Below, piece after piece: positions 1 to 64,000 of a DNA stretch of 64,000 nucleotides. How positions within the stretch are numbered: the first letter of the stretch is position 1; each line of letters begins with the position of its first letter. Origin of the DNA: Candidatus Bathyarchaeota archaeon (GTDB taxonomy: Archaea; Thermoproteota; Bathyarchaeia; Bathyarchaeales; Bathycorpusculaceae). Location: the NCBI GenBank assembly GCA_963806535.1, contig CAWDYC010000007.1, forward strand, positions 288,001 to 352,000, given 5' to 3'. The notes beneath the pieces are model-generated. The model was not told the DNA's origin. It made no database searches and saw only the letters and a program-made list of their open reading frames with translations. The translations under genes and the position numbers were made by a program.

Positions 1-90
1 GTAAACTAGTTGTTCGTTGCCACATTTTGGACATTTAACTCTAAGGAAGACACTACTTGGTTTTGGAATAAGTTTGCTCCATTCAGACAT
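1..90 (-). CDS. rps27e: 30S ribosomal protein S27e (partial, runs off window)
   Basis: Hand translation MSEWSKLIPKPSSVFLRVKCPKCGNEQLVY; follows rpl44e as in the conserved archaeal operon. Confidence 0.93.
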   Translation of the reverse strand, partial: MSEWSKLIPKPSSVFLRVKCPKCGNEQLVY

Positions 91-108
91 GACTTTTTTC
101 TCCATTAA

Positions 109-393
109 TTATTGTATAACTAATTTTCTTAGACGAATACCGTCCTTGTGCCTCATGAAATTGCAAACTTTGCATTTAAGGCGCAAGGTTTGTTTTTTTG
201 TTGTTTTGGCGAATTCTCTTTGAAGTGGATATTTTTGTCCACCGTACCCTTCTTTTTCTCTTGCGTGGGCACGCTCACCGTGGGCTAACGCTCTTCGCTT
301 TCCCGGCTTGTAGAGGGTTACACTGTGAATTTGATGAGCTTTGCATTTAGGACAATATGTCTTTACTTCTTTAGGAACGTTCACGTTCTTCAC
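109..393 (-). CDS. rpl44e: 50S ribosomal protein L44e
   Basis: VPKEVKTYCPKC...GYGGQKYP...AKTTKK..LRLKC motifs. Confidence 0.97.
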   Translation of the reverse strand: MKNVNVPKEVKTYCPKCKAHQIHSVTLYKPGKRRALAHGERAHAREKEGYGGQKYPLQREFAKTTKKQTLRLKCKVCNFMRHKDGIRLRKLVIQ

Positions 394-493
394 TACCAGC
401 TTTGCATAAAAGAAACATACGCATTCTTATACTTTTTCGCCTATCTGCTAAAAACTTAGTCCTCCAGCCCATTGGAGATAAGCGCTTAGCGTA

Positions 494-1705
494 ATGTATA
501 ATCTTCATTGCCAATGTTATTTTGATCGGCAAGTCTCAGTATGCTTTCAGGGGCAAAGAAGCACAGTGTTTTTTAAACCGAAACAATCTTTACATTATAC
601 TCAGTTTGCAGGTTTGAAATCGTTGACGTCACAACTTTTTTTGAAAATCAAAAGCCACTCAGATTTAATCATAAAATTGTTACCGTTATTCGCGTTTGTC
701 GTTCCGTTAGCTATTCTGTATTTTCTGAATTTGCCCGGTCCCAATCTTGCGCCTAGTTCCCAGTATTCATTTCAGTTAATGTGGAAAGGCAGGACGTTTC
801 AGTTGTTTTTTGTTTGGTTGATAGCATTGGAATTTATCCTTAGCTGGGAAACTATTAAAACAAAAATTACCAAACATAATAAGGCTGGACTGATTGCTGT
901 TGCTATAGCCTTGTTGCTTCCTACGTTTTACGTGATTTCAGAGTATTCTTTCGGATTAAACTCAGCTATTTCAAGTACTTCTTTCCAAAGTGGAATTACC
1001 TTTTATTATCTAATGCCTTTAGCTGTTGAATACCTTGTTTTTTCGGTTCTTTTTGGCTTGATTACTTTCCTTTGTTTTGGCAAAAAGGGTTTACGTGGCT
1101 TCGCTCTACCTGCGTTATTTGCTGCAATAGTCGGCATTATTTACACAATCGATAACGTTTTTCCTTATGGCAAATTTACGCCTTTTCAACTTTTGGTTCC
1201 AACAACCGCTGGCTTAGCCGGTTTTGTTCTTCGCTTAATGGGGTATGCTGTTTTGCCTGGAACAGAAAATGGCATGCCGACTTTGCAGGTTACTGGGTCG
1301 GTGGGAACAACGACCACTTTCGCTATCGCTTGGCCGTGCGCTGGTATTGAAAGTCTTTTAATTTACACAGCCGTTGCCGCGCTATTTTTGCAACGTATAC
1401 CTTTGTCTTGGAAAGCGAAAATCGGACTGTTCACGATTGGAGCAGCCGTCACTTACTGCATAAACGTTTTGCGAATAGCGAGCCTCTTCATAATTGGAAC
1501 ACAGAATTTTGGAAACATAAACGCGCCAGCAGTACAAGATTTTCACTTCTATTATGGACCATTGTTTTCGCTTGTGTGGATAGTTTCTTACCCATTAATT
1601 ATAATGGTCAGCCTAGGTTTAATGCGGAAGAATAAGAAAGAAAAGGTTGATTCAAACAAAGAAAAAACTATGAAACCTCAACCGAAACAGCTAAGCCCTG
1701 TTTAA
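494..1705 (+). CDS. Exosortase/archaeosortase-family membrane transpeptidase (true start probably about 620)
   Basis: Multi-TM protein with Cys (AWPCAG), Arg (NVLRI) and His (DFHF) in the exosortase triad order. Confidence 0.8.
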   Translation: MYNLHCQCYFDRQVSVCFQGQRSTVFFKPKQSLHYTQFAGLKSLTSQLFLKIKSHSDLIIKLLPLFAFVVPLAILYFLNLPGPNLAPSSQYSFQLMWKGRTFQLFFVWLIALEFILSWETIKTKITKHNKAGLIAVAIALLLPTFYVISEYSFGLNSAISSTSFQSGITFYYLMPLAVEYLVFSVLFGLITFLCFGKKGLRGFALPALFAAIVGIIYTIDNVFPYGKFTPFQLLVPTTAGLAGFVLRLMGYAVLPGTENGMPTLQVTGSVGTTTTFAIAWPCAGIESLLIYTAVAALFLQRIPLSWKAKIGLFTIGAAVTYCINVLRIASLFIIGTQNFGNINAPAVQDFHFYYGPLFSLVWIVSYPLIIMVSLGLMRKNKKEKVDSNKEKTMKPQPKQLSPV

Positions 1706-2228
1706 CCAACATTTTAGCGTTCTCAACAGGTAGAGAGGCAACATCTTCAGCAACGTAGGGGCCGTAAGTTTTCATATCTGCGCCAATGATTGTTGGAATA
1801 TTTTTTATGAATCTTAAAGCCACGCGTTTATGACTGGCCTGAGCTTCGACTTTAACGTCTATTTTAGGAGCTTGGCCTTGCATGAGGCTTCTTGCGAACT
1901 TTTGATATGCATCGCTAAAAGCGATAAAACTTTTACTCATCTCTGCTTCTTCAACAGTTAGCAAGTCAGATGGCATTTTTTGGCTTTGAGTGATTGTTCG
2001 AACGAGTTTCTTGTACCTAACTCGAAGAAGTTCCTTAAGCATCAGATTTACGTTCTTTGATTCATGTTCAAGCAAATTTACTTTAATTGATTTTTTGTCA
2101 AGAATTTTGTTTTCTTCTTTTAGTCGCCGCAGGTAATCTGCTATTCTATTGTAAAAATCAGGAGGTAAACCTCCAAGCGAAGCTTCTTCAATTTCTCTTC
2201 GCCAAGCTGCATAAAGCTCATTGTACAT
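1668..2228 (-). CDS. GINS complex subunit (Gins51 type)
   Basis: Helical N domain (LPPDFY) and C-terminal B domain (IGADMKTYGPY..EDVASLPVENA); adjacent to priS. Confidence 0.9.
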   Translation of the reverse strand: MYNELYAAWRREIEEASLGGLPPDFYNRIADYLRRLKEENKILDKKSIKVNLLEHESKNVNLMLKELLRVRYKKLVRTITQSQKMPSDLLTVEEAEMSKSFIAFSDAYQKFARSLMQGQAPKIDVKVEAQASHKRVALRFIKNIPTIIGADMKTYGPYVAEDVASLPVENAKMLVKQGLAVSVEVS

Positions 2229-3455
2229 TTAGTTTGCCACCTTAGCCCTTCCCTTGCAAATAAGCATTACTGCCGCTGCCACAGGCAACTCAACCGTTTG
2301 ATTCTTGTATGGACCCAACGTTACTCCCCCCAACTTAAACTCTGGCGCGTCAGAGACCAACACTTTTGCCGCGCCCTTTTTAAAAGCTACCGCTCCAGTG
2401 AAAGGGTCAAAATCCTCAAGGTTTTTAGCGGGAAATTCAACTTTTTTTAATCCTGTTTTACCATGTAAAGTACCGTTCATCCTGATTAATCGGTGAACGT
2501 CAGTTGTGACAACAGTATCGATATTTGCCGATTGCAACTCTAGCACATGGTCAGCAAGCTTTAGCCAAGTTTGGATGCTGACATCATTAATGCTTTCCCA
2601 TCTGCCTTCATTTATGCAACGTTTAATGATAGTTTCTTTGTTTTTTAAAACAGCATTATTTTTTATTCCAATCTTTTTCAAATCTTCTTTTGTTGCAGTA
2701 CCCAAAAAATTTTGCATTCCTAATTTTAGTCGTTTGTTCCACCCAAAATTATGCAAATTGAATCTTTTAGCCGGATTTTTCTTTTTTGGTTTTTCCGTCG
2801 CATCTTTATCTAATATTGCTAAACCTAATCCTGTAACATAATCTACAATTTCTTTCCTTCCCAGGGCATCTAAGGACCGTACCGATTCGTCCTCTACATG
2901 TACGTGGTACCCTCGATGACCAGAAAAAAACACATGTAACTCATCTAATGAAAAACCAAAATCGTTTTCCAACATATCAATCAGCTTTGCAGTTTCATCC
3001 CGAGCGGATTTTATGCAAAGTTCGCAGGGCCAAGTTTTTGTCTCGAATTTTGTTGCTTCACAAGCAGGACAAATTTCTGGAATCAAGCCTTTGCCGCTGA
3101 ACCCGCATTTGACACATATGAATTCATCATGGATTTTATCACAGGTTGTTGGAATATGATCAGCATCTATATCAAAGACCAAATCAGCACCTAACCACCC
3201 TTTCTTATCCATATCGAAATCAGGGTTTTCATAATAAGCACATGAATGATAAACATCTGAGGGAACAATTTCATTTAGCGCTGATCGCAGCGTTCTAATT
3301 CCTTCGAATCTTTTATGCCTAACCATGAACCGTTCTTTGAAAAGAAGATAAGCAAATTCTCTTTGGCTGGGTGAAATTGGGGCAGGAATAACTGTTGCGG
3401 GATCTCGGTAGTATTCGCAGAATTTTTGATAAACGAAGTCTCGAGAAGCTTCCAC
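2229..3455 (-). CDS. priS: DNA primase small (catalytic) subunit
   Basis: LVFDIDAD, FSGHRGYHVH, IDTVVTTDVHRLIR motifs; Zn-finger insertion. Confidence 0.96.
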   Translation of the reverse strand: MEASRDFVYQKFCEYYRDPATVIPAPISPSQREFAYLLFKERFMVRHKRFEGIRTLRSALNEIVPSDVYHSCAYYENPDFDMDKKGWLGADLVFDIDADHIPTTCDKIHDEFICVKCGFSGKGLIPEICPACEATKFETKTWPCELCIKSARDETAKLIDMLENDFGFSLDELHVFFSGHRGYHVHVEDESVRSLDALGRKEIVDYVTGLGLAILDKDATEKPKKKNPAKRFNLHNFGWNKRLKLGMQNFLGTATKEDLKKIGIKNNAVLKNKETIIKRCINEGRWESINDVSIQTWLKLADHVLELQSANIDTVVTTDVHRLIRMNGTLHGKTGLKKVEFPAKNLEDFDPFTGAVAFKKGAAKVLVSDAPEFKLGGVTLGPYKNQTVELPVAAAVMLICKGRAKVAN

Positions 3456-3655
3456 TTTCCCTTTGCCCCTTGTTGTATAGTGATTATGCCTCCTAAATTT
3501 ATCTATATATCGTGCGATTGAAAAATTACGAACGGTAAGAAGTCAATCAAACGTGCAAGTTGTCACTAACCTGAAGAGGATTATGCAGGTGAGGATTCAA
3601 ATACCCAACGAACGGATAATAATTTCCCAAGAAAATGAGAGCACTTAACCAAGCG

Positions 3656-4429
3656 CTATGAACGTGAGATTGCTTTCAAGGTATAAGTCATGTAGCTTCG
3701 GATTTCCGTCCATGAAAGCTTGGATTTCCCAATTTTTCGATTAACAAATAAGACAGGGGTTTCTTTCAAACAAAAATTTCTCAAAGTGGCTTGTCTTATG
3801 GTTTCTATTTGGATTTCGTAAGTGTGACTGTGAAGGCTAGAGATTGCTGCTTTTAGGAACTTGGTAGAATAGCAGCGGAAACCGCTTGTACAATCGTGAA
3901 GCTTTAAGCCGAGCGAAAAACGGGCAATTGAGTTCGCAGTTCGACTAATTATTTTCCTCGTGAAAGGCCAACCTTCAATTTTGCCGCCTTTAACATATCG
4001 ACTACCGATCACAATGGCACATTCAGATTCAAGCATTTTTGATAAAAGCTGCGGGATATCTTTCGGATTATGTGAATAATCCGCATCCATTGTAATGACA
4101 TATTTTGGCGGTTGTTTTAGGGACAAAAAATATTTGAATCCATCAGTTATGGCTGTTCCTAAACCACTTTTTTTAGGTCTAACACACAATAAAATATTCT
4201 TGTATTTGATTTGTTTCTCTTGCACGATTTCAGCTGTTTTATCTGGGCTTGAATCGTCAATAACAAGAATTGAGGCGTCTAATTTTAGGCCTTCAATCGC
4301 ATCAATTAATTTGGAAATATTATCTTCTTCTCGATAGGTCGGTAGAATTACACCGATCTGAGAGGTAACCATACTGTTACCGATTAATTGATAATTCATA
4401 TGACTCCAACCTAATTTACAGCCAGTCAA
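3656..4429 (-). CDS. Polyprenol-phosphate mannose synthase-like GT2
   Basis: LPTYRE, IDDSSPDKT, TMDADYSH, DCTSGFRCY. Confidence 0.9.
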   Translation of the reverse strand: MTGCKLGWSHMNYQLIGNSMVTSQIGVILPTYREEDNISKLIDAIEGLKLDASILVIDDSSPDKTAEIVQEKQIKYKNILLCVRPKKSGLGTAITDGFKYFLSLKQPPKYVITMDADYSHNPKDIPQLLSKMLESECAIVIGSRYVKGGKIEGWPFTRKIISRTANSIARFSLGLKLHDCTSGFRCYSTKFLKAAISSLHSHTYEIQIETIRQATLRNFCLKETPVLFVNRKIGKSKLSWTEIRSYMTYTLKAISRS

Positions 4430-4447
4430 TTAATAAATCTATACCAA

Positions 4448-5500
4448 TTATTTGGACTGATTTAACGCGATTTGTTGTTTAATTTTATAATATTTCAATG
4501 GATGATAGATGCGGCGGCATAAATCATCTCTGTTTTTGCATACTCCATGCGTTTGCAATATGGAGCATTGTGGAGGAGTATAGCGGGTTCCAGAGCCTCT
4601 TTCTCCGGCTATATGCTCGATTTGGTAGCGAGTTAATCTTTCATTATAGTCAGAAAAACTTTTGTAAATTTCGCTCACTATTTCGGTGGACATTCCAATG
4701 TTTAGTAGAAAAGCTGTTAACGTGAATCTCTCCATCTGCGATAGATGATGAGTTGATGATGCTGCCTCGTAAATTGCGTTTATGCATGGGGGAAAAGCGG
4801 TTTGAACAATAGTTTTAGGAAACTCCTCGACATTTTCTTCAATATTTTCAGCAGCCAATTTCTTTAGTTTTTCAGCGATCATAATTAACTCAGGCGGAAA
4901 TTTTTGAGATTTTACATCTAACCGTTTTTCAATTCGCCTACGCACTTCCTCTTCAAGCAATCTTGTTACATCTTTTTTGTTTAGGTAAACGTTTCCATTG
5001 AGTAAAATGCTGTTAGTTAACTTCCATTTTTTGTCATGCAAATGCGCTGCGTTCCTCAAGTAATCTGTGAAGTGAATGGTAAAATCAAGGGGTGAGTCGG
5101 GATTTGATGAAAGTTTTATTTTCCAATCAAAATCTTCAGCTATTTTGAGTATCTTTTCTTTAGGTTCGTTAACTAAATCACATGATGCTTGTTTCGCTTC
5201 TGCCAGAGCGTATCTTTTTTTAATAAACGAATTTTCTGTGGCTATTACAAGCAGGAGTGCGATCGGAAAAGAGAGGATTTCGATATCTATTTGTTTACTA
5301 TCCCTGCTGACACTTCTTGTTATAATCGCTTCATTAACTCTTTCTTCCGCACGTTTAAGAGCCTGGTCCATGCCCATGCTTGCTAAATCGTCGATTTGCA
5401 AGTCCAATGGTTTGATGTATTCAGCGGTTTCTTTTAAGAAAGGATACTTTGCCAAATCATTTTTTGTGAATCCCGCCGATGCCATCTGCAAGGTTGTCAC
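4448..5500 (-). CDS. priL: DNA primase large subunit
   Basis: LAKYPFL, FPPCI, TRYQIEHIAG, YTPPQC..C...C Fe-S motif, HPLKYY. Confidence 0.95.
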   Translation of the reverse strand: MTTLQMASAGFTKNDLAKYPFLKETAEYIKPLDLQIDDLASMGMDQALKRAEERVNEAIITRSVSRDSKQIDIEILSFPIALLLVIATENSFIKKRYALAEAKQASCDLVNEPKEKILKIAEDFDWKIKLSSNPDSPLDFTIHFTDYLRNAAHLHDKKWKLTNSILLNGNVYLNKKDVTRLLEEEVRRRIEKRLDVKSQKFPPELIMIAEKLKKLAAENIEENVEEFPKTIVQTAFPPCINAIYEAASSTHHLSQMERFTLTAFLLNIGMSTEIVSEIYKSFSDYNERLTRYQIEHIAGERGSGTRYTPPQCSILQTHGVCKNRDDLCRRIYHPLKYYKIKQQIALNQSK

Positions 5501-5501
5501 G

Positions 5502-6257
5502 TTATTCTGTTTCGATTCGCGGCGCCAAGAAGAAAGTTAACTTTCCCTCTTTTGTCTGTTGGAAGTCAATTTTCACAGGCATGTCACTGGAAAATTCAAG
5601 TGTTGCGATATCTGAAGTAGCTGAAGCAGCTTTAATGATTTCAGACAAATAACTAAGGCTGAATGTGGCTTTAGCGTTTTCTTTCACTTCTAAATCAAGA
5701 AGAGCGTCATTGCCTTTCTGCAGAGTTATAATTGCGCCCATCAAGTCGCCTGAAGCGCTTAAGGTCAATTTTTCTGGTTCAGCTTCGATGCGCACATGGT
5801 CACTTACCAACTGTGCATCTTCGATTGCTTGACTTAACCCTTGAGTTGTTGTTTTCGCTTTTACATTGAAGGTTATTTTTGGGGTCGGAACTTCTTCTTC
5901 TGATGCTTCAAGGGTCGGCATCGTGAAGTTACGGCTGTATTTGCCGGTTATTGTTATTTGTAAGCGTCCAGTTTTTTCGTCAAGAGACAACTCGACAGCT
6001 TCGTCTCTTCCAGCACGTTTGAGAAGTTTTAGCAGTTCACTGATGTTAATGCACATTTTTGAAGGTTCAGTAGCCATGTATTCCTGGAAAATAGATTTTG
6101 GCCATTCAAAATCAATCATGGCAACACGTGAGGGATCCATCGCCCGCAGTTTCAAACCTTCAGGGTCAATCTTGAATGTGGCTTCATCTACAAGGATGGA
6201 TATGGCTGTAGCCATGTCTCTTAATAGTTTAGCGTCAGACACTTTAAGTTTGAACAT
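5502..6257 (-). CDS. pcn: PCNA sliding clamp
   Basis: LRAMDPSRVAMI and C-terminal FFLAPRIE. Confidence 0.98.
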   Translation of the reverse strand: MFKLKVSDAKLLRDMATAISILVDEATFKIDPEGLKLRAMDPSRVAMIDFEWPKSIFQEYMATEPSKMCINISELLKLLKRAGRDEAVELSLDEKTGRLQITITGKYSRNFTMPTLEASEEEVPTPKITFNVKAKTTTQGLSQAIEDAQLVSDHVRIEAEPEKLTLSASGDLMGAIITLQKGNDALLDLEVKENAKATFSLSYLSEIIKAASATSDIATLEFSSDMPVKIDFQQTKEGKLTFFLAPRIETE

Positions 6258-6423
6258 GTTACTTCTCTTCCTCGCTATTGCATATTATTGTAAAGTTATA
6301 TAGCTTATGATTACACCTTGAGCTAATAAATAAATTGTTCTAGCAAAATCTAAAAAATATTCTATTAGCAAACTGTCACTAAAATATAGCAAAAGATAAA
6401 AAGAAATAAAGATTGAAGTGATT

Positions 6424-6780
6424 TTAGCTATATTCTCTAAATGTGTAACTGCATTTGGTGCAACGGAGAAACTGCGTTGAAGATTCGTCAGCTCCGCGAG
6501 TCTGAACTTGCCAAACATACGCTGTGTTGTTTCCACATCTTGGACATTCAATACGCACTGTTGGTAAGGTGCTTAGTTTCTGCTCTTCTTTTCCAATAAC
6601 AGCAACTAGTTGCTGGGGACTATGTTGGATTACTTTCGGCGCTACTTTTGTTTCTGCATTTTCGCCGCCTTCCGGTTTTTTATATCCGCATTTGGGGCAG
6701 ACGAGAACTAAAGAAGCATCTTTTCCGCTCTTGGATTTCTTTGGTTCAAGACGAGATCCACATTTAGGGCAGAATTCCAT
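6424..6780 (-). CDS. tfs: Transcription factor S
   Basis: Two Zn ribbons; QTRGADE acidic hairpin. Confidence 0.96.
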   Translation of the reverse strand: MEFCPKCGSRLEPKKSKSGKDASLVLVCPKCGYKKPEGGENAETKVAPKVIQHSPQQLVAVIGKEEQKLSTLPTVRIECPRCGNNTAYVWQVQTRGADESSTQFLRCTKCSYTFREYS

Positions 6781-6851
6781 ATCATCACTCTCTATACGTT
6801 TCGGATTCCCTTAGCATGGTACCTTTTAAACTTTGTCTAAATTCGGTTTTA

Positions 6852-7460
6852 TCAGAGGGTAATTCCGGATGCAATGATATGTGCTACCCGCAAAGGTTCA
6901 GGAAAACTGCTTCTTGTCGCGGTCAAATTAATAATTTTTTCTGCATCAGCTAATGAAATTCCAGATAAAACGATGTAAAGTCTCTTTCCACGACTGATAA
7001 TTTCATGAATTTCACCAGCTTCAAGAACAGTTTTCCAACGCTCATCAGTTTTAGACAAGTTGATGAGTGCGTCGCGAATGGAATCTAAATCCGGCTTGTC
7101 TCCGGTTAAAGCAATGACCGGAAGGTTCGTGACAAAATTTAATTTCTTTATATCAACCACGTTAAATCCAGCGAACGTTATTCCATTTAACATTATCAAA
7201 CGCAGCTGTTTACAATGTGATGAACCATTAATCATAGAAGCTATCTTTTCTGTAGCATCAAAACCGTCTATTGCAATGTGTGTATGCATTGCTCCGTCAA
7301 GCCAGCAGCCGCCTCTGAAAACAACGCCAACCACTATAACACTACCCTCGGTGTGTGGAGTGAATTTGCCATCATCGACTCCAAGAACTCGTATTTCAGA
7401 TTTTATTGTTCGAAAATCTCTAACTGCCAAAATCTTACCTTGAAAAAGTATAAGGAACAC
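6852..7460 (-). CDS. DUF99 (endonuclease V-like) protein
   Basis: RVLGVDDG, GITFAGFNVVD, PEPLRVAH. Confidence 0.88.
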   Translation of the reverse strand: MFLILFQGKILAVRDFRTIKSEIRVLGVDDGKFTPHTEGSVIVVGVVFRGGCWLDGAMHTHIAIDGFDATEKIASMINGSSHCKQLRLIMLNGITFAGFNVVDIKKLNFVTNLPVIALTGDKPDLDSIRDALINLSKTDERWKTVLEAGEIHEIISRGKRLYIVLSGISLADAEKIINLTATRSSFPEPLRVAHIIASGITL

Positions 7461-7527
7461 TTTAGCTTTTAAAATTTAATATCAAAAGTCAAAGCAAAAA
7501 AGAAAAACTCTTGAAGAAAGGAAGAGA

Positions 7528-7833
7528 TTACGCTTTCAGAACGCGATCTAGCTCTACGCCAAAAGCGTCATTGGCTTCTCGAACTTTTTCAACAGCTTTA
7601 ATCAATGCTGCTTCAGGCTTAACTGTCCCTTTCATTCTAACGTAGATTATTGGGTTTGAAGCTAAAGGATGAGGCACATCATAGCCTGCAAATTCCACGG
7701 TTTTATCCTCTAGAAGCCGCTTTGCCAAAAGGTTGCAAATACCGTGAGTGCCACCTTCGATTTCAATCTTAAGCTCTTTCTCTGATCTGGTAAGTACTTT
7801 TATTTTCAATTTTTTTTCCTCTTTTTTAAACAA
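7528..7833 (-). CDS. rpoL: RNA polymerase subunit L (Rpo11)
   Basis: VEFAGYDVPHPL motif. Confidence 0.95.
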   Translation of the reverse strand: MFKKEEKKLKIKVLTRSEKELKIEIEGGTHGICNLLAKRLLEDKTVEFAGYDVPHPLASNPIIYVRMKGTVKPEAALIKAVEKVREANDAFGVELDRVLKA

Positions 7834-8413
7834 TTGGTTCTTTTCCGTAATCTGGTGCTACTCTACGCTTTTCTATATTGCCGCATCTTGGACACTTTAA
7901 TTCATCATATCGTAATGATTCAAGGGAACCGCCACAGCGAGAGCAGAAAGCATATAGTACGCCCAGATTCTTGTCGTTGGTTGATAGGTGGAAAATGCGG
8001 TTTTTTGAGCTGATGACTTTGGCTCTGATAATATCGCCCGGCTTGCATACATCATTCATCGAATCGATATACCGATCGGAAACATCAGAAATATGCAGTA
8101 TGCCGCCGAATTCGCCTGATTGTTTATTGTTTGTTGTTTTGAAGATTTTAACTAAAACGTTATCAGATTGGGGGTTACCAATTTGCCCTACAATCACAGT
8201 CCCAACTTTTGGGATTAATTCACTTTTAACCAGTGGGTAAACGGAAACACGTTTGTTAAGCAGGTCGATCAATGCGCGACCAACAGTTTTGGAGTAGATA
8301 ACTCCGTCTTTAACGTATGTTCCCGCGTCTGGAATAAACTCTTCAATTACACCTAAGCGTTCTCCAGGCACTACTAAACGACCAGTTTTTTGTTCAGGTG
8401 ATTTTAGACTCAT
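7826..8413 (-). CDS. csl4: Exosome subunit Csl4
   Basis: VVPGERLGVIEEF, S1 domain, C-terminal Zn ribbon. Confidence 0.95.
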   Translation of the reverse strand: MSLKSPEQKTGRLVVPGERLGVIEEFIPDAGTYVKDGVIYSKTVGRALIDLLNKRVSVYPLVKSELIPKVGTVIVGQIGNPQSDNVLVKIFKTTNNKQSGEFGGILHISDVSDRYIDSMNDVCKPGDIIRAKVISSKNRIFHLSTNDKNLGVLYAFCSRCGGSLESLRYDELKCPRCGNIEKRRVAPDYGKEPIV

Positions 8414-8541
8414 GATATTTACCTTTTATTTTAAATAAGCTAAACAAGCGTATTAGATGAATGCATATGGTTAGTTTCTATTCGCATCAATAAACCTTTT
8501 GATTAATAAACGGAATCCGCTCAGCCCCTTAATTCAAAAAC

Positions 8542-9246
8542 TTATTCAGCGTCTAACTTCTTGATAACGTATAAGTCAACCACAAAGTCATGTTTGAGCT
8601 TTGTATGAAAATCAAACATCTTTGGAATAGTCATGAGCATAGCGTAAACACATTTAACAATTCCATTATGCCGAGACACAAACGTTTCTAAAAAGGGCGA
8701 AGGAGTGACTTCCAAAAAACCATTACTTGCTTTGAGCTGCTTGATTAACTGCCTATCGGTTATGGGGTGGTTATGTAAAGAGTAAACTGAATCGCCTACT
8801 TCCAAAGCCTTCGCGAGAAACGCTCTATCAGCTTCTCGGGTTTGCACTCCAAAAGGCGGATTCTGCAAAACAGTATCAAATTTTCCGACAATGGAATTGA
8901 TATCGCCCACAATCCAGTGGACTTTCTTGCCATGATCGGTTTTCAAAGTGTTATCAACAGCGGTTTTAACGGCTAAATTGTCGATGTCTATTCCTACAAC
9001 GGTCTTAGCGCCAAGATAAGAGGCACCCAAAGCCAACCTACCTGTTCCGCAGCCTAAATCTAATACCGTTTTACCCGTAATATCACTATTTGAATAAGCC
9101 GCGATATACAAAATGTTTGATGCAATCGATGGGGAAATGGTATATTGTTCAAGATGCGCTTGAGGAGTAGGTTGAGAAGCAATTTTCGAGAGAAATAGCT
9201 CAAGATCTAGTTTTCGAATAATCCTTTTTTGAGCATATCCTCCCAT
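8542..9246 (-). CDS. METTL5-family methyltransferase
   Basis: LEQY, DLGCGTG, NPPFG. Confidence 0.92.
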
Positions 9247-10226
9247 GAAGCTTCGCCCACAGCCACAATAAACTCATTAATAGTTAATACAGGCTTTGAA
9301 AACTTTTGCGGCGCCTCAAGAGAAATTCTGGGGCATGCTGTATTAACATAAGCATCAATGGACGGAAATTCCAAGAGCGTTTCAGGAACAATTTCTTTAA
9401 CCATTAACAGATAAACTGTTTTCCCATGTTTCTCGGCCAACTCCTTAGTCCTCAAGGCTTGATCAAAGTGTTTTTGGCCCGGTTTGGAACCGATAAAGAC
9501 TCCGAGAGTCTTGGCATTTACCGCTTCTTGAACGCAAGCCCAGCGTTGCTTGAGAGTTTTTTGGGCATAATCATTAATTGAGAAAGCACGATTATCGTAT
9601 GGGTCCGCAACAAATGTTGGTTTAGAAGTACTCAAAGCTATGCCTAATGCATGAAACAGCCCACCGCCAATAAAAAGGAAGGCGCCAACTTCATCGGCTA
9701 TTGATTTTACATTGCCATAGTTGCAGCCTATCACTTGACCAGGATAATTTACCTGCCCACAATTACCCACAATTACTGTTTTTCCAGCTTTACTCAAAAT
9801 GGTTGTTACCTGTTTCAGTGATTCTAAGTGTTGCACTGTAGTAGCTAAACCGATTTCGCGGTAATCACTAAGGAGCGGTAAAGCTTTCTCAACGGCTTCA
9901 CGAACCACCGCCGCTGATCTTGCTTCAACGTATAATGTCGGAATCTTGGACATTACAAGTTTCGCATGTCCAAAATGCACTATCAAATCTATACCTAAAT
10001 TTTCAGCATCATTTGTCGCAAGGTCACATGAACCGTAACATGGATCAGCAGAAATTATTGGAAGCGCTCCACTCGCTTCAACGATTTTTGCTAAACGTGG
10101 ACCTTCAGGTTTCAAACCTTCTGGAAGCTGCAGCAGAACACGTTTGGCGCCAAGTTTAGTTACCTCTTGTTTGATATGCTCTTCTTCAAAATCGAAACCT
10201 ATCATATCTTGTCCATCCTCTATCAT
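9207..10226 (-). CDS. dph2: Diphthamide biosynthesis enzyme Dph2
   Basis: [26 protein letters not shown]. Confidence 0.96.
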
Positions 10227-10285
10227 CTAACAAAAGGTTGAAAATAAGAAAAGAAGAACTCAACGATTGCAAAAGAGCTTTTATG

Positions 10286-12715
10286 CTAACGTGGCCATTC
10301 CCAATCTTGGATCGGTTTTTTAAGTGGTTGTCCGCGGGCTAAAGCTGCTTGTTCAGCTAAGCGTTCAAGAATTATTTTTTGCTCAATGCTGGCAACGTTC
10401 TTTCTTGTAGTTACCACGGCATCGTTGTTAACGGAAATGCTATCGATACCAACGCGGACTAGGAATTCTGCAAAGTCAGGATAGTTTGATGGTCCTTCGC
10501 CGCAAATCGAGACTGTACATCCATTTTCGTGAGCGGCCTTGATTAGATGTGCAATAATTCTTTTGACTGCTGGATCTCTCTCGTCGAAATAGCCCATTTG
10601 TCCTAACCGTTCAGAATCGCGATCTATCATTAATACACCTTGGGTCATGTCATTTGAGCCTATTGAGAATCCATCCACCAACTTTGAAAATTCGTCAGCC
10701 ATTATACCTATAGAAGGTGTTTCAGCCATGAACCAAACCTTGAAGTCTCGACCGCGCTCTAAACCTTCTTCCTTCATTATTGCAAGAACTTGTTTAGCTT
10801 CCCAAAGAGTGCGAACCATTGGAAGCATAACGTAAACGTTTTTGAGAGACCATTCAGTTCGGCATTTCTTTATAGCTTGACATTCTAGTCGGAATGCTTG
10901 GATGTACCATTTGCTTATGTAGCGGCTGCAACCTCTCCAACCTAGCATTGGGTTTTCTTCAATAATTTCGTATTTTTCTCCGCCCTTTAAGCCTCGGTAC
11001 TCATTAGTTTTGAAGTCGCTTAAGCGTACAACGACTGGTTTGGGTTGAATTGCCCTTGCAACTGTCGCTATGCCGTCTGCGAGTTTGTCAACAAATTGTT
11101 GGCTTTGCCCTGCGTCAACAAACGCCATCGGATGTTGTCCTATAGCGCTGGCTAAAATGAATTCAGTTCGCATTAGACCGATGCCTTCAAACGGTAGGTT
11201 CTTGTATTGTTCGATCATCTCTGGCGTGCCTAAATTCATGTAAATTTTTGTGGCCGTTACTGGAGCTGAATCTGCTACTTGCATAACAATGCCGGATCCG
11301 TTTGATGCTGCTACGGGTTGAACAGCTTGCTCCATTATGCCTTCATAAATTACACCGTTTCTTGAGTCAACAGTGTAATCTTGACCCGTTTTCATTACTT
11401 GTGTAGCTATTTCTGTTCCAACCACGCACGGTATGTTAAGTTCTCGGCTAACGATTGCCGCGTGAGAAGTGATTCCGCCTTTGTCCGTGACAATGGCACT
11501 TGCCATTTTCATGAATGGCACAAAGTCAGGGTCAGTCATGCCTGTAACAAGAATATCGCCTTTTTTCATATCTCTGTTTGCATCGTCAGGGTTTAGGACA
11601 ATTGTTGCTTTTCCTATTCCATACCCTCTTCTTCCTGCTGAAATACCTCTAACCACTACTTTTAATTGTTCATGTTTTGATTCTTCCATTTTCGGCGCTT
11701 CCTGTGTTTTTGTGCCAAAAACTGTTTCTGGCCTCGCTTGAACTATAAATATGTCTTGTGGATATTCCAAATCTTGGTCAATTGCCCATTCAATATCCAT
11801 TGGTTTGCCATAATGCTTCTCAATACGCTTCGCCAGCTCAGCCAATGCCAAGATTTCTCTGTCGTCTATGCAAGTTATTTTCTGCTTGTCTGCTGGCACT
11901 TCTAAGTGCACTGTTTTGCCTGTTTGAGGATCACGAATGTATTCTACAGTTTTGCGAGAAATCCTCCGCTCCTTAATCGTAGAGGTTGCTTTGTCTATGA
12001 CAAAGTCGTCAGGGTTAACGGCGCCTGACACAACAGTTTCTCCTAAGCCGTAGTTGCCTTCGATAACAATTTCGTCACGGTTTCCAGTGACAGGATTTAT
12101 TGTGAACATGACTCCGGCGCATCCAGAATTAACCATTTTTTGGACGCCGACGCTGATGAAGACTTTTTCATGTGGAAACCCTTTTTCATTTCTGTAAAAG
12201 ATTGCTCGTGGCGTAAATAGGCTTGACCAGCATTTTACGACTTTGTCAACTAGGTCATCAGCACCTTTTACGTTTAGGTAAGTTTCTTGTTGACCTGCAA
12301 ATGATGCATCAGGTAAATCTTCGGCTGTAGCACTTGATCGTACAGCAACAAAAGTATCTTTTAACCCAAGCCGTTTGTTGAGTTCTTTGTAAGCCGTCCT
12401 TATCGCAGTTTCAATTTCTTTAGGCATTGGAGTTTTTTCGATAAGTTCACGAATCTTCTTGGACGCTACATCATATTGTTTTGGGTCATTTAGGTCCGTG
12501 ACTGTTTCTTTTATTATTTCATAAATTTTCGCGGCTATATTTTTTTCTTGAATATATTTTTCATAAGAATAAGCTGTTACGGCAAAACCTGGTGGAACAG
12601 GCAAGCCGGCATTAATCATTTCACCGAGGCTGGCGTTTTTCCCGCCAACCAAAATAACATCAGTATTTCTTACATCATTAAACCATAAAACCAGTTGCTT
12701 CTCTTTGTCGCTCAA
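10286..12715 (-). CDS. ppsA: Phosphoenolpyruvate synthase
   Basis: GGKNASLGEM, VRSSATAED, GGITSHAAIVSRE, FSIGSND. Confidence 0.97.
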   Translation of the reverse strand: MSDKEKQLVLWFNDVRNTDVILVGGKNASLGEMINAGLPVPPGFAVTAYSYEKYIQEKNIAAKIYEIIKETVTDLNDPKQYDVASKKIRELIEKTPMPKEIETAIRTAYKELNKRLGLKDTFVAVRSSATAEDLPDASFAGQQETYLNVKGADDLVDKVVKCWSSLFTPRAIFYRNEKGFPHEKVFISVGVQKMVNSGCAGVMFTINPVTGNRDEIVIEGNYGLGETVVSGAVNPDDFVIDKATSTIKERRISRKTVEYIRDPQTGKTVHLEVPADKQKITCIDDREILALAELAKRIEKHYGKPMDIEWAIDQDLEYPQDIFIVQARPETVFGTKTQEAPKMEESKHEQLKVVVRGISAGRRGYGIGKATIVLNPDDANRDMKKGDILVTGMTDPDFVPFMKMASAIVTDKGGITSHAAIVSRELNIPCVVGTEIATQVMKTGQDYTVDSRNGVIYEGIMEQAVQPVAASNGSGIVMQVADSAPVTATKIYMNLGTPEMIEQYKNLPFEGIGLMRTEFILASAIGQHPMAFVDAGQSQQFVDKLADGIATVARAIQPKPVVVRLSDFKTNEYRGLKGGEKYEIIEENPMLGWRGCSRYISKWYIQAFRLECQAIKKCRTEWSLKNVYVMLPMVRTLWEAKQVLAIMKEEGLERGRDFKVWFMAETPSIGIMADEFSKLVDGFSIGSNDMTQGVLMIDRDSERLGQMGYFDERDPAVKRIIAHLIKAAHENGCTVSICGEGPSNYPDFAEFLVRVGIDSISVNNDAVVTTRKNVASIEQKIILERLAEQAALARGQPLKKPIQDWEWPR

Positions 12716-13269
12716 GCCGTCTCCGTCTCCGGTTCTGCGTTCTCAGCTTCGTCAGCTAAGTCTACTTCTGGAGGTGCTTCAATTTTGGAGATAACTATTT
12801 TGCATGGTATTGGAAGTTTTGCGCTTCCTCTTTTAAGGGATTCTTTGGCTGTTTCCTCAAATCCGGCTTTTACTTTGACTGTCATGAGTGGTTGGCCTAC
12901 TTCAACTTTCGCTGCAGTGCCAATTGCAGTTCCGAAGGAACGTCTCATTCCTTGTTGAAGTCGGTCAGCGTGAGCGCCAAAGATCATTTTGTTTTCTCTT
13001 AGAATAATGTGAGGGTATGGATGAACAACCATAAGATAATCATTAATAACTTTGTCCATTAAAACACGGTTTGTAGCCACACGCATTGCTTCGAGTGCAC
13101 TGTGACGTATTTGGGCTCGTTCCAAAGCGATAAGTTGACCTTGAACTGCAAAAGTGCCCTTAGTGTCACCCATTGTAAACTTTACAATTTTTGGCGGTGG
13201 AAAACCTCTAGCGTATTCTTTTCTTGTGTACGCTCGATTTTTAACGTGCCTGTAATTTTTTGCGTGCAT
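12712..13269 (-). CDS. rpl10e: 50S ribosomal protein L10e/uL16
   Basis: RENKM..GAHADRLQQGMRRSFG. Confidence 0.97.
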   Translation of the reverse strand: MHAKNYRHVKNRAYTRKEYARGFPPPKIVKFTMGDTKGTFAVQGQLIALERAQIRHSALEAMRVATNRVLMDKVINDYLMVVHPYPHIILRENKMIFGAHADRLQQGMRRSFGTAIGTAAKVEVGQPLMTVKVKAGFEETAKESLKRGSAKLPIPCKIVISKIEAPPEVDLADEAENAEPETETA

Positions 13270-13436
13270 GCTACGTCCCTTTTTAGCATACTCATCCAGC
13301 GGTATTTAAACGATTTGTAACATTTCACTTAAGCTTGTGTATATTTTCAATGTATATTTGTAAAGTCTGCAAGAGACGATTCTAGTCATAACGGGGCGTC
13401 AGTTCTTATATACTTAGGTAACTCTTCATCTTCCAG

Positions 13437-14743
13437 ATGCCGACAATGTTATTTATTTCAGGAAAAAACTGGAGACTTTCCTTAGCGGAGCTTGCTGCTT
13501 ACCTGAAAGCGAGAGCAATGAAATTTGAAATAAAATTTTTTTCCAAAGATTTCTTCGTTATTGAATTTACAGAAAACTTTGATGCTTCTGCCATTGAGGC
13601 ATTAGGCGGAACAATAAAAATTGGCGAGGAGCAAAGCACAATTTCCAACCCACGTTATTAAGGGAAGCTTTTGTTGATAAAAACAAGCAAGCCCAATCAC
13701 AAATAACCGAAACTTTAGCATCAAGCGGTTTAGTTGATGAGATAGATAAGTCCGCTGAGAAAGCTGTTTTTTGGAGTAAGCGTATACTGCGCTGAAAATC
13801 CATTGCGCCCTCTGTCAGGGACCATTCAACGGTTTGTCGGAAGCGCCAGTAAAAGACGAGTTGAAGGGGTACGGCAAGAAATCAAAGTTTATGGGTTTTT
13901 CCAAAGATAGACATTCAGCTCAGCTAAGCCACGTGGAAGTATTAAAGAAAAATTTAGTTGAAAACAAAGCAGAAATATTGTTTTGTATTGGCAAGGAAGA
14001 AACATGGGTAGCTCAAACTGTAGCCGTTCATAATCCCTTTGAGTTTCAAAAAAGAGACGTTTACAAGCCTGTTCAACGAAAAATTTTTGGAATGCCCCCA
14101 AGGTTAGCTAGGATAATGGTTAACTTATCGGCTTGTACGCCTGGAAAGGTTTTGCTTGACCCGTTTTGCGGTGTTGGCACTGTTCTTCAAGAAGCACTGC
14201 TGGAGAGGGCAAACGTTGTTGGTGTAGATGTTAATCCTTGGTGTGTTAAGGCTGCAAATGAAAACTTGACAGTGGATAAAAAGAGAGTATGGCCTTGAAA
14301 ATGCGGAGTTCAGGGTTGTGCAAGGTGATGTGGGAAGGCTTGCTGAGAAGGTGGGACAGGAAACGGTTGATTGTATTGTAACTGAGCCTGATTTGGGTCC
14401 AGCTTTGCGTCAAGTACCTACTGGACCATATGCCCAGAAAATTATCGAGAAACTGGAACCTTTATTCTTTGGTTTGGTTGACCAAGCATCTAAGGTTCTG
14501 AAAAAGGATGGTCGATTAGTTCTTGTGACGCCCTTACATCGTTACTCGTTCGGGGCAATCCGTAACTATGCCTATTGCTGGAGAAACTTGAAAATAAAGG
14601 ATTCAAGCTAGTGCAGCCTTTTTCTGAAGACATGTTCTCCCAGAATGCCCGAGAACATGAAGAACTGGTTGAGCATGCGTTCCTTAGTAGAGGTTGATGA
14701 ACGGCATAAAATTGGCAGACAAATCCATGTCTACCAAAAATAA
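13437..14743 (+). CDS. Trm11/TrmG10-like tRNA methyltransferase (several frameshifts)
   Basis: ORF pieces 13437, 13834 and 14318 give PPRLARIMVNL, LLDPFCGVGT, DCIVTEPDLG. Confidence 0.75.
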
Positions 14744-14780
14744 ACAGCTGCTTGCAGAGATAATTTATTAATTTCTTCTG

Positions 14781-15302
14781 ATGAACTATGTGTCTAAAGA
14801 TTTGAGGCAGCAGACAATGGAAAATCATTCAAGACCTAATTGGGACAGATATTTCTTAGATTTATGTGAAGCAGTCGCTAAACGCGCCACGTGTGACCGA
14901 GGAAGAAGCGGCTGTGTCATCGTTAAGGATAAGCGAATAATGACTACCGGGTACGTTGGCGCCCCCATGGGTTTGCCACATTGCGATGAAGCCGGGCATG
15001 ACATGCGAAAAGTGTTTGACACCAACGGCAATGTTACTCAGCATTGCGTGCGCACTCTTCATGCGGAACAAAACGCGATCATTCAAGCAGCTAGATTTGG
15101 GATATCACTTGAAGGAGCAACACTTTTTTGCAAAATGACTCCATGCAGAACCTGTGCCATGATGATAATCAACGCTGGCATAAAACGGGTTGTCTGCGAA
15201 AAACGTTACCATGCTGACGCTGACACAATAGACATGTTCAAACAAGCATGCGTAGAACTAACGATAGTGAATAATGAATTCGAAAAATACGACAAACAAT
15301 AA
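14781..15302 (+). CDS. dCMP deaminase family protein
   Basis: RATCDR, HAEQNAI, PCRTC. Confidence 0.93.
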   Translation: MNYVSKDLRQQTMENHSRPNWDRYFLDLCEAVAKRATCDRGRSGCVIVKDKRIMTTGYVGAPMGLPHCDEAGHDMRKVFDTNGNVTQHCVRTLHAEQNAIIQAARFGISLEGATLFCKMTPCRTCAMMIINAGIKRVVCEKRYHADADTIDMFKQACVELTIVNNEFEKYDKQ

Positions 15303-15368
15303 TGTTAAGTCTGCAATCATCAAAAAATATTCATGAGAAGATCATAATTTACTACACAATATACATGA

Positions 15369-15506
15369 TTATAATGATTGATTAATTGTGACTTTGAAGT
15401 TATGGTGACATTTTCCACAATTATACGCTTCAATAGTAAAGCATTGATTCTTCAGTACACTTGAAGGTTTGCTAACTTCATTTCCACAACTAGGACAATG
15501 AACCAT
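15369..15506 (-). CDS. 45-aa zinc-ribbon protein (not in ORF track)
   Basis: Hand translation MVHCPSCGNEVSKPSSVLKNQCFTIEAYNCGKCHHNFKVTINQSL. Confidence 0.7.
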   Translation of the reverse strand: MVHCPSCGNEVSKPSSVLKNQCFTIEAYNCGKCHHNFKVTINQSL

Positions 15507-15632
15507 ATGAATCAATCAATCTGTTTTGACACATTAAGAATATGAACATTATGAACTCAGAATCAGCAAAAACATGCAATTCAGTATTCAAAAGATAACA
15601 TAAAAAAAAATAATCGCCATTTTGAGCGATTT

Positions 15633-15983
15633 TTATTTCATTTTTTGAACAACAATCCACTTAACGTTGTCAAATCCATACTTTGTTATTAATGGATCAA
15701 GAAAGTCTGGAGCTAAGTCATCATCAATTTCTGACAAAACCACTGTGTCACCTATTCTGTAAACGATACCTATTTCAGTGAGGTCTTTTAACCCGGCATA
15801 TTTACCTTTAATTTCCCAATAGCCAGGCTCATCTTTCCCAACTTCCATAATCCAAGAGTACTTGTCTCCAGGATGTATGCCTTCTGTAAAATTGAAAGCA
15901 CAAACAATGTCTCCAACCGTTTTGGGGTCATCGCTTGTTTTAACATAAAACCAAATCGTCATTTTAGTCACCACAATAACCAA
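15633..15983 (-). CDS. Hypothetical protein
   Basis: Clean ORF with protein-like composition. Confidence 0.65.
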   Translation of the reverse strand: MVIVVTKMTIWFYVKTSDDPKTVGDIVCAFNFTEGIHPGDKYSWIMEVGKDEPGYWEIKGKYAGLKDLTEIGIVYRIGDTVVLSEIDDDLAPDFLDPLITKYGFDNVKWIVVQKMK

Positions 15984-16032
15984 TACAACATTCCTTTATT
16001 TGCTTTTCAGAAGGCAAGAATAACACGCCGAC

Positions 16033-16657
16033 TTACTTCAGTTTATTTTTGGCTTCTATTAGTGTTAGAGTTTCAAAGAAAGGTAATTTACGTTCGGCTT
16101 TAATGCTTGCTTTTAGATTGATTTCTTCAAATTTCCGAATCGTTTCTTCAGGATTTGCAAGCGTAGACTGCATTAAGAGAATTCGCCCGTTGGCTTTCAA
16201 GTGTGGTGGGGCTTGGGAAATAAATTGGTCGATAACTTGCCTACCATTAATGCCACCTGCCCAAGAACGCACCATCCAAGAATCTTCTTCACACTCTGTC
16301 TGAAGGAAGGTAGGGCGCATTAAAGAGAATTAAATCAAATTTTGCATTTTCATTAAAAGCGGTTAATAGACCAGCTTGAATGAAAGCCATTTTACCGTTA
16401 CATTGTTAAGCGCTGAATTCTTTTTTGCGCAACGAATAGCATACGGATTTAAATCAACCGCAACTACATTAGGCAGCTTTTTCCGCGGCTAATATGCCAA
16501 GTATACCACAGCCCGTGCCAACATCTAAAACCTCTGCGTCTTTTTCTATGTCAAGATTTTCGGCGAAAAGAAAAGAGTCTTCGGCAGGCTCGTAAACTTC
16601 CTCAGAAACATCAAAAATGTATTTCCCAAAGGTTGCTCTCTTAACTGAGAATGGCAT
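16033..16657 (-). CDS. HemK2/PrmC-like release-factor methyltransferase (frameshifted)
   Basis: VYEPAEDSFL, DVGTGCG, WAGG..GR..ID in split ORFs. Confidence 0.88.
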
Positions 16658-17459
16658 TTGCTAATTCTCCAAAATTTTTAGGCGACAACTCTCTTGCACG
16701 CTTATCATGAAAAGGCAAGGTAAGACTAAGTTTCTCCGCTTCTTCCTTGCTTAACTTTAAAGTGGTTTTAAGGAATGGCGCAAGTGCTTTGCCTAATTTT
16801 TTGTTGCGTTGGGTAAAAAGCCACTTAACCATTTGCTTGAAAAATGTTGCATCTTTTACTTCAAATGGTTTTTTGCTCCAAGGTTTTAAGCTAAGAATTA
16901 TTGAATCTACTTCAGGTTGAGGATAAAACATCTCTTTTGGAACTGAATCTAAAAGTTGAACTTCTGCTTGCTGATTGGTCACAACCGTTAACCAGCCGTA
17001 ATCTTCGCTACCTACTGAGGCAACAAGACGAGCGGCAAATTCTTTCTGTAAAATCAGCACTGCACAGTCGATTTTGCGTTCAAGAAGCCAAGTTATAAGA
17101 TGAGAAGATAGGTAGTATGGAGGGATTGCTATGACTTTGTTAAAGTTAGGCAATGTTGCTTTCAACACGTCGCCTTCTATAACAGTCACGTTGCCGATTC
17201 CTTTGGTTTGTTCACGAAGCACTTCTGCAACTTGCCGGTCCTTCTCAACTGCAATTACTGATTTGCATTTTTCAGCCAAGAAACGGGCAAGAAAACCGAA
17301 ACCTGCACCAGCATCTAACACCACATCTGAACTTTCAAGTGCTGCATAACTGCACAACTTTTCGTAGAGTGATGTCTCAACCATGAAATTTTGGCCCAAA
17401 AGCTTGTTCGGGGATATTCGGTAGGTTCGAAGCAGTTGCTTCGTTTCCTCAAGACTCAT
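16641..17459 (-). CDS. rsmA: 16S rRNA dimethyladenosine transferase KsgA/Dim1
   Basis: LGQNFM, DAGAGFG, QKEFAARL, FYPQPEVDS. Confidence 0.95.
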   Translation of the reverse strand: MSLEETKQLLRTYRISPNKLLGQNFMVETSLYEKLCSYAALESSDVVLDAGAGFGFLARFLAEKCKSVIAVEKDRQVAEVLREQTKGIGNVTVIEGDVLKATLPNFNKVIAIPPYYLSSHLITWLLERKIDCAVLILQKEFAARLVASVGSEDYGWLTVVTNQQAEVQLLDSVPKEMFYPQPEVDSIILSLKPWSKKPFEVKDATFFKQMVKWLFTQRNKKLGKALAPFLKTTLKLSKEEAEKLSLTLPFHDKRARELSPKNFGELANAILS

Positions 17460-17469
17460 CGCTTGTGCC

Positions 17470-18045
17470 TTACTGCGCGCGGGTGAATAATCGGTATTTG
17501 CTGTCGCCTTCAAGTTCTTCCATAACACGCTTAGTTATTAGCTTTACAGGATTAGGCAACTCGGTACGTTTTTGCAAATCTTCAAAGCTTTCAAAGGGCT
17601 TACGATCTCGCTCATTAATAACTTGCCACATGTATTTTTTGCCGATGCCTGGAACCAACTCTAAGGCATGCATGCGAGGGGTAATTGCACGTGTTGTATT
17701 GAAAAAGTTTACAAACCATTTTTCCCGATTTACAACTATTTTACCTATGACGCTTGGAAGCTCTGCTTTGGCTGATGCAGTTAATTCTTCAAAGCCTATT
17801 CGCCCTATAATATATGTGACTTCTTGGCGAGAATCCTTGCCTACGTAGACACGGTCTCCTGGCTTGAGCATTAAACCTTCTTTCACCAAAGCTTCTAAAA
17901 GCGTGAAAAATTCTTCGCCGATACACTGAATCAAAGCTCCCGCTCGATAACCTGCCCGTCCAGTCGGGCGGAATCCAGGCTTACCGTGTGTCAAGAAATC
18001 TAACACGTAAGCGTATTCTTCGTACCGCTTTTCCATAATAGTCAC
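17470..18045 (-). CDS. DUF655 RNA-binding protein
   Basis: EEYAYVLDF, RMHALELVPGIGKK; conserved next to rpoF. Confidence 0.92.
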   Translation of the reverse strand: MTIMEKRYEEYAYVLDFLTHGKPGFRPTGRAGYRAGALIQCIGEEFFTLLEALVKEGLMLKPGDRVYVGKDSRQEVTYIIGRIGFEELTASAKAELPSVIGKIVVNREKWFVNFFNTTRAITPRMHALELVPGIGKKYMWQVINERDRKPFESFEDLQKRTELPNPVKLITKRVMEELEGDSKYRLFTRAQ

Positions 18046-18100
18046 TAAGCTCTCCTAGTGTATTGCGCTTACTGCTTAAAAATACTTAGTCACTTAGCGA

Positions 18101-18439
18101 CTACTTCAAAGTCCTATTCTCATTCAAAAGCTCAACAATAGCTTGCAATTTTGAGGTTTCTATGATTTTGCGACCGCCAGCTAAGAAAATTCTCAATTCG
18201 TCAACAGTTTCAGGCAGACAATTTATGATTTGAATTGCTTCAGCTTCATCAATTTCGTATTCTTTAACAAGTGTTTGAAGAAGTTCTTCTGCTTTTTCAG
18301 GATCCACTTTGGAGAATTTGTTTACGTAATCTAGAGTTCTTCGTTGTAATTGGTCTAGATTTTCCTCGCCAACTGACTCTAATACTTTCTTAACTTGCGG
18401 TAGGGTCAAGCGGCTTTCGCTTATTTCTCTCTTGCTCAT
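18101..18439 (-). CDS. rpoF: RNA polymerase subunit F (Rpo4)
   Basis: LDYVNKFSK, IINCLPETVDELR. Confidence 0.93.
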   Translation of the reverse strand: MSKREISESRLTLPQVKKVLESVGEENLDQLQRRTLDYVNKFSKVDPEKAEELLQTLVKEYEIDEAEAIQIINCLPETVDELRIFLAGGRKIIETSKLQAIVELLNENRTLK

Positions 18440-18444
18440 TTTCC

Positions 18445-18744
18445 TCACTTACCTGTGTAAGGCTCTAAATGTTCTGCACGAGTGATGATTTCTTTGAATG
18501 CTGTTGCCTTGAGGAACAGTAATTACGTATCCGCGTCCTCGCTTCTCTTTTATTACACCTATTTTACCGTGGAATCTTTTATGAGGCATACTCTTCTGTA
18601 CGCTAGAATCCATCTTTATTATCACTTGAGAACCAGGATGGATACTCTTGAAGTATTTTGCCAATGTTTAGCTTACCTTTTTCTCTGAGTTGGCTTTTTC
18701 AGTAAACTGCGAGTGCCCGTGTAATATCCTTTTGAACCTTTCAT
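18445..18744 (-). CDS. rpl21e: 50S ribosomal protein L21e (frameshifted in assembly)
   Basis: MKGSKGYY...MPHKRFHGKIG...EHL. Confidence 0.92.
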
Positions 18745-18760
18745 TCAATTTTCACCTTTT

Positions 18761-20098
18761 TTAATCATCCATTATTACTTTTAAAACGTCAAGCTTAAGC
18801 GTCTTCGCTCTGTTTTTGAGCAAATCCGAAACGTTTGGTATTGTTCGACCTTCATCTCCAGACACCAATTCTTTAACATAGAGCCCGCCTTGGCAACGAA
18901 TTTCCAGTAGAGCCCTCTTAAGCGACACCTTCTTAACTTTAAGCTTATATATGTACCTTTCTCGGATTAAATCCGCCCTTCTATGCATAACACGTAAAGG
19001 CGTCTGCTGCTTAATTGTGGCTCCAGTGAGCTTCTCTTCCAACATTCTCAGATCCTCATCAGAAACTGGGTTCTCAAATTCAGCAAGCAACCGATATTCC
19101 TTCTGAGCGCCTTCACCCTTCTTGAGGTGCCTAACCACATCCTTGGTGGCAAAGCGTAATCTTGAAACCTCAACTTTACCAACTGCTCCTGCATTAATTT
19201 TGGCTTCAATTTCTTTCAAATCAACAGACCGTTTCTTAGGTTCAGAAACCTCAATAACAAAAGGGCGCCCAGTTCCAAGCATTCGAGCATCTATGTCTTC
19301 GCGTCCAGAAGCATGAAATAGATGTTTTTTGCCCTTCAGTTGCTTCTAGCAGTGGCTTTGAAGTTAGCTCTTCAACTGATTCAGGATACATTTTGCCTGT
19401 TCCACCGCATTTCTCGCAGCCTCTTCCATGGCAGCTTGAACAGAACCATTTTGACTGTGGAATATCCCGCACTAGCTTGCGGTATCTGCCGCCGACAAAA
19501 AGCGGGTTAACCTGAAGACGCACGCTTTCTCGAAAAGGATTGATTACTACAACTAGGTCAGGAATTAAGTAATCTGCCTCTTTACCCGTGCGTTTAGCAA
19601 GGGCTTTGCCAAATAATCGGCCAAATTCATGCTTAATACTTTCGCTGTAGCCAAGGTTGAAGACAGCCTTGAACTCATCTTCCCGTTCCTCAACCTTAAT
19701 GGGTACTTCAATGCCTACAAGAAAAGTAGTAAACTCATAGCTCTCGATGGCAGCCTAAAGATTTCTCAGTTAAATTGTTCAGAAGCTCAAATTTGCCTTC
19801 ACAAAGATAGCACTTCTCTTCCAAGGCTTGTTTTGGAATCCTTTTTTTGAGATGCTTTAGGGTTTCTTGGGCTTCTCTTGAAAAACCATTCGTTGCCAAA
19901 ACTTTTAGCCGTTTTACGCCTTCAACATTTTTTTCTTTGGCCAAGTCGTTAGCTTGTAAGTGTTAAACTGATTTTTAATGCTGAGCCACGCACGTTGTTT
20001 TCCATGCTGTAGCCAAGCAACGCAAATTGTCTTCCAAGGCAGTGGTCACAGAGAGGATATTTGCTAAGAAGTTCAAACGCTTTTTCTAAAACATCCAT
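18761..20098 (-). CDS. pus10: tRNA pseudouridine synthase Pus10 (frameshifted in assembly)
   Basis: GRYRKLVRDIPQ, SGREDIDARMLGTGRPF, QQTPLRV, GGLYVKELVSGD. Confidence 0.92.
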
Positions 20099-20103
20099 GT
20101 CAT

Positions 20104-21450
20104 TTAGCCTACTGGAAAATTCGCGGGCATTCCTTTTCCGCCAAGCCCGAAGGGCAGTTTCTTTTTGCGTTTAAACGTCTTTAGCATTTTACGCATCATG
20201 AAATACTGTTTGACAAGTTCTTTAACGTCTTTTTCTGTTGTTCCGGAGCCTCGTGCTATTCGTCTTGCTCTGGAGGAGTTCAATATCTTCGGGTTTTCTT
20301 TTTCTTTAGGTGTCATGGACTGAATTATTACTTGCCATTTTTCCAAGCGACCCTCAGCAGTATTCAACATTTCGTCTGGCACGTTAGAAGACATACCTGG
20401 CAACATCTGGAGCACTTTCTTAAATGGACCCATACCTTTGACAGCTGCAAACTGCTCGTACATGTCTGTGAGGGTAAAGTTGCCACTCATTATTTCTTTA
20501 GCTTTCTTTGGCGGAACCTTAATTTCAGCCTCATGCACCTTTTCCAAAAGCGTTTCCAAATCGCCCATGCCTAAGAGCCGACCAACAAAGCGTGATGGAA
20601 TAAACGCTTCTACATCTTCGATTTTTTCGCCTGTGCCAATAAACTTTATTGGTGCACCTGTTGCTGCAACGGCTGATAGTGCGCCTCCTCCACGAGAAGT
20701 ACCATCAAGTTTTGTAACTATTATCGCTCCAATTGGTGTTGCCTCATGGAATGTTTTTGCTTGGATAAGGGCTTGCTGACCAATGGTGCCGTCAATAACC
20801 ATTATGACTTCGTCAGGCTTGATGTTCTTTTCAAGATCTTTCATTTCTTTGATTAGATCTTTCTCTTCCTTGTGCCTGCCTGATGTGTCAACGATTAATA
20901 GGTCCTTGTCGCTGAATTGTTTTAACCCTTCTTTGACGACTTTAATTGGATTTTTCTCTTTCACGTCGCCGTAAATAGGAACGTTTATTCTGGCTGCCAA
21001 TTGCTGAAGCTGAGCATATGCCCCCGGGCGAAAAGTGTCAGCGCAAATTAAAGCTGGCTTTAAACCTCTTTTCTGGAAGTATCGTGCCAGTTTGGCTGCG
21101 TGAGTGGTTTTGCCTGAGCCTTGGATTCCGACAAGCATTATGATTTTTCTTTTGCCAGGCTCCACCTTGAGTGGAACAGGCTTGTCACCTACAAAACGAG
21201 TTAGTTCTTCATAAACGACTTTTATCACGTGTTCGCGTCTGGAAATGCCAGGAGGAACTTTTTCTTTTAATGCTCGCTCCTCAATTCGCTTAGAAATTTC
21301 AAGAACAAGTTGAACGTTAACGTCAGATTGAAGCAAGGCTCTCTGTATATCGCGGACAAGTTCTTTCACTGCAGCTTCGTCCACTACGCCAGCTTTAAAC
21401 AGCTTTTTTATAGCGTCAGTTAAAGAAGAACCTAACTTTTCTAATGCCAT
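20104..21450 (-). CDS. srp54: Signal recognition particle protein Srp54
   Basis: GIQGSGKTT, DTSGRH, TKLDG, Met-rich M domain. Confidence 0.98.
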   Translation of the reverse strand: MALEKLGSSLTDAIKKLFKAGVVDEAAVKELVRDIQRALLQSDVNVQLVLEISKRIEERALKEKVPPGISRREHVIKVVYEELTRFVGDKPVPLKVEPGKRKIIMLVGIQGSGKTTHAAKLARYFQKRGLKPALICADTFRPGAYAQLQQLAARINVPIYGDVKEKNPIKVVKEGLKQFSDKDLLIVDTSGRHKEEKDLIKEMKDLEKNIKPDEVIMVIDGTIGQQALIQAKTFHEATPIGAIIVTKLDGTSRGGGALSAVAATGAPIKFIGTGEKIEDVEAFIPSRFVGRLLGMGDLETLLEKVHEAEIKVPPKKAKEIMSGNFTLTDMYEQFAAVKGMGPFKKVLQMLPGMSSNVPDEMLNTAEGRLEKWQVIIQSMTPKEKENPKILNSSRARRIARGSGTTEKDVKELVKQYFMMRKMLKTFKRKKKLPFGLGGKGMPANFPVG

Positions 21451-21709
21451 CGGAGTCTCTCAGCCATAATCATTCTACAGTTCCTTTAAATAAATATTAC
21501 AGCACTAAAACCAAAGAAACACCTAAAATAGGATCTCTAAGCGCCGCCGCATCTTTGAAGCCTCAGTTCCCCATTATAATATTCTTCACAATTCAGACGG
21601 CTCTTCATGCATCATTGGCTTCAACCAAAAAAGCTCCAACTAGAAAATAAACGTTAACAGAAAATCTTTTAACAATACAGGGAAATAATGGTACAACTTG
21701 GGTGTATAG

Positions 21710-21910
21710 ATGACAGCTGAACGGGCAATTCACGCAGGCATTTTTGTTTTATTACTTGTAGGTTTAACAATCTTAACTGGTTGGGCAAGCTACACTTACT
21801 TGCAAAGCAACCTGATACTTGTAATTGGAAGTATCCCGCTTGGATGGGGAATAATTCTGTTAGCGATGTATTTGAGCTTCAAGCGGTTGGGCTGGAAATG
21901 GTGGAGCTAG
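21710..21910 (+). CDS. Small 2-TM membrane protein
   Basis: Two hydrophobic helices; ATG start. Confidence 0.6.
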   Translation: MTAERAIHAGIFVLLLVGLTILTGWASYTYLQSNLILVIGSIPLGWGIILLAMYLSFKRLGWKWWS

Positions 21911-22053
21911 AACATTTTTGTTCTGATTTCTGTCGGCAATCTAGCTGAAGCCGTTAGATCGTCATTGCCAAGCAAGTTACATTTCGACGACTGAAAAAGA
22001 AAAGTTTAATCGAATCGTGAACAATAAAAGCCTAAGTTAATCAGGTGAATATT

Positions 22054-22206
22054 ATGGTTACTAAAAAATTGGAACTTGTGTTCATTGACAAGGAAGGAAA
22101 ATGTTATCCTTTAGACGAAGTTGATCGAGACGAATTGGCTCAAGGTTTAGAGAAAATCTCCAAAGAAGTCGCTAAGAGATTGCAATTGTTAAAAGAACAA
22201 AGATAG
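22054..22206 (+). CDS. 50-aa hypothetical protein (not in ORF track)
   Basis: GGTGA RBS, then MVTKKLELVFIDKEGKCYPLDEVDRDELAQGLEKISKEVAKRLQLLKEQR. Confidence 0.6.
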   Translation: MVTKKLELVFIDKEGKCYPLDEVDRDELAQGLEKISKEVAKRLQLLKEQR

Positions 22207-22290
22207 ACATATCATTACCAGAGCGTAAATTCCCGCGTGTTTTGAAGCTTAAAATATAACTTGACAATAAAAGATATTGGAGATTATTTT

Positions 22291-22599
22291 ATGGGTAGTT
22301 TTTCTGTATCTTTACCTGCAAATTGGGAAGAGTATTTGAAACAGTTAGCGGACGACCACGAAATTGACATTAGCAAAGTGATTAGTGGATTATGTGAATG
22401 GGCTTTTTCTGTCTCTGATAGCAAGAGGCAGTTTGAAGTTTGGTTAGATAAGGCTTATCCGCCAAAAGGTGAAGCTGAAGATAAAGCAGCGGCTGAAGGC
22501 GAAGAAGCAAGCGAGGCTGAAGAAGAAACCGAAGACGAAGAAGAAGAGGAAGTCCATGAGGACAGAGACTACACTGAAGACAGAGAAGTAAAGTCTTAA
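22291..22599 (+). CDS. Ribbon-helix-helix-like protein with acidic tail
   Basis: FSVSLP...LKQLA....ISKVI pattern; E/D-rich C-terminus. Confidence 0.55.
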   Translation: MGSFSVSLPANWEEYLKQLADDHEIDISKVISGLCEWAFSVSDSKRQFEVWLDKAYPPKGEAEDKAAAEGEEASEAEEETEDEEEEEVHEDRDYTEDREVKS

Positions 22600-22666
22600 C
22601 TGCAGTAATTTCAGTAACTACTTTTTTAAAAGAAAAATAAAACTGATAAGCTGAGGTGAAAACAGA

Positions 22667-22861
22667 ATGAGTGAAAAAGAAAATATTAAACCAGTTGAAC
22701 AAGAAACAAAGCAACCAACCTCGCACAAAAAAGAAGTAAAACGATACACTGGCGAGAACAAAAAAGAAAGTACGAAGCAAAATGAATCGCAAACAGGGCC
22801 ACATGCTCCTCGCGGAAAAAAACAAAGACGCAATTTCAAACTTTACCCCAACAGAGGGTAA
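22667..22861 (+). CDS. Small hydrophilic hypothetical protein
   Basis: GAGGTG RBS and ATG. Confidence 0.5.
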   Translation: MSEKENIKPVEQETKQPTSHKKEVKRYTGENKKESTKQNESQTGPHAPRGKKQRRNFKLYPNRG

Positions 22862-22992
22862 GACGGCCTTTGCCCTAATTCTATACTGAGGATTGAACTG
22901 TCTGTTTGCTGGAGACGCGAAATGAGTTGTTAGAACTATCGCTGAAATGGATATATAGCTATTTTGTCTTTTAGCTTGATAGGTGGAAAGCT

Positions 22993-23217
22993 ATGCCTAA
23001 ATGTCCAAATTGCACAGCCCATATGAAAGAACCTGATAAGGAATGGGATTTTGGGCGATTCCGAGTTAAGATGTATAAGTGTACTAAATGCGGAAATCAA
23101 TTTAGAGAATTTTTCAAAGAAAATACGTTGCAATTTGTTTTGAGCGCACACAACGGCGGTTTAGGAAAAACCAGGGTAAATAAAGAAACGTTGGACAGGC
23201 ATAAAAGCTATCAATAA
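22993..23217 (+). CDS. Zinc-ribbon protein (Cren7-like pattern)
   Basis: CPNC..MKEPDKEW...VKMYKCTKCGNQFR. Confidence 0.65.
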   Translation: MPKCPNCTAHMKEPDKEWDFGRFRVKMYKCTKCGNQFREFFKENTLQFVLSAHNGGLGKTRVNKETLDRHKSYQ

Positions 23218-23254
23218 CCGTTTCACTCTATAGCTTCTGCACTATACTCTTTGA

Positions 23255-23585
23255 TTAAATGGTTACAACTAGCAATATGTTTTTTAGTATTCGCAATGAG
23301 TCCGATAGTCCTCCGAGGATAACCAACAATCCACCGAGTCCACCGCCAATGATTCCGACGATTATGAGTACGATTGCCCAAACAAGAGTAGTCACGCTTT
23401 TTGCGCCAATTATTGCTATGATGCCGCAGATGATAGTAACAATTCCGAAGTAAGCAAAGCCAAATGATATAAATGATCCAATGATATGCGAAAGCATATC
23501 CGATGAGTGATAGCAACCCGAAGATTACTAGCAGTATTCCTCCTATAAGCGCTAAGTAGTATGCTATTCGTGAAATTTCTGACAT
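23255..23585 (-). CDS. Small Gly-rich membrane protein (frameshifted)
   Basis: Two overlapping hydrophobic ORFs; GGAGGTG RBS. Confidence 0.6.
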
Positions 23586-23797
23586 ATTCAAATTCACCTC
23601 CCAAATTACTAAACAGGGGCTTGAGATTTGTTTGAGTGCAGCACATTCCTAATTTTTAATGCAGAGCAGTTTTCAATTTAGTTTGGCTTAAGACGAGTTG
23701 TGCAAATCAATAGTTTCGTCGTCCGCATGTTTCCAAAAAAACTGAGCATCGAATTGTATGTCACTTGCTGAATTTTTTATTGCTATTTGGACTTATG

Positions 23798-23956
23798 TTA
23801 TATTCTTCGTCCAGAAATCAATCGCACAAGTATTATGATTATGGCTATGACAAGCAGAACCCATATTATGGTGCCAAGGTTGAATAAGACAAAGCCAAGG
23901 AGCCACAGTATGATAAGTATGGCAGCAACTACGAAAAGCACATCAAGCAATCCCAT
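23798..23956 (-). CDS. lmo0937/DUF5670-like small membrane protein (not in ORF track)
   Basis: MGLLDVLFVVAAILIILWLLGFVLFNLGTIIWVLLVIAIIIILVRLISGRRI; ILWLLG...LLVIAII..L.RLISGRR signature. Confidence 0.75.
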   Translation of the reverse strand: MGLLDVLFVVAAILIILWLLGFVLFNLGTIIWVLLVIAIIIILVRLISGRRI

Positions 23957-24004
23957 TTTCAAAGCCTCTACTCACCCTTAACTTGAAAGCTCTTCTTTAA
24001 CATG

Positions 24005-24028
24005 TGTGACTGTGAACAAACAGCTACA
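24005..24028 (-). promoter_or_regulatory. Palindromic box TGT-N3-TGT-N6-ACA-N3-ACA, copy 1
   Basis: TGT GAC TGT GAACAA ACA GCT ACA; next to TATA-like box of 23956 gene. Confidence 0.8.
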
Positions 24029-24182
24029 GCAATCAAGCAAATGGCGGTGCTGTTGGGGACAAGCCGAAGCAGAATTCGGGTTGGATATCCTGAAAAACGA
24101 TGATTCTAGATTTAATTATCTTTATATTCTTAAAATTTGTTCATATTCTAATTACCCAGTCACCAGACGAGGGGTTGTTCTC

Positions 24183-25097
24183 ATGAATCTTTCCACCCAC
24201 ATAATGTTTGGCATACTTGTTGGAGCCTTATTGTTTGGCAAACCAGAAATAGCGCTAATGGTTGGTGTGGGTGCGGCAATTAATGATCTAGACAGAGAAT
24301 ACGGCTTTTTTAGCAAGGAGTCCTTTCGACTCAGACAGATCCATCGTGCATTATTCCACAATTTCTTATTTATCGGCGTAGTGTATCTGATAAACCCGTT
24401 TTTTGGCATCGGAGCTTTTCTTCACTCATTCTTAGATTCTTTCACGACAACAAGGGACAGAGGTGTCGAATGGCTATACCCTTTTTCAAGAATTGTCACC
24501 AAAGCGGTGTATGATTCAGATGGCAAGAAATTGCCGCTTGATCCAAAACATAAGATCTATTTTCTTTCGAACGATTTTCCTGGCTTGACACGAAGAACTA
24601 CAAAAGACATCAAACCTGGAGAGATACCTGTGCCAAATAGAAGAACTTACGGCCCAGCTCTTATCAGGGAAATATCTTGACAGGTGTATCTTTTTTGGAT
24701 CCGTAGCTATTTTTCTTCTTTTGACTCTCTTTTCTGTTTCAGGCTTGCGGCAGTTCATTGATTTCAGTCTGCATAATGAAACTCTTTCTATTACAATTCC
24801 ATTGTTAATTGGCTTCAATAGGCATCTTCTTGAATTTTCTTGTGGGCGAACTTGACAGAAAGAAACTAGTTAAGACCAAGACCGATAGGCCATACAAGTT
24901 TTCATTTATCCTATCCATTGGAATAATAATCTTTGCGATAATTCTTGGTGGAATTCTTAATCCGAAAGCTGTATTCACCACGCTCAGCATGATGCCGTAC
25001 ATTGCTCCAGGTGTAGTTTTTGTTGCGTTAGGTCTATTGTTCTTTTATTCCAGGAGAATTTTCAGCAGACAGCAAAAAAGATCCACTTATTGTGTAA
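24183..25097 (+). CDS. YdjM-like membrane metal-dependent hydrolase (frameshifted)
   Basis: THIMFG, NDLD, HRALFHN, HSFLDSFT, GVEWLYPF. Confidence 0.75.
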
Positions 25098-25386
25098 TAA
25101 ATACGTATCTCCGAAGAACATTTAATGTTATGGATTGCGGAAAGCGCGAGATTAAAAAACCAAACAATAACGCACTGCGAAATTATCTTTTGCCAGGCTC
25201 TCTTGTCTGTAGGTTCACTAACAGATTAATTTGCACAATGATTTTGATCATCAGAAAGTCTCATTCACTATATCCTCTTTTAATTGGCATTCAAAGTTTC
25301 AAAAATTAGTCGAAATAGCCTAATATTAAACGTATGAAAAGAAATAACCGTGGGATTTGTTGAAAATGTTGGAAAGAAACATCCAA

Positions 25387-25677
25387 CTATGTCTTAACTG
25401 CTGGTGATAGGTACATGTGAAGCTTGTCTTTTGCAACTTTTAAGTGCAATCCATTGTCTGTCCAGACGCCAGTCCCTTTCTCTAAAGCTGAAACATTTAG
25501 CTTATTTCGCACTCCGCCTTTCTTTGCGCCAAGCACCGATTCAGCTACGTTCTTATCCAATTCGACTTCAAGATGAGTTACTTTCCATTCATCAGCATCT
25601 ACTTCTACCTCTTTGATTTTGCCGATTTTTTCATCTAACGCAAACACATCTTTATCTATAAACTCTTTACTTTTCAT
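25387..25677 (-). CDS. PRC-barrel domain protein
   Basis: IDKDVF..EKIGKIKEVEVD...WKVTHLEV. Confidence 0.8.
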   Translation of the reverse strand: MKSKEFIDKDVFALDEKIGKIKEVEVDADEWKVTHLEVELDKNVAESVLGAKKGGVRNKLNVSALEKGTGVWTDNGLHLKVAKDKLHMYLSPAVKT

Positions 25678-25748
25678 TCTTATCTAACCTCCCTTTACGC
25701 TCATAATTTTGTATACATTATATATGGTCATTGAGAGAGTTAAGCACA

Positions 25749-25772
25749 TGTGAATGTGAGCACACACCGACA
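25749..25772 (-). promoter_or_regulatory. Palindromic box, copy 2
   Basis: TGT GAA TGT GAGCAC ACA CCG ACA; TTAA 5 nt downstream in the sense of the PRC-barrel gene. Confidence 0.8.
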
Positions 25773-25855
25773 AACTGGCGGTTGCGTCTGCGCTAATCGG
25801 TCATATGCCATAAGAAATTTGGAACGCGAAACCGCACAAAAAATGAATTTTGAGG

Positions 25856-26642
25856 CTATTCTTCAGCTCTTTTCCAGTCCGATTCAAAACCTGTTCTGAG
25901 TACACCAATGAGGTTGCTGTTGTTTGTCCATAAAGAAGGGCTTTCGCCTAAGCCACTTTCCTTAGAGGTGGTAATCAATGCCTCTTTGTCATCAGACATT
26001 ATAAAGTGATTCAAAGGTTCAGGATGAAACTTGACATTGAACCGAAGTGCTACCCATCAGTTTTTTCACTTTTTCTTTAAGCAAATGGTCCGGGCTTTCT
26101 CCTTCAAAAATTATTCGAATCTGAGCGCTATTCTTTATCGCCAGTTTGTATTCGTCCGAAAATTGAAATAAAACGGGCATAATCCTTCCTTTGTCCGCAA
26201 TTAATGCAACTTCTTTTTTTGAGTTACTAATTAGATCTGCAGTTTTAGCAAAAATTGATTTCTTTTCCGCTATCAGTATGTAGATGCTTTCTTCTTTGGG
26301 AAGTTGTTGCTTCCAGTCTTTAAGCGTCAGTTTTTGAACTATACCTCTCATACCCACAAGCCGCTCATCAGATTTGCCTTTTTCTTCGGCTACTAAGAGG
26401 CTTAAAGCATCCGAAATGCGAGTGGCCCTAATTTCAGTTGGTTTGCCAAGCAATCTTTCAATCAGGCCCATTTTTTCAAGTGACGGCAGAATTCTGTAGA
26501 CATCTTCTCTGCGCACTTTCGAAAAGTTCGCTACCTGTCCCACGGTAGTTTTTTCCAGTTTAAGTATTGCTAAGTAAACCTTTGCCTGGTTAAGAGTCAA
26601 ACCCAAACCAAGCAGCAATTCAGTGTTTTCATCGTTAGACAT
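25856..26642 (-). CDS. TrmB-family transcriptional regulator (frameshift near 26040)
   Basis: LGLTLNQAKVYLAIL...VYRILPSLEKMGLIE..GKP wHTH; effector domain continues in another frame. Confidence 0.88.
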
Positions 26643-26762
26643 TGAAACCTTGAAGTATTCTTACACAATTTGTATATTTAAGATTTGATGGTCTTCTTTT
26701 GAAAATGTACGAAACTGTTTTTTGGAGTTATTTATGTTTAGGAAGTAACTTTGTTTTTGTTC

Positions 26763-27494
26763 TTAGTTCTGAAAAGTCGTCTCTAGTAATATTCTTTTCA
26801 GGATTGTGAAACCGTGACTTACTTTAAGTTTCTTTTCGCCTAACCTTGTCCTATAAGCAATTGGTACTTCCTTGATTGTGTAACCGCGCCGCTCAACCAA
26901 GTGGTTTAGCTCAACTTCGATGTCAAAGCCTTTAGATTTCACAAGCCACCCTTGCAAAATCTCAGCACGTATTGCCCGCAGCCCAGTCAACGGGTCCTGA
27001 AGCGGCACACCATTAAGCATGTTATGTACAAAAGCTAACATCTTGTTTCCAATGTGAAAAATGCTATGTAAAGCTTCCTTGTCAACTTGCCCGTTTAACC
27101 TGTTTCCACAAACCATTCCAACAAGCGGGTTTTCTTCGAGGACTTTTATCATTGCGGGGACGTATTCAGCAGGGTAAGTGTAGTCTGCATCAGTAAGAAT
27201 AATGTAATCCACATTTAGGTCGATGTGCTCAAGAGCTTTAGCTAAGGCGTCGCCCTTGCCAATGCCGTTTTGGCAAACAACTTTTGCTCCCAAGTTTTTG
27301 GCTATCTCAACTGTTCGGTCACTGCTTTTTCCGTCCACCACGAGAACCGGGATTTCACCAAGAGTGTCTTTCATCTCGGCTATTGTAAGCCCTATTCCTG
27401 GCGCTTCATTTAGTGCTGCAATTATTAGCTGCGCTGAGTAGCAGATTTCATTGTCTTGAACTAAAATAGTCAAATCCTTCATCGGTCCTTTCAT
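26763..27494 (-). CDS. Glycosyltransferase family 2
   Basis: AALNEA, VDGKSSDRT, DADYTYP, DPLTGLR. Confidence 0.9.
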   Translation of the reverse strand: MKGPMKDLTILVQDNEICYSAQLIIAALNEAPGIGLTIAEMKDTLGEIPVLVVDGKSSDRTVEIAKNLGAKVVCQNGIGKGDALAKALEHIDLNVDYIILTDADYTYPAEYVPAMIKVLEENPLVGMVCGNRLNGQVDKEALHSIFHIGNKMLAFVHNMLNGVPLQDPLTGLRAIRAEILQGWLVKSKGFDIEVELNHLVERRGYTIKEVPIAYRTRLGEKKLKVSHGFTILKRILLETTFQN

Positions 27495-27541
27495 GTGATT
27501 TTCAATATATCTTAAATACCACTATACACTACATAAGGCAC

Positions 27542-27558
27542 GTTTCCAAGAAGGAAAC
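27542..27558. promoter_or_regulatory. Inverted repeat GTTTCC-N5-GGAAAC upstream of the GT2 gene
   Basis: gtttccaagaaggaaac, upstream of the AT-rich promoter. Confidence 0.4.
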
Positions 27559-27688
27559 ATGTCAAAAACCGGAGTATCCGAAGACCTAAGGGGCAACGAC
27601 AAGAGAACGCAGGAATATTCATCATTTCCATTTGATTTTCTAAGAGAAAATTATCCTTCCAAAAAACTCTAAATTGACCGGTAATAAG

Positions 27689-28114
27689 TTATTTGGGAGG
27701 GTTGGGTGTGTTGGGAGTTGTAGCGTATCCAGTTGAAAAGGGCGATTGGAATTTGCCAATATTTTCTCTGATGATGCCATAGCCTTTTTCTGCAAGGTCA
27801 TTTGGCAAGTTATCCAAATCCAATTGCTCTCCTTCTTGCTGTTTACCTTGATTTTCCTCCCCATGCCTGAGCGTGAGTTTGATAGTTGAACGGACTATTC
27901 CTTTGTCCAACTTTACGTTCGATACATCTCTGTAACTGTAATCGGTGTAATCTTTCTTTAGACCAAGCGCGTGGGGATGCCGAAAAATTATCCGTTCATT
28001 AGTTATAATTACAGATTCAATGTTAATTCGAGGATGATAGATTTTTTCCTCAATGTACAGCTCAACTTTTTCGTTTGAGCCAAGTATGTTCTTTATGTCA
28101 TCTGGAGTTGCCAT
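27689..28114 (-). CDS. Bacterial PH-domain protein
   Basis: ESVIITNERIIF..PHALGLKKDYTDYSY.DV.NV. Confidence 0.8.
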   Translation of the reverse strand: MATPDDIKNILGSNEKVELYIEEKIYHPRINIESVIITNERIIFRHPHALGLKKDYTDYSYRDVSNVKLDKGIVRSTIKLTLRHGEENQGKQQEGEQLDLDNLPNDLAEKGYGIIRENIGKFQSPFSTGYATTPNTPNPPK

Positions 28115-28164
28115 TATTATCAACCAATTATACTTAATATATCGCTTGTTTGGATAAATAGCTG

Positions 28165-28188
28165 TGTGACTGTGGAGCCACATATACA
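28165..28188 (-). promoter_or_regulatory. Palindromic box, copy 3
   Basis: TGT GAC TGT GGAGCC ACA TAT ACA. Confidence 0.8.
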
Positions 28189-28276
28189 AAGAGAGGTAAT
28201 TCTTGCTTTGGAGCCTACTGAGACCCCAGAAACAACCGCAAAGTCGGAAATTGTTAGATAGAGGGGATATTTAATT

Positions 28277-28603
28277 TTATGCGAATACGAAGCCGATGAT
28301 TATACCTATTATGAATCCGATGCTTAGCGGTAGTATGCCAATGATGAGTGCTCCGTATTGATACACGATTGACCCGTATTGGGTGGCGTAATTTTTCAAC
28401 GTACTAAGGCTTAAGCCGAAAAAGCCAAAGTAGGCAACGACGAAGAGTACAATTGCCGCTATGATGGCAATCTTTAGGAACATATGGACCAAATATCCTA
28501 CTATCAATCCGACTACGAACATTATTACGATCAAAACAATAGGTGGCAAACCGCCTATGCTTCCAGAAGTAATAAAATGAAATACTTGATCTATCGCTCC
28601 CAT
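28277..28603 (-). CDS. Membrane protein, FUN14-like pattern
   Basis: GLIVGY...LKIAII ... LPLSIGFIIGIIIGF. Confidence 0.55.
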   Translation of the reverse strand: MGAIDQVFHFITSGSIGGLPPIVLIVIMFVVGLIVGYLVHMFLKIAIIAAIVLFVVAYFGFFGLSLSTLKNYATQYGSIVYQYGALIIGILPLSIGFIIGIIIGFVFA

Positions 28604-28654
28604 AATCTACAACTCCGCAATTAAGTAATTATTGTATTATTCCTTTTAAGCTTG

Positions 28655-28678
28655 TGTGTCAGGGAGGCTACATCAACA
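28655..28678 (-). promoter_or_regulatory. Palindromic box, copy 4 (one triplet degenerate)
   Basis: TGT GTC AGG GAGGCT ACA TCA ACA; flanks nearly identical to copy 5. Confidence 0.7.
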
Positions 28679-28858
28679 AATCGTCTGCTGGTATAATCAA
28701 ACACACTGTGGAAAAAACAGACCTTTGAGATTGCGAGAGAAAAATAGAATCTAAGCAACACAAATGATGCCAATAGTATAGAAATAAGATGACTCTTCTG
28801 TTTTAGCTTTCTCCGTTTGTGTGCATAGTGCTGGGTCAACCCAATGTATGATGTGATT

Positions 28859-29281
28859 TTAAATGTGGGGGAAGAATGTTCCAGGAACAACTATGCCAAA
28901 GAGGGCTCCGAATATTATGCTCACAACTACGAAGATTATCCATGCTAATATTGCTATCGCGATGGCTCCCAGCCAGCCAGTTTTGAAACTTGCTTTGTAA
29001 ACCCATATCCAAGTTATAAGCGCTAAAATTAATGCAATTATGTATGCTGTCGAGCCAATTAGCGATCCAAGTACGTAACCCACTATAATTAATGTAATGG
29101 CATAAACTATTGGACCGAACAGCGTAGCAATCATGGCTTCGCCAAACGTGGCTTTTCCGCCAGTAACTGCCTTGCCAGCCAACCACACAGGTATAGAAAC
29201 AATTATCCAAAGAATTATCAAGCCAATTATGGTTACAAGCAGACTTGCTAAAGTCATGTCTCCAAAAATAATATTGGTCAA
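28859..29281 (-). CDS. 4-TM membrane protein
   Basis: Hydrophobic ORF. Confidence 0.75.
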   Translation of the reverse strand: MTNIIFGDMTLASLLVTIIGLIILWIIVSIPVWLAGKAVTGGKATFGEAMIATLFGPIVYAITLIIVGYVLGSLIGSTAYIIALILALITWIWVYKASFKTGWLGAIAIAILAWIIFVVVSIIFGALFGIVVPGTFFPHI

Positions 29282-29330
29282 TAGTTACACCTGTTAAGTT
29301 ACTTAAGCGTGTAAATAACTATTAAACTTG

Positions 29331-29354
29331 TGTAGCTGTTGCCTCACATCAACA
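29331..29354 (-). promoter_or_regulatory. Palindromic box, copy 5
   Basis: TGT AGC TGT TGCCTC ACA TCA ACA. Confidence 0.8.
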
Positions 29355-29422
29355 AAGCGATACTTTGTTTGTTAATTTAGTTTAAGACTTTTCTAAAGTA
29401 AAAACCTCGGGTAACCCTCAGA

Positions 29423-29446
29423 TGTTGCTGTGACTTCACAATCACG
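29423..29446 (+). promoter_or_regulatory. Palindromic box, copy 6 (1 mismatch)
   Basis: TGT TGC TGT GACTTC ACA ATC ACG; TTAA 5 nt downstream. Confidence 0.75.
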
Positions 29447-29491
29447 CACACTTAATTTTGCCATAAACAACTTTTAGATAGGGGTGATAGA

Positions 29492-29629
29492 ATGTCTAAG
29501 ACGAAGAAAAAAGTTAAGAATGCTGCCGAAGAAACGGGAGAAGCAGTCGGCAAAGGTATTAAGAGAGGAGCTAAAGCCGTGGATGACTTTGGAAAGGGAA
29601 TAAAGAAAGAACTCAAGAAAAAAGAATAA
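29492..29629 (+). CDS. 45-aa LEA/CsbD-like hydrophilic protein (not in ORF track)
   Basis: GGGGTGA RBS, then MSKTKKKVKNAAEETGEAVGKGIKRGAKAVDDFGKGIKKELKKKE. Confidence 0.7.
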   Translation: MSKTKKKVKNAAEETGEAVGKGIKRGAKAVDDFGKGIKKELKKKE

Positions 29630-29793
29630 TGACGACAAATTTCCTTTCTCGAAACAAAAAAGAAAAGTACTTCTTACATTATCTAAAGTGAAGTCATAGA
29701 GTTCAAATTGATCTTGGAGGATAGGGCCGAGTTTCTAAATATTCTGGGGAAGAAAAAAACATTCAACATTACGCAGAGAACTTTTGGTTAGGG

Positions 29794-30750
29794 TTGAGAG
29801 TTTATCGTGGCTTCATCTCAAATTTACTTGACGTCAAGGCACCTATTTTTTGCGGACATAAAGTGACCTATAACTGTAATCTTCGCTGCAAGATGTGCCC
29901 GTTTTGGAAAAGAACCAGCCCAGATTCAAGTCTTGAACAGGAAAAAAGAATTCTGAAAAGGGTTTATGATTCAGGAGCTGTCGGAATCGCTTTTGAAGGC
30001 GGAGAACCGCTTCTGAGAAAGGATTTGGTCGAAATTCTTGCTTTTTCCCGTTCTCTGCCTTTGCATACGAGCCTCATAACTAACGGTACTCTGCTTGAGT
30101 CCAGAATTGACGAGATAGCACCGTACATTAACGGTGTGGTTTATGTTTCGTTGGATGGCTTAGAGAAAACTCATGATGCTATCAGAGGTGTTGGCGGAAG
30201 CTTTAGAAAAGCAGTAAGAGGAATAACTGCCGCAAAAGAAAAAGTTTCTGTAACCATCAATACGACGATAATGGCTGAGAATATTGATGAAACAGAAAGT
30301 TTAGTTAAGCTGGCAAAAGAGTTAGGAACAAAAATATCGGTAGCTGTGGCTCACGAATACTGCAACGTCAATGCATCTTCAGCTGCCACGGGCAAAACAT
30401 CGAAAATAGCCCACAGACTTATTGAAATGAAACAAGAAGGTTACCCTCTCGTCAATTCAATCGGTTACTTCAAAGTGATGGCTAAAGAGAAAAACTGGCA
30501 GTGCAAACCATGGGCGATGGTAAACATTGACCCTAACGGGAACGCAGTTTTGCCTTGCTATGTCCACAATGATTATGCAAGCAGCGTTTCCATCTTTGAA
30601 ACTGGCATTAAAACAGCCGTTTCTGGATTTGACTGGAAAAAAACTAGAAACTGCCAGAAATGTAGTCTTCACTGTTATGTTGAGCCTTCTTTGGCACTTT
30701 CAGGAGATCTTAAATCCTATATGCATTGGGCATTTCGTGTCAACATATAG
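29794..30750 (+). CDS. Radical SAM protein with SPASM/twitch domain (PTO1314-like)
   Basis: GHKVTYNCNLRCKMCPFW, GGEPLLR, C-terminal CQKCSLHCYVEP. Confidence 0.85.
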   Translation: MRVYRGFISNLLDVKAPIFCGHKVTYNCNLRCKMCPFWKRTSPDSSLEQEKRILKRVYDSGAVGIAFEGGEPLLRKDLVEILAFSRSLPLHTSLITNGTLLESRIDEIAPYINGVVYVSLDGLEKTHDAIRGVGGSFRKAVRGITAAKEKVSVTINTTIMAENIDETESLVKLAKELGTKISVAVAHEYCNVNASSAATGKTSKIAHRLIEMKQEGYPLVNSIGYFKVMAKEKNWQCKPWAMVNIDPNGNAVLPCYVHNDYASSVSIFETGIKTAVSGFDWKKTRNCQKCSLHCYVEPSLALSGDLKSYMHWAFRVNI

Positions 30751-30845
30751 TTCATCTATGAAAAATCAAGAAGCATACATCGTTTAAAGAAAATTAAGTT
30801 TAAAATAATGAAGAGAAGGAAAAAATTTAGCAGTTAAATGCTTGA

Positions 30846-31241
30846 TTATTTGGCTCTAACGATCTTTACTCTGCCCAGAATTTTCCAGTATTCGATTTCT
30901 GTGCCAGGAGTAAGTTTGGCTTTAGGAACTTCTTCCTCGTCAGGATATGGAGCATCAAGATACTCGTAAGTTTCCAAGTCCATGATTTGTATTCCGGTTG
31001 GATTGACAGCGAAAACTTGACCTGCTCTCTTGTCAATTATGGGTACTTCAGCGCCAAGATCAACTGGTTTAACGAATTGTCTCTTTTGTTTGTCAAAGAC
31101 ACCTATTGCAACGATTCTTGCTTTTGCTGATCCGTGTTTTCCAGGTTTTGACTTGGCAATGTCGACTATGCGGCATGGTTCGCCTTCAATCATCATGTAG
31201 CCGCCAACGCGTAATTCTCCGACATCGACTGGTTTACTCAT
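30846..31241 (-). CDS. eif5a: Translation factor aIF5A
   Basis: SKPGKHGSAKAR hypusine motif. Confidence 0.98.
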   Translation of the reverse strand: MSKPVDVGELRVGGYMMIEGEPCRIVDIAKSKPGKHGSAKARIVAIGVFDKQKRQFVKPVDLGAEVPIIDKRAGQVFAVNPTGIQIMDLETYEYLDAPYPDEEEVPKAKLTPGTEIEYWKILGRVKIVRAK

Positions 31242-31443
31242 ACACTCACCAACAGTACTATTTCTAATCCAAACATTCTGAATAACAGCCATATATAGAT
31301 ATTTATTAATTTTTCAATGACGAAAGTAAATTTTTTAGAATTTCCATATCATTTTTGCTTCTAAAAGGATTATGCGTTCATGACTTTTCGAAATGTGGGT
31401 TGAGGTTACGAGTTAGCCATAGAAACTGAGAAATTAATGACAA

Positions 31444-32006
31444 TCAAGTTTTTAACCAGATAGGTTTTCCACCGACTATTTCCCTAAGTTGTGGTTCAGG
31501 ACATTGCAGACCCAAAGCTGTGAATACGCTTTCTTCTGTCTCGCCAGCCACTGCAACTTCATCTTTCAATAGTCCTTCGCTGTACTTTAGCCTAAAACCT
31601 TTTGATATGAGCATAGCCTGCAAGCCACATGTTGTGGTCTGCCGAACCCGTACGAATAAGCTCTTGAATGCCAAATGTTTGCTCAGTTGCACGATAAAAG
31701 TCAACTTGAAAAAGGATGTTTTCACAAGGATAATTTATTTTTATCACGCTTTTGCCTGCACAAATTACTTTGGCTTTTTTTAGGGCTTGAACAATTTTGC
31801 CCCAGCAACTATCAGTCGCAACCACAACAAAATCTACATCGCCGACAGTCGGCTTCTGCCTTCTGATTGAGCCAACTACCTCAAGTTTATCGCATAATGG
31901 TTTGATGATTAGTTTCAACTTGTTTAGCAAGAATCTGTGCCTTTGCTAACTCAAGCCTCGGTGAAACATCTGGCTCTTCCTCGCCGAACAGTTTAACCTG
32001 CTTCAT
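31444..32006 (-). CDS. Minimal DNA polymerase X (palm+thumb only; two frameshifts)
   Basis: VVGSIRRQKPTVGDVDFVV, QVDFY, RTGSADHN, EESVFTALGL..PEPQLRE. Confidence 0.75.
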
Positions 32007-32453
32007 AACTTACTTTCTTCCCACGTTCTCAACCGCAAATTGATGTTTTTCCTTTATCTCCATTCGGAGCTGACAGTTTTCTTTTCCAATACAGTAATCG
32101 CAACTTACATATTCTTTTGGGGTTTGGCAATCTATTACTATTTGAGCATACAAGTTTTCTCAACCTCGGGAAGCAACACAACGACAAGAACTTGCTTATA
32201 GGCAATATCAACTAAGTTACAGCACTAGTTCCAGCAGGATAATTCGTCTTTACCATCAAGTTTAAACAAAAAAATGCATCAAAATTCTGTTTCTATTGTT
32301 TCAGCCCTCGAACTCCGATTTATATCTACCAGCAAGTCTTGCCAAAATTCTGACTGACTTTTCAGCAAAAACATATTTAGACCTTACCCAGAAATCAACT
32401 GAACAGTAAACTAACGTTAATCGAATTGGTGAAGATTTGGGAGTGTAATTGGT

Positions 32454-33897
32454 TTGGTTAAAATTCAGTTTGTAGAGCCGCCAAAAGATTACTGGTTTGT
32501 TATGGGCGAATATCTTCCTCCGCCATACGGAATTCTTCAGCTCGCAGCATATCTTGAAAACAAAATGGAGGACGTGGAAATTGAAGTCATAGACTGCCAA
32601 GCAATGTCTCTAGACTGGCCTGGACTGGAGAAGAGAATTGAAGCATTTAATCCTGACATTGTCGCAGCAAGCGGATTAGCAACCTGCAACGTTTACATTA
32701 CAGCCCGCACCTTGGAATTGGCGAAGAAGCTAAAGCCGAACGTCGTGACTGTAACGGGCGGTCAGCACTTCACAGCACTGGCTCAAGAAAGCCTTGAAGC
32801 TTACCCAGAAATTGATGTTGTTGTACGAGGTGAAGGCGAAGAAACGTTCCTAGAGTTGGTTAAAGCGGTAAGCGAGAAATCAGACTTTTCAGCAATCAAA
32901 GGCATTTCGTTTCGTCATGAAAAGAAGATTTTTCATAATCCTCCAAGACCTTTGATTGAAAACTTGGATCAATTGCCTTTTCCAGGATATCATTTCGTAA
33001 AGGATTACGCTCACCGATACCATTTCACCATGATGGCGGGTTCCAAAGCGAAATACGGAATGATTGAAGGGTCAAGAGGCTGCCCTAACCGCTGCACTTT
33101 CTGTTCTCAATGGAAACATTGGCAGGGCGCATGGCGACACAAATCTGTAAAACGAATAGCAGATGAAATGGAATATCTATACAACAACTATGGCAGCAAG
33201 CTCCTGTGGCTAACAGATGACAACTTTGGCTTGGGCAAACGAACCGAAGACCTCTGTGACGAACTCATTAAACGTCCTTTCTCCAAAGATATAACAGGTT
33301 TCATGCAGGTTCGATGTGACGATGCAGCAAAAAACCCAAGAATCGTAGAAAAAATGAGCAAAGCCGGAATCAACTGGTTCCTTCTAGGTGTAGAAAGCCA
33401 AAGCAAAGTCACTCTTGACCGCTTCAACAAAGGCACCAAACCTGAAGACGCTGCAACAGCCGTTAAACTGCTCAAACAGAACGGCATATTCTCACAAGCA
33501 ACATGCATCGTCGGAAACCGAGCTGACACGGCTGAATCAATAAGTGGACTAAGACAATTTGTCAACGACATCGACCCCGACATTGCCATCTTCATGGTTC
33601 TAACCCCGTTTCCAGGAACAGACCTCTACCAAGAAGCAAAGAGTAAAGGCTGGATTGAAGACTATAACTGGGCTAACTACGACATGGTACACGCAACAAT
33701 GCCTACCGAAACCTTGACAAGAGAACAAGTACAGCAAGAGCTGACCAAGTGTTACCAGTCGTTCTATGGCTCATGGGGTAGACTACTGCAGGGTGTTTTC
33801 TCAAGAAACAAAGTGAAAAAGCAGAGTGTACCGCTACATGGCTCGTCAAGGAGTAGTAAGACAACTGGAAAGCATTAAGCCGCTGATTCCATGTTAA
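32454..33897 (+). CDS. Cobalamin-dependent radical SAM protein (BchE-like class B)
   Basis: B12-binding N domain (PPYGILQLAAYL, GGQHFT), SRGCPNRCTFC, YDMVHATMPT; frameshift near 33820. Confidence 0.9.
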
Positions 33898-34694
33898 AAA
33901 CCAAGAACCCACCAATCGAACCAACCCTAATGTTTCTTATCTTTATCTCCCTCTTTGGATTAGCCCTTTCTTTCGTATTGGTTGTCAACCTCAGGTAGGA
34001 ACGCCGTCTGATGGCTTCGGACTGAGAAAACCGTTGGTGGGCTTAGTATTTGGCGCGCTCTGCGTATTAGGAATCTTCGCCTCGATTTACCCCAGTTCAT
34101 GTTCCAAGAGTTTTTGATTATGAAAAAAACATGCAGCACGAGAATGAAGCTGGAAAACAACGAGATGTAAGCATTCGTGGACATCACCCAACGTGCAGAA
34201 ATTATTCTGCCCACATTCTGAAAGTCAAAAACAGAATATTCTGCGCTACATGTACAGGTTTCTCCGTCGGTGCAATTATCGCATTAATAGGTGTCGGGCT
34301 ATTCTTTTTTGGGCCATTCAGCTTCGGAACAAAACCATTGATTGCAATGATTATCGGCGCTTTTGCTGTGTCAATAGGCTTGTTGCATTCAATCCTGCCT
34401 GGCTTCAGAGTCGGTTTCTCACGCTTCATTGCTAGTGCTTTTTTCGCTGTAGGATCGTTTCTGATCCTTGCTAGTGTAGAAGATGCTTTGCGTAATACTT
34501 CAATTGACTTTTTCTTCGTTTTGCTGAGTGTACTTTGGCTTATGACAGATACCGCTCTGTCACGATGGGATCATCGAAGGATATGCGCCAAATGTCTGTC
34601 AGAATCTTGCGGTCGCAAGAGCTTAATTAGGTTGGGCTTGGTCTTGAGCGACTCATTCGGTAGATCGCTCCTGCAATCAATAAGATTCCAATGA
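33891..34694 (+). CDS. Membrane protein with His/Cys cluster (DUF2085-like; frameshifted N-terminus)
   Basis: GHHPTC..SAH....RIFCATCTG followed by TM helices. Confidence 0.55.
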
Positions 34695-34963
34695 CTATTA
34701 CGATAATAATCCATAGATCAGGCGTTGCAGAAACTAGACCCTGATGCTTGTGCCAATGCAAAAGCGCCCCATATCAAGATTATTGCTCCTATAACTAATC
34801 CGACGATTGCACCGCCGTGCGGAAGCCCGAAACATTCATTTTCAGCTCTTCTACGTTCGTAACGTCGTGATTCATAGGTTCCTGTACGTAGACTTGCGCC
34901 ACATTTGACACAAAATTCTGCTGTATCATCATTCAGAGTGCCGCATTTTGGACAATAAACCAT
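34627..34963 (-). CDS. Zinc-ribbon domain membrane protein (frameshifted)
   Basis: YCPKCG...FCVKCGASL, ECFGLP, TM helices. Confidence 0.8.
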
Positions 34964-35133
34964 ACAATTACCGGCTAAGAAGTTGTTTGTCCGTTACTGT
35001 TAATAAGTTTTTAGCATAATTCACTTCGCTGATTAAACAAATTTCTTACAAACGTTAAATTTTATGCTTTTTTTCAATTAAAACCGTGCGCTTAGTTACG
35101 GATAAATACAACTTTCACAATATTTAATTATAA

Positions 35134-36093
35134 ATGGAAGTTTTTAAACGAAATAAAACAATAGCTTTGATTTTGATATTAATAGTTATCATTTCGACAA
35201 TTTCAGTAGTGTTTTTAGTTCAGAACATTTCTAAACCTCCTTCGAGCCCAAACTCTTCTCCGTCGCCAACGCCTATTACTACTGCTTCTCCAACCAAAAA
35301 TTCTCCAACACCTACTATTAAGGCCACTTTGCCTCCGACTTTTACTCCCCCTTCCACTTCACTGCCCACACCTACAAGTTCATTCTTCCCGGGCGAAGTT
35401 ACTCAATATCAGGGCCAAGGCCTAACCTCAATTAGTATTTACATCGATTATCTTTATCAGCATCCTGACGTTGCAATTCATGGAGCACAAAATATTAACG
35501 AAGCATCATACCACTTAGCAATTACTGGCCTCGTGAATAATCCAATAAATTATAGCTACGATGAGATTGTTGACAACTTTTCTTCAACCCTGGATGTGGC
35601 TACTCTACCTTGTGTGGAAGGATGGAGCGTAACCTTGTTATGGCAAGGGGTTCAGATAAGCGACCTTATCCAGCCACTTGGTGTTAGCCCAAATGCAACA
35701 ACGCTCATTTTCTTAGCTGCCGACGGCTACTCAACTTCACTTCCATTAGATTATATAAAACAGAATAACATTACGATAGCTTACAAAATGAATAACGTTA
35801 CCCTTACACCTCTAACGGGATTTCCATTCTTTCTTGTGGCCAAAAACCAGTATGGGTACAAATGGATTGAGTGGTTAACGGAAATCAACGTGTCGAACGA
35901 TTCAAACTATCTTGGATACTGGGAAAGCCAAGGCTACCCCAACAACGCAACTGTTAGCAATACTAGTAACAATTCACAACTGCTAACAAGTGTTCCAATC
36001 AGCACCTTAGTCATATCCATTTCGATTCCGTGTATAGCCATTGCAGGAGCGATATTTGTCCACCGACACAAAATAAAGAAAAAACAGAAATGA
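35134..36093 (+). CDS. Sulfite-oxidase/MsrP-like molybdopterin oxidoreductase, membrane-anchored
   Basis: LPCVEGWS..W.GV, ADGYSTSLPL, GFP, YGYKW..W, GYWE..GY; P/S/T linker. Confidence 0.85.
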   Translation: MEVFKRNKTIALILILIVIISTISVVFLVQNISKPPSSPNSSPSPTPITTASPTKNSPTPTIKATLPPTFTPPSTSLPTPTSSFFPGEVTQYQGQGLTSISIYIDYLYQHPDVAIHGAQNINEASYHLAITGLVNNPINYSYDEIVDNFSSTLDVATLPCVEGWSVTLLWQGVQISDLIQPLGVSPNATTLIFLAADGYSTSLPLDYIKQNNITIAYKMNNVTLTPLTGFPFFLVAKNQYGYKWIEWLTEINVSNDSNYLGYWESQGYPNNATVSNTSNNSQLLTSVPISTLVISISIPCIAIAGAIFVHRHKIKKKQK

Positions 36094-36261
36094 ACAATGT
36101 TACTGGAATCCTTCCTCGGCGCAATTTTAATAATTAGGAGTTTTTTGTAATTTTTTCACTTTAGCTTGCAAGCATACCCAAAATCTTCGCTCAATCCATA
36201 GGCTTCTAAAAAGTAGTAAAGAATTTGGAAAAAGTAGAGTGCTCAAATTGAATTCGAGATT

Positions 36262-36410
36262 TCAGCTAGTAAACCTGCGGATAATGCCTGTTTGAATTAA
36301 AAATTGGACTCGTTTATGAACGGCGGTGAGGGACAAGTTTAGTCTCTCAGCAAACTCGGCGTACGAGAGCCTGGAATTCACCAACAGCAACTGAACGAGG
36401 GTTAAAGAAT
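36262..36410 (-). pseudogene. Lrp/AsnC wHTH remnant
   Basis: Hand translation LVQLLLVNSRLSYAEFAERLNLSLTAVHKRVQFLIQTGIIRRFTS*; no in-frame start. Confidence 0.7.
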
Positions 36411-36560
36411 TTTAATAATTAATAGTTCAACTTGACCAACGTCCCCGTTGAGGTTTCAGGTTTTCGTTTTGATACTAAAAGTAAACGGGAGTTTTGACCA
36501 AGGCAGCTGTGTGGTTGATAGAGATCTATTTGGAGAATATCGGTTATTGAAAGCTTAGGT

Positions 36561-36600
36561 GATCGCCGCGTTCGCAACGCGGAGCCGCGGGTTCAAATCC
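36561..36600 (+). tRNA. tRNA-Ala(CGC) fragment, not a complete gene
   Basis: GATC-G-CCGCG TTCGCAA CGCGG-AGCC-GCGGGTTCAAATCC: anticodon stem-loop plus T-loop; no acceptor stem found. Confidence 0.7.
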
Positions 36601-36740
36601 ATATAGACTCAACCCTATTGATTGATTCCGGTTGGCTTCGACAAGTTTCCCAAGTCCACTAAACGGTAGTCAAAAATGTATTCACCACTTTTTCATAAGA
36701 TTGGAAAAGCTAAACGAAAAGCTTGAGCACTGAAAGTGAG

Positions 36741-37760
36741 TCATTTGACTATATTTTGTGGTTTCTCCTTAGCGAAGGCCTTAATATTTTCAATAGTGCC
36801 ATTAACAAGCCTCTCCAACGATTCCTTACTGTTAAACGCGCAGTGGGGCGTTATGATAACGTTATTTAGCCTCAAAAGAATATGTTCCCTCAGCATCGTT
36901 GCCAACTGTTCCCTTGGGAGATTGTCCAAAAGCAGCTGTGCCTCCTCTCGAATAAGCGCTTCCTCCTCTAAAACATCCAAGCCTGCACCTCGAAGGTGAC
37001 CATTTAATAATGCTTCGGTAAGTGCTTGCGAATCGATTAGGCTGCCTCTTGCAGTGTTAATTACAACGGTTCCTTTTTTCATTAGTTTGATTGTGTCCTT
37101 ATTTAAGAAGTGGCGAGTTTCATCATTGAGCGGCAAATGGAGAGTAACTATGTCTGATTTCGATAGTAAATCTGTCCAATCCACATATTGGAATCCCAAA
37201 GCATCCGCTAAAATGTTGTCTGGAAATTTGTCATAAGCCAACACATTCATTTTAAAGCCCTTGGCTATTTCAATTACTTTAGTACCAATTCTACCAGTGC
37301 CAAGAACGCCAAGGACTTTGCCGTTTAAATCAAAGCCTCCTACACCTTCACAAGTAAAGTCACCCTGACGGGTCCTTTCGTATGAATCATGAATATTGCG
37401 TGATAGCGAAAGAATCAGAGCAAAAGTGTGCTCGGCAACAGTAACCTCACCATAATAAGGAACATTACAAACTAAAATGCACCTTCGTTTGCAAACCTCA
37501 AGGTCAATATGGTCAAAACCCGTTGAACGAGTAGCGATTAAATGCGTTTTTTTAAGTTTAGAGATGATATTGCTGTTCAGGTTAGAGTAGATAAAAACTG
37601 AGATTACCTCAAAATCAACTATCTGGTCAACATTTGCTTCACTTAATTGATCTTTGAACAAACGAATCTCATTATCGGCCAAGCCCTTACATAAAAATGG
37701 TTTCTCCCAATCTTGAACCTCAAAGAAAGCAATCCTCAAAAAAGCACACCGTAATAACAT
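36741..37760 (-). CDS. D-2-hydroxyacid (D-lactate-type) dehydrogenase
   Basis: RSTGFDHID, GTGRIG, INTARG, TPHCAF. Confidence 0.93.
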   Translation of the reverse strand: MLLRCAFLRIAFFEVQDWEKPFLCKGLADNEIRLFKDQLSEANVDQIVDFEVISVFIYSNLNSNIISKLKKTHLIATRSTGFDHIDLEVCKRRCILVCNVPYYGEVTVAEHTFALILSLSRNIHDSYERTRQGDFTCEGVGGFDLNGKVLGVLGTGRIGTKVIEIAKGFKMNVLAYDKFPDNILADALGFQYVDWTDLLSKSDIVTLHLPLNDETRHFLNKDTIKLMKKGTVVINTARGSLIDSQALTEALLNGHLRGAGLDVLEEEALIREEAQLLLDNLPREQLATMLREHILLRLNNVIITPHCAFNSKESLERLVNGTIENIKAFAKEKPQNIVK

Positions 37761-37978
37761 TTAGTGTGGTGTTTCAGTTAAACAATTTGGTAATTCGTTT
37801 CAATGCTTTCCTCTTTCATGACAGGTTACAACTGACGCTAAATCAACTTTAAGGTGAGGTTAAGCTACTTAAATTGACACTTATGGAAACTCTTTAGTTA
37901 ACTAAAAATATTAGTTTTTACTATAGCTTATTTGAGCTTGTTATTGTTTAATCGTTGAATTTTGGTTTGGCATTTAGT

Positions 37979-38299
37979 ATGTCTTCGGAATTAAGAACAA
38001 TTTTGAATAAAGTAGCTGAAGAAAACTATAAACGAGAAGAAAATGCGGTTGAGCAAGCATTTCAGCGTTACAAACCTCTCCTCTTGAAAATTGCCGGTTT
38101 TAAGGGAATCGATGTTTTAGTTTCCTTTGAAGGAACCAAACAAGCCGATTCGAAAGAAGAGCAAGCAGATTTATGCATGCTCGAAAAAGCCAGCTTAATC
38201 AGAGGCCATACCAAAAACAGTAATCACAACACCTACCGACAATACGAACTCACAGAGAAGGGAGCTGAATTAGCAGAGAAGATCGCAAAAGAGGATTGA
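37979..38299 (+). CDS. Hypothetical protein with wHTH-like C-terminus
   Basis: LEKASLI....YELTEKG. Confidence 0.55.
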   Translation: MSSELRTILNKVAEENYKREENAVEQAFQRYKPLLLKIAGFKGIDVLVSFEGTKQADSKEEQADLCMLEKASLIRGHTKNSNHNTYRQYELTEKGAELAEKIAKED

Positions 38300-38308
38300 A
38301 GTTGGCTT

Positions 38309-38527
38309 ATGGATAACGATTTCAAAGTAGGCGATCATGTTGAGTGGAATTCAGAAGTAGGCAGAGTTCAGGGGACTATAAGGAAAAAAATTACCTCCGA
38401 AATCGAATTCAAAGGTTACATGGTTCATGCCTCGAAGGAAGAACCGCAATATTTGATTAAGAGCGACAAAACCGAACATTTAGCCATGCACAAAGGCTCA
38501 GCCCTCAAAAAGATAAGCAAAAAATAA
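38309..38527 (+). CDS. DUF2945 (Hva1 Tudor-like) protein
   Basis: FKVGDHVEWNSE.G...ASKEEPQY.IKSDKT.H.AMHKGSAL. Confidence 0.9.
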   Translation: MDNDFKVGDHVEWNSEVGRVQGTIRKKITSEIEFKGYMVHASKEEPQYLIKSDKTEHLAMHKGSALKKISKK

Positions 38528-38799
38528 AGGCAAGCTAGAGCCTACAAAGGTTATTCTCAAGCTATTTAGTGTCTACTTTAACAAATTTGTAATACAATTT
38601 TTCTCCAGTTGATTTCTTGATAGCTCTGGATTCGACAGCCCCTTCTTTCTCCAAGTTCTCGAGAGTAAGGCGAAACTTCGACTCTGGAGCCATACCATAA
38701 CTCCAAGCTGTGCCGTGTTGTCCACGCTTGCCAACCACACACATTTATCAGGTTATTCCCTCTTCATAACTTTTTAATGCTTGCGGAGGTGACATTTCA

Positions 38800-39009
38800 A
38801 TGTCTGAATGGCCCGGAGGAATAAGTGGCGGCGACTACGACAAAAGAGATGTACCTATCCCAGAGCCAAAAATTGAGCCAGATGGAACATACCGCTGTTC
38901 AGTTTGCAACCAAGGTTTCTCAACAAGACAAGGCTACGACGACCACTACATAAATGACCACACAAAGGAGAAAACAGAGAAAAACTATGCCGAACCTTAT
39001 ACAAAATAG
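38800..39009 (+). CDS. Small C2H2 zinc-finger protein
   Basis: YRCSVCNQGFSTRQGYDDHYINDH; GGAGGTG RBS. Confidence 0.75.
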   Translation: MSEWPGGISGGDYDKRDVPIPEPKIEPDGTYRCSVCNQGFSTRQGYDDHYINDHTKEKTEKNYAEPYTK

Positions 39010-39049
39010 AAACAGGAAACATCCGAGGATATCGGAACAAAGCAGCGCT

Positions 39050-39073
39050 TGTAGATGTGGTTCTACAGTCACA
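39050..39073 (+). promoter_or_regulatory. Palindromic box, copy 7
   Basis: TGT AGA TGT GGTTCT ACA GTC ACA; TTAA 5 nt downstream. Confidence 0.8.
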
Positions 39074-39131
39074 AATCGTTAAGTAGAATTGAAAAGATAA
39101 TAAGTCAGTTATACAAGAGGTGATTGGACAA

Positions 39132-39251
39132 ATGAGGTTTTTGCATAATAACAAAGGTGGTTTAGCTGGGTGGCTCTGGTCAGCTATTGTAGTAGTAGTA
39201 TTAATAATAGTTCTTATCGTTGTTGTGAGATTTCTTCTTCACTTGATATAA
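39132..39251 (+). CDS. 39-aa single-TM peptide (not in ORF track)
   Basis: GAGGTGA RBS, then MRFLHNNKGGLAGWLWSAIVVVVLIIVLIVVVRFLLHLI. Confidence 0.65.
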   Translation: MRFLHNNKGGLAGWLWSAIVVVVLIIVLIVVVRFLLHLI

Positions 39252-39427
39252 GGCAAGCTGAAAGAAAGATTCGACCGAATCTTTAGCTTACCCTATCTGT
39301 TTGTGTTGCGTTGAGTTTTATCAAAATTAAAAATCCAGTTAAGCCTAAAAAAATTAGTGTCATCTAAGTAAGAGCGCACGCAAAAAGTTTCAACTGAGAA
39401 CAAAAAGAAAAGTACTGAGTTAGAACT

Positions 39428-39841
39428 TCAGCTGTCTGAGGTCGAGGATGTGTTCAGGACCACGGCGGCGCGAATAAGAGCTATCAGAGCCTCCTCGTCA
39501 ATCTTGTCTCCTTCATGGAAGTCGATCGCACGTCTTGCGCTACCCTCGAGACATGAATTGAAGAGACCTGAGGGGTCATCCAACGAGGCACCCCTGGGAA
39601 ATGTCATCTTTACGACATTCTTGTAGATCTCCCCGGTGCAGATTAACCCGTTGTGAGACCAAACTGCGACGCCCAGCGGATTGGACGGCTTTATCCACTT
39701 TACTTCCTCGACAACTTTTGGGTCGGCTTGCTTGATCAACGAACGGAGGCGGGAAAGCATCACTCCGCGCCAGTCGCCTAGCTCCCGGATCCTAGCGTCT
39801 ATCGATCGAGATGAATCATCAACAGCTTTATTTTGGGGCAT
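39428..39841 (-). CDS. DUF1801 protein
   Basis: DWRG..L..LR.LI..ADP.V.EEVKW, GASLDDPSGLFN. Confidence 0.9.
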   Translation of the reverse strand: MPQNKAVDDSSRSIDARIRELGDWRGVMLSRLRSLIKQADPKVVEEVKWIKPSNPLGVAVWSHNGLICTGEIYKNVVKMTFPRGASLDDPSGLFNSCLEGSARRAIDFHEGDKIDEEALIALIRAAVVLNTSSTSDS

Positions 39842-39897
39842 CTTTTTACCATATTTATTTGATCATTAATTAATAAACTTTGGAGATTAGTTTTCAG

Positions 39898-40221
39898 ATG
39901 AACACTTACGTCGTTTTGTTCCGTGGTGGATTGCCCAAAAGAGAAATTAACTGATGATTATCTTAGCCGCTTTACCAATTGGGCCAAGTTTGTCTCAAAG
40001 ACTTGCGGCTTGAAAACAGGCTTAGGCCGGAAGGCAAGATAATCTCGGGCAAGAATGGCGAAAATGTCTCGAATGTTGAGTTTAGTGACTTGTTAATCGG
40101 AGGATATATCGTGATAGAAACTGATGACTACGACAGTGCTGTTTCGAAACTTAAAGCATGTCCGATTTTCGAGAACGGCGGTTCAGTAAAGGTTCGTGAG
40201 GTACTGCCCGTACAGGCCTAA
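39898..40221 (+). CDS. YciI-like protein (frameshifted)
   Basis: YVVLFRGG ... LIGGYIVIE...ACPIFENGGSVKVRE. Confidence 0.7.
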
Positions 40222-40429
40222 AGCATCTGTATATCCCTGTTATATCTGTCTTTTTTCAAAAAAATTTTTACTTCCTTAATTTCGCGTTGTTAAGATGGGA
40301 TTGCTGAGGCTCTGGAACAAACTGAAGGAGAAAAGAATGGAAAATGAAAACCAAACCATTCTTCAACCGCGACTACGTAAATTTTATCCAAAGCCCACTC
40401 AGCCCCAATCTTTCACTCATATTATTTTA

Positions 40430-40465
40430 GTCCCAAAAAAAGGGAAAGGGAAAATTGTGTTTCGC
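40430..40465 (-). terminator. Pyrimidine/T-rich archaeal terminator of the beta-propeller gene
   Basis: TTTTCCCTTTCCCTTTTTTT on minus strand directly after the stop codon. Confidence 0.5.
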
Positions 40466-40469
40466 GTTT

Positions 40470-43229
40470 TTATGGTCGTTTTCTAAGCATTAAGACGCCA
40501 ATTATAACCATTACAATGATTATGGCGATTGCTGCACCGACAATGTATGTCATTAGGTCTGTTGTTGTTGCAACGTTTGCTTGAGCTGTAACGGTTGGTA
40601 CGGTTGCTACTGCAGCACTTGCGTAGAAGGCTGTTGAAGCCGATGATGGATAGTATGAGTTTGATCCAGCGAAGTTTGCGATGACTGTATAGTTGCCTGG
40701 AATATCCGGTGTCCAAGTTAGACTGTAGGTACCATAGATGTTGCTCGTGGTTGTGCCGATTTCTCTGAAATTGTTGTTGGAGTCAAGTACACTGATGGTA
40801 ACAGGAACACCCGTAGCATTAGTTGGCAGTGGCTGGTCTTGGTAGACGTATTCCATCCATTTGCTCTGGCTTGCGTCAGAAACACATGGAAGCCCATTGG
40901 GGAAGTTCTTCTCAACCTGAGACTGCTGTGAACCCGCAGAAACATCCGTAACAGTACCTGTGATGGTTATCGGTGTAGTGGTGGATACTCCAACGCTTGG
41001 CGCATTAACAGTTAGAGAGGTTGGACCCTTAGCGTAGGCATAGATTTGGTTGTCATATTGATTTAGCGTCACCAGGGTGTTGTATGCAATAGCTGAAGCC
41101 ATCACATCCTGACCCAATTCATTCCAGATCAACTGTCCATCTGTCAAGTTTAAAGCTATCATCTGTGCACCGTGGAACAGCGGCGGATCATACATGTGAC
41201 CAATTGTAAAGTATCCAACGTCTTTAGTGTAAACATTGTTGCACCATTGCCATATTGGCCAAATACCATAAGGCGATTCGATACCCGGGTTGCCGATGAG
41301 AGTTGTAGTATTTGTGTACCAGAGTTGCTTTCCTGTCGCTGGATTTATAGCCCATATGTCTCCGCCGAAACTGCTAATTATCAACTTACCGTTTGCTATT
41401 CCCGTAAAACTAGTGCCGCCTAAAGTACCGTATATGTTTGGCGTTCCGTCACCGTATGGAGTTTGAAGAGTTGCTGTCCACACTTTGGCGCCAGTTGTCA
41501 GATCGATAGCATCGCATTCCCAAGTGACATAGTCGACATAGATCATGAATCCGTCTATAGTATACGCTGTATATCTCGTAAATGGCGCCAAGGACTTATA
41601 TTCTGGGTAGGTAAAGTTCTTGCACATCACCATGTTGCCGGTGTCTTGATCCATGCTAGCTAAAACCATATATCCCGGTGATTGGTTCGACCCGTGAAGT
41701 TCGCCTGAATCCAAAATTATGACGTTTCCAGTGAGTTCATTGTTGCCGTAGCCTGTAAATGAGAGAGCGGGGCTTATGGGTACGCCTGAAATGTTTGTAG
41801 GTATTGGTTGTGCCCACATTAATGCAGTATCAAAGTCAACAGCGGTGTTCAGCGTTGGTGACCATCCCCAACCATTGCCAATTGCCTGCGTCATGTTGAA
41901 GCAGCACAAGACAGGAGTATTAATATTTACCACTTCTTTAAGCTGTGGTCCCGCAAATGCGCTAGATCCAGGTTCATAGATACTCTGGGTGCCGCCAACA
42001 GTGCTGTTAACGTAGTAGCCTATCAAGTTTCCATTTGCGTCAGATTTTAATGTCGGAGTTGCACCCATGGCCATAGGTATTGAACTGTTTACAACGCTAA
42101 GGACATACTTGCCAGTTGTAGCGGAAAATAGGTTGAATTGTACTCCAACGCTAACAATAGAGTTTCCACCGGTTTCGGATGCAGAAAGAGTACCAGTAGT
42201 CCAGAGGTAGGGACCAATTGCACCGTAAGAGTTAGCTGTTTTATATTGAGTAATCATGCCGCATAGCAACGTGGAAGTGGTGTTTATTATGAAGTCAGTT
42301 TGACCAGTGAATAGGTCAGTGCAAACAATGCCATTTGAGTAACCTGTGGTCTCCGGATACCATTGGGCATAAAGCTTGCCGTCCATTATCACTGGCGCAA
42401 ATTGTTCCCAGTATTGCCGAGTAGTCCAGTAACTGCCTGTCACTTCATTTCCTCCTGCATCACCGCCAACTACGCCACCCGGACCCCAAGGTTTCGTCCA
42501 GAGAACGTGACCAGACATTACTGAGTCGGTGAATGGATTGCAAGTGCTTGTGGCATTGTAAAGTCCACATTCTGTCCCGCCTGAAAGTGTTCCAGTCCCA
42601 AGCCATGGACCCATAATCTGGTACCATTCTTGCACGTTTTCCGCGCTAACGGGAGTCTCCCAATAGCTTGTTGGAAGTGGAGTTATAGGATATGCAGTTT
42701 GGGTTATCGGGTCCTGTTGTACTGTCAGTGTATAGGGTTTGCTTTCACTGGGTAGCATTTTAAGGTCTCCGTATCCCATGCCGAACATAGTCTGTGTTGT
42801 TGTTTGCCCACCATAGAAGAATTGGAATGTCCAGTTGCCAACTTTGTCTGGAGCAAAGTCGAAGTGTGAACCGCCGGATGGATCGCCTGCATAGGGACCC
42901 TTTGTTTGAGTATTGCCATTTGGATCCGTGATTTCAACTGTCATGTTCGTTGGTCCTTCGCCTGATTGAATTGCTGTTGCCAAGAAAAAGTTGACGTTGA
43001 CTGTTTGACCGACACCAATGGGGTTTGGAGCTACGTTAATGAGTGCATAAGTCGGAATTTGCGTTCCCGCCGCGAAGTATGTGTCACCATGTACCGAGGG
43101 TAAAATCATACTGCTGGCCATCAAGAATACGAGTAGTATTGCCGCGATTGCTGCGAATGCTTTTTTTGAAATTTTGGTTTTTTGTTTTGCAGAAATTTCA
43201 TCTCTAATTTTATTGAATTTATTTGACAT
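40470..43229 (-). CDS. Secreted PQQ-like beta-propeller surface protein with C-terminal TM anchor
   Basis: Signal peptide, repeats such as AIDLTTGAKVW and AINPATGKQLW, Ig-like domains, TM followed by RKRP. Confidence 0.88.
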   Translation of the reverse strand: MSNKFNKIRDEISAKQKTKISKKAFAAIAAILLVFLMASSMILPSVHGDTYFAAGTQIPTYALINVAPNPIGVGQTVNVNFFLATAIQSGEGPTNMTVEITDPNGNTQTKGPYAGDPSGGSHFDFAPDKVGNWTFQFFYGGQTTTQTMFGMGYGDLKMLPSESKPYTLTVQQDPITQTAYPITPLPTSYWETPVSAENVQEWYQIMGPWLGTGTLSGGTECGLYNATSTCNPFTDSVMSGHVLWTKPWGPGGVVGGDAGGNEVTGSYWTTRQYWEQFAPVIMDGKLYAQWYPETTGYSNGIVCTDLFTGQTDFIINTTSTLLCGMITQYKTANSYGAIGPYLWTTGTLSASETGGNSIVSVGVQFNLFSATTGKYVLSVVNSSIPMAMGATPTLKSDANGNLIGYYVNSTVGGTQSIYEPGSSAFAGPQLKEVVNINTPVLCCFNMTQAIGNGWGWSPTLNTAVDFDTALMWAQPIPTNISGVPISPALSFTGYGNNELTGNVIILDSGELHGSNQSPGYMVLASMDQDTGNMVMCKNFTYPEYKSLAPFTRYTAYTIDGFMIYVDYVTWECDAIDLTTGAKVWTATLQTPYGDGTPNIYGTLGGTSFTGIANGKLIISSFGGDIWAINPATGKQLWYTNTTTLIGNPGIESPYGIWPIWQWCNNVYTKDVGYFTIGHMYDPPLFHGAQMIALNLTDGQLIWNELGQDVMASAIAYNTLVTLNQYDNQIYAYAKGPTSLTVNAPSVGVSTTTPITITGTVTDVSAGSQQSQVEKNFPNGLPCVSDASQSKWMEYVYQDQPLPTNATGVPVTISVLDSNNNFREIGTTTSNIYGTYSLTWTPDIPGNYTVIANFAGSNSYYPSSASTAFYASAAVATVPTVTAQANVATTTDLMTYIVGAAIAIIIVMVIIGVLMLRKRP

Positions 43230-43319
43230 TTTTTTCTTTCCTTAATTTTTAAACGGAAAGTAAAGCAAATGTTCACTTTTCGTGGGGAAAACATCCTTTA
43301 AAATAACTTTTAAAATATA

Positions 43320-43339
43320 GCAGTCAGACAGCCGACTAC
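43320..43339. promoter_or_regulatory. Imperfect inverted repeat GCAGTCAG-N4-CCGACTAC
   Basis: Lies directly upstream of the AT-rich TATA region of the beta-propeller gene. Confidence 0.4.
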
Positions 43340-43991
43340 CAACCTTATTTACTGTAAAAGCTAACGCTTTAGCCATGAATAACATTCAGGAAATTGTTTA
43401 AAGCATTACTAAGATGGGCACAAAATTGATTGAAATCTGAAGAACACAATACTTGAAACAGTATCGTCCGATAACATTAGCAAAATGAATAAAATTATCA
43501 TAATCACATCCAAGATAATTAAACACACTTTCGCTATGAAGCGTAGTGCCTGCGCAGGTTAAATCAACATTTTGAACTAAGCTTTTTGCCACTAACAAAA
43601 GCCCTAAACGCCAACTTGGCTTATAAAAATTAATGAGATTATGATTTTCAAGATGTAGTTTAATATAAAATCAAGAGATTTATGTAATAAATGAAGTAAG
43701 GATCAGGATACTCAATTTCGGATGGATTGAAGCAGATTTAAGAAAATTCAAGTTGCCCTGTCAGTATATATTAACTTTTTAAGTTAAGACTAATTACTCT
43801 CATCGCTAAGCGATATTTCATATCCAAACCAATTGGTTTATATTAGGCTGATTTACAACATTTAAAAGTTAGTGTTTTTGAAATCACTTTACCTTTCTTT
43901 GCGCCTAAAATACTTATTAAGAAATATTTTTGATAATTACTTGATTTATTGAAAAAACTTAAAAGCAATTTGTATGAAATAATGCGGAGGG

Positions 43992-44783
43992 TTGAAAAAG
44001 ATGCAGTTTCAAGAGGAGCCAATTCACACGCTCGTCAACTTGGAACTCACAGTTTTGCAAGCAAAAGTCTACATTGCCCTAGCCAAATCAGGGACCTCAA
44101 CAGGAAGAACAACGGCAAAAGCAGCAAAAGTAGCTCCACAAGACGTTTACCGAGTACTCTCTGAGCTCCAAGAGAAAGGTCTTGTTGAAAAAATAATAAC
44201 CAAACCAACAATGTATAAAGCCACTCCAATTAATCTAGGCTTATCTATGCTACTTCAAAACAAAAAAAGAGAATACATAGAAACAGAAAAGCAAGTAAAA
44301 AAGATGTCTAATAATTTTTGTGAAAACAAAAACCAAAATATTCTGAACGAAAATGAACAATTTCTCATTACTTCGGAGTTTACTCTTCTTTCAAAAATGC
44401 ACGACAAATTGGCTGACGCGACCAAAAAAAGTATTGATTTCGTGTGTCTTATGGGACTTAGTGATAAAATTTTATTTGAAACTTTCAAGTACCTCAAGAG
44501 GGCGACAAGGAGAGGTATAAGAATTAGAGTTATCTCACCGAAAGTTATTGTAGACACAATTGCCGAGAATCCAAAGCCTTTTTTGAAAAATTCTGTCTTT
44601 GAACACAGATATTTTAATGATAAAACTGTTCCGTTTGGAATGCATATATTTGATAAACAAGAAGTGACTCTAATGGTATCCGAAAAAAAGCCTATGCCTA
44701 GCTTATCGACCAAAAATGTTAATGTGCTAAAATTAGCAGAAGTTTATTTTGAAACGGCATGGGATAATGCTCAAACAAATTAA
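43992..44783 (+). CDS. TrmB-family transcriptional regulator
   Basis: LTVLQAKVYIAL...DVYRVLSELQEKGLVE...KP; C-terminal YFETAW. Confidence 0.9.
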   Translation: MKKMQFQEEPIHTLVNLELTVLQAKVYIALAKSGTSTGRTTAKAAKVAPQDVYRVLSELQEKGLVEKIITKPTMYKATPINLGLSMLLQNKKREYIETEKQVKKMSNNFCENKNQNILNENEQFLITSEFTLLSKMHDKLADATKKSIDFVCLMGLSDKILFETFKYLKRATRRGIRIRVISPKVIVDTIAENPKPFLKNSVFEHRYFNDKTVPFGMHIFDKQEVTLMVSEKKPMPSLSTKNVNVLKLAEVYFETAWDNAQTN

Positions 44784-45059
44784 GAACAGTTATTAACACA
44801 CTCTCAGCCTTGAAAGATATTTTTAGTAACAGCGCTAAATATTTTGCTTGTCAATTTTGCACACGCTGAAAAATGCCAAATTAAATTCAAGTGAAAAGTA
44901 TGTTAATTGAAAAGAAAGATACACTTTTACTGTACCCTCCTCTGCTTCAAACAGTCGTTTCTATGGATGATATAAAAGCTCAAACTTACCAATTTGATCC
45001 CTTCACTCAGAAATACAATCAATTACAACCATAATCAAGTTTAAGAAAATGGAAATCAG

Positions 45060-45383
45060 ATGGCCAAGGAATCATTTATGTCAGAAAATCAAGAAAATGA
45101 TGAAGATCTCATAAAAACCGAAAGGGAAATAATGGCAAACCTAAAGCAAATGTTCAATGATCAAGCACTTTCAACTATGGAAAAAGTTCGTGTTGCTAAT
45201 GCTCTTGCTTATCACGCTGTTATTCTAAATAAACTCCAATCCAAGAAAAATGAAGAATCACAATTTGATGAAGATACTTTAGGCGATTTTATTGCAGGAG
45301 TACATTATGCCAATGGACCGATGCGGAGACGGATTAGGAGGGATTTTAGAAATTGGACGAGAAGACTTTCATCGACAAGGTAA
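45060..45383 (+). CDS. Hypothetical helical protein, putative terminase small subunit
   Basis: Overlaps the terL start; call rests on position only. Confidence 0.45.
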   Translation: MAKESFMSENQENDEDLIKTEREIMANLKQMFNDQALSTMEKVRVANALAYHAVILNKLQSKKNEESQFDEDTLGDFIAGVHYANGPMRRRIRRDFRNWTRRLSSTR

Positions 45384-46825
45384 CAAACGATATAGAGTTT
45401 GCAGCTTCGGTATGCGAGGGTTTGTTACAGAAGCCTAAAGCCCTTAGACAATTGATAGCTCATAAAGAAGTAACTGAGAAACTTGTTCAGGATCCTGTTT
45501 TTTTCGCGGTTTTGATGTGTGGTGATAAATGGCTTGCTCATGCACCGGAGCATCAAAAGCTTCTTCGAGAAAATAGTTCGAAGCAGGTTGCGGTTTGTGG
45601 GAGAGGATGGGGTAAGAGTTTGGTATTTAGCAGAAAAAATCTCTGGTTGCTATTCACCAAACCCAAAATTGAGAGTCTAATCATTAGCAGCACCCAACGT
45701 CAGTCGATGATCATGTTTGATTATTGTTTCTCGACCACTATGGCTAATCCTTTATTGAGAGAGATGATTCAAAAGCGAGGAACCTCGCGCACTGTAATAA
45801 TGGTAAAATCACCGTTAGGTGGAAGACTCATTGCCTTACCATGTTCAAAAGACAGGCTTAGAGGATATCATCCTAATTACATTTTCATTGATGAGGCATC
45901 AATTGTTCCGAGCGAAATGATAACAAGCGAAATAATGATGATGCTAACAAAACCCAATGCTTGCCTTGTTATGAGTGGTACACCAATGAGCTCGGATCAT
46001 GTTTTTCGCAAAGCCTTTTTGGATACACAACGTTACAGCGTCCATCATTACGCAAGCTATCAAAGTCCTCTTGTCAGCCAGAAAGAACTTGATGAATGGA
46101 AAGAGGTAATGACGCAGGAAGAATGGCAAAGAGAAGTTGAAGGCTTATGGGTAGAATCGACACACACTTTCTTCCCAATTAACCTGATTGTCTCTTGCGT
46201 AGATGCCGATTTAGGGAACCCTGACTCGCCTAACGCCTACATCGAAGAGATAGAAAATACGAAACCGGGACAACTTGAGGGACCATATTATGCAGGGTTA
46301 GATTTAGGCAAACAAATTGATTACAGCGTATTAGTTGTTGTGAAAAGATTTGATACGGGCGAGATACGAGTGGTGCACAAACGCCAGCTTCCACTAGGCA
46401 CTAATTATCCAGAAGTCATCGGATACGTCGCTAGGGCAAACCAAGTGTTCCACTTCGAAAGATTAAGTGTGGATAAGGGTGGGATAGGCGATGCGATCGT
46501 TGATGAGCTTGACAGAATTAGAATGTTTGGCGTTGAAGGGGTATTCTTTACTGATACAGAAAAAGAAAACATGTTAAACAACCTTAAGCTTCTGATGGAA
46601 AAGAAATTGCTTAGAATAATTGGGGATGACAAGGCGTTGATTGCGCAGATGAATGAGCAACAGTATGAGTATTTGCAGCCTAAAACGGCTCAAGAGCGAA
46701 TTCACTTAAAGTTTTGGCATCCGCAGGGGAAACATGATGATCAGTTGATGGCTTTGGCGTTAGCTTGCCGATCAGCTTCTCAAGCAGCACCACCGGGCAG
46801 AGGCGTCTTTTTTATTCAACACTAA
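45353..46825 (+). CDS. terL: Phage-type terminase large subunit
   Basis: Q motif (EHQ), Walker A GRGWGKS, Walker B YIFIDEA, motif III SGTP, nuclease GLDLG / VDKGG / HDD. Confidence 0.9.
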   Translation: MDEKTFIDKVTNDIEFAASVCEGLLQKPKALRQLIAHKEVTEKLVQDPVFFAVLMCGDKWLAHAPEHQKLLRENSSKQVAVCGRGWGKSLVFSRKNLWLLFTKPKIESLIISSTQRQSMIMFDYCFSTTMANPLLREMIQKRGTSRTVIMVKSPLGGRLIALPCSKDRLRGYHPNYIFIDEASIVPSEMITSEIMMMLTKPNACLVMSGTPMSSDHVFRKAFLDTQRYSVHHYASYQSPLVSQKELDEWKEVMTQEEWQREVEGLWVESTHTFFPINLIVSCVDADLGNPDSPNAYIEEIENTKPGQLEGPYYAGLDLGKQIDYSVLVVVKRFDTGEIRVVHKRQLPLGTNYPEVIGYVARANQVFHFERLSVDKGGIGDAIVDELDRIRMFGVEGVFFTDTEKENMLNNLKLLMEKKLLRIIGDDKALIAQMNEQQYEYLQPKTAQERIHLKFWHPQGKHDDQLMALALACRSASQAAPPGRGVFFIQH

Positions 46826-46899
46826 AATTTTCTCGAACCTGCTCACTTTCAAGTTAGATTTCTTGTCCCTAAGAAAAGCGGTTTAAGGGTTAGGTTGAT

Positions 46900-47768
46900 T
46901 TGTTGCGCGGCTATTCTCTCTTATTGATGACGAAACGTAAGTTTGATTTAACCTACTCAGCAGAAAAAATCTGGAACAAAGATTTGTTTATATTTGTAAA
47001 TCATAAAGTGGCAACTCTTTGCTGGGCCATTTTAAAAGTAAAGACGGAACTCTGCGATGTTATAACTTTTGATAGTCATCGAGATTACCGCGACGGAGTA
47101 ATTCTTCAGAGAGAAGCAACAATGGAATCACTAACGTTACCTTTGGAAAAGCGATGTTTGTCTTCGATGTATTACCAAGATGTTGCTTTCCCTCATTTCA
47201 CAACTTCCAAAGAATTCATGAATTGGAACCCGCTTGATGAACAGCAAAACAATGAGAGAATTGCGAAGGAACAAAAATACTTCAGCCCAAATAATGATAA
47301 TTTCATAGATGTAGCTTTTATGAAAGGCTTGGTCAACAACGTTTGTTGCTATTACCTCCACACGAGAAACCAAACAGACTCCGGAAAATGCGATGATGTT
47401 TTTGGGAAAAACCATTTCTTTGAAATGAGACATATCGACAATTTCAGAAAACCCAAACGCAATAGAAAATTTATTCTTGATATTGACCTGGACTTCTTCG
47501 CAAACTTTGACTATGAATCGGACCATCCAGAATTCGTTATTATTCCAAAATCTGATCTGAACAAATACTTCAGTTTAATGAAATCTTTAGGTCAACAAGA
47601 AAATTGTGCAGGCATAACCTTGGCGCTGGAACCTGATTGCTACGGTTCAGAAGAAAACGCTTGACAGTATGCAAGTATTTTTCAGAAGTCTCCGACAAAG
47701 ACATCATGTCTGTTTCTAGACATCACCTAACAGTAAATCATCAGATGCACTATGAAAATGGCAGCTAA
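46900..47768 (+). CDS. UPF0489-family protein (probable frameshift near 47660)
   Basis: NH, ITFDSHRD, DNFI, ILDIDLDFF. Confidence 0.7.
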
Positions 47769-47794
47769 TTTGGTTCGTTTCTCTGCGATTTGTT

Positions 47795-48133
47795 CTAAGG
47801 TTTATTTTTCAAAGTTTCTTCTATATCCAGCCGTAGATCGGCATTACCTATGTGAGGCAAGAGTTGCAGTAGGCGGCCTCGTGTGCTTGTCTCTTTTTGG
47901 TCGCCAAGGTTAACCCAGTACCGTCCTTCTTTTAGCCATGTTAACATGACCCGGGCTTCAGCCTCGGCGTTTTCCGTTTTAACTGCTGATGGAAAAACAA
48001 GTCCATAATCTACGGCGGCAGTCATAAATTTTTCAAAGGCTGCGGTAAGGGTGTAGCCGTTTTTTGATGCTAATTGTTGGAAATTACTGTATATTTGTTG
48101 GTTGAACCTGAAAGATTTAAGAGTTTTTGGCAT
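47795..48133 (-). CDS. Ribbon-helix-helix DNA-binding protein
   Basis: KSFRFNQQIYSNFQQLASKNGYTLTAAFEKFM. Confidence 0.65.
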   Translation of the reverse strand: MPKTLKSFRFNQQIYSNFQQLASKNGYTLTAAFEKFMTAAVDYGLVFPSAVKTENAEAEARVMLTWLKEGRYWVNLGDQKETSTRGRLLQLLPHIGNADLRLDIEETLKNKP

Positions 48134-48142
48134 AACCTTCAC

Positions 48143-48156
48143 TTTGTATATACAAA
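48143..48156. promoter_or_regulatory. Perfect 14-bp palindrome TTTGTATATACAAA, candidate RHH operator
   Basis: About 10 nt upstream of the RHH ATG; related GTATA half-sites at 48171 and 48221. Confidence 0.55.
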
Positions 48157-48285
48157 TGTACTGACAAAACGTATATATTTTTACCTATCGGTAGGTAGTG
48201 AAAAAAAATTTAAAAAATCCGTATACAAAAGCATCAACAAAACACAGAAATTCTAGTAAAACTGGATCTGCAATTATCTTCATTC

Positions 48286-49548
48286 TTAGGGTTGAAGATC
48301 GGAAAGTCTAATCGATAGAAAGGGAATAATCATTTCTTCGCTTGTCATGCCGCCATGAGTTCCTAGCATTGGATGATATCTATCATCTTCAAAAAAAGGA
48401 TAATTCAATGCGTTGTCCTTGAGGCCTAAAGCTGTGAAATCTCCAATCTTTTCTATAAGCCCGTCGGAATTTGTCGTCTTCCCGAAAACACCCTTATTGA
48501 TTAGTTCGCTGGAAGAGAAAAGCTTGAAGCCTGCAATATTTTTTCGGAAAGCTTCGGCTAACGCATCTTGTTGGTTGGGCTTTGAGAAAAGAAATGCTGA
48601 TCTACTATCACCAACTGGCGGGAGCATTAGTCGAGAAAACACTTCATGAACATCTTTAAGATAGATTGTTTTCTGTGTTTCTGCTACTCCATGATCAGCT
48701 GTCAAGAGCATCAGGGTTTCTTTTTTTGTTTTCTCAGAGAGGTTACTGATGAAGTTCTTCAGATTATGCTCGATTGATGTTAATTCAAATGTTACTTCAT
48801 CTGAGTATGGTCCATATCTGTGAGATAGAGTGTCAACGCCGCTGTAGTAGATGATTAGTAGAGTTGGACCTTGCTTTTCGAGTTCTCTGGCTGATTGCGT
48901 GAACATGTCAGAGCTCAGCGAGTAAGGTATTAACTTTAGATCTTTATGTATAATCTGGGACAAGCCGCTTCCAGCAATGGATGCTCGAGTCGTAACTAAC
49001 GTTTTTACTCCCTGTTGCTCTAAAATAGGCAGCCAAGGCTTAACGGTACTAGAAAAATCTTTAGCCAACTCAACTTGTCCGCTGTACCCGTAAACTGGCT
49101 TCATGTCCAAAGTATCAAAAACCAAACCATATTTTTTAGAAAACATGTGGTAGCCTAGGATTTGATGTTGAGCAGGTGATAGTGTGGTGAATATGCTTGT
49201 TAAAACAGTTGAGGTTGTTGCGGGAAAAACTGTGGTTAAAGGTTTAAGCGACCCTTTTTCAGCCAACTCTATGAAAGTTCCATTGTGGCTTTCTAGATGA
49301 TGCAATAAGCGATTGTATCCTATTCCATCGAAAATAAACAAAACAACTTTGTCAACGTTTTGGGAATTGCCAAAATACTCCTGTGGAAAACTGGGTGAGC
49401 CAAAAGAGTCTACACCAAGAATTGAGCCAATTTGAGGCAAAACATTCTTGACACTAAGCTTTTGGTAGTCTGGCAGAACAAAATCTTCAGCAAAAGCCAT
49501 TTGCTTTGAAAGAGTCTGCATGTGCTCCCTAAAAACGTCAGTTCTCAT
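48286..49548 (-). CDS. Alkaline phosphatase superfamily (nucleotide pyrophosphatase/phosphodiesterase)
   Basis: FDGIG, TVFPATT, DTLSH, TADHG, GTHGG. Confidence 0.9.
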   Translation of the reverse strand: MRTDVFREHMQTLSKQMAFAEDFVLPDYQKLSVKNVLPQIGSILGVDSFGSPSFPQEYFGNSQNVDKVVLFIFDGIGYNRLLHHLESHNGTFIELAEKGSLKPLTTVFPATTSTVLTSIFTTLSPAQHQILGYHMFSKKYGLVFDTLDMKPVYGYSGQVELAKDFSSTVKPWLPILEQQGVKTLVTTRASIAGSGLSQIIHKDLKLIPYSLSSDMFTQSARELEKQGPTLLIIYYSGVDTLSHRYGPYSDEVTFELTSIEHNLKNFISNLSEKTKKETLMLLTADHGVAETQKTIYLKDVHEVFSRLMLPPVGDSRSAFLFSKPNQQDALAEAFRKNIAGFKLFSSSELINKGVFGKTTNSDGLIEKIGDFTALGLKDNALNYPFFEDDRYHPMLGTHGGMTSEEMIIPFLSIRLSDLQP

Positions 49549-49644
49549 TATGCTCTGTGAAATATTAATTCAGTTAAGAGATATTAACTTTGAACTCTAC
49601 AAATTGATCCTCGGAAAGATTTTACAATTTTGAAAAGGAACAGA

Positions 49645-50449
49645 TTATCCTATCTGAAAGGCTCGCATGGAAACTGAGCCGTTTTGAAAGCCTTCATGGA
49701 TAAATTTCAAGGATCTCTCCTTTTTTTTGAAGCCCAATTGCGTAAATCATTGGTAGATAATGATCCGAGGTGGGCACGGCATAAAGTGCCTCTTTTCCTA
49801 ACTCAAGGTAGTTGATAAGGTCTTTGTGATTTCCTGAAACCAGCATTGTTTCACTTTCTCGTCAAATTTCACAGCCCAATCGAACGGTTTAGCGTCAACG
49901 TCAAAATCAATAAGCCCCAGGTTGTGAACGATGTTTCCGCTTCCGATAATCAGAACGCCTTTCTCTCTTAGAGGTGCAAGCTCTGAAGCTAACTTGTAAT
50001 GGAACTCTAATGATTTTAGGTTTCCAATTGTTGTAGGGCGAGTAGTCTAGACTCATCTCAAAAACTGGAACGTCAGCGGCTGGATACATATGTTTCAAGA
50101 CAGCCCAAGCAGCATGATCTAACCCCCAGTTTCCGCATTTTATCTGTGTCGACTTTGCCGTTTTGATTGCTAACTGAGCATTTTCTGGTGAGCCAGGACT
50201 TGGATAACTCATTTTGTATAATTCGTCTGGAAAACCGTAGAAGTCGTAGATTGTTTTTGGTTTTTCAACGCATGTTACGTATGTGCCGTTTGTCAACCAA
50301 TGAGCCGATACTACAAGTATTGCTTTGGGCTTAGGCAGCTCTTTAGCGGCTTTAACGAGGCTTTCGGTATAGCTGTTATGAAGAACTATGTTCATTGGCG
50401 AACCATGACCAACGAAGAGAACAGGCATAATCTTGGACGAAGTTGTCAT
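49645..50449 (-). CDS. ygiD: 4,5-DOPA extradiol dioxygenase-like (frameshifted)
   Basis: FVGHGSPMN, SAHW, YDFYGFP, GLDH; GSGNIVHN and HYLP in the second frame. Confidence 0.88.
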
Positions 50450-50584
50450 TCACATCGACCTCACTTTAATCTCAAAAATGTATTGTCGTCGTCAATGTTA
50501 AAGAGTTTGTACATTGTCACAAGGGGCAGCCAAAAAAACATTAAAAGCTTAATATAGATTAAGTTCACGCTATTTTACTGAGAG

Positions 50585-51437
50585 TTGGAATTATTGTTCA
50601 AAAGCGTGGGAATAATCGCCCGCTACGATAAAAAACCTGCTTTAAAGCTTACAGAAGAGCTAGCGGAGTATCTTACAAAGAAAGGATTGAAAGTTTACAT
50701 CGAAGATACTCTAGCAGGAAAAATCTGCCACCCAAGAAGAAATGATTCCTCTCTCAAAAATGAAAACTGACTTCTTAATAACAATCGGCGGCGACGGAAC
50801 AATTCTACGAACATGCATAGGCCTAGCTAAGCCTGAACCGCCAATTTTAGCAATAAACATGGGACTCCGAGGATTCCTAACCGAAGCTGAACCCAAAAAC
50901 GCTTTTGAAGCTGTAGATAAAATTCTCAAAGGCAACTACAAAATAGAAAAATGCGCAAAACTGTCGGTAATAGCAGGCGAAGAAACATTACCTGATGCCT
51001 TAAATGATGTAGTGATTTCTGCAGGTGAACCATCAAAAATACTTTACACTCAAATATGCAAAGATGGCAAACCGATTCTCAATTGCCAAGCAGACGGCTT
51101 AATTGTAGCAACAGAAACAGGTTCTACCGGCTATTCTTTTTCAGCAGGTGGACCAGTTTTAGACCCAGCGGTTAGGCGCTTTCGTGGTTACCCCTATCTG
51201 CTCGTTAACAGTTTTCCATTCACTTGTTTTCCCAGCCAACTCCACTATCACTTTCAATGTGAGTCAAAGCAGAGGAAATTCTTGTTCTCATTGATGGAAA
51301 GTACCGTAAACAGATAAACTGTAAAGAACCAACCTTAGAAGGTCACGGTATCCAAAAATGTAACATCTTTCATACGGTTTGAAACTGACTTTTACGACCG
51401 ATTGAAAAGTCGGTTACTTTTTAAGGGAACGGAATGA
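50585..51437 (+). CDS. nadK: NAD kinase (frameshifted)
   Basis: GGDGTIL, ALND, ADGLIVAT.TGSTGY..SAGGP. Confidence 0.92.
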
Positions 51438-52041
51438 AACCGCAAGCGAGCAACCAATGTAAACAAGTCATTGTTCTAGATACTTCTGCTTTTGTGGCGG
51501 GTTTTGATCCTTTCTCATTAAGCGAGGAGCAAGTGACTGTTCCTAAGGTTGAAGAAGAAATAAGAAGAAATTCTATGAATAAACTGCGCTTTGAAACAGC
51601 CCTTGAAAACGGACGAGTGAAAATTAAAGCACCATCACAAGAATTTGTAAATCAAATTAAAGCATCATCCAGCAAAGTTGGCGACTCGTTCAAATTATCG
51701 GAAACTGACATTGAGCTTTTAGCTTTAGCCTTAGAATTGAAAGTCAACAGGTTACAGTCCTCAGATTGTCAGCGATGATTACTCAATTCAGAATGTTGCC
51801 ACGCAGACTAGGGATAGAATTTTTGGCGCTTGCCACTTTCGGTATCAAACGGCTTTTAGAGTGGATAAGATATTGCCCAGCATGTTACCGAGAATACCCA
51901 GCTAACAGCTCAGCCAAGGAATGCAAAGTTTGCGGTACCACTCTGAAGAGAAAACCGCGCAGAACCGTGAAAAAAAGTGAAGATAAAAGTAGCCTATGCT
52001 TCTTTTGCGACCTCATTAATTGTATCTTCAACGATATCTAA
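51434..52041 (+). CDS. nob1: Nob1-family PIN endonuclease (frameshifted)
   Basis: VLDTSAF, LSETD, SDDY..QNV, Zn ribbon. Confidence 0.88.
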
Positions 52042-53346
52042 TGCAGCTGCAAGCATATCAGTTTGTATTGTAAGCGGCGGAACTATCCTCAGCGTTGAAA
52101 CGCCACATGTAACAACGGCAACTCCACGTTTCCATGAACGCACCATAACTTCAGCTGCTTTTTGATGCGAAGGCTTTTTCGTTTCTTTGTCCTCGACAAG
52201 TTCAACGCCAATCATTAGACCTTTACCGCGTACATCTCCAACTATGCTGTTAGATTCTTTGAGTTCTTCTAATCTTTTCATCGCATAAGCTCCTTGCTTG
52301 TTGGCGTTGTCGAGCAATTGCTGTTCCTTAATAACATCTAGAACTGCAACTGCAGCAGCGCAGGATAACGGGTTTCCGCCGAAAGTGCTTGCATGTGACC
52401 CACTTGTCCAATCCATAATTTTTGCGTTGGCAATTGTTGCACCGATAGGTAAGCCTGACGCTAATGCTTTTGAACTGCAGATTATGTCTGGTTCGATGTC
52501 CCAGTGCTCGATAGCGAACCATTTGCCAGTTCTGCCTATGCCAGATTGAACTTCATCATCGATAAGCAGTATGCCATATTTGTCAGCGATTTTTTTGAGT
52601 TTTTGGAAAAACTCGGCTGGAGGAACCACATAGCCGCCTTCTCCTTGAATTGGTTCAAAAAGAATAGCTGCAACATCTTCAGGAGGCATATACTTTTGCA
52701 GCACTTGCTCTTCAATAAAATCTGCACACCAATAATTACAGGAGGGCTGTTCTAGTTTGAAGGGGCAACGGTAGCAATGAGGATAAGGAACATGAGCAAC
52801 TCCAGGCATAAAGGGAGAAAATTGTCTCCTCTGCACTGGTTTGCTTGCGGTGAAAGATAATGAACCCATAGTGCGGCCATGAAAAGCGTCTATGAATCCT
52901 ATAAATTGAGTTTTGCGCGTGTGCCATCTAGCAAGCTTTATTGCTGCTTCCACAGCTTCGGTGCCGCTGTTGCCGAAATAGGTTTTTTTCTCACATTCGC
53001 CAGGAGTTATTTTTGCTAACTTTTCTGCCAGATTGATGACTTCTTTGTAGTAGAAGTCAGTGTTAGAATAATGTAGAAAACGGTCACACTGACTTTTTAT
53101 GGCTTCAACTACGCGGGGATGGTTATGTCCAACATTCATGCAGGCTATGCCAGAGTTAAGATCAATGTACTCGTTTCCATCAACGTCTTTAACCACACAG
53201 TCGTTTGCTGATTCAACAACAAGCGGGTAAAACCGAAGATACGATGGAGAAACAAAACGTTCATCCTTAACAACAAGCTCCCTTGCCTTAGGACCTGGCG
53301 GGGAAACAACAATTTTAGGATAAGAATTCATTTGAAATAACTCCAC
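51994..53346 (-). CDS. Class III PLP aminotransferase (acetylornithine/GABA-type)
   Basis: SGTEAVE, FHGRT, EPIQGEGG, DEVQSG. Confidence 0.95.
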   Translation of the reverse strand: MELFQMNSYPKIVVSPPGPKARELVVKDERFVSPSYLRFYPLVVESANDCVVKDVDGNEYIDLNSGIACMNVGHNHPRVVEAIKSQCDRFLHYSNTDFYYKEVINLAEKLAKITPGECEKKTYFGNSGTEAVEAAIKLARWHTRKTQFIGFIDAFHGRTMGSLSFTASKPVQRRQFSPFMPGVAHVPYPHCYRCPFKLEQPSCNYWCADFIEEQVLQKYMPPEDVAAILFEPIQGEGGYVVPPAEFFQKLKKIADKYGILLIDDEVQSGIGRTGKWFAIEHWDIEPDIICSSKALASGLPIGATIANAKIMDWTSGSHASTFGGNPLSCAAAVAVLDVIKEQQLLDNANKQGAYAMKRLEELKESNSIVGDVRGKGLMIGVELVEDKETKKPSHQKAAEVMVRSWKRGVAVVTCGVSTLRIVPPLTIQTDMLAAALDIVEDTINEVAKEA

Positions 53347-53402
53347 AAAAAGGCTAGTAAAGAACCAATATTAACCTTTACCACGCTGTAAGCAACGTTA
53401 AT

Positions 53403-55229
53403 TTAAAAGAGCAGCAGGAGCAATATTAAAAATAGACCTTCTAACCCAAAAATTGGAAGCATTTGTTTTGCTTTTTTAATGGCTTTATCGACAAGCGTCG
53501 TTATCGATTTTAGTTGTTCTTCGCCGATTACTCTGACTTGCGGAACAGTGAAATGTAAGTAACCAGCACGGGCAACCTCTAAGGTTGCGCCTGCGTTTTT
53601 TGCAGCATCACAGATGTAGCGAATTAGCAATTCTTGATCCATCGCTTCGCCAACTGGATGGTAACCTCGCCGACCAGCCCGTCCCCCAGTGATCAATGCA
53701 CTCACAGCATGGGTATCAGTAGTGAAAACCTCACTTTCATCAAACCCGATTGAAGCCAAAGAGGTAAGAATCTTTTCACGCAATCCAGAAACCATGTTGT
53801 TTCCATCAATGACCACATAAACGGTTTTCTGGTTCTCCACTTGAACAACAATTGCCGTGATTCCGCCCGCACCCATTCCATTCCTTAATGAAAATTCTTT
53901 TGGAAAAACACTTTCAGCTCCAACCAAGAACCGTTTCGTCTGCAATTTTACCGCTTTTTGAATGCATTTTGAAGCTGCAGTTTGTAATTCATTCAAATGC
54001 GCTTCAACATCAACCAAATCGGTGATGCTATTGTGACTATTAACCACTACAGAACCGTTTAAACCGTATTTTTCTGCTTCTTCAACAACAAATCGACCAA
54101 GATCCTGAGGTAAATCTTCAGTTGTTTCCGGAGCGAGCGAAAAAGAAAGAAAAAGAGTATCTCCAAAAATTTGGCCTGTAGCCGTGGCAGCACCCTCAGT
54201 AATTCTGACAGAAGGCGAAGCTAAATCTGCTGTAGCCTTGAATTTTGCAGAAGTGCTTACCTGAGAAATTATTTTATAATTCTGTTCTTGCGAAGCTAAA
54301 TCAAGCTCGTGTCCAAGAATACCTAAAGGAGTACAAGTGACACAGCTATACTCTTTTTCAAAGCCTTGTTTTAGAAGAGAAGGCAAGAGACTGCTCCCTA
54401 TATTCTTGAATGGCCCGGGGTGCACGAGTGGAACAATGATGGCCGCTTTAGGTTTGGAAGAGTCAAATTTTAAAAGAGTAACTTCAATGTCTTTGTCTTC
54501 GCCCATTTCTTCAAGGTACTTTTCCATAGGCGCATTTTGATCAGTTGCCCAGTTAACTATAAAAGCTCTAAACAGGGGAATGGAGCGCATTGAAAATGTT
54601 TTTTGACCTAAGCGTTCGATAGAATAAAGAAATAGGCTTACTGCAAGAAAACAGATGAGAGGAGAAATAATTATAAAAAGCAAAATTTGCATAAACGGAA
54701 ATTTAACTAAAGTGCTATCCCAAAAAATGACAAAAGCAACTAAACAAAGGATTGGTTGAAGCAAGACAGATATCCCCTTTCTCCACCAATCCGATGTTGA
54801 AGTCGCAATTAAAACGATTATTCTAAGAGTTAGGACGGCTGCGAAGCCAAGTAGGCAAAATTTAACCCAGATTAAAGAACCAAATGGAAAGCTTAACAGA
54901 ATACCTAAGACATTGAAAACAAGCCATACAATCCATCCAACGAGGGATATAGCCAAAGTACGTCTTAAAGAGAAAATTGGGTCATTTCTAAGAGTTATCT
55001 TAGTCATTAGTAAATCAGAGACGAGCGTAATAGCTAAAAAAGCGAGACCAATTGCCAAACCATAAAATAGCTTTTGCGAGGCAGGGACAGCCAAAGTTGA
55101 AAGCCCAATTATCAGGCATAACACTGAGACCGCAATAAGCACTTTTCTTAAGGATGGAAGAGAAAACATAGAGGAATAGTGCTTAGAAGCGCTATCAATT
55201 GATTTGTTTAGTGAACTCTTGCTCTCCAT
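53403..55229 (-). CDS. DUF2070 membrane protein
   Basis: VHPGPF, HELDL, SHNS, DGNNM, TTDTH. Confidence 0.9.
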   Translation of the reverse strand: MESKSSLNKSIDSASKHYSSMFSLPSLRKVLIAVSVLCLIIGLSTLAVPASQKLFYGLAIGLAFLAITLVSDLLMTKITLRNDPIFSLRRTLAISLVGWIVWLVFNVLGILLSFPFGSLIWVKFCLLGFAAVLTLRIIVLIATSTSDWWRKGISVLLQPILCLVAFVIFWDSTLVKFPFMQILLFIIISPLICFLAVSLFLYSIERLGQKTFSMRSIPLFRAFIVNWATDQNAPMEKYLEEMGEDKDIEVTLLKFDSSKPKAAIIVPLVHPGPFKNIGSSLLPSLLKQGFEKEYSCVTCTPLGILGHELDLASQEQNYKIISQVSTSAKFKATADLASPSVRITEGAATATGQIFGDTLFLSFSLAPETTEDLPQDLGRFVVEEAEKYGLNGSVVVNSHNSITDLVDVEAHLNELQTAASKCIQKAVKLQTKRFLVGAESVFPKEFSLRNGMGAGGITAIVVQVENQKTVYVVIDGNNMVSGLREKILTSLASIGFDESEVFTTDTHAVSALITGGRAGRRGYHPVGEAMDQELLIRYICDAAKNAGATLEVARAGYLHFTVPQVRVIGEEQLKSITTLVDKAIKKAKQMLPIFGLEGLFLILLLLLF

Positions 55230-55489
55230 ACTTCCAACTCGGCTAAGCTGCCATATGGATTTAGAAAGAGTTATTAAAATTCTTTAGGCAAGATAGAACT
55301 TCATTCTCAAAACAAGAAACACAAATTTTTTTATAACAAATAAGGGAGGCAGGTGCAATTAGGCATGAAGAAGTCAAAAAACAAAGGAACAAAAGACCGC
55401 TTTACACCAATGAGAAGAGAAGTCAACATGGTTTCGGCAGAGGAACTGTTTTATCCTTAGGATAACAATTGTATTAGTTTGCGAGATAT

Positions 55490-55780
55490 ATGGCAGATCA
55501 AGACTTGCCTCCTTCAATATTTCACATGTTGGAGAGGAACGTAGGCAAAAAAATCAGAGTAATTATTGATCCAGCCTACGGTTTTGAAGGCAATTTGGTC
55601 GCCGTAACGCATGATCCTTCAGGCATCTGGTTGTCAGATGCAGAAGCAATTGTTTTAAGATCAACTATTGCTCAGCCAATTCCTCAAGTTGCTAGCCGAG
55701 AAGAAAGAAGCGAATTGTTTCTTCATTTGAATTCGGTTCAAAGAATAGAAGTTTTACACGCGACCCAGCCCAGACGATAA
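55490..55780 (+). CDS. Sm/LSm-like protein
   Basis: VGKKIRV...FEGNL...IWLSDA...LFLHLNSVQRIEV. Confidence 0.65.
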   Translation: MADQDLPPSIFHMLERNVGKKIRVIIDPAYGFEGNLVAVTHDPSGIWLSDAEAIVLRSTIAQPIPQVASREERSELFLHLNSVQRIEVLHATQPRR

Positions 55781-55788
55781 AGCTGTGT

Positions 55789-55962
55789 CTAACCGTGAAA
55801 GAATACTTTGGCCATGACAGAGATGACTATTAATGAAACTGAAAAGACAACGAGTAATTCAGGTCTAATTTTTACTCCTTCGGTTTCTTCTTCGAAGAAC
55901 CTAAGCAAACCTGCACTTGCTGCGGGCATTGGACCTGTATCTTTCTTTTTCTTCCTACTCAC
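55789..55962 (-). CDS. secG: Preprotein translocase Sec61beta (not in ORF track)
   Basis: Hand translation ...ASAGLLRFFEEETEGVKIRPELLVVFSV... Confidence 0.92.
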   Translation of the reverse strand: MSRKKKKDTGPMPAASAGLLRFFEEETEGVKIRPELLVVFSVSLIVISVMAKVFFHG

Positions 55963-56097
55963 CAATTATCCCTGTCCCTTCATGTATTGTCTGCATTTAA
56001 TTAATCTTGCGCAGGCAGAAGGCTAAACCATATTTTCATAAATCATACCTTAAATGTTTTAACGAATTTTATTTGCTTAATGTTAATTGGTGAGCAT

Positions 56098-56388
56098 ATG
56101 CAAATCCATGAATTTCAAGAAATGATGCGCCAACTATATTTCAAAAGAGACTCTGAACGTGGAATAAACGGAACTTTCAATTGGCTAGTTGATGAGGTTG
56201 AGGAACTAGGCGAAGAATTACGTAAAGGAACTGACAGGGAAGCTACCGAGAAAGAATTCGCCGATGTAATTGCGTGGCTTGCCTCTCTCGCCAACATAAT
56301 GGGAATTGATCTTGAAAAAGCAGCACTCAATAAATACAACCATAAATGCCCAAAATGCCAGCATTCACCATGTAAATGTACTTTTTAA
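56098..56388 (+). CDS. MazG-like NTP pyrophosphohydrolase
   Basis: WLVDEVEEL, EFADVIAWL, C-terminal CPKC..PC.C. Confidence 0.9.
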   Translation: MQIHEFQEMMRQLYFKRDSERGINGTFNWLVDEVEELGEELRKGTDREATEKEFADVIAWLASLANIMGIDLEKAALNKYNHKCPKCQHSPCKCTF

Positions 56389-56633
56389 CTTAGTCGTTTC
56401 TGTCCGAACCCTGTAGATACCCAAAAGTAAGGTCTGCTTCCTTTGCGGTGAACAATATCTTCCTTTTCAAGAAGTCGCAGGTGATGTATTACGACGCTGT
56501 AAGATAATGAAGCTTCTTTTGCCATTCTTCCAGCTGATCTTGGTTGGATGTCGAGAGTATCGAGTATTTTGGTTCTGGCTTTAAGACCGCAATTTACGTT
56601 TCTTATATTTTTTAGGTAAGCGTTTGGATGCAA
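56385..56633 (-). CDS. ArsR-like wHTH protein
   Basis: ARTKIL...SLSYSVVIHHLRLLE. Confidence 0.8.
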   Translation of the reverse strand: MHPNAYLKNIRNVNCGLKARTKILDTLDIQPRSAGRMAKEASLSYSVVIHHLRLLEKEDIVHRKGSRPYFWVSTGFGQKRLS

Positions 56634-56695
56634 GGCGTCGTTTATATTTATTCACCAAAAATTAACAAACGTTATAGATTGAAAAGCTTTCGGGC

Positions 56696-59600
56696 TTAAA
56701 CAAAATCGAAAAGTTTTGATTGCTTTGGCTTTTTGTTATCAAACATTGAAGCGATCTCTTCTTTTATTAGATCCATTCTTTGTGTGTAATATTTGGGCAA
56801 ACCGTAAGTGTCAACAAGCTGCTGCGCGGCGACCAGGTACTTCTCTATACCGCCACGGTAAACAGTAAGCGTTAACTTTCCACCGCAGAAGGGACATTTT
56901 CCTTTAAGGGGTAAGCGACGAAACTTTTTGTTGCACGATTTACATCTAAACGCTTGTGTTGAAAAAGCACGAAGGTTACCTGCTATATCTCGGATGAAAT
57001 GAGTTGTCAAAACTTTTAATGCAACGCGTTTAACGTCTACGGCGTCAATTCTTGAACCTAACTCTAATTGCATATTCAGTTTTTCTATCATTGATTTGAA
57101 TTCTTTGTATGCGCTGTTTGCGTTTCCAAGGTTTATGTTTGTTACTGGAGTAGTATATTGGAAGCCTTCAAACTGAGCTTCAGTTCCAAGCCTATGGCTG
57201 ATAACATCCATAATTGAGCTTACAGGTTTTGCTTCTCCTTTATCCCAAGTTTTTTGGTAAAACTCAAGAGGATAAGTTGCGTCAACATCAAAATCATGGG
57301 CTTGTCTTTGCACTTCCTTGGTGTTAACAAATGGAATCAAGAGTATAGGAGCATCCATAATTCCGCCTATCTGAGCAGGCAAGTAAATATTTGAGAAGTT
57401 CAGAAGCGTATCTAACGCCAGCATAATTGCATCTTCATCACCGTCACAGTCACGACGCTTAGCTGAATGCCATATGGGGTGGGCGTAAATCACGTTACGA
57501 TCGGTGTAGCCAACTATTCGCCCTAGAATACAAGCACAGGTGTGAGGTGCTAAACCAAAAACCAAATGGCCAACGAGGTCTTCAGGCGTCTTAACATTGT
57601 AGTAAGCTGAAAGCTTGTAAACTCTCACAAGTAAGTCGTCAATGAAATCTGCAATCTGAATGAAGTAATCTCCTGCTCGCCATGGAATCACAATGTCTTG
57701 AACCTTAAGCTCACAAACTTGATTAGGATCAGTTAAACTTGCACCACGTCTGTCAGCGGTGTAGCCTAGCTGCTCTTATCTTTTCAACAGACACTCCAAC
57801 TTCAACAGGAGTAAAATGTGTTAGGGGAGCGTTCGTAGCGTCAAAGCGGATCGTGCCGTCTTTGTATACGGATAAATCATATTTTGCCCGCAAAATCCCT
57901 TTTTCAATAATTTCCGGAGTCTTGTCCTTGTTAGTTAAACCTTTGACCCCTCTTAACATTTTTGGAGATGGATAACCAAGGGATTTACAAGCTTCCCCAA
58001 CAATGTCCTTAAAATTAACTGGTTGCCGCTGGTATTGAACAGCATCAGTTTTGCATGTAGGGCAACTATTATCTTTCAAAGCTCTTCCACAGCGAGGACA
58101 ATAATTCTCTTTAACCGTATTACATCCACAATCGGAACATTTGACCTTTAAAGTGTAATTTTTGCAATTTGGACACTTACGCTTAACCATTTCAACAAAA
58201 ACAGGACCTTGCTTTGCTGCTTCCAAAAGATCTCTATGCATACCGCCCGCAAGATTAACCGGGAAAAGGACGTGAACAGGGGGTCTCATGTCTCGTTTCT
58301 TAGCCTTCTCAGGACGTCCCATTCGTCCACCAACATAAGTCGGTGCTTTATCCTTAACTTGAACGCCCGAAAGCAAATTGACTGCTTCAAGAACATTCGA
58401 TGCTTTTCCAATGTCTATATTTTTACCATAACCCAGACACATTGCCAAAGCGCCTGCAGATTCACCTTCCAACAAAATCTTACCATCGCATAGCCTATGG
58501 GGAACAAGAATTTTTCTCAACAATCTCGTAACGTCTTCGTTAACATCGCATGAAATTTTACAAACAACATCTTCTTCGGCTAAAACCTCACCGGACGCCA
58601 ACCATTTTCTCAGCAACTCCACTTCTTTAGGATCACATAAGCTTGACCAAAAGAATAGGTAACTTGGGTGTAAAGGCACACCTAAACGCGAGCTAAGCAG
58701 CACTGCCTCCCTAAACGAAGGTTTATTGATAAAAGGATCAGTCACAAAACTATTTAACAGCGATAAAGAAATCTGAATATCTTCTGCTGCCTTCCGATAG
58801 TCTGAGCCAAAATTTTGTTCAATAGCTCTCTGAAGGTCTTTAGCCCACCATTCTTCAACGTACCCTGAAGGCGGAAGTGCCTTGTTAGAATAGAGAAAAT
58901 CGCCAAAACTGATCAGAATGTCTCCAAGAAAAAGGATTTTTTGAATTTTACCTTTAACTTCACCAAAATTTTCTAAAGTCACTCTAACTACGGAGTTATC
59001 CTTTAACAAAACAACAGGTGGCTCAATTGCATCCACTGGAAGGGTAACGCACCCTTTCCCAGGAAGTTCTAAACGCATCTGTGTTCCTGCTGCCAGAAAA
59101 TTCTCTAGAACATGCATTGTCGCAGGATGGATACCTACAGCAGAAAGACCAGTGTTTCTTGATCGACCGTACCTTAACCTAAATCCTCCTCGACGCGATG
59201 GAAAAGCAAAGATTGGACGACCTGCAATCACATCATCCATAAATCCGCCTGATTTCTTCTCTGATTTCTTTTTGAATTCTCTTAGCCAATCCCAGCCTTG
59301 AAAACCGATCTTGTCGATTATAACAAATACTTTTTGCGCTCGCCCAACGATGCCGTCGTTAACTACTCTTAGTGCGCCTCCTCTAACACGATTTGTTTCC
59401 ACTCTTGGCAGGTTCCGATATGAGGAGACTTCTACTGGGTCAGATTCTGTGCCTGTGCATTCAACAGGAATCAGGTTCAGCGCCTTTCTTAATTCTTCGT
59501 CAGGAATGTGATATTGAAAACGGCCAACTGACCGTTCATACAGTCTCAATTCCTCTATAAAACGGGAAACCTCTTCGTCAGTGGGCTTGTATTTATCAAG

Positions 59601-60101
59601 TCCCAGCTGTCTACGAACAAAATCGCCAACAACCAAAGTTAGCGCTTGATCTGTTCCGCCTGCCGACCTGATTGGTCCTGCAAAATATATGGCTAAATAA
59701 CGCGTCTTATCTGAGTTAGTTTTTATTTTTACTTCAGCTATCCCTTGTATCGGGGCGGCAGTTAACCCTTCAGTAAAAATTGCAAGCGCTGTTCGAATCG
59801 CTTGTTCTGCAGCCCTTTCAGGGTCCATGCTACCGAATTTTCCTAAAACAATTTCCTCTGCAACTTTAAATGCGATTTCTTCTCGTTGAATCTTGGGGCT
59901 TAATTCTCTGATGCTAAGCGCAACTTTTTTTGGACCAACTAATCCTTCCACTAAATCAGCAATGTCCTGCGCGACGATGCATTCTGTTTTTAATGAGGGG
60001 TCTAAACCTTGAGACCTGGCGCTGTCGCTTATAGCGTATAGTTGCTCCAGTGTTTTTTCCAATGTTTCAATGTAGTTTTGATAGCCTTTGCTAATGTTCA
60101 C
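56696..60101 (-). CDS. polC: DNA polymerase D large subunit DP2 (frameshift near 57750)
   Basis: YFAGPIRSAGGT, GFRLRYGR, GRMGRPEKA, KRRDCDGDED, C-terminal PIP box QSKLFDF. Confidence 0.97.
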
Positions 60102-60188
60102 AGTGCAGTGTCCCTTCGCAAGATATAGAATAATGGGTTATTTTGGCTTTCTAAAAACCACATAGAAAAGTCAATCACAAACTAGTAG

Positions 60189-60941
60189 CTAAACTTTAAC
60201 GCCTTTGATGGCACCGATGATTTCAGAAATCCTTTGATTAGCATCGCATGTTTCAGTAACATTACCGGTAACGATTATGTCTGCTCCGGCTGAAGCAGCT
60301 GACGCTGCTTGCTCCTTAGTTCGTATTCCTCCACCTACAATGAGAGGTATTTCAAGCAAATGCTTGACAGTACGAATCATTTCAGGGGGCACAGGATTCG
60401 CTGCGCCAGATCCACCTTCAAGATAAATGAAGCGCATCCCAAGGTATTGGCCTGCAAGAGCATGAGCAGCTGCAAGTTCAGGTTTATTATACGGCACTGA
60501 AATGGCTTTGCCGACAATACCAGCGGTGCCACCATCGCCCACTATTACATAGCCCATAGAAATAGGTTCTAAATGATATTTTTTTACTAGTGGAGCCCCA
60601 AGAATCTGGGCTCCCATCAGAAAGTAAGGATCTACTGAATTAAGAAGAGACATAAACCATATGGCATCGGCATAACTGCTTATGCCTGTAATGTTATTGG
60701 GAAAAAGTATTGTGGGAAGTTTTACAGAGGCCTTAATGGATTTTACAACGTCATCAAGGTGAGCTTGAGAAGCAAAAGTTGAGCCTCCAATCATTATCGC
60801 AGCGGTTCCGCTATTTCGGGAACTTTCAGCAATATTAGCAGCCTGTTGAACCGTAACTTTTTCTGGATCAATGAGGGTTATATGGATTGAGCCTTCAGCT
60901 TTTATTTTTTCAAGTAAGTATTTTTCGATCGGCCCTAGCAT
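60189..60941 (-). CDS. Geranylgeranylglyceryl phosphate synthase
   Basis: TLIDP, IGGS, YLEGGSGA, VGGGIR. Confidence 0.95.
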   Translation of the reverse strand: MLGPIEKYLLEKIKAEGSIHITLIDPEKVTVQQAANIAESSRNSGTAAIMIGGSTFASQAHLDDVVKSIKASVKLPTILFPNNITGISSYADAIWFMSLLNSVDPYFLMGAQILGAPLVKKYHLEPISMGYVIVGDGGTAGIVGKAISVPYNKPELAAAHALAGQYLGMRFIYLEGGSGAANPVPPEMIRTVKHLLEIPLIVGGGIRTKEQAASAASAGADIIVTGNVTETCDANQRISEIIGAIKGVKV

Positions 60942-60956
60942 GCAATAATCCTTCGA

Positions 60957-61223
60957 TTATTCTTTTTTAACAGATGTCACTGGAGTCCTTTTTGTAGAAC
61001 CATAAACCCGATCAGTCAACATGCAATAAACGTCAACTTCGCCTTGCGCATGTTTAATTGGAAATTCCTCTTTAAGACCACAGCTGCTGCATTGTGCAAC
61101 GGCATGACTGTCTTCCCGGGTAATTTCAACTTTAACAGTTTCTTTTCCGCAGGTCGGGCATGAGAAGAACTTAGGTAAACGTTTCTTAGGAATATGAACT
61201 ACTTTTTTCCTTCTTCGCCCCAA
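60957..61223 (-). CDS. elf1: Transcription elongation factor Elf1
   Basis: MGRRRKK...LPKFFSCPTC...CSSC...VDVY. Confidence 0.92.
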   Translation of the reverse strand: MGRRRKKVVHIPKKRLPKFFSCPTCGKETVKVEITREDSHAVAQCSSCGLKEEFPIKHAQGEVDVYCMLTDRVYGSTKRTPVTSVKKE

Positions 61224-61327
61224 ATATAACAGCCTTCTAAATTGGTGATAATGTTCATTTAATATTTATCCTTGTCCTTAAATACTTGCCTACAAACTCA
61301 ACAATGTGAGGCTGCGTGACCAACTAA

Positions 61328-62170
61328 GTGAAATTAACGACTTCAAGCTTAGACATAGATTTTTCAGAAGCCGAAAAAAGAATTTCCAGATTCATTAAAG
61401 AATACGTTGAAAACGCTGGAGCCAAAGGAATCGTACTTGGGCTGTCTGGCGGAATTGACAGTGGTACAATAGCAGCGCTTTCAAGTCGTGCAATAGGCGG
61501 CGACAAGGTGCTTGGGCTCATGCTACCTGAAGAGGAAAACTTCAGCCAAAACGACATCAACGACGCAAAAATAGTTGCAGAAAAGTTTGATTTGCAAACA
61601 CAGATTTGTGACATGTCAGACGTCTTAGGATGCCTGTACAAGGCGATACCCGTCTTTGATCAAAAAGATAGGGTTTGCAAAGGCAATCTAAAGGCAAGAA
61701 CAAGAATGATTTACCTTTACTATTATGCTAACAAGTTTAACAGAATGGTTTGCGGCAGTTCCGATAAATCTGAAACGATGATGGGGTATTTCACCAAATG
61801 GGGAGATGCTGCAGCGGACCTAACGCCAATTATGGACTTATACAAAACGCAAGTTCGAAAACTGGCAATTCATTTGGGTATCCCGAAGGAGCTTGCCTTA
61901 AAACCATCCACTCCAGCCCTTTGGCCTGCTCAGTTCGCAGAGACAGAACTTGGAATCAAGTATGAAACGTTAGATCTTATTCTTTATGGGCTTGAGAAGT
62001 TTATGACGACTGATGAAATTGCGGATCAGCTGAGCATTCAGAAGCCTATTGTTACTGTTGTGAAGAGCAGATGGCTTGCAAATGAACACAAGCGAAGAAT
62101 GCCATTAGCCCCGAAAATTGGGTATAGAACAGTAGGAAACGATTTTAGACTTCCAAGACATAGCTATTGA
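61328..62170 (+). CDS. nadE: NAD+ synthetase
   Basis: GLSGGIDS, GNLKARTRM, GYFTKWGD, HKR. Confidence 0.96.
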   Translation: MKLTTSSLDIDFSEAEKRISRFIKEYVENAGAKGIVLGLSGGIDSGTIAALSSRAIGGDKVLGLMLPEEENFSQNDINDAKIVAEKFDLQTQICDMSDVLGCLYKAIPVFDQKDRVCKGNLKARTRMIYLYYYANKFNRMVCGSSDKSETMMGYFTKWGDAAADLTPIMDLYKTQVRKLAIHLGIPKELALKPSTPALWPAQFAETELGIKYETLDLILYGLEKFMTTDEIADQLSIQKPIVTVVKSRWLANEHKRRMPLAPKIGYRTVGNDFRLPRHSY

Positions 62171-62183
62171 ACGTGGAAACCAC

Positions 62184-63017
62184 ATGAAAAACAAAATTAG
62201 ACTCGCCCTTGCTCAAATAAGCAGTAGACGAGAAAACAAAGAAGTAAATTTCCAGAAAATTGAGGAATTGACTTTAAGGGCAAAAGAGCAAGGTGCCGAT
62301 CTTGCAATCTTTCCTGAGCTTTCACTGTCTGGATACGTGGTTAGAGATCAATTGTATGAGTTAGCGGAGACTATTCCAGGGCCAACCGTTGAGAAAGTGG
62401 AGAAGTTGGCAAAGGAAGCGGGCATGCACGTTATTTTTGGTATGCCAGAGTTAAGCGAGAAAACACAGGCAACGATTTTTAACACCGCTGTTTTAGTTGG
62501 TCCAAAAGGGTTAATCGGTAAATACCGCAAAATGTATTTGCCAACTCACAGTGTTTTTGAAGAAAAAAGGTATTTCCGTCCAGGTTACCAGTCAGCATCG
62601 TTTCAAACAGATTTGGGTAATATCGGTTTATGCATTTGCTATGACATTTTCTTTCCAGAAGTCATCAGACTCACCCGGTTGAAAGGAGCACAATTAATCG
62701 TGTGCATATCAGCATCTCCAGCAGTGCGCCGAAGCTATTTTGAAACATTAACTTGCGCTAGAGCAATTGAAAATACAGCTTACGTTGCTTACGTTAACCT
62801 TGCGGGAGTTCAAGATGGGTTGCAGTTTTGGGGAGGAAGCAGGTTAGTTAGTCCATCTGGAGATATTCTTGTTAAAGCCAAATATGATGAAGAAGACTTT
62901 GTCATTTGTGACATAGATTATGCGGACCTACGTTCTGCGGAAACATTCATTCCCACATTGAAAGATTTACGACCAGAACTGTTCGATAAACTAAGAGAGT
63001 ATTCAGAACTTCTTTGA
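62184..63017 (+). CDS. Carbon-nitrogen hydrolase (nitrilase family)
   Basis: FPEL, YRK, ICYD catalytic triad. Confidence 0.93.
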   Translation: MKNKIRLALAQISSRRENKEVNFQKIEELTLRAKEQGADLAIFPELSLSGYVVRDQLYELAETIPGPTVEKVEKLAKEAGMHVIFGMPELSEKTQATIFNTAVLVGPKGLIGKYRKMYLPTHSVFEEKRYFRPGYQSASFQTDLGNIGLCICYDIFFPEVIRLTRLKGAQLIVCISASPAVRRSYFETLTCARAIENTAYVAYVNLAGVQDGLQFWGGSRLVSPSGDILVKAKYDEEDFVICDIDYADLRSAETFIPTLKDLRPELFDKLREYSELL

Positions 63018-63040
63018 ACTTGCGCTAAAGAGTATTTCAT

Positions 63041-63133
63041 ATCACAAAAGCATCACAGCCTCATCACAAGCTGTGATATCAAAAGCCTTTTAACCATAAA
63101 TCACCGTGATTTTAATGTGATTGGTGACGTCAC
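63041..63133. repeat. Array of ATCAC/GTGAT boxes with 11-bp phasing
   Basis: ATCAC at 63041, 63052, 63063, 63100; GTGAT at 63073, 63106, 63117; palindrome GTGACGTCAC at 63124. Confidence 0.7.
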
Positions 63134-63534
63134 AAATTGTTTTCGTAAGCCGTTTCCTTTAATCTATTGTCAGGAAACATGAAACCTAAAAGACATAAAC
63201 ACCAAATAAATGTGTTTTAGAAAGTATATTGTTTCAAAACTACCGAAATATAGACAAGTGTAGCTTTGAGAAGACGGTTGAAACTGTATTGTTTGTGTAA
63301 AATTAATAAGAAAGCTCAAGGCAAAGATCCAAGAATTTTGCTCTTTATATGTTAACTGCACATTATCACCGTTTAAAAGCCAAAAAAGCCTCTCATTTGC
63401 CGCATTTTCCCATTTTGCGTTGTATTTACTTAGTTAATAATGGCTAAATCTTAAATTGCCACTTGGATAAACCTTAAAAAGTCGACTCAGTATACAAAAG
63501 TGTATTCATTCAGGTATACGGAGAAACGGAAGAT

Positions 63535-64000
63535 TTGAAGCTCAAAGATGGCGTACAGGCATGGCTAAATGGAGCATTAAACGACCCCATTGTCAAAATA
63601 CTTGCTAAAAACAGCCAATTAACAAAAACACAACTTGAAACACTACTAATAGACATTTTAGCCGAAAATATTGCGGGAAAACAGCTAAAATACGATGAAA
63701 AAGCCAATTTACGACTAACTAAGGCTAAAATAAGCCGCGGAGCATTTAATAGGACACTAAAACAGTCCAAAGAAAACGTCATAAAATCGATATATACGGT
63801 TCTACTTTTAGGCTATTTAGGGGTGTTTGAAAGCACAACTCTCGATCCCTATCTCGAAATAGCCAATAAACTGCACGAATATGTAGACGCACACCAAGAC
63901 ACACCAAACAAGGAAGAGGAACTAAAAGACCATCTAAAAGTAATAGAAATCATCCGCCAAGAGCTTGAAACAAGCCTAAAACGCCTTTCTAACCCATCAG
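63535..64000 (+). CDS. Hypothetical protein, possibly HTH-containing (partial)
   Basis: Open frame LKLKDGVQAWL...LTKTQLETLLID...ISRGAFNRTLKQ..ENVIKSIYT runs to the window end. Confidence 0.7.
   Translation, partial: MKLKDGVQAWLNGALNDPIVKILAKNSQLTKTQLETLLIDILAENIAGKQLKYDEKANLRLTKAKISRGAFNRTLKQSKENVIKSIYTVLLLGYLGVFESTTLDPYLEIANKLHEYVDAHQDTPNKEEELKDHLKVIEIIRQELETSLKRLSNPS

Follow-up and report, generated by a model that had tools for sequence, protein, structure and literature searches.

Results

A repeated palindrome next to TATA-like boxes

The source archaeon, a member of the Bathyarchaeia, is uncultured and comes from peat and soil. The window (the whole 64-kb stretch of its DNA that was analyzed) contains, as the original prediction had claimed, seven copies of the palindrome TGT-N3-TGT-N6-ACA-N3-ACA. 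Five are perfect (starting at 24005, 25749, 28165, 29331, and 39050), the copy at 29423 carries one mismatch, and that at 28655 carries two, both in a single degenerate triplet (AGG for TGT). The rough estimate that far fewer than one perfect copy should arise by chance also proved right: 0.01 are expected in the window, and five or more were reached in 0 of 100 shuffles. When up to two mismatches were allowed, the window gave 8 matches versus 3.3 expected; the extra one, at 31078, sits within a long open reading frame (ORF) and was taken as chance.

Copies 1 to 5 are directed towards the minus strand. Copy 1 (perfect; 24005..24028; 37.9 bits) lies 4 nt from a TATA-like box, TTAAAG (23995..24000, minus strand), and 42 nt from the start codon of a 54-aa membrane peptide (23798..23962, minus strand) of the lmo0937-like DUF5670 family (Pfam PF18919; E value, 2.1e-7), which has motif-driven homologues in the relatives G013, G116, and G020. 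Copy 2 (perfect; 25749..25772; 29.4 bits), a site also kept in G003, G013, and G019, is 5 nt from the box TTAACTCT (25736..25743, minus strand) and precedes the gene of a 96-aa PRC-barrel protein (25387..25677, minus strand; Pfam PF05239). Motif-driven homologues of this protein occur in G003, G013, G116, G150, and G020, and a near-identical paralogue in the same genome (G000 C5:46803) likewise has a perfect site. Copy 3 (perfect; 28165..28188) scores 18.2 bits because its box, 4 nt away (28154..28160, minus strand), is of the TATTTAT type; its target is a 140-aa bacterial PH (bPH) domain protein (27689..28111, minus strand; Pfam bPH_3; E value, 2.1e-10) with motif-driven homologues in G003 and G013. 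The palindrome at 28165 lies in the stretch by which the longest ORF of this gene extends upstream of the start used for the Pfam match, the ATG at 28111.

In copy 4 (28655..28678; 23.9 bits with TATA), the degenerate triplet is the distal inner one; G003, G013, and G019 have a perfect palindrome at the orthologous position. It is 5 nt from the box TTAAAAG (28643..28649, minus strand) and serves a 108-aa membrane protein (28277..28603, minus strand), with motif-driven homologues in G003, G013, G019, G020, and G022. Copy 5 (perfect; 29331..29354; 31.4 bits), 4 nt from TTTAATAG (29319..29326, minus strand), precedes the gene of a 140-aa membrane protein (28859..29281, minus strand), with motif-driven homologues in G013 and G019. 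Copies 6 and 7 face the plus strand. The former (one mismatch; 29423..29446; 30.7 bits) is 5 nt from TTAATTTT (29452..29459, plus strand) and upstream of the gene of a 45-aa Lys/Gly-rich hydrophilic peptide (29492..29629, plus strand), with motif-driven homologues in G003, G019, and G020. The latter (perfect; 39050..39073; 34.5 bits), of which G013 has a near-identical site, is 5 nt from TTAAGTAG (39079..39086, plus strand) and upstream of the gene of a 39- to 43-aa transmembrane peptide (39120..39251, plus strand; GTG at 39120 or ATG at 39132).

Targets 4 to 7 matched no Pfam family. The assignments originally given for the DUF5670, PRC-barrel, and bPH proteins are backed by Pfam, and the labels "FUN14-like" for a membrane protein and "LEA/CsbD-like" for the 45-aa peptide are not. 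The cluster also holds a TrmB-like regulator gene (26019..26642, minus strand; Pfam TrmB; E value, 5.3e-15). A weak plus-strand site that keeps only the outer triplets (38716..38739; 15.5 bits), an uncertain member of the set, lies upstream of a 69-aa C2H2 zinc-finger ORF (38800-39009), whose zf-C2H2-type Pfam matches are all below the curated cutoff.

Genome-wide occurrence

The 2.95-Mb genome contains 16 perfect palindromes, against about 0.5 expected (0.48, computed from independent halves), and 13 control patterns (other spacings, everted, direct, and permuted triplets) gave 0 to 3 matches each. Five of the 16 fall in one 15-kb stretch. The predicted intergenic placement holds for the perfect copies across the genome: none of them reaches deeper than 60 nt into a called ORF, the one at 28165 overlapping an ORF only through its upstream extension. 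By this criterion all 16 perfect, 28 of 30 one-mismatch, and 66 of 137 two-mismatch copies are noncoding, the calls coming from a crude ORF-based caller that makes about 77% of the genome coding and leaves start codons provisional. A matrix of palindrome plus TATA box gave 105 matches above 12 bits (7 with the reversed matrix) and 71 at 18 bits or more (1 when reversed), yielding 59 unique sites (reversed control, 1), of which 31 formed the training set. The palindrome marks about 59 promoters here, and up to about 100 with a looser threshold.

Promoter architecture

The palindrome ends 4 to 5 nt from the TATA box, with a median of 64 nt to the start codon; in the window, this last distance is 41 to 73 nt, close to the 45 to 75 nt first proposed. 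TTAA lies exactly 5 nt past the palindrome in 6 of 16 perfect and 14 of 30 one-mismatch sites (at most 4 at other offsets), and the remaining perfect sites have TATTTAT- or TTTA-type boxes at the identical place. In 59 of 59 sites the palindrome precedes the TATA box, and the gap between them varies by no more than ±1 nt, as expected from the original prediction, with an offset of 4 in 32 of 40. Using the unbiased seed RYCACA-N5-TTAA, we found the distal TGT at -18 in 18 of 37 matches, versus only 1 to 3 of 16 to 34 with the seed at six other TATA spacings. Only when the TATA spacing is correct does the proximal hexamer come with the distal half-site, which lies 18 to 24 bp farther upstream.

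Among 40 sites, the outer triplets are retained in 37 and 35 and the inner ones in 27 and 27, while an A at +2 after the palindrome is present in 32 on the TATA side versus 17 on the mirrored side. At 8 sites, divergent promoters are served from both palindrome ends. Conservation is confined to the triplets and the TATA flank, with spacers and flanks varying among copies; the complementarity of the variable positions (82, versus 92.5 ± 7.4 expected) indicated no hairpin-type covariation, and no Rfam family matched. The element thus resembles a symmetric protein site and not a hairpin, and the conservation of both halves fits a two-fold symmetric factor, in line with the single dimeric factor that had been proposed.

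Since the proximal palindrome end is 4 to 5 nt 5' of the TATA box, its last triplet occupies the BRE position, also as anticipated: the proximal ACA is at -5 to -7 from the box, where tRNA promoters carry an A-rich BRE. The TATA part scores 4.8 ± 2.2 bits, similar to that of tRNA promoters (4.3 ± 2.5 bits), whereas the BRE part scores -0.7 ± 2.3 bits, versus 2.5 ± 2.7 bits in tRNA promoters and -3.2 bits at random.

Conservation and target genes

Perfect copies number 2 to 18 in 21 of 24 same-genus genomes (0 to 1 for the reversed-pattern control), and the motif is present in 36 of 121 family genomes, with up to 27 copies. Of 68 motif-driven ORFs of relatives, 37 are homologous to one of the 59 ORFs that the motif drives in this genome; 20 sets of randomly chosen genes gave 0 to 12 (mean, about 4). 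At least 10 genera within a single family of Bathyarchaeia have kept both the element and a large part of its target genes, as befits the regulon-type promoter element originally postulated. By Pfam, targets elsewhere in the genome include KGG/LEA_5, GYD, and MsrA proteins, and those in relatives include CsbD, Hsp20, Fe/Mn-SOD, AhpC/TSA (peroxiredoxin), ferritin/rubrerythrin, and CMD proteins. Small stress-type proteins, which the prediction had named as the targets, make up most of the target set.

Discussion

The palindrome at roughly 60 promoters marks what seems to be a conserved, previously undescribed general-stress gene program. Our literature searches found no paper describing the palindrome or its regulon, and the claim of novelty holds within the literature searched. 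Overall, the original observation is confirmed and its interpretation partly supported.

We propose that the palindrome serves as an operator within the core promoter itself and is bound by a single DNA-binding factor with two-fold symmetry. This factor is, on balance, probably an activator of the TFB-RF1 kind that would help TFB bind, because the TATA box is normal but the BRE is weak, as in TFB-RF1-activated promoters. A dimer at a fixed upstream distance would aid TFB/TBP assembly, so that the whole set would fire together under stress. Where the composite is read the other way, as at long TrmB-like genes of relatives (TATA box, palindrome, start codon), the factor would be expected to repress. 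Against the activator reading, the weak BRE might merely be the cost of the operator-BRE overlap. A repressor is a less likely but serious possibility: the bound factor would cover the BRE, keeping TFB/TBP off the adjoining TATA box, until stress inactivated it and derepressed the whole set, its own gene included. Since the proximal triplet lies within the tRNA-type BRE region, a bound factor could indeed exclude TFB instead of recruiting it, and the TATA-side-only A at +2 resembles the remnant of a BRE that overlaps the operator, an arrangement that would account for the fixed spacing too. Moreover, at the long TrmB-like genes, found in 5 genera, the composite abuts the TATA box from downstream, and a single rule, contact between operator and TATA box, would account for both arrangements. 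Several archaeal stress regulators, such as Phr and MsvR, are repressors, which also counts on this side. In the part of PMC5937170 available to us, it is stated in general terms that a regulator sitting inside the promoter obstructs TFB or TBP. However, steric blocking would work without a ±1-nt spacing across about 60 promoters and would not demand that every site precede the TATA box, with none overlapping the box or the start site. Repression should also leave a good BRE in place, whereas the BRE here is about 3 bits weaker than that of tRNA promoters.

The original prediction had also considered an extended BRE read by an alternative TFB paralogue with no separate factor, which would define a sigma-factor-like promoter class. 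The four TFB genes of the genome, the fixed TATA spacing, and the proximal half being the best conserved once the TATA flank is counted would all suit it, but the coupling of the distal half-site to the proximal one is at odds with such an element on its own. Indeed, TFB is a monomer contacting only a few base pairs 5' of the TATA box, while the outer triplet of the distal half is conserved as well as that of the proximal half, and the true palindrome serves divergent promoters from both ends, making this reading very improbable. We consider a nonregulatory repeat (a small mobile element, an RNA or DNA hairpin, or chance) to be negligible. Although five copies cluster in 15 kb and 12 of 48 gaps between neighboring sites are below 5 kb, versus about 4.6 expected, the variable spacers and flanks, the lack of a compensatory pattern or Rfam match, and the presence of sites before homologous genes in other genera argue against a repeat, and the window and genome counts exclude chance.

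As for the factor itself, the best DNA-binding candidate is an Sso10a-like member of the HTH_45 family, which has an invariant cysteine and a site in its own promoter, an assignment that is possible but tentative. It is encoded twice in the genome (G000 C5:46274-46507 and C4:517761-517991; Pfam HTH_45) and has 78 aa, with a C-terminal helix of 17 residues; its nearest solved structure is Sso10a (E value, 7.6e-4; TM score, 0.85; rmsd, 1.4 Å). An oriented site precedes the gene at 13 of 14 best-match loci scoring at least 32.8 bits and 0 of 16 below, as well as at 22 of 24 further metagenome-assembled genome (MAG) loci. All 29 orthologues have Cys17, whereas none of the 11 other HTH_45 paralogues in the genome does. 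The subfamily was not found in the motif-bearing genomes G016 (18 sites, 94% complete), G020 (14 sites, 95%), and G022 (6 sites, 95%), nor in G058, G119, G099, G107, and G141. A small protein of unknown fold (G000 C9:18601-18879), not found in G116 (27 sites) or G017, is unlikely to be the factor, and the TrmB-like proteins are, if anything, more doubtful still. The TrmB-like gene of the window is syntenic with motif clusters in G003, G019, G013, G116, and one further MAG; it has its own canonical promoter, without the palindrome, and of the 21 genomes in the genus that bear the motif, only 7 were found to encode its protein, a poor phyletic match. We regard it as an associated gene and a weaker factor candidate. 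No candidate covers all motif-bearing genomes, and something not yet seen, though short of an even chance, is likelier than any of them.

Among known systems, the general stress regulon of sigma-B in Firmicutes likewise has one promoter signature common to dozens of small genes. The overlap in content includes CsbD, KGG/GsiB-type repeat proteins, lmo0937-like DUF5670, and bPH proteins, along with other small membrane and hydrophilic proteins and oxidative-stress enzymes. However, transcription here is archaeal (TBP/TFB), without a sigma factor, and a symmetric operator plus TATA box takes the place of the -35/-10 pair.

The HTH_45 candidate shares with Sso10a/Sac10a (PDB IDs 1r7j and 4hw0) a winged helix followed by a C-terminal helix and, with Sso10a, a cysteine at the end of helix 1. 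These Sulfolobales proteins are described, in the sections of PMC4941522 we could consult, as architectural chromatin proteins, and the modeled Sso10a dimer covers 25 bp, compared with the 24 bp of the palindrome. The candidate is shorter, and genomic context is what ties it to the palindrome.

TrmBL1/Tgr of Thermococcales recognizes the glycolytic motif (TGM) TATCAC-N5-GTGATA, which, according to the accessible portion of PMC4706686, leads to activation when 5' of BRE/TATA and to repression when downstream of the TATA box. A palindromic operator in two geometries and TrmB-family genes in the motif clusters are thus common features. The TGM reads TCAC..GTGA, whereas our motif reads GTGA..TCAC and is longer, with inner triplets; the targets are stress proteins here and sugar metabolism there, and most genomes of the genus that bear the motif lack the TrmB-like orthologue.

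Mechanistically, TFB-RF1 (PF1088) of Thermococcales, which activates by helping TFB bind, offers a close parallel. As far as the available part of PMC5937170 describes TFB-RF1, its palindrome, like ours, lies at a conserved distance just 5' of a bona fide TATA box with a weak BRE; activation is our preferred reading here. The TFB-RF1 motif (TCTGAANTTCAGA) has 13 bp of another sequence and ends before the BRE, whereas the operator here has 24 bp with four TGT/ACA triplets and reaches into it; about 60 promoters are concerned, in another phylum, instead of two operons. Similarly to the regulator's own operon in that system, the promoter of our HTH_45 candidate carries the site.

Results

The palindrome and its coupling to the TATA box

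The window holds five perfect matches to TGTNNNTGTNNNNNNACANNNACA, starting at 24005, 25749, 28165, 29331, and 39050, against 0.01 expected, and none of 100 shuffles reached this number. A scan allowing up to two mismatches returned the copy at 29423, with one mismatch, and the copy at 28655, with two mismatches within a single triplet. All seven copies of the original prediction were thus recovered, and its rough estimate of far less than one perfect match by chance in 64 kb was borne out. One further two-mismatch copy, at 31078, falls within the long ORF 30846-31292; we discarded it as a chance match. The whole 2.95-Mb assembly of the source genome (12 contigs), in which the window corresponds to C7:288001-352000, contains 16 perfect copies, versus 0.48 expected under independent halves, and 13 control patterns, including seven other spacings, an everted form, two direct arrangements, and two permuted triplets, gave 0 to 3 matches each. 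Genes were called with a crude ORF-based caller of our own (about 77% of the genome coding), so that gene calls and starts are provisional; on these calls, 16/16 perfect, 28/30 one-mismatch, and 66/137 two-mismatch copies were noncoding or at most 60 nt into a called ORF.

The consensus reads TGTkRyTGT-N6-ACArYmACA, and the variable triplets are themselves constrained, position 5 being a purine in 31 of 32 symmetrized half-sites. Among 40 sites scoring at least 24 bits, the outer triplets are retained in 37 and 35 and the inner ones in 27 and 27; the outer triplets lie 21 bp apart from center to center, which amounts arithmetically to two helical turns. When sites were oriented by their adjoining A/T-rich box, TTAA occurred exactly 5 nt past the palindrome in 6/16 perfect, 14/30 one-mismatch, and 12/137 two-mismatch copies, with counts of 4 or fewer at other offsets, and at the equivalent place, boxes of the TTTA or TATTTAT type are found in the remaining perfect sites. 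A fixed distance to the TATA box had been proposed as a check, and across 40 regulon promoters the offset is 4 in 32, 3 in 5, and 5 in 3. An A at position +2 past the palindrome is present on the TATA side in 32/40 promoters versus 17/40 on the mirrored side. Eight sites have properly spaced TATA-like boxes on both sides, with divergent ORFs either way.

A 36-nt matrix (the palindrome plus 12 nt), trained on 31 sites, gave 105 matches above 12 bits versus 7 with the reversed matrix, and 71 versus 1 at 18 bits or more; it yielded 59 unique sites, 28 of them absent from the training set. The seed RYCACA-N5-TTAA, which places no requirement on the distal half, occurs 37 times in the genome, and a TGT lies exactly 18 nt upstream in 18 of these, versus 1 to 3 of 16 to 34 occurrences when the seed spacing was set to 2, 3, 4, 6, 7, or 8. 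Therefore, the two halves and the TATA box form one composite.

The variable positions of the two arms are complementary in 82 cells versus 92.5 ± 7.4 expected, with no sign of compensatory changes, and Rfam gave no family match at gathering score for the palindrome element. A structured RNA or hairpin repeat was ruled out on these two grounds, which argues for a protein-binding site rather than a hairpin.

The core promoter

The core-promoter consensus of the source genome, gggaAAcgTTTAAATa, was derived from 39 tRNA upstream regions, in which the median distance from the start of the TATA box to the mature 5′ end is 41 nt; this consensus provides a usable reference for predicting promoters in this lineage. 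The TATA part of 40 regulon promoters scored 4.8 ± 2.2 bits, comparable to that of the 39 tRNA promoters scored leave-one-out (4.3 ± 2.5), with random positions at −2.9. Their BRE part was weaker, at −0.7 ± 2.3 bits versus 2.5 ± 2.7 for the tRNA promoters and −3.2 for random positions. The operator overlaps the BRE stretch, within which the last palindrome triplet sits.

Predicted target genes

The start codon follows the palindrome at a median distance of 64 nt in the source genome. Targets are short, with a median length of 96 amino acids (aa) versus 195 aa over all called genes, and 32/40 of them versus 1,135/3,098 genes genome-wide are 150 aa or less. Pfam supported three of the target assignments first made for the window (DUF5670, a PRC barrel, and bPH, here bPH_3); the other four, namely, two membrane proteins, a 45-aa hydrophilic peptide, and a 39- to 43-aa transmembrane peptide, matched no Pfam family. 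Outside the window, the targets comprise KGG/LEA_5 repeat proteins, a second PRC barrel, GYD, stand-alone AsnC-type ligand-binding domains, MsrA, DUF5752 with flavodoxin, DUF3303, DUF6855, fasciclin with C2H2 fingers, a receiver domain, TMEM175, RibD_C, SnoaL, F420_oxidored, and urease gamma. Motif-driven genes of relatives add Fe/Mn superoxide dismutase, AhpC/TSA, ferritin/rubrerythrin, CMD (AhpD-like), Hsp20, canonical CsbD, a P-type ATPase, TatA, and a TFIIS-type zinc ribbon. As judged from these families, the predicted theme of the regulon is general and oxidative stress.

Several loci deserve description. Six small KGG-repeat (GsiB/LEA-like) genes stand in a row on one strand of contig C3 (298008-300165), and the palindrome precedes three of them (sites 298291, 299404, and 300237). 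The PRC-barrel gene is duplicated (window 25387-25772 versus the region C5:46274-47093); the 96-aa copies differ at a few residues, both have a perfect site, and the copy on C5 is divergent from the HTH_45 candidate gene described below. The HTH_45 gene and the PRC gene stand in tandem in one related genome (G150). At C7:385871, a two-mismatch palindrome with TATA-like boxes on both sides separates the urease gamma-subunit gene from that of a 382-aa membrane protein, which looks by eye like a urea transporter; the regulon may include this locus as a metabolic member. In the region C10:31461-35256, an 864-aa ORF lies downstream of the motif-driven flavodoxin-DUF5752 gene in the same orientation, and we take its N terminus to resemble the ClpB chaperone. 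Within the window, the copy at 24005 is flanked, on the side away from its target, by a gene for a YdjM-family inner-membrane protein (24174-24680, plus strand; Pfam PF04307), and no TATA-like box was found at the proper spacing on that side. Just past the motif cluster, two plus-strand ORFs (29794-30750 and 32454-33878) carry, by eye, the CxxxCxxC typical of radical-SAM enzymes, and no palindrome site was found upstream of them.

Conservation among relatives

The original prediction had also suggested a search of other Bathyarchaeia, and the motif was indeed found there and upstream of homologous genes. Counting perfect matches only, in metagenome-assembled genomes (MAGs) that are 56 to 100% complete and whose kin are not independent, 21/24 genomes of the same genus have 2 to 18 copies (0 to 1 for the reversed-pattern control), 36/121 genomes of the family, the source genome included, have at least one, and 3/16 genomes of other families of the order have 1 or 2. 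About ten genera reach high counts (6 to 27), for the most part in genomes of 2 Mb or more. In one genome, G086, the two perfect sites, at contig ends (C163:4-27 and C254:115-138), have identical sequence in opposite orientation and are probably a single locus counted twice.

The palindrome-TATA-gene layout recurs at 36 loci of relatives. Among the motif-driven ORFs of relatives, 37/68 are homologous to one of the 59 motif-driven ORFs of the source genome, versus 0 to 12 (mean of about 4) for 20 random gene sets of equal size; several of the loci had been picked for clustered sites, and same-genus promoters are closely related.

Candidate readers

Three proteins were considered as the DNA-binding reader of the palindrome. 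The HTH_45 candidate (C5:46274-46507) and a close paralogue (C4:517761-517991), two of 13 HTH_45 paralogues in the source genome, each have an oriented site 34 to 42 nt before the start, scoring 29.0 and 22.5 bits, respectively. The candidate matches Pfam PF14947 (HTH_45; E = 3.3e-11), and its nearest solved structure is Sso10a (PDB ID 1r7j; E = 7.6e-4; Foldseek TM score, 0.85; root mean square deviation [RMSD], 1.4 Å). Its AF2 model (pLDDT, 90.6) consists of a winged helix followed by a C-terminal helix, as in the Sso10a family. As to the antiparallel coiled coil through which that family dimerizes, a homodimer complex prediction (score, 0.01; mark, 0.42) gave no evidence either way. Taking the best HTH_45 match per genome from 121 family genomes (30 loci), an oriented site is present upstream at 13/14 loci scoring at least 32.8 bits and at 0/16 weaker matches. 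The site is also present at 22/24 further MAG loci of the candidate, many of them sharing a conserved distal-half variant, TGTTAyAGT. A cysteine ending helix 1 is invariant in 29/29 orthologues, present in Sso10a, and absent from the 11 other paralogues. The subfamily occurs in 15/21 genus genomes having at least two sites. It was not found in G016, G020, and G022, which are 94 to 95% complete and have 18, 14, and 6 perfect sites, respectively; their best HTH_45 matches reach at most 54 bits and lack the cysteine, and a site is present at 0/7 loci. Nor was it found in G058, G119, G099, G107, and G141, where 20 loci have neither the cysteine nor a site. The case for this subfamily as a universal reader is thereby weakened.

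A short TrmB-like gene (window 26019-26642) lies inside the motif cluster, and in several genomes it shares synteny with motif clusters; the gene is served by a separate canonical promoter that lacks the palindrome. TrmB-like proteins are found at 108 bits or more in 9/13 family genomes with at least five sites. In the genus, the short form occurs in just 7/21 motif-bearing genomes, and a TrmB-like protein was rejected there as the universal reader for that reason. Long TrmB-like genes (about 480 aa; five genera) have a reversed geometry, in which an A-rich BRE and a TATA box are followed, 3 to 4 nt on, by a perfect palindrome and, after another 21 to 30 nt, by the start codon. This holds for L024 (G063), L124 (G058), L128 (G080), L126 (G060), and L127 (G098), the five perfect cases among seven loci of longer relatives; one shorter form has a two-mismatch copy (L130 in G042), and one has no palindrome. 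Since a palindrome downstream of TATA would lie over the start site, this geometry would be one of repression. In G060 and G098, the palindrome of the long TrmB-like gene also drives a small C9-type gene in the opposite direction. The TrmB-like gene of G013 is split over contig ends (C5:89771-90067, C31:3-299, C38:1-351, and C58:1-351) into two N-terminal and two C-terminal pieces, a pattern suggestive of an assembly broken at a duplicated region.

The third candidate, a 92-aa protein encoded on contig C9 (C9:18601-18879; locus L198:1483-1758), has the strongest site of the genome (41.7 bits). C9-type genes have an oriented upstream site at 12/12 same-genus loci and 10/12 loci of other genera, and the protein has the best co-occurrence with the motif across genomes: it is present in 19/21 motif-bearing genus genomes, in 0/4 without a perfect site, and in 12/13 family genomes with at least five sites. 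It is missing from G116, which has 27 sites, and from G017. The predicted core is strand-strand-helix-strand with a basic tail. The protein matched no Pfam family and had no usable Atlas match, and structure searches gave at best an E value of 0.9 (Foldseek) and a Z score of 4.6 with an RMSD of 4.3 Å over 50 residues (VIA-align); a fold left unassigned by these searches is not thereby a new fold. No conspicuous regulator gene was seen on visual inspection of the genes opposite the targets at the 59 sites of the source genome, some of these neighbors having been checked against Pfam.

Discussion

We rate the element as a putative promoter-embedded operator that would define an archaeal general-stress regulon. 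Concerning the sign of regulation, we lean towards an activator, which in the TFB-RF1 manner would recruit TFB and stimulate transcription, because the palindrome is always located upstream of TATA and the spacing is fixed to within 1 nt on either side. A repressor covering the BRE is a possible but less probable reading: the operator itself overlaps the BRE, and the one-sided A at +2 resembles a BRE remnant that doubles as an operator base. The original prediction had also considered an alternative TFB as the switch, which would read the element as an extended BRE, and the source genome does have four TFB genes. However, the conserved element is not confined to the few base pairs before TATA; the distal half, 18 to 24 bp further upstream, is coupled to the rest and equally conserved. 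An alternative TFB is insufficient because it leaves this coupled distal half unexplained.

As for the identity of the reader, no candidate covers every motif-bearing genome, and we therefore give close to an even chance to a factor other than the HTH_45, TrmB-like, and C9 proteins. It may be that the C9 protein, a putative reader, is simply the regulon's best-conserved member. The HTH_45 candidate lends itself to a more specific scheme. In the published model (PMC4941522), an Sso10a dimer covers 25 bp with a 60-degree bend. In this scheme, the two heads of an Sso10a-type dimer, two helical turns apart, would read the outer TGT/ACA triplets; the dimer would substitute for a proper BRE, acting like a sigma factor at about 60 to 100 promoters; and the invariant cysteine closing helix 1 would be a redox sensor, switching the program on when these anaerobes meet oxygen. 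Taken jointly, such a sequence-specific, sigma-like, and redox-switched master activator of the archaeal general stress response appears unlikely. The Sso10a family has so far been treated as chromatin architecture, and were its member the reader, the palindrome would be the first specific site for the family.

Bathyarchaeia are widespread and mostly uncultured, and very little is known of their gene regulation; our literature search found no described regulon or binding motif for this group, nor a described regulon in its phylum. The present analysis offers a concrete regulatory code: an operator of 24 bp with a precisely defined promoter position, about 60 predicted targets, and three candidate proteins. 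CsbD, KGG/GsiB/LEA-like, DUF5670, and bPH proteins are among the families familiar from the sigma-B and RpoS stress responses of bacteria. Here, such families would be under common control in an archaeon, through a TBP/TFB promoter, a point of relevance to the organization of a “general stress response” in archaea. The element could also serve as a marker of stress-gene expression in peat and soil metatranscriptomes.

The regulon promoters, as read from sequence alone, are like those of the TFB-RF1 type in combining a genuine TATA box and a weak BRE with a palindrome at a conserved upstream distance. The TrmBL1/TGM motif, TATCAC-N5-GTGATA, is not matched, and the palindrome consensus differs from it in half-site order and length. 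The operator would work in the manner of the TFB-RF1 or TrmBL1 kind, albeit with a motif of its own and a much larger scope.
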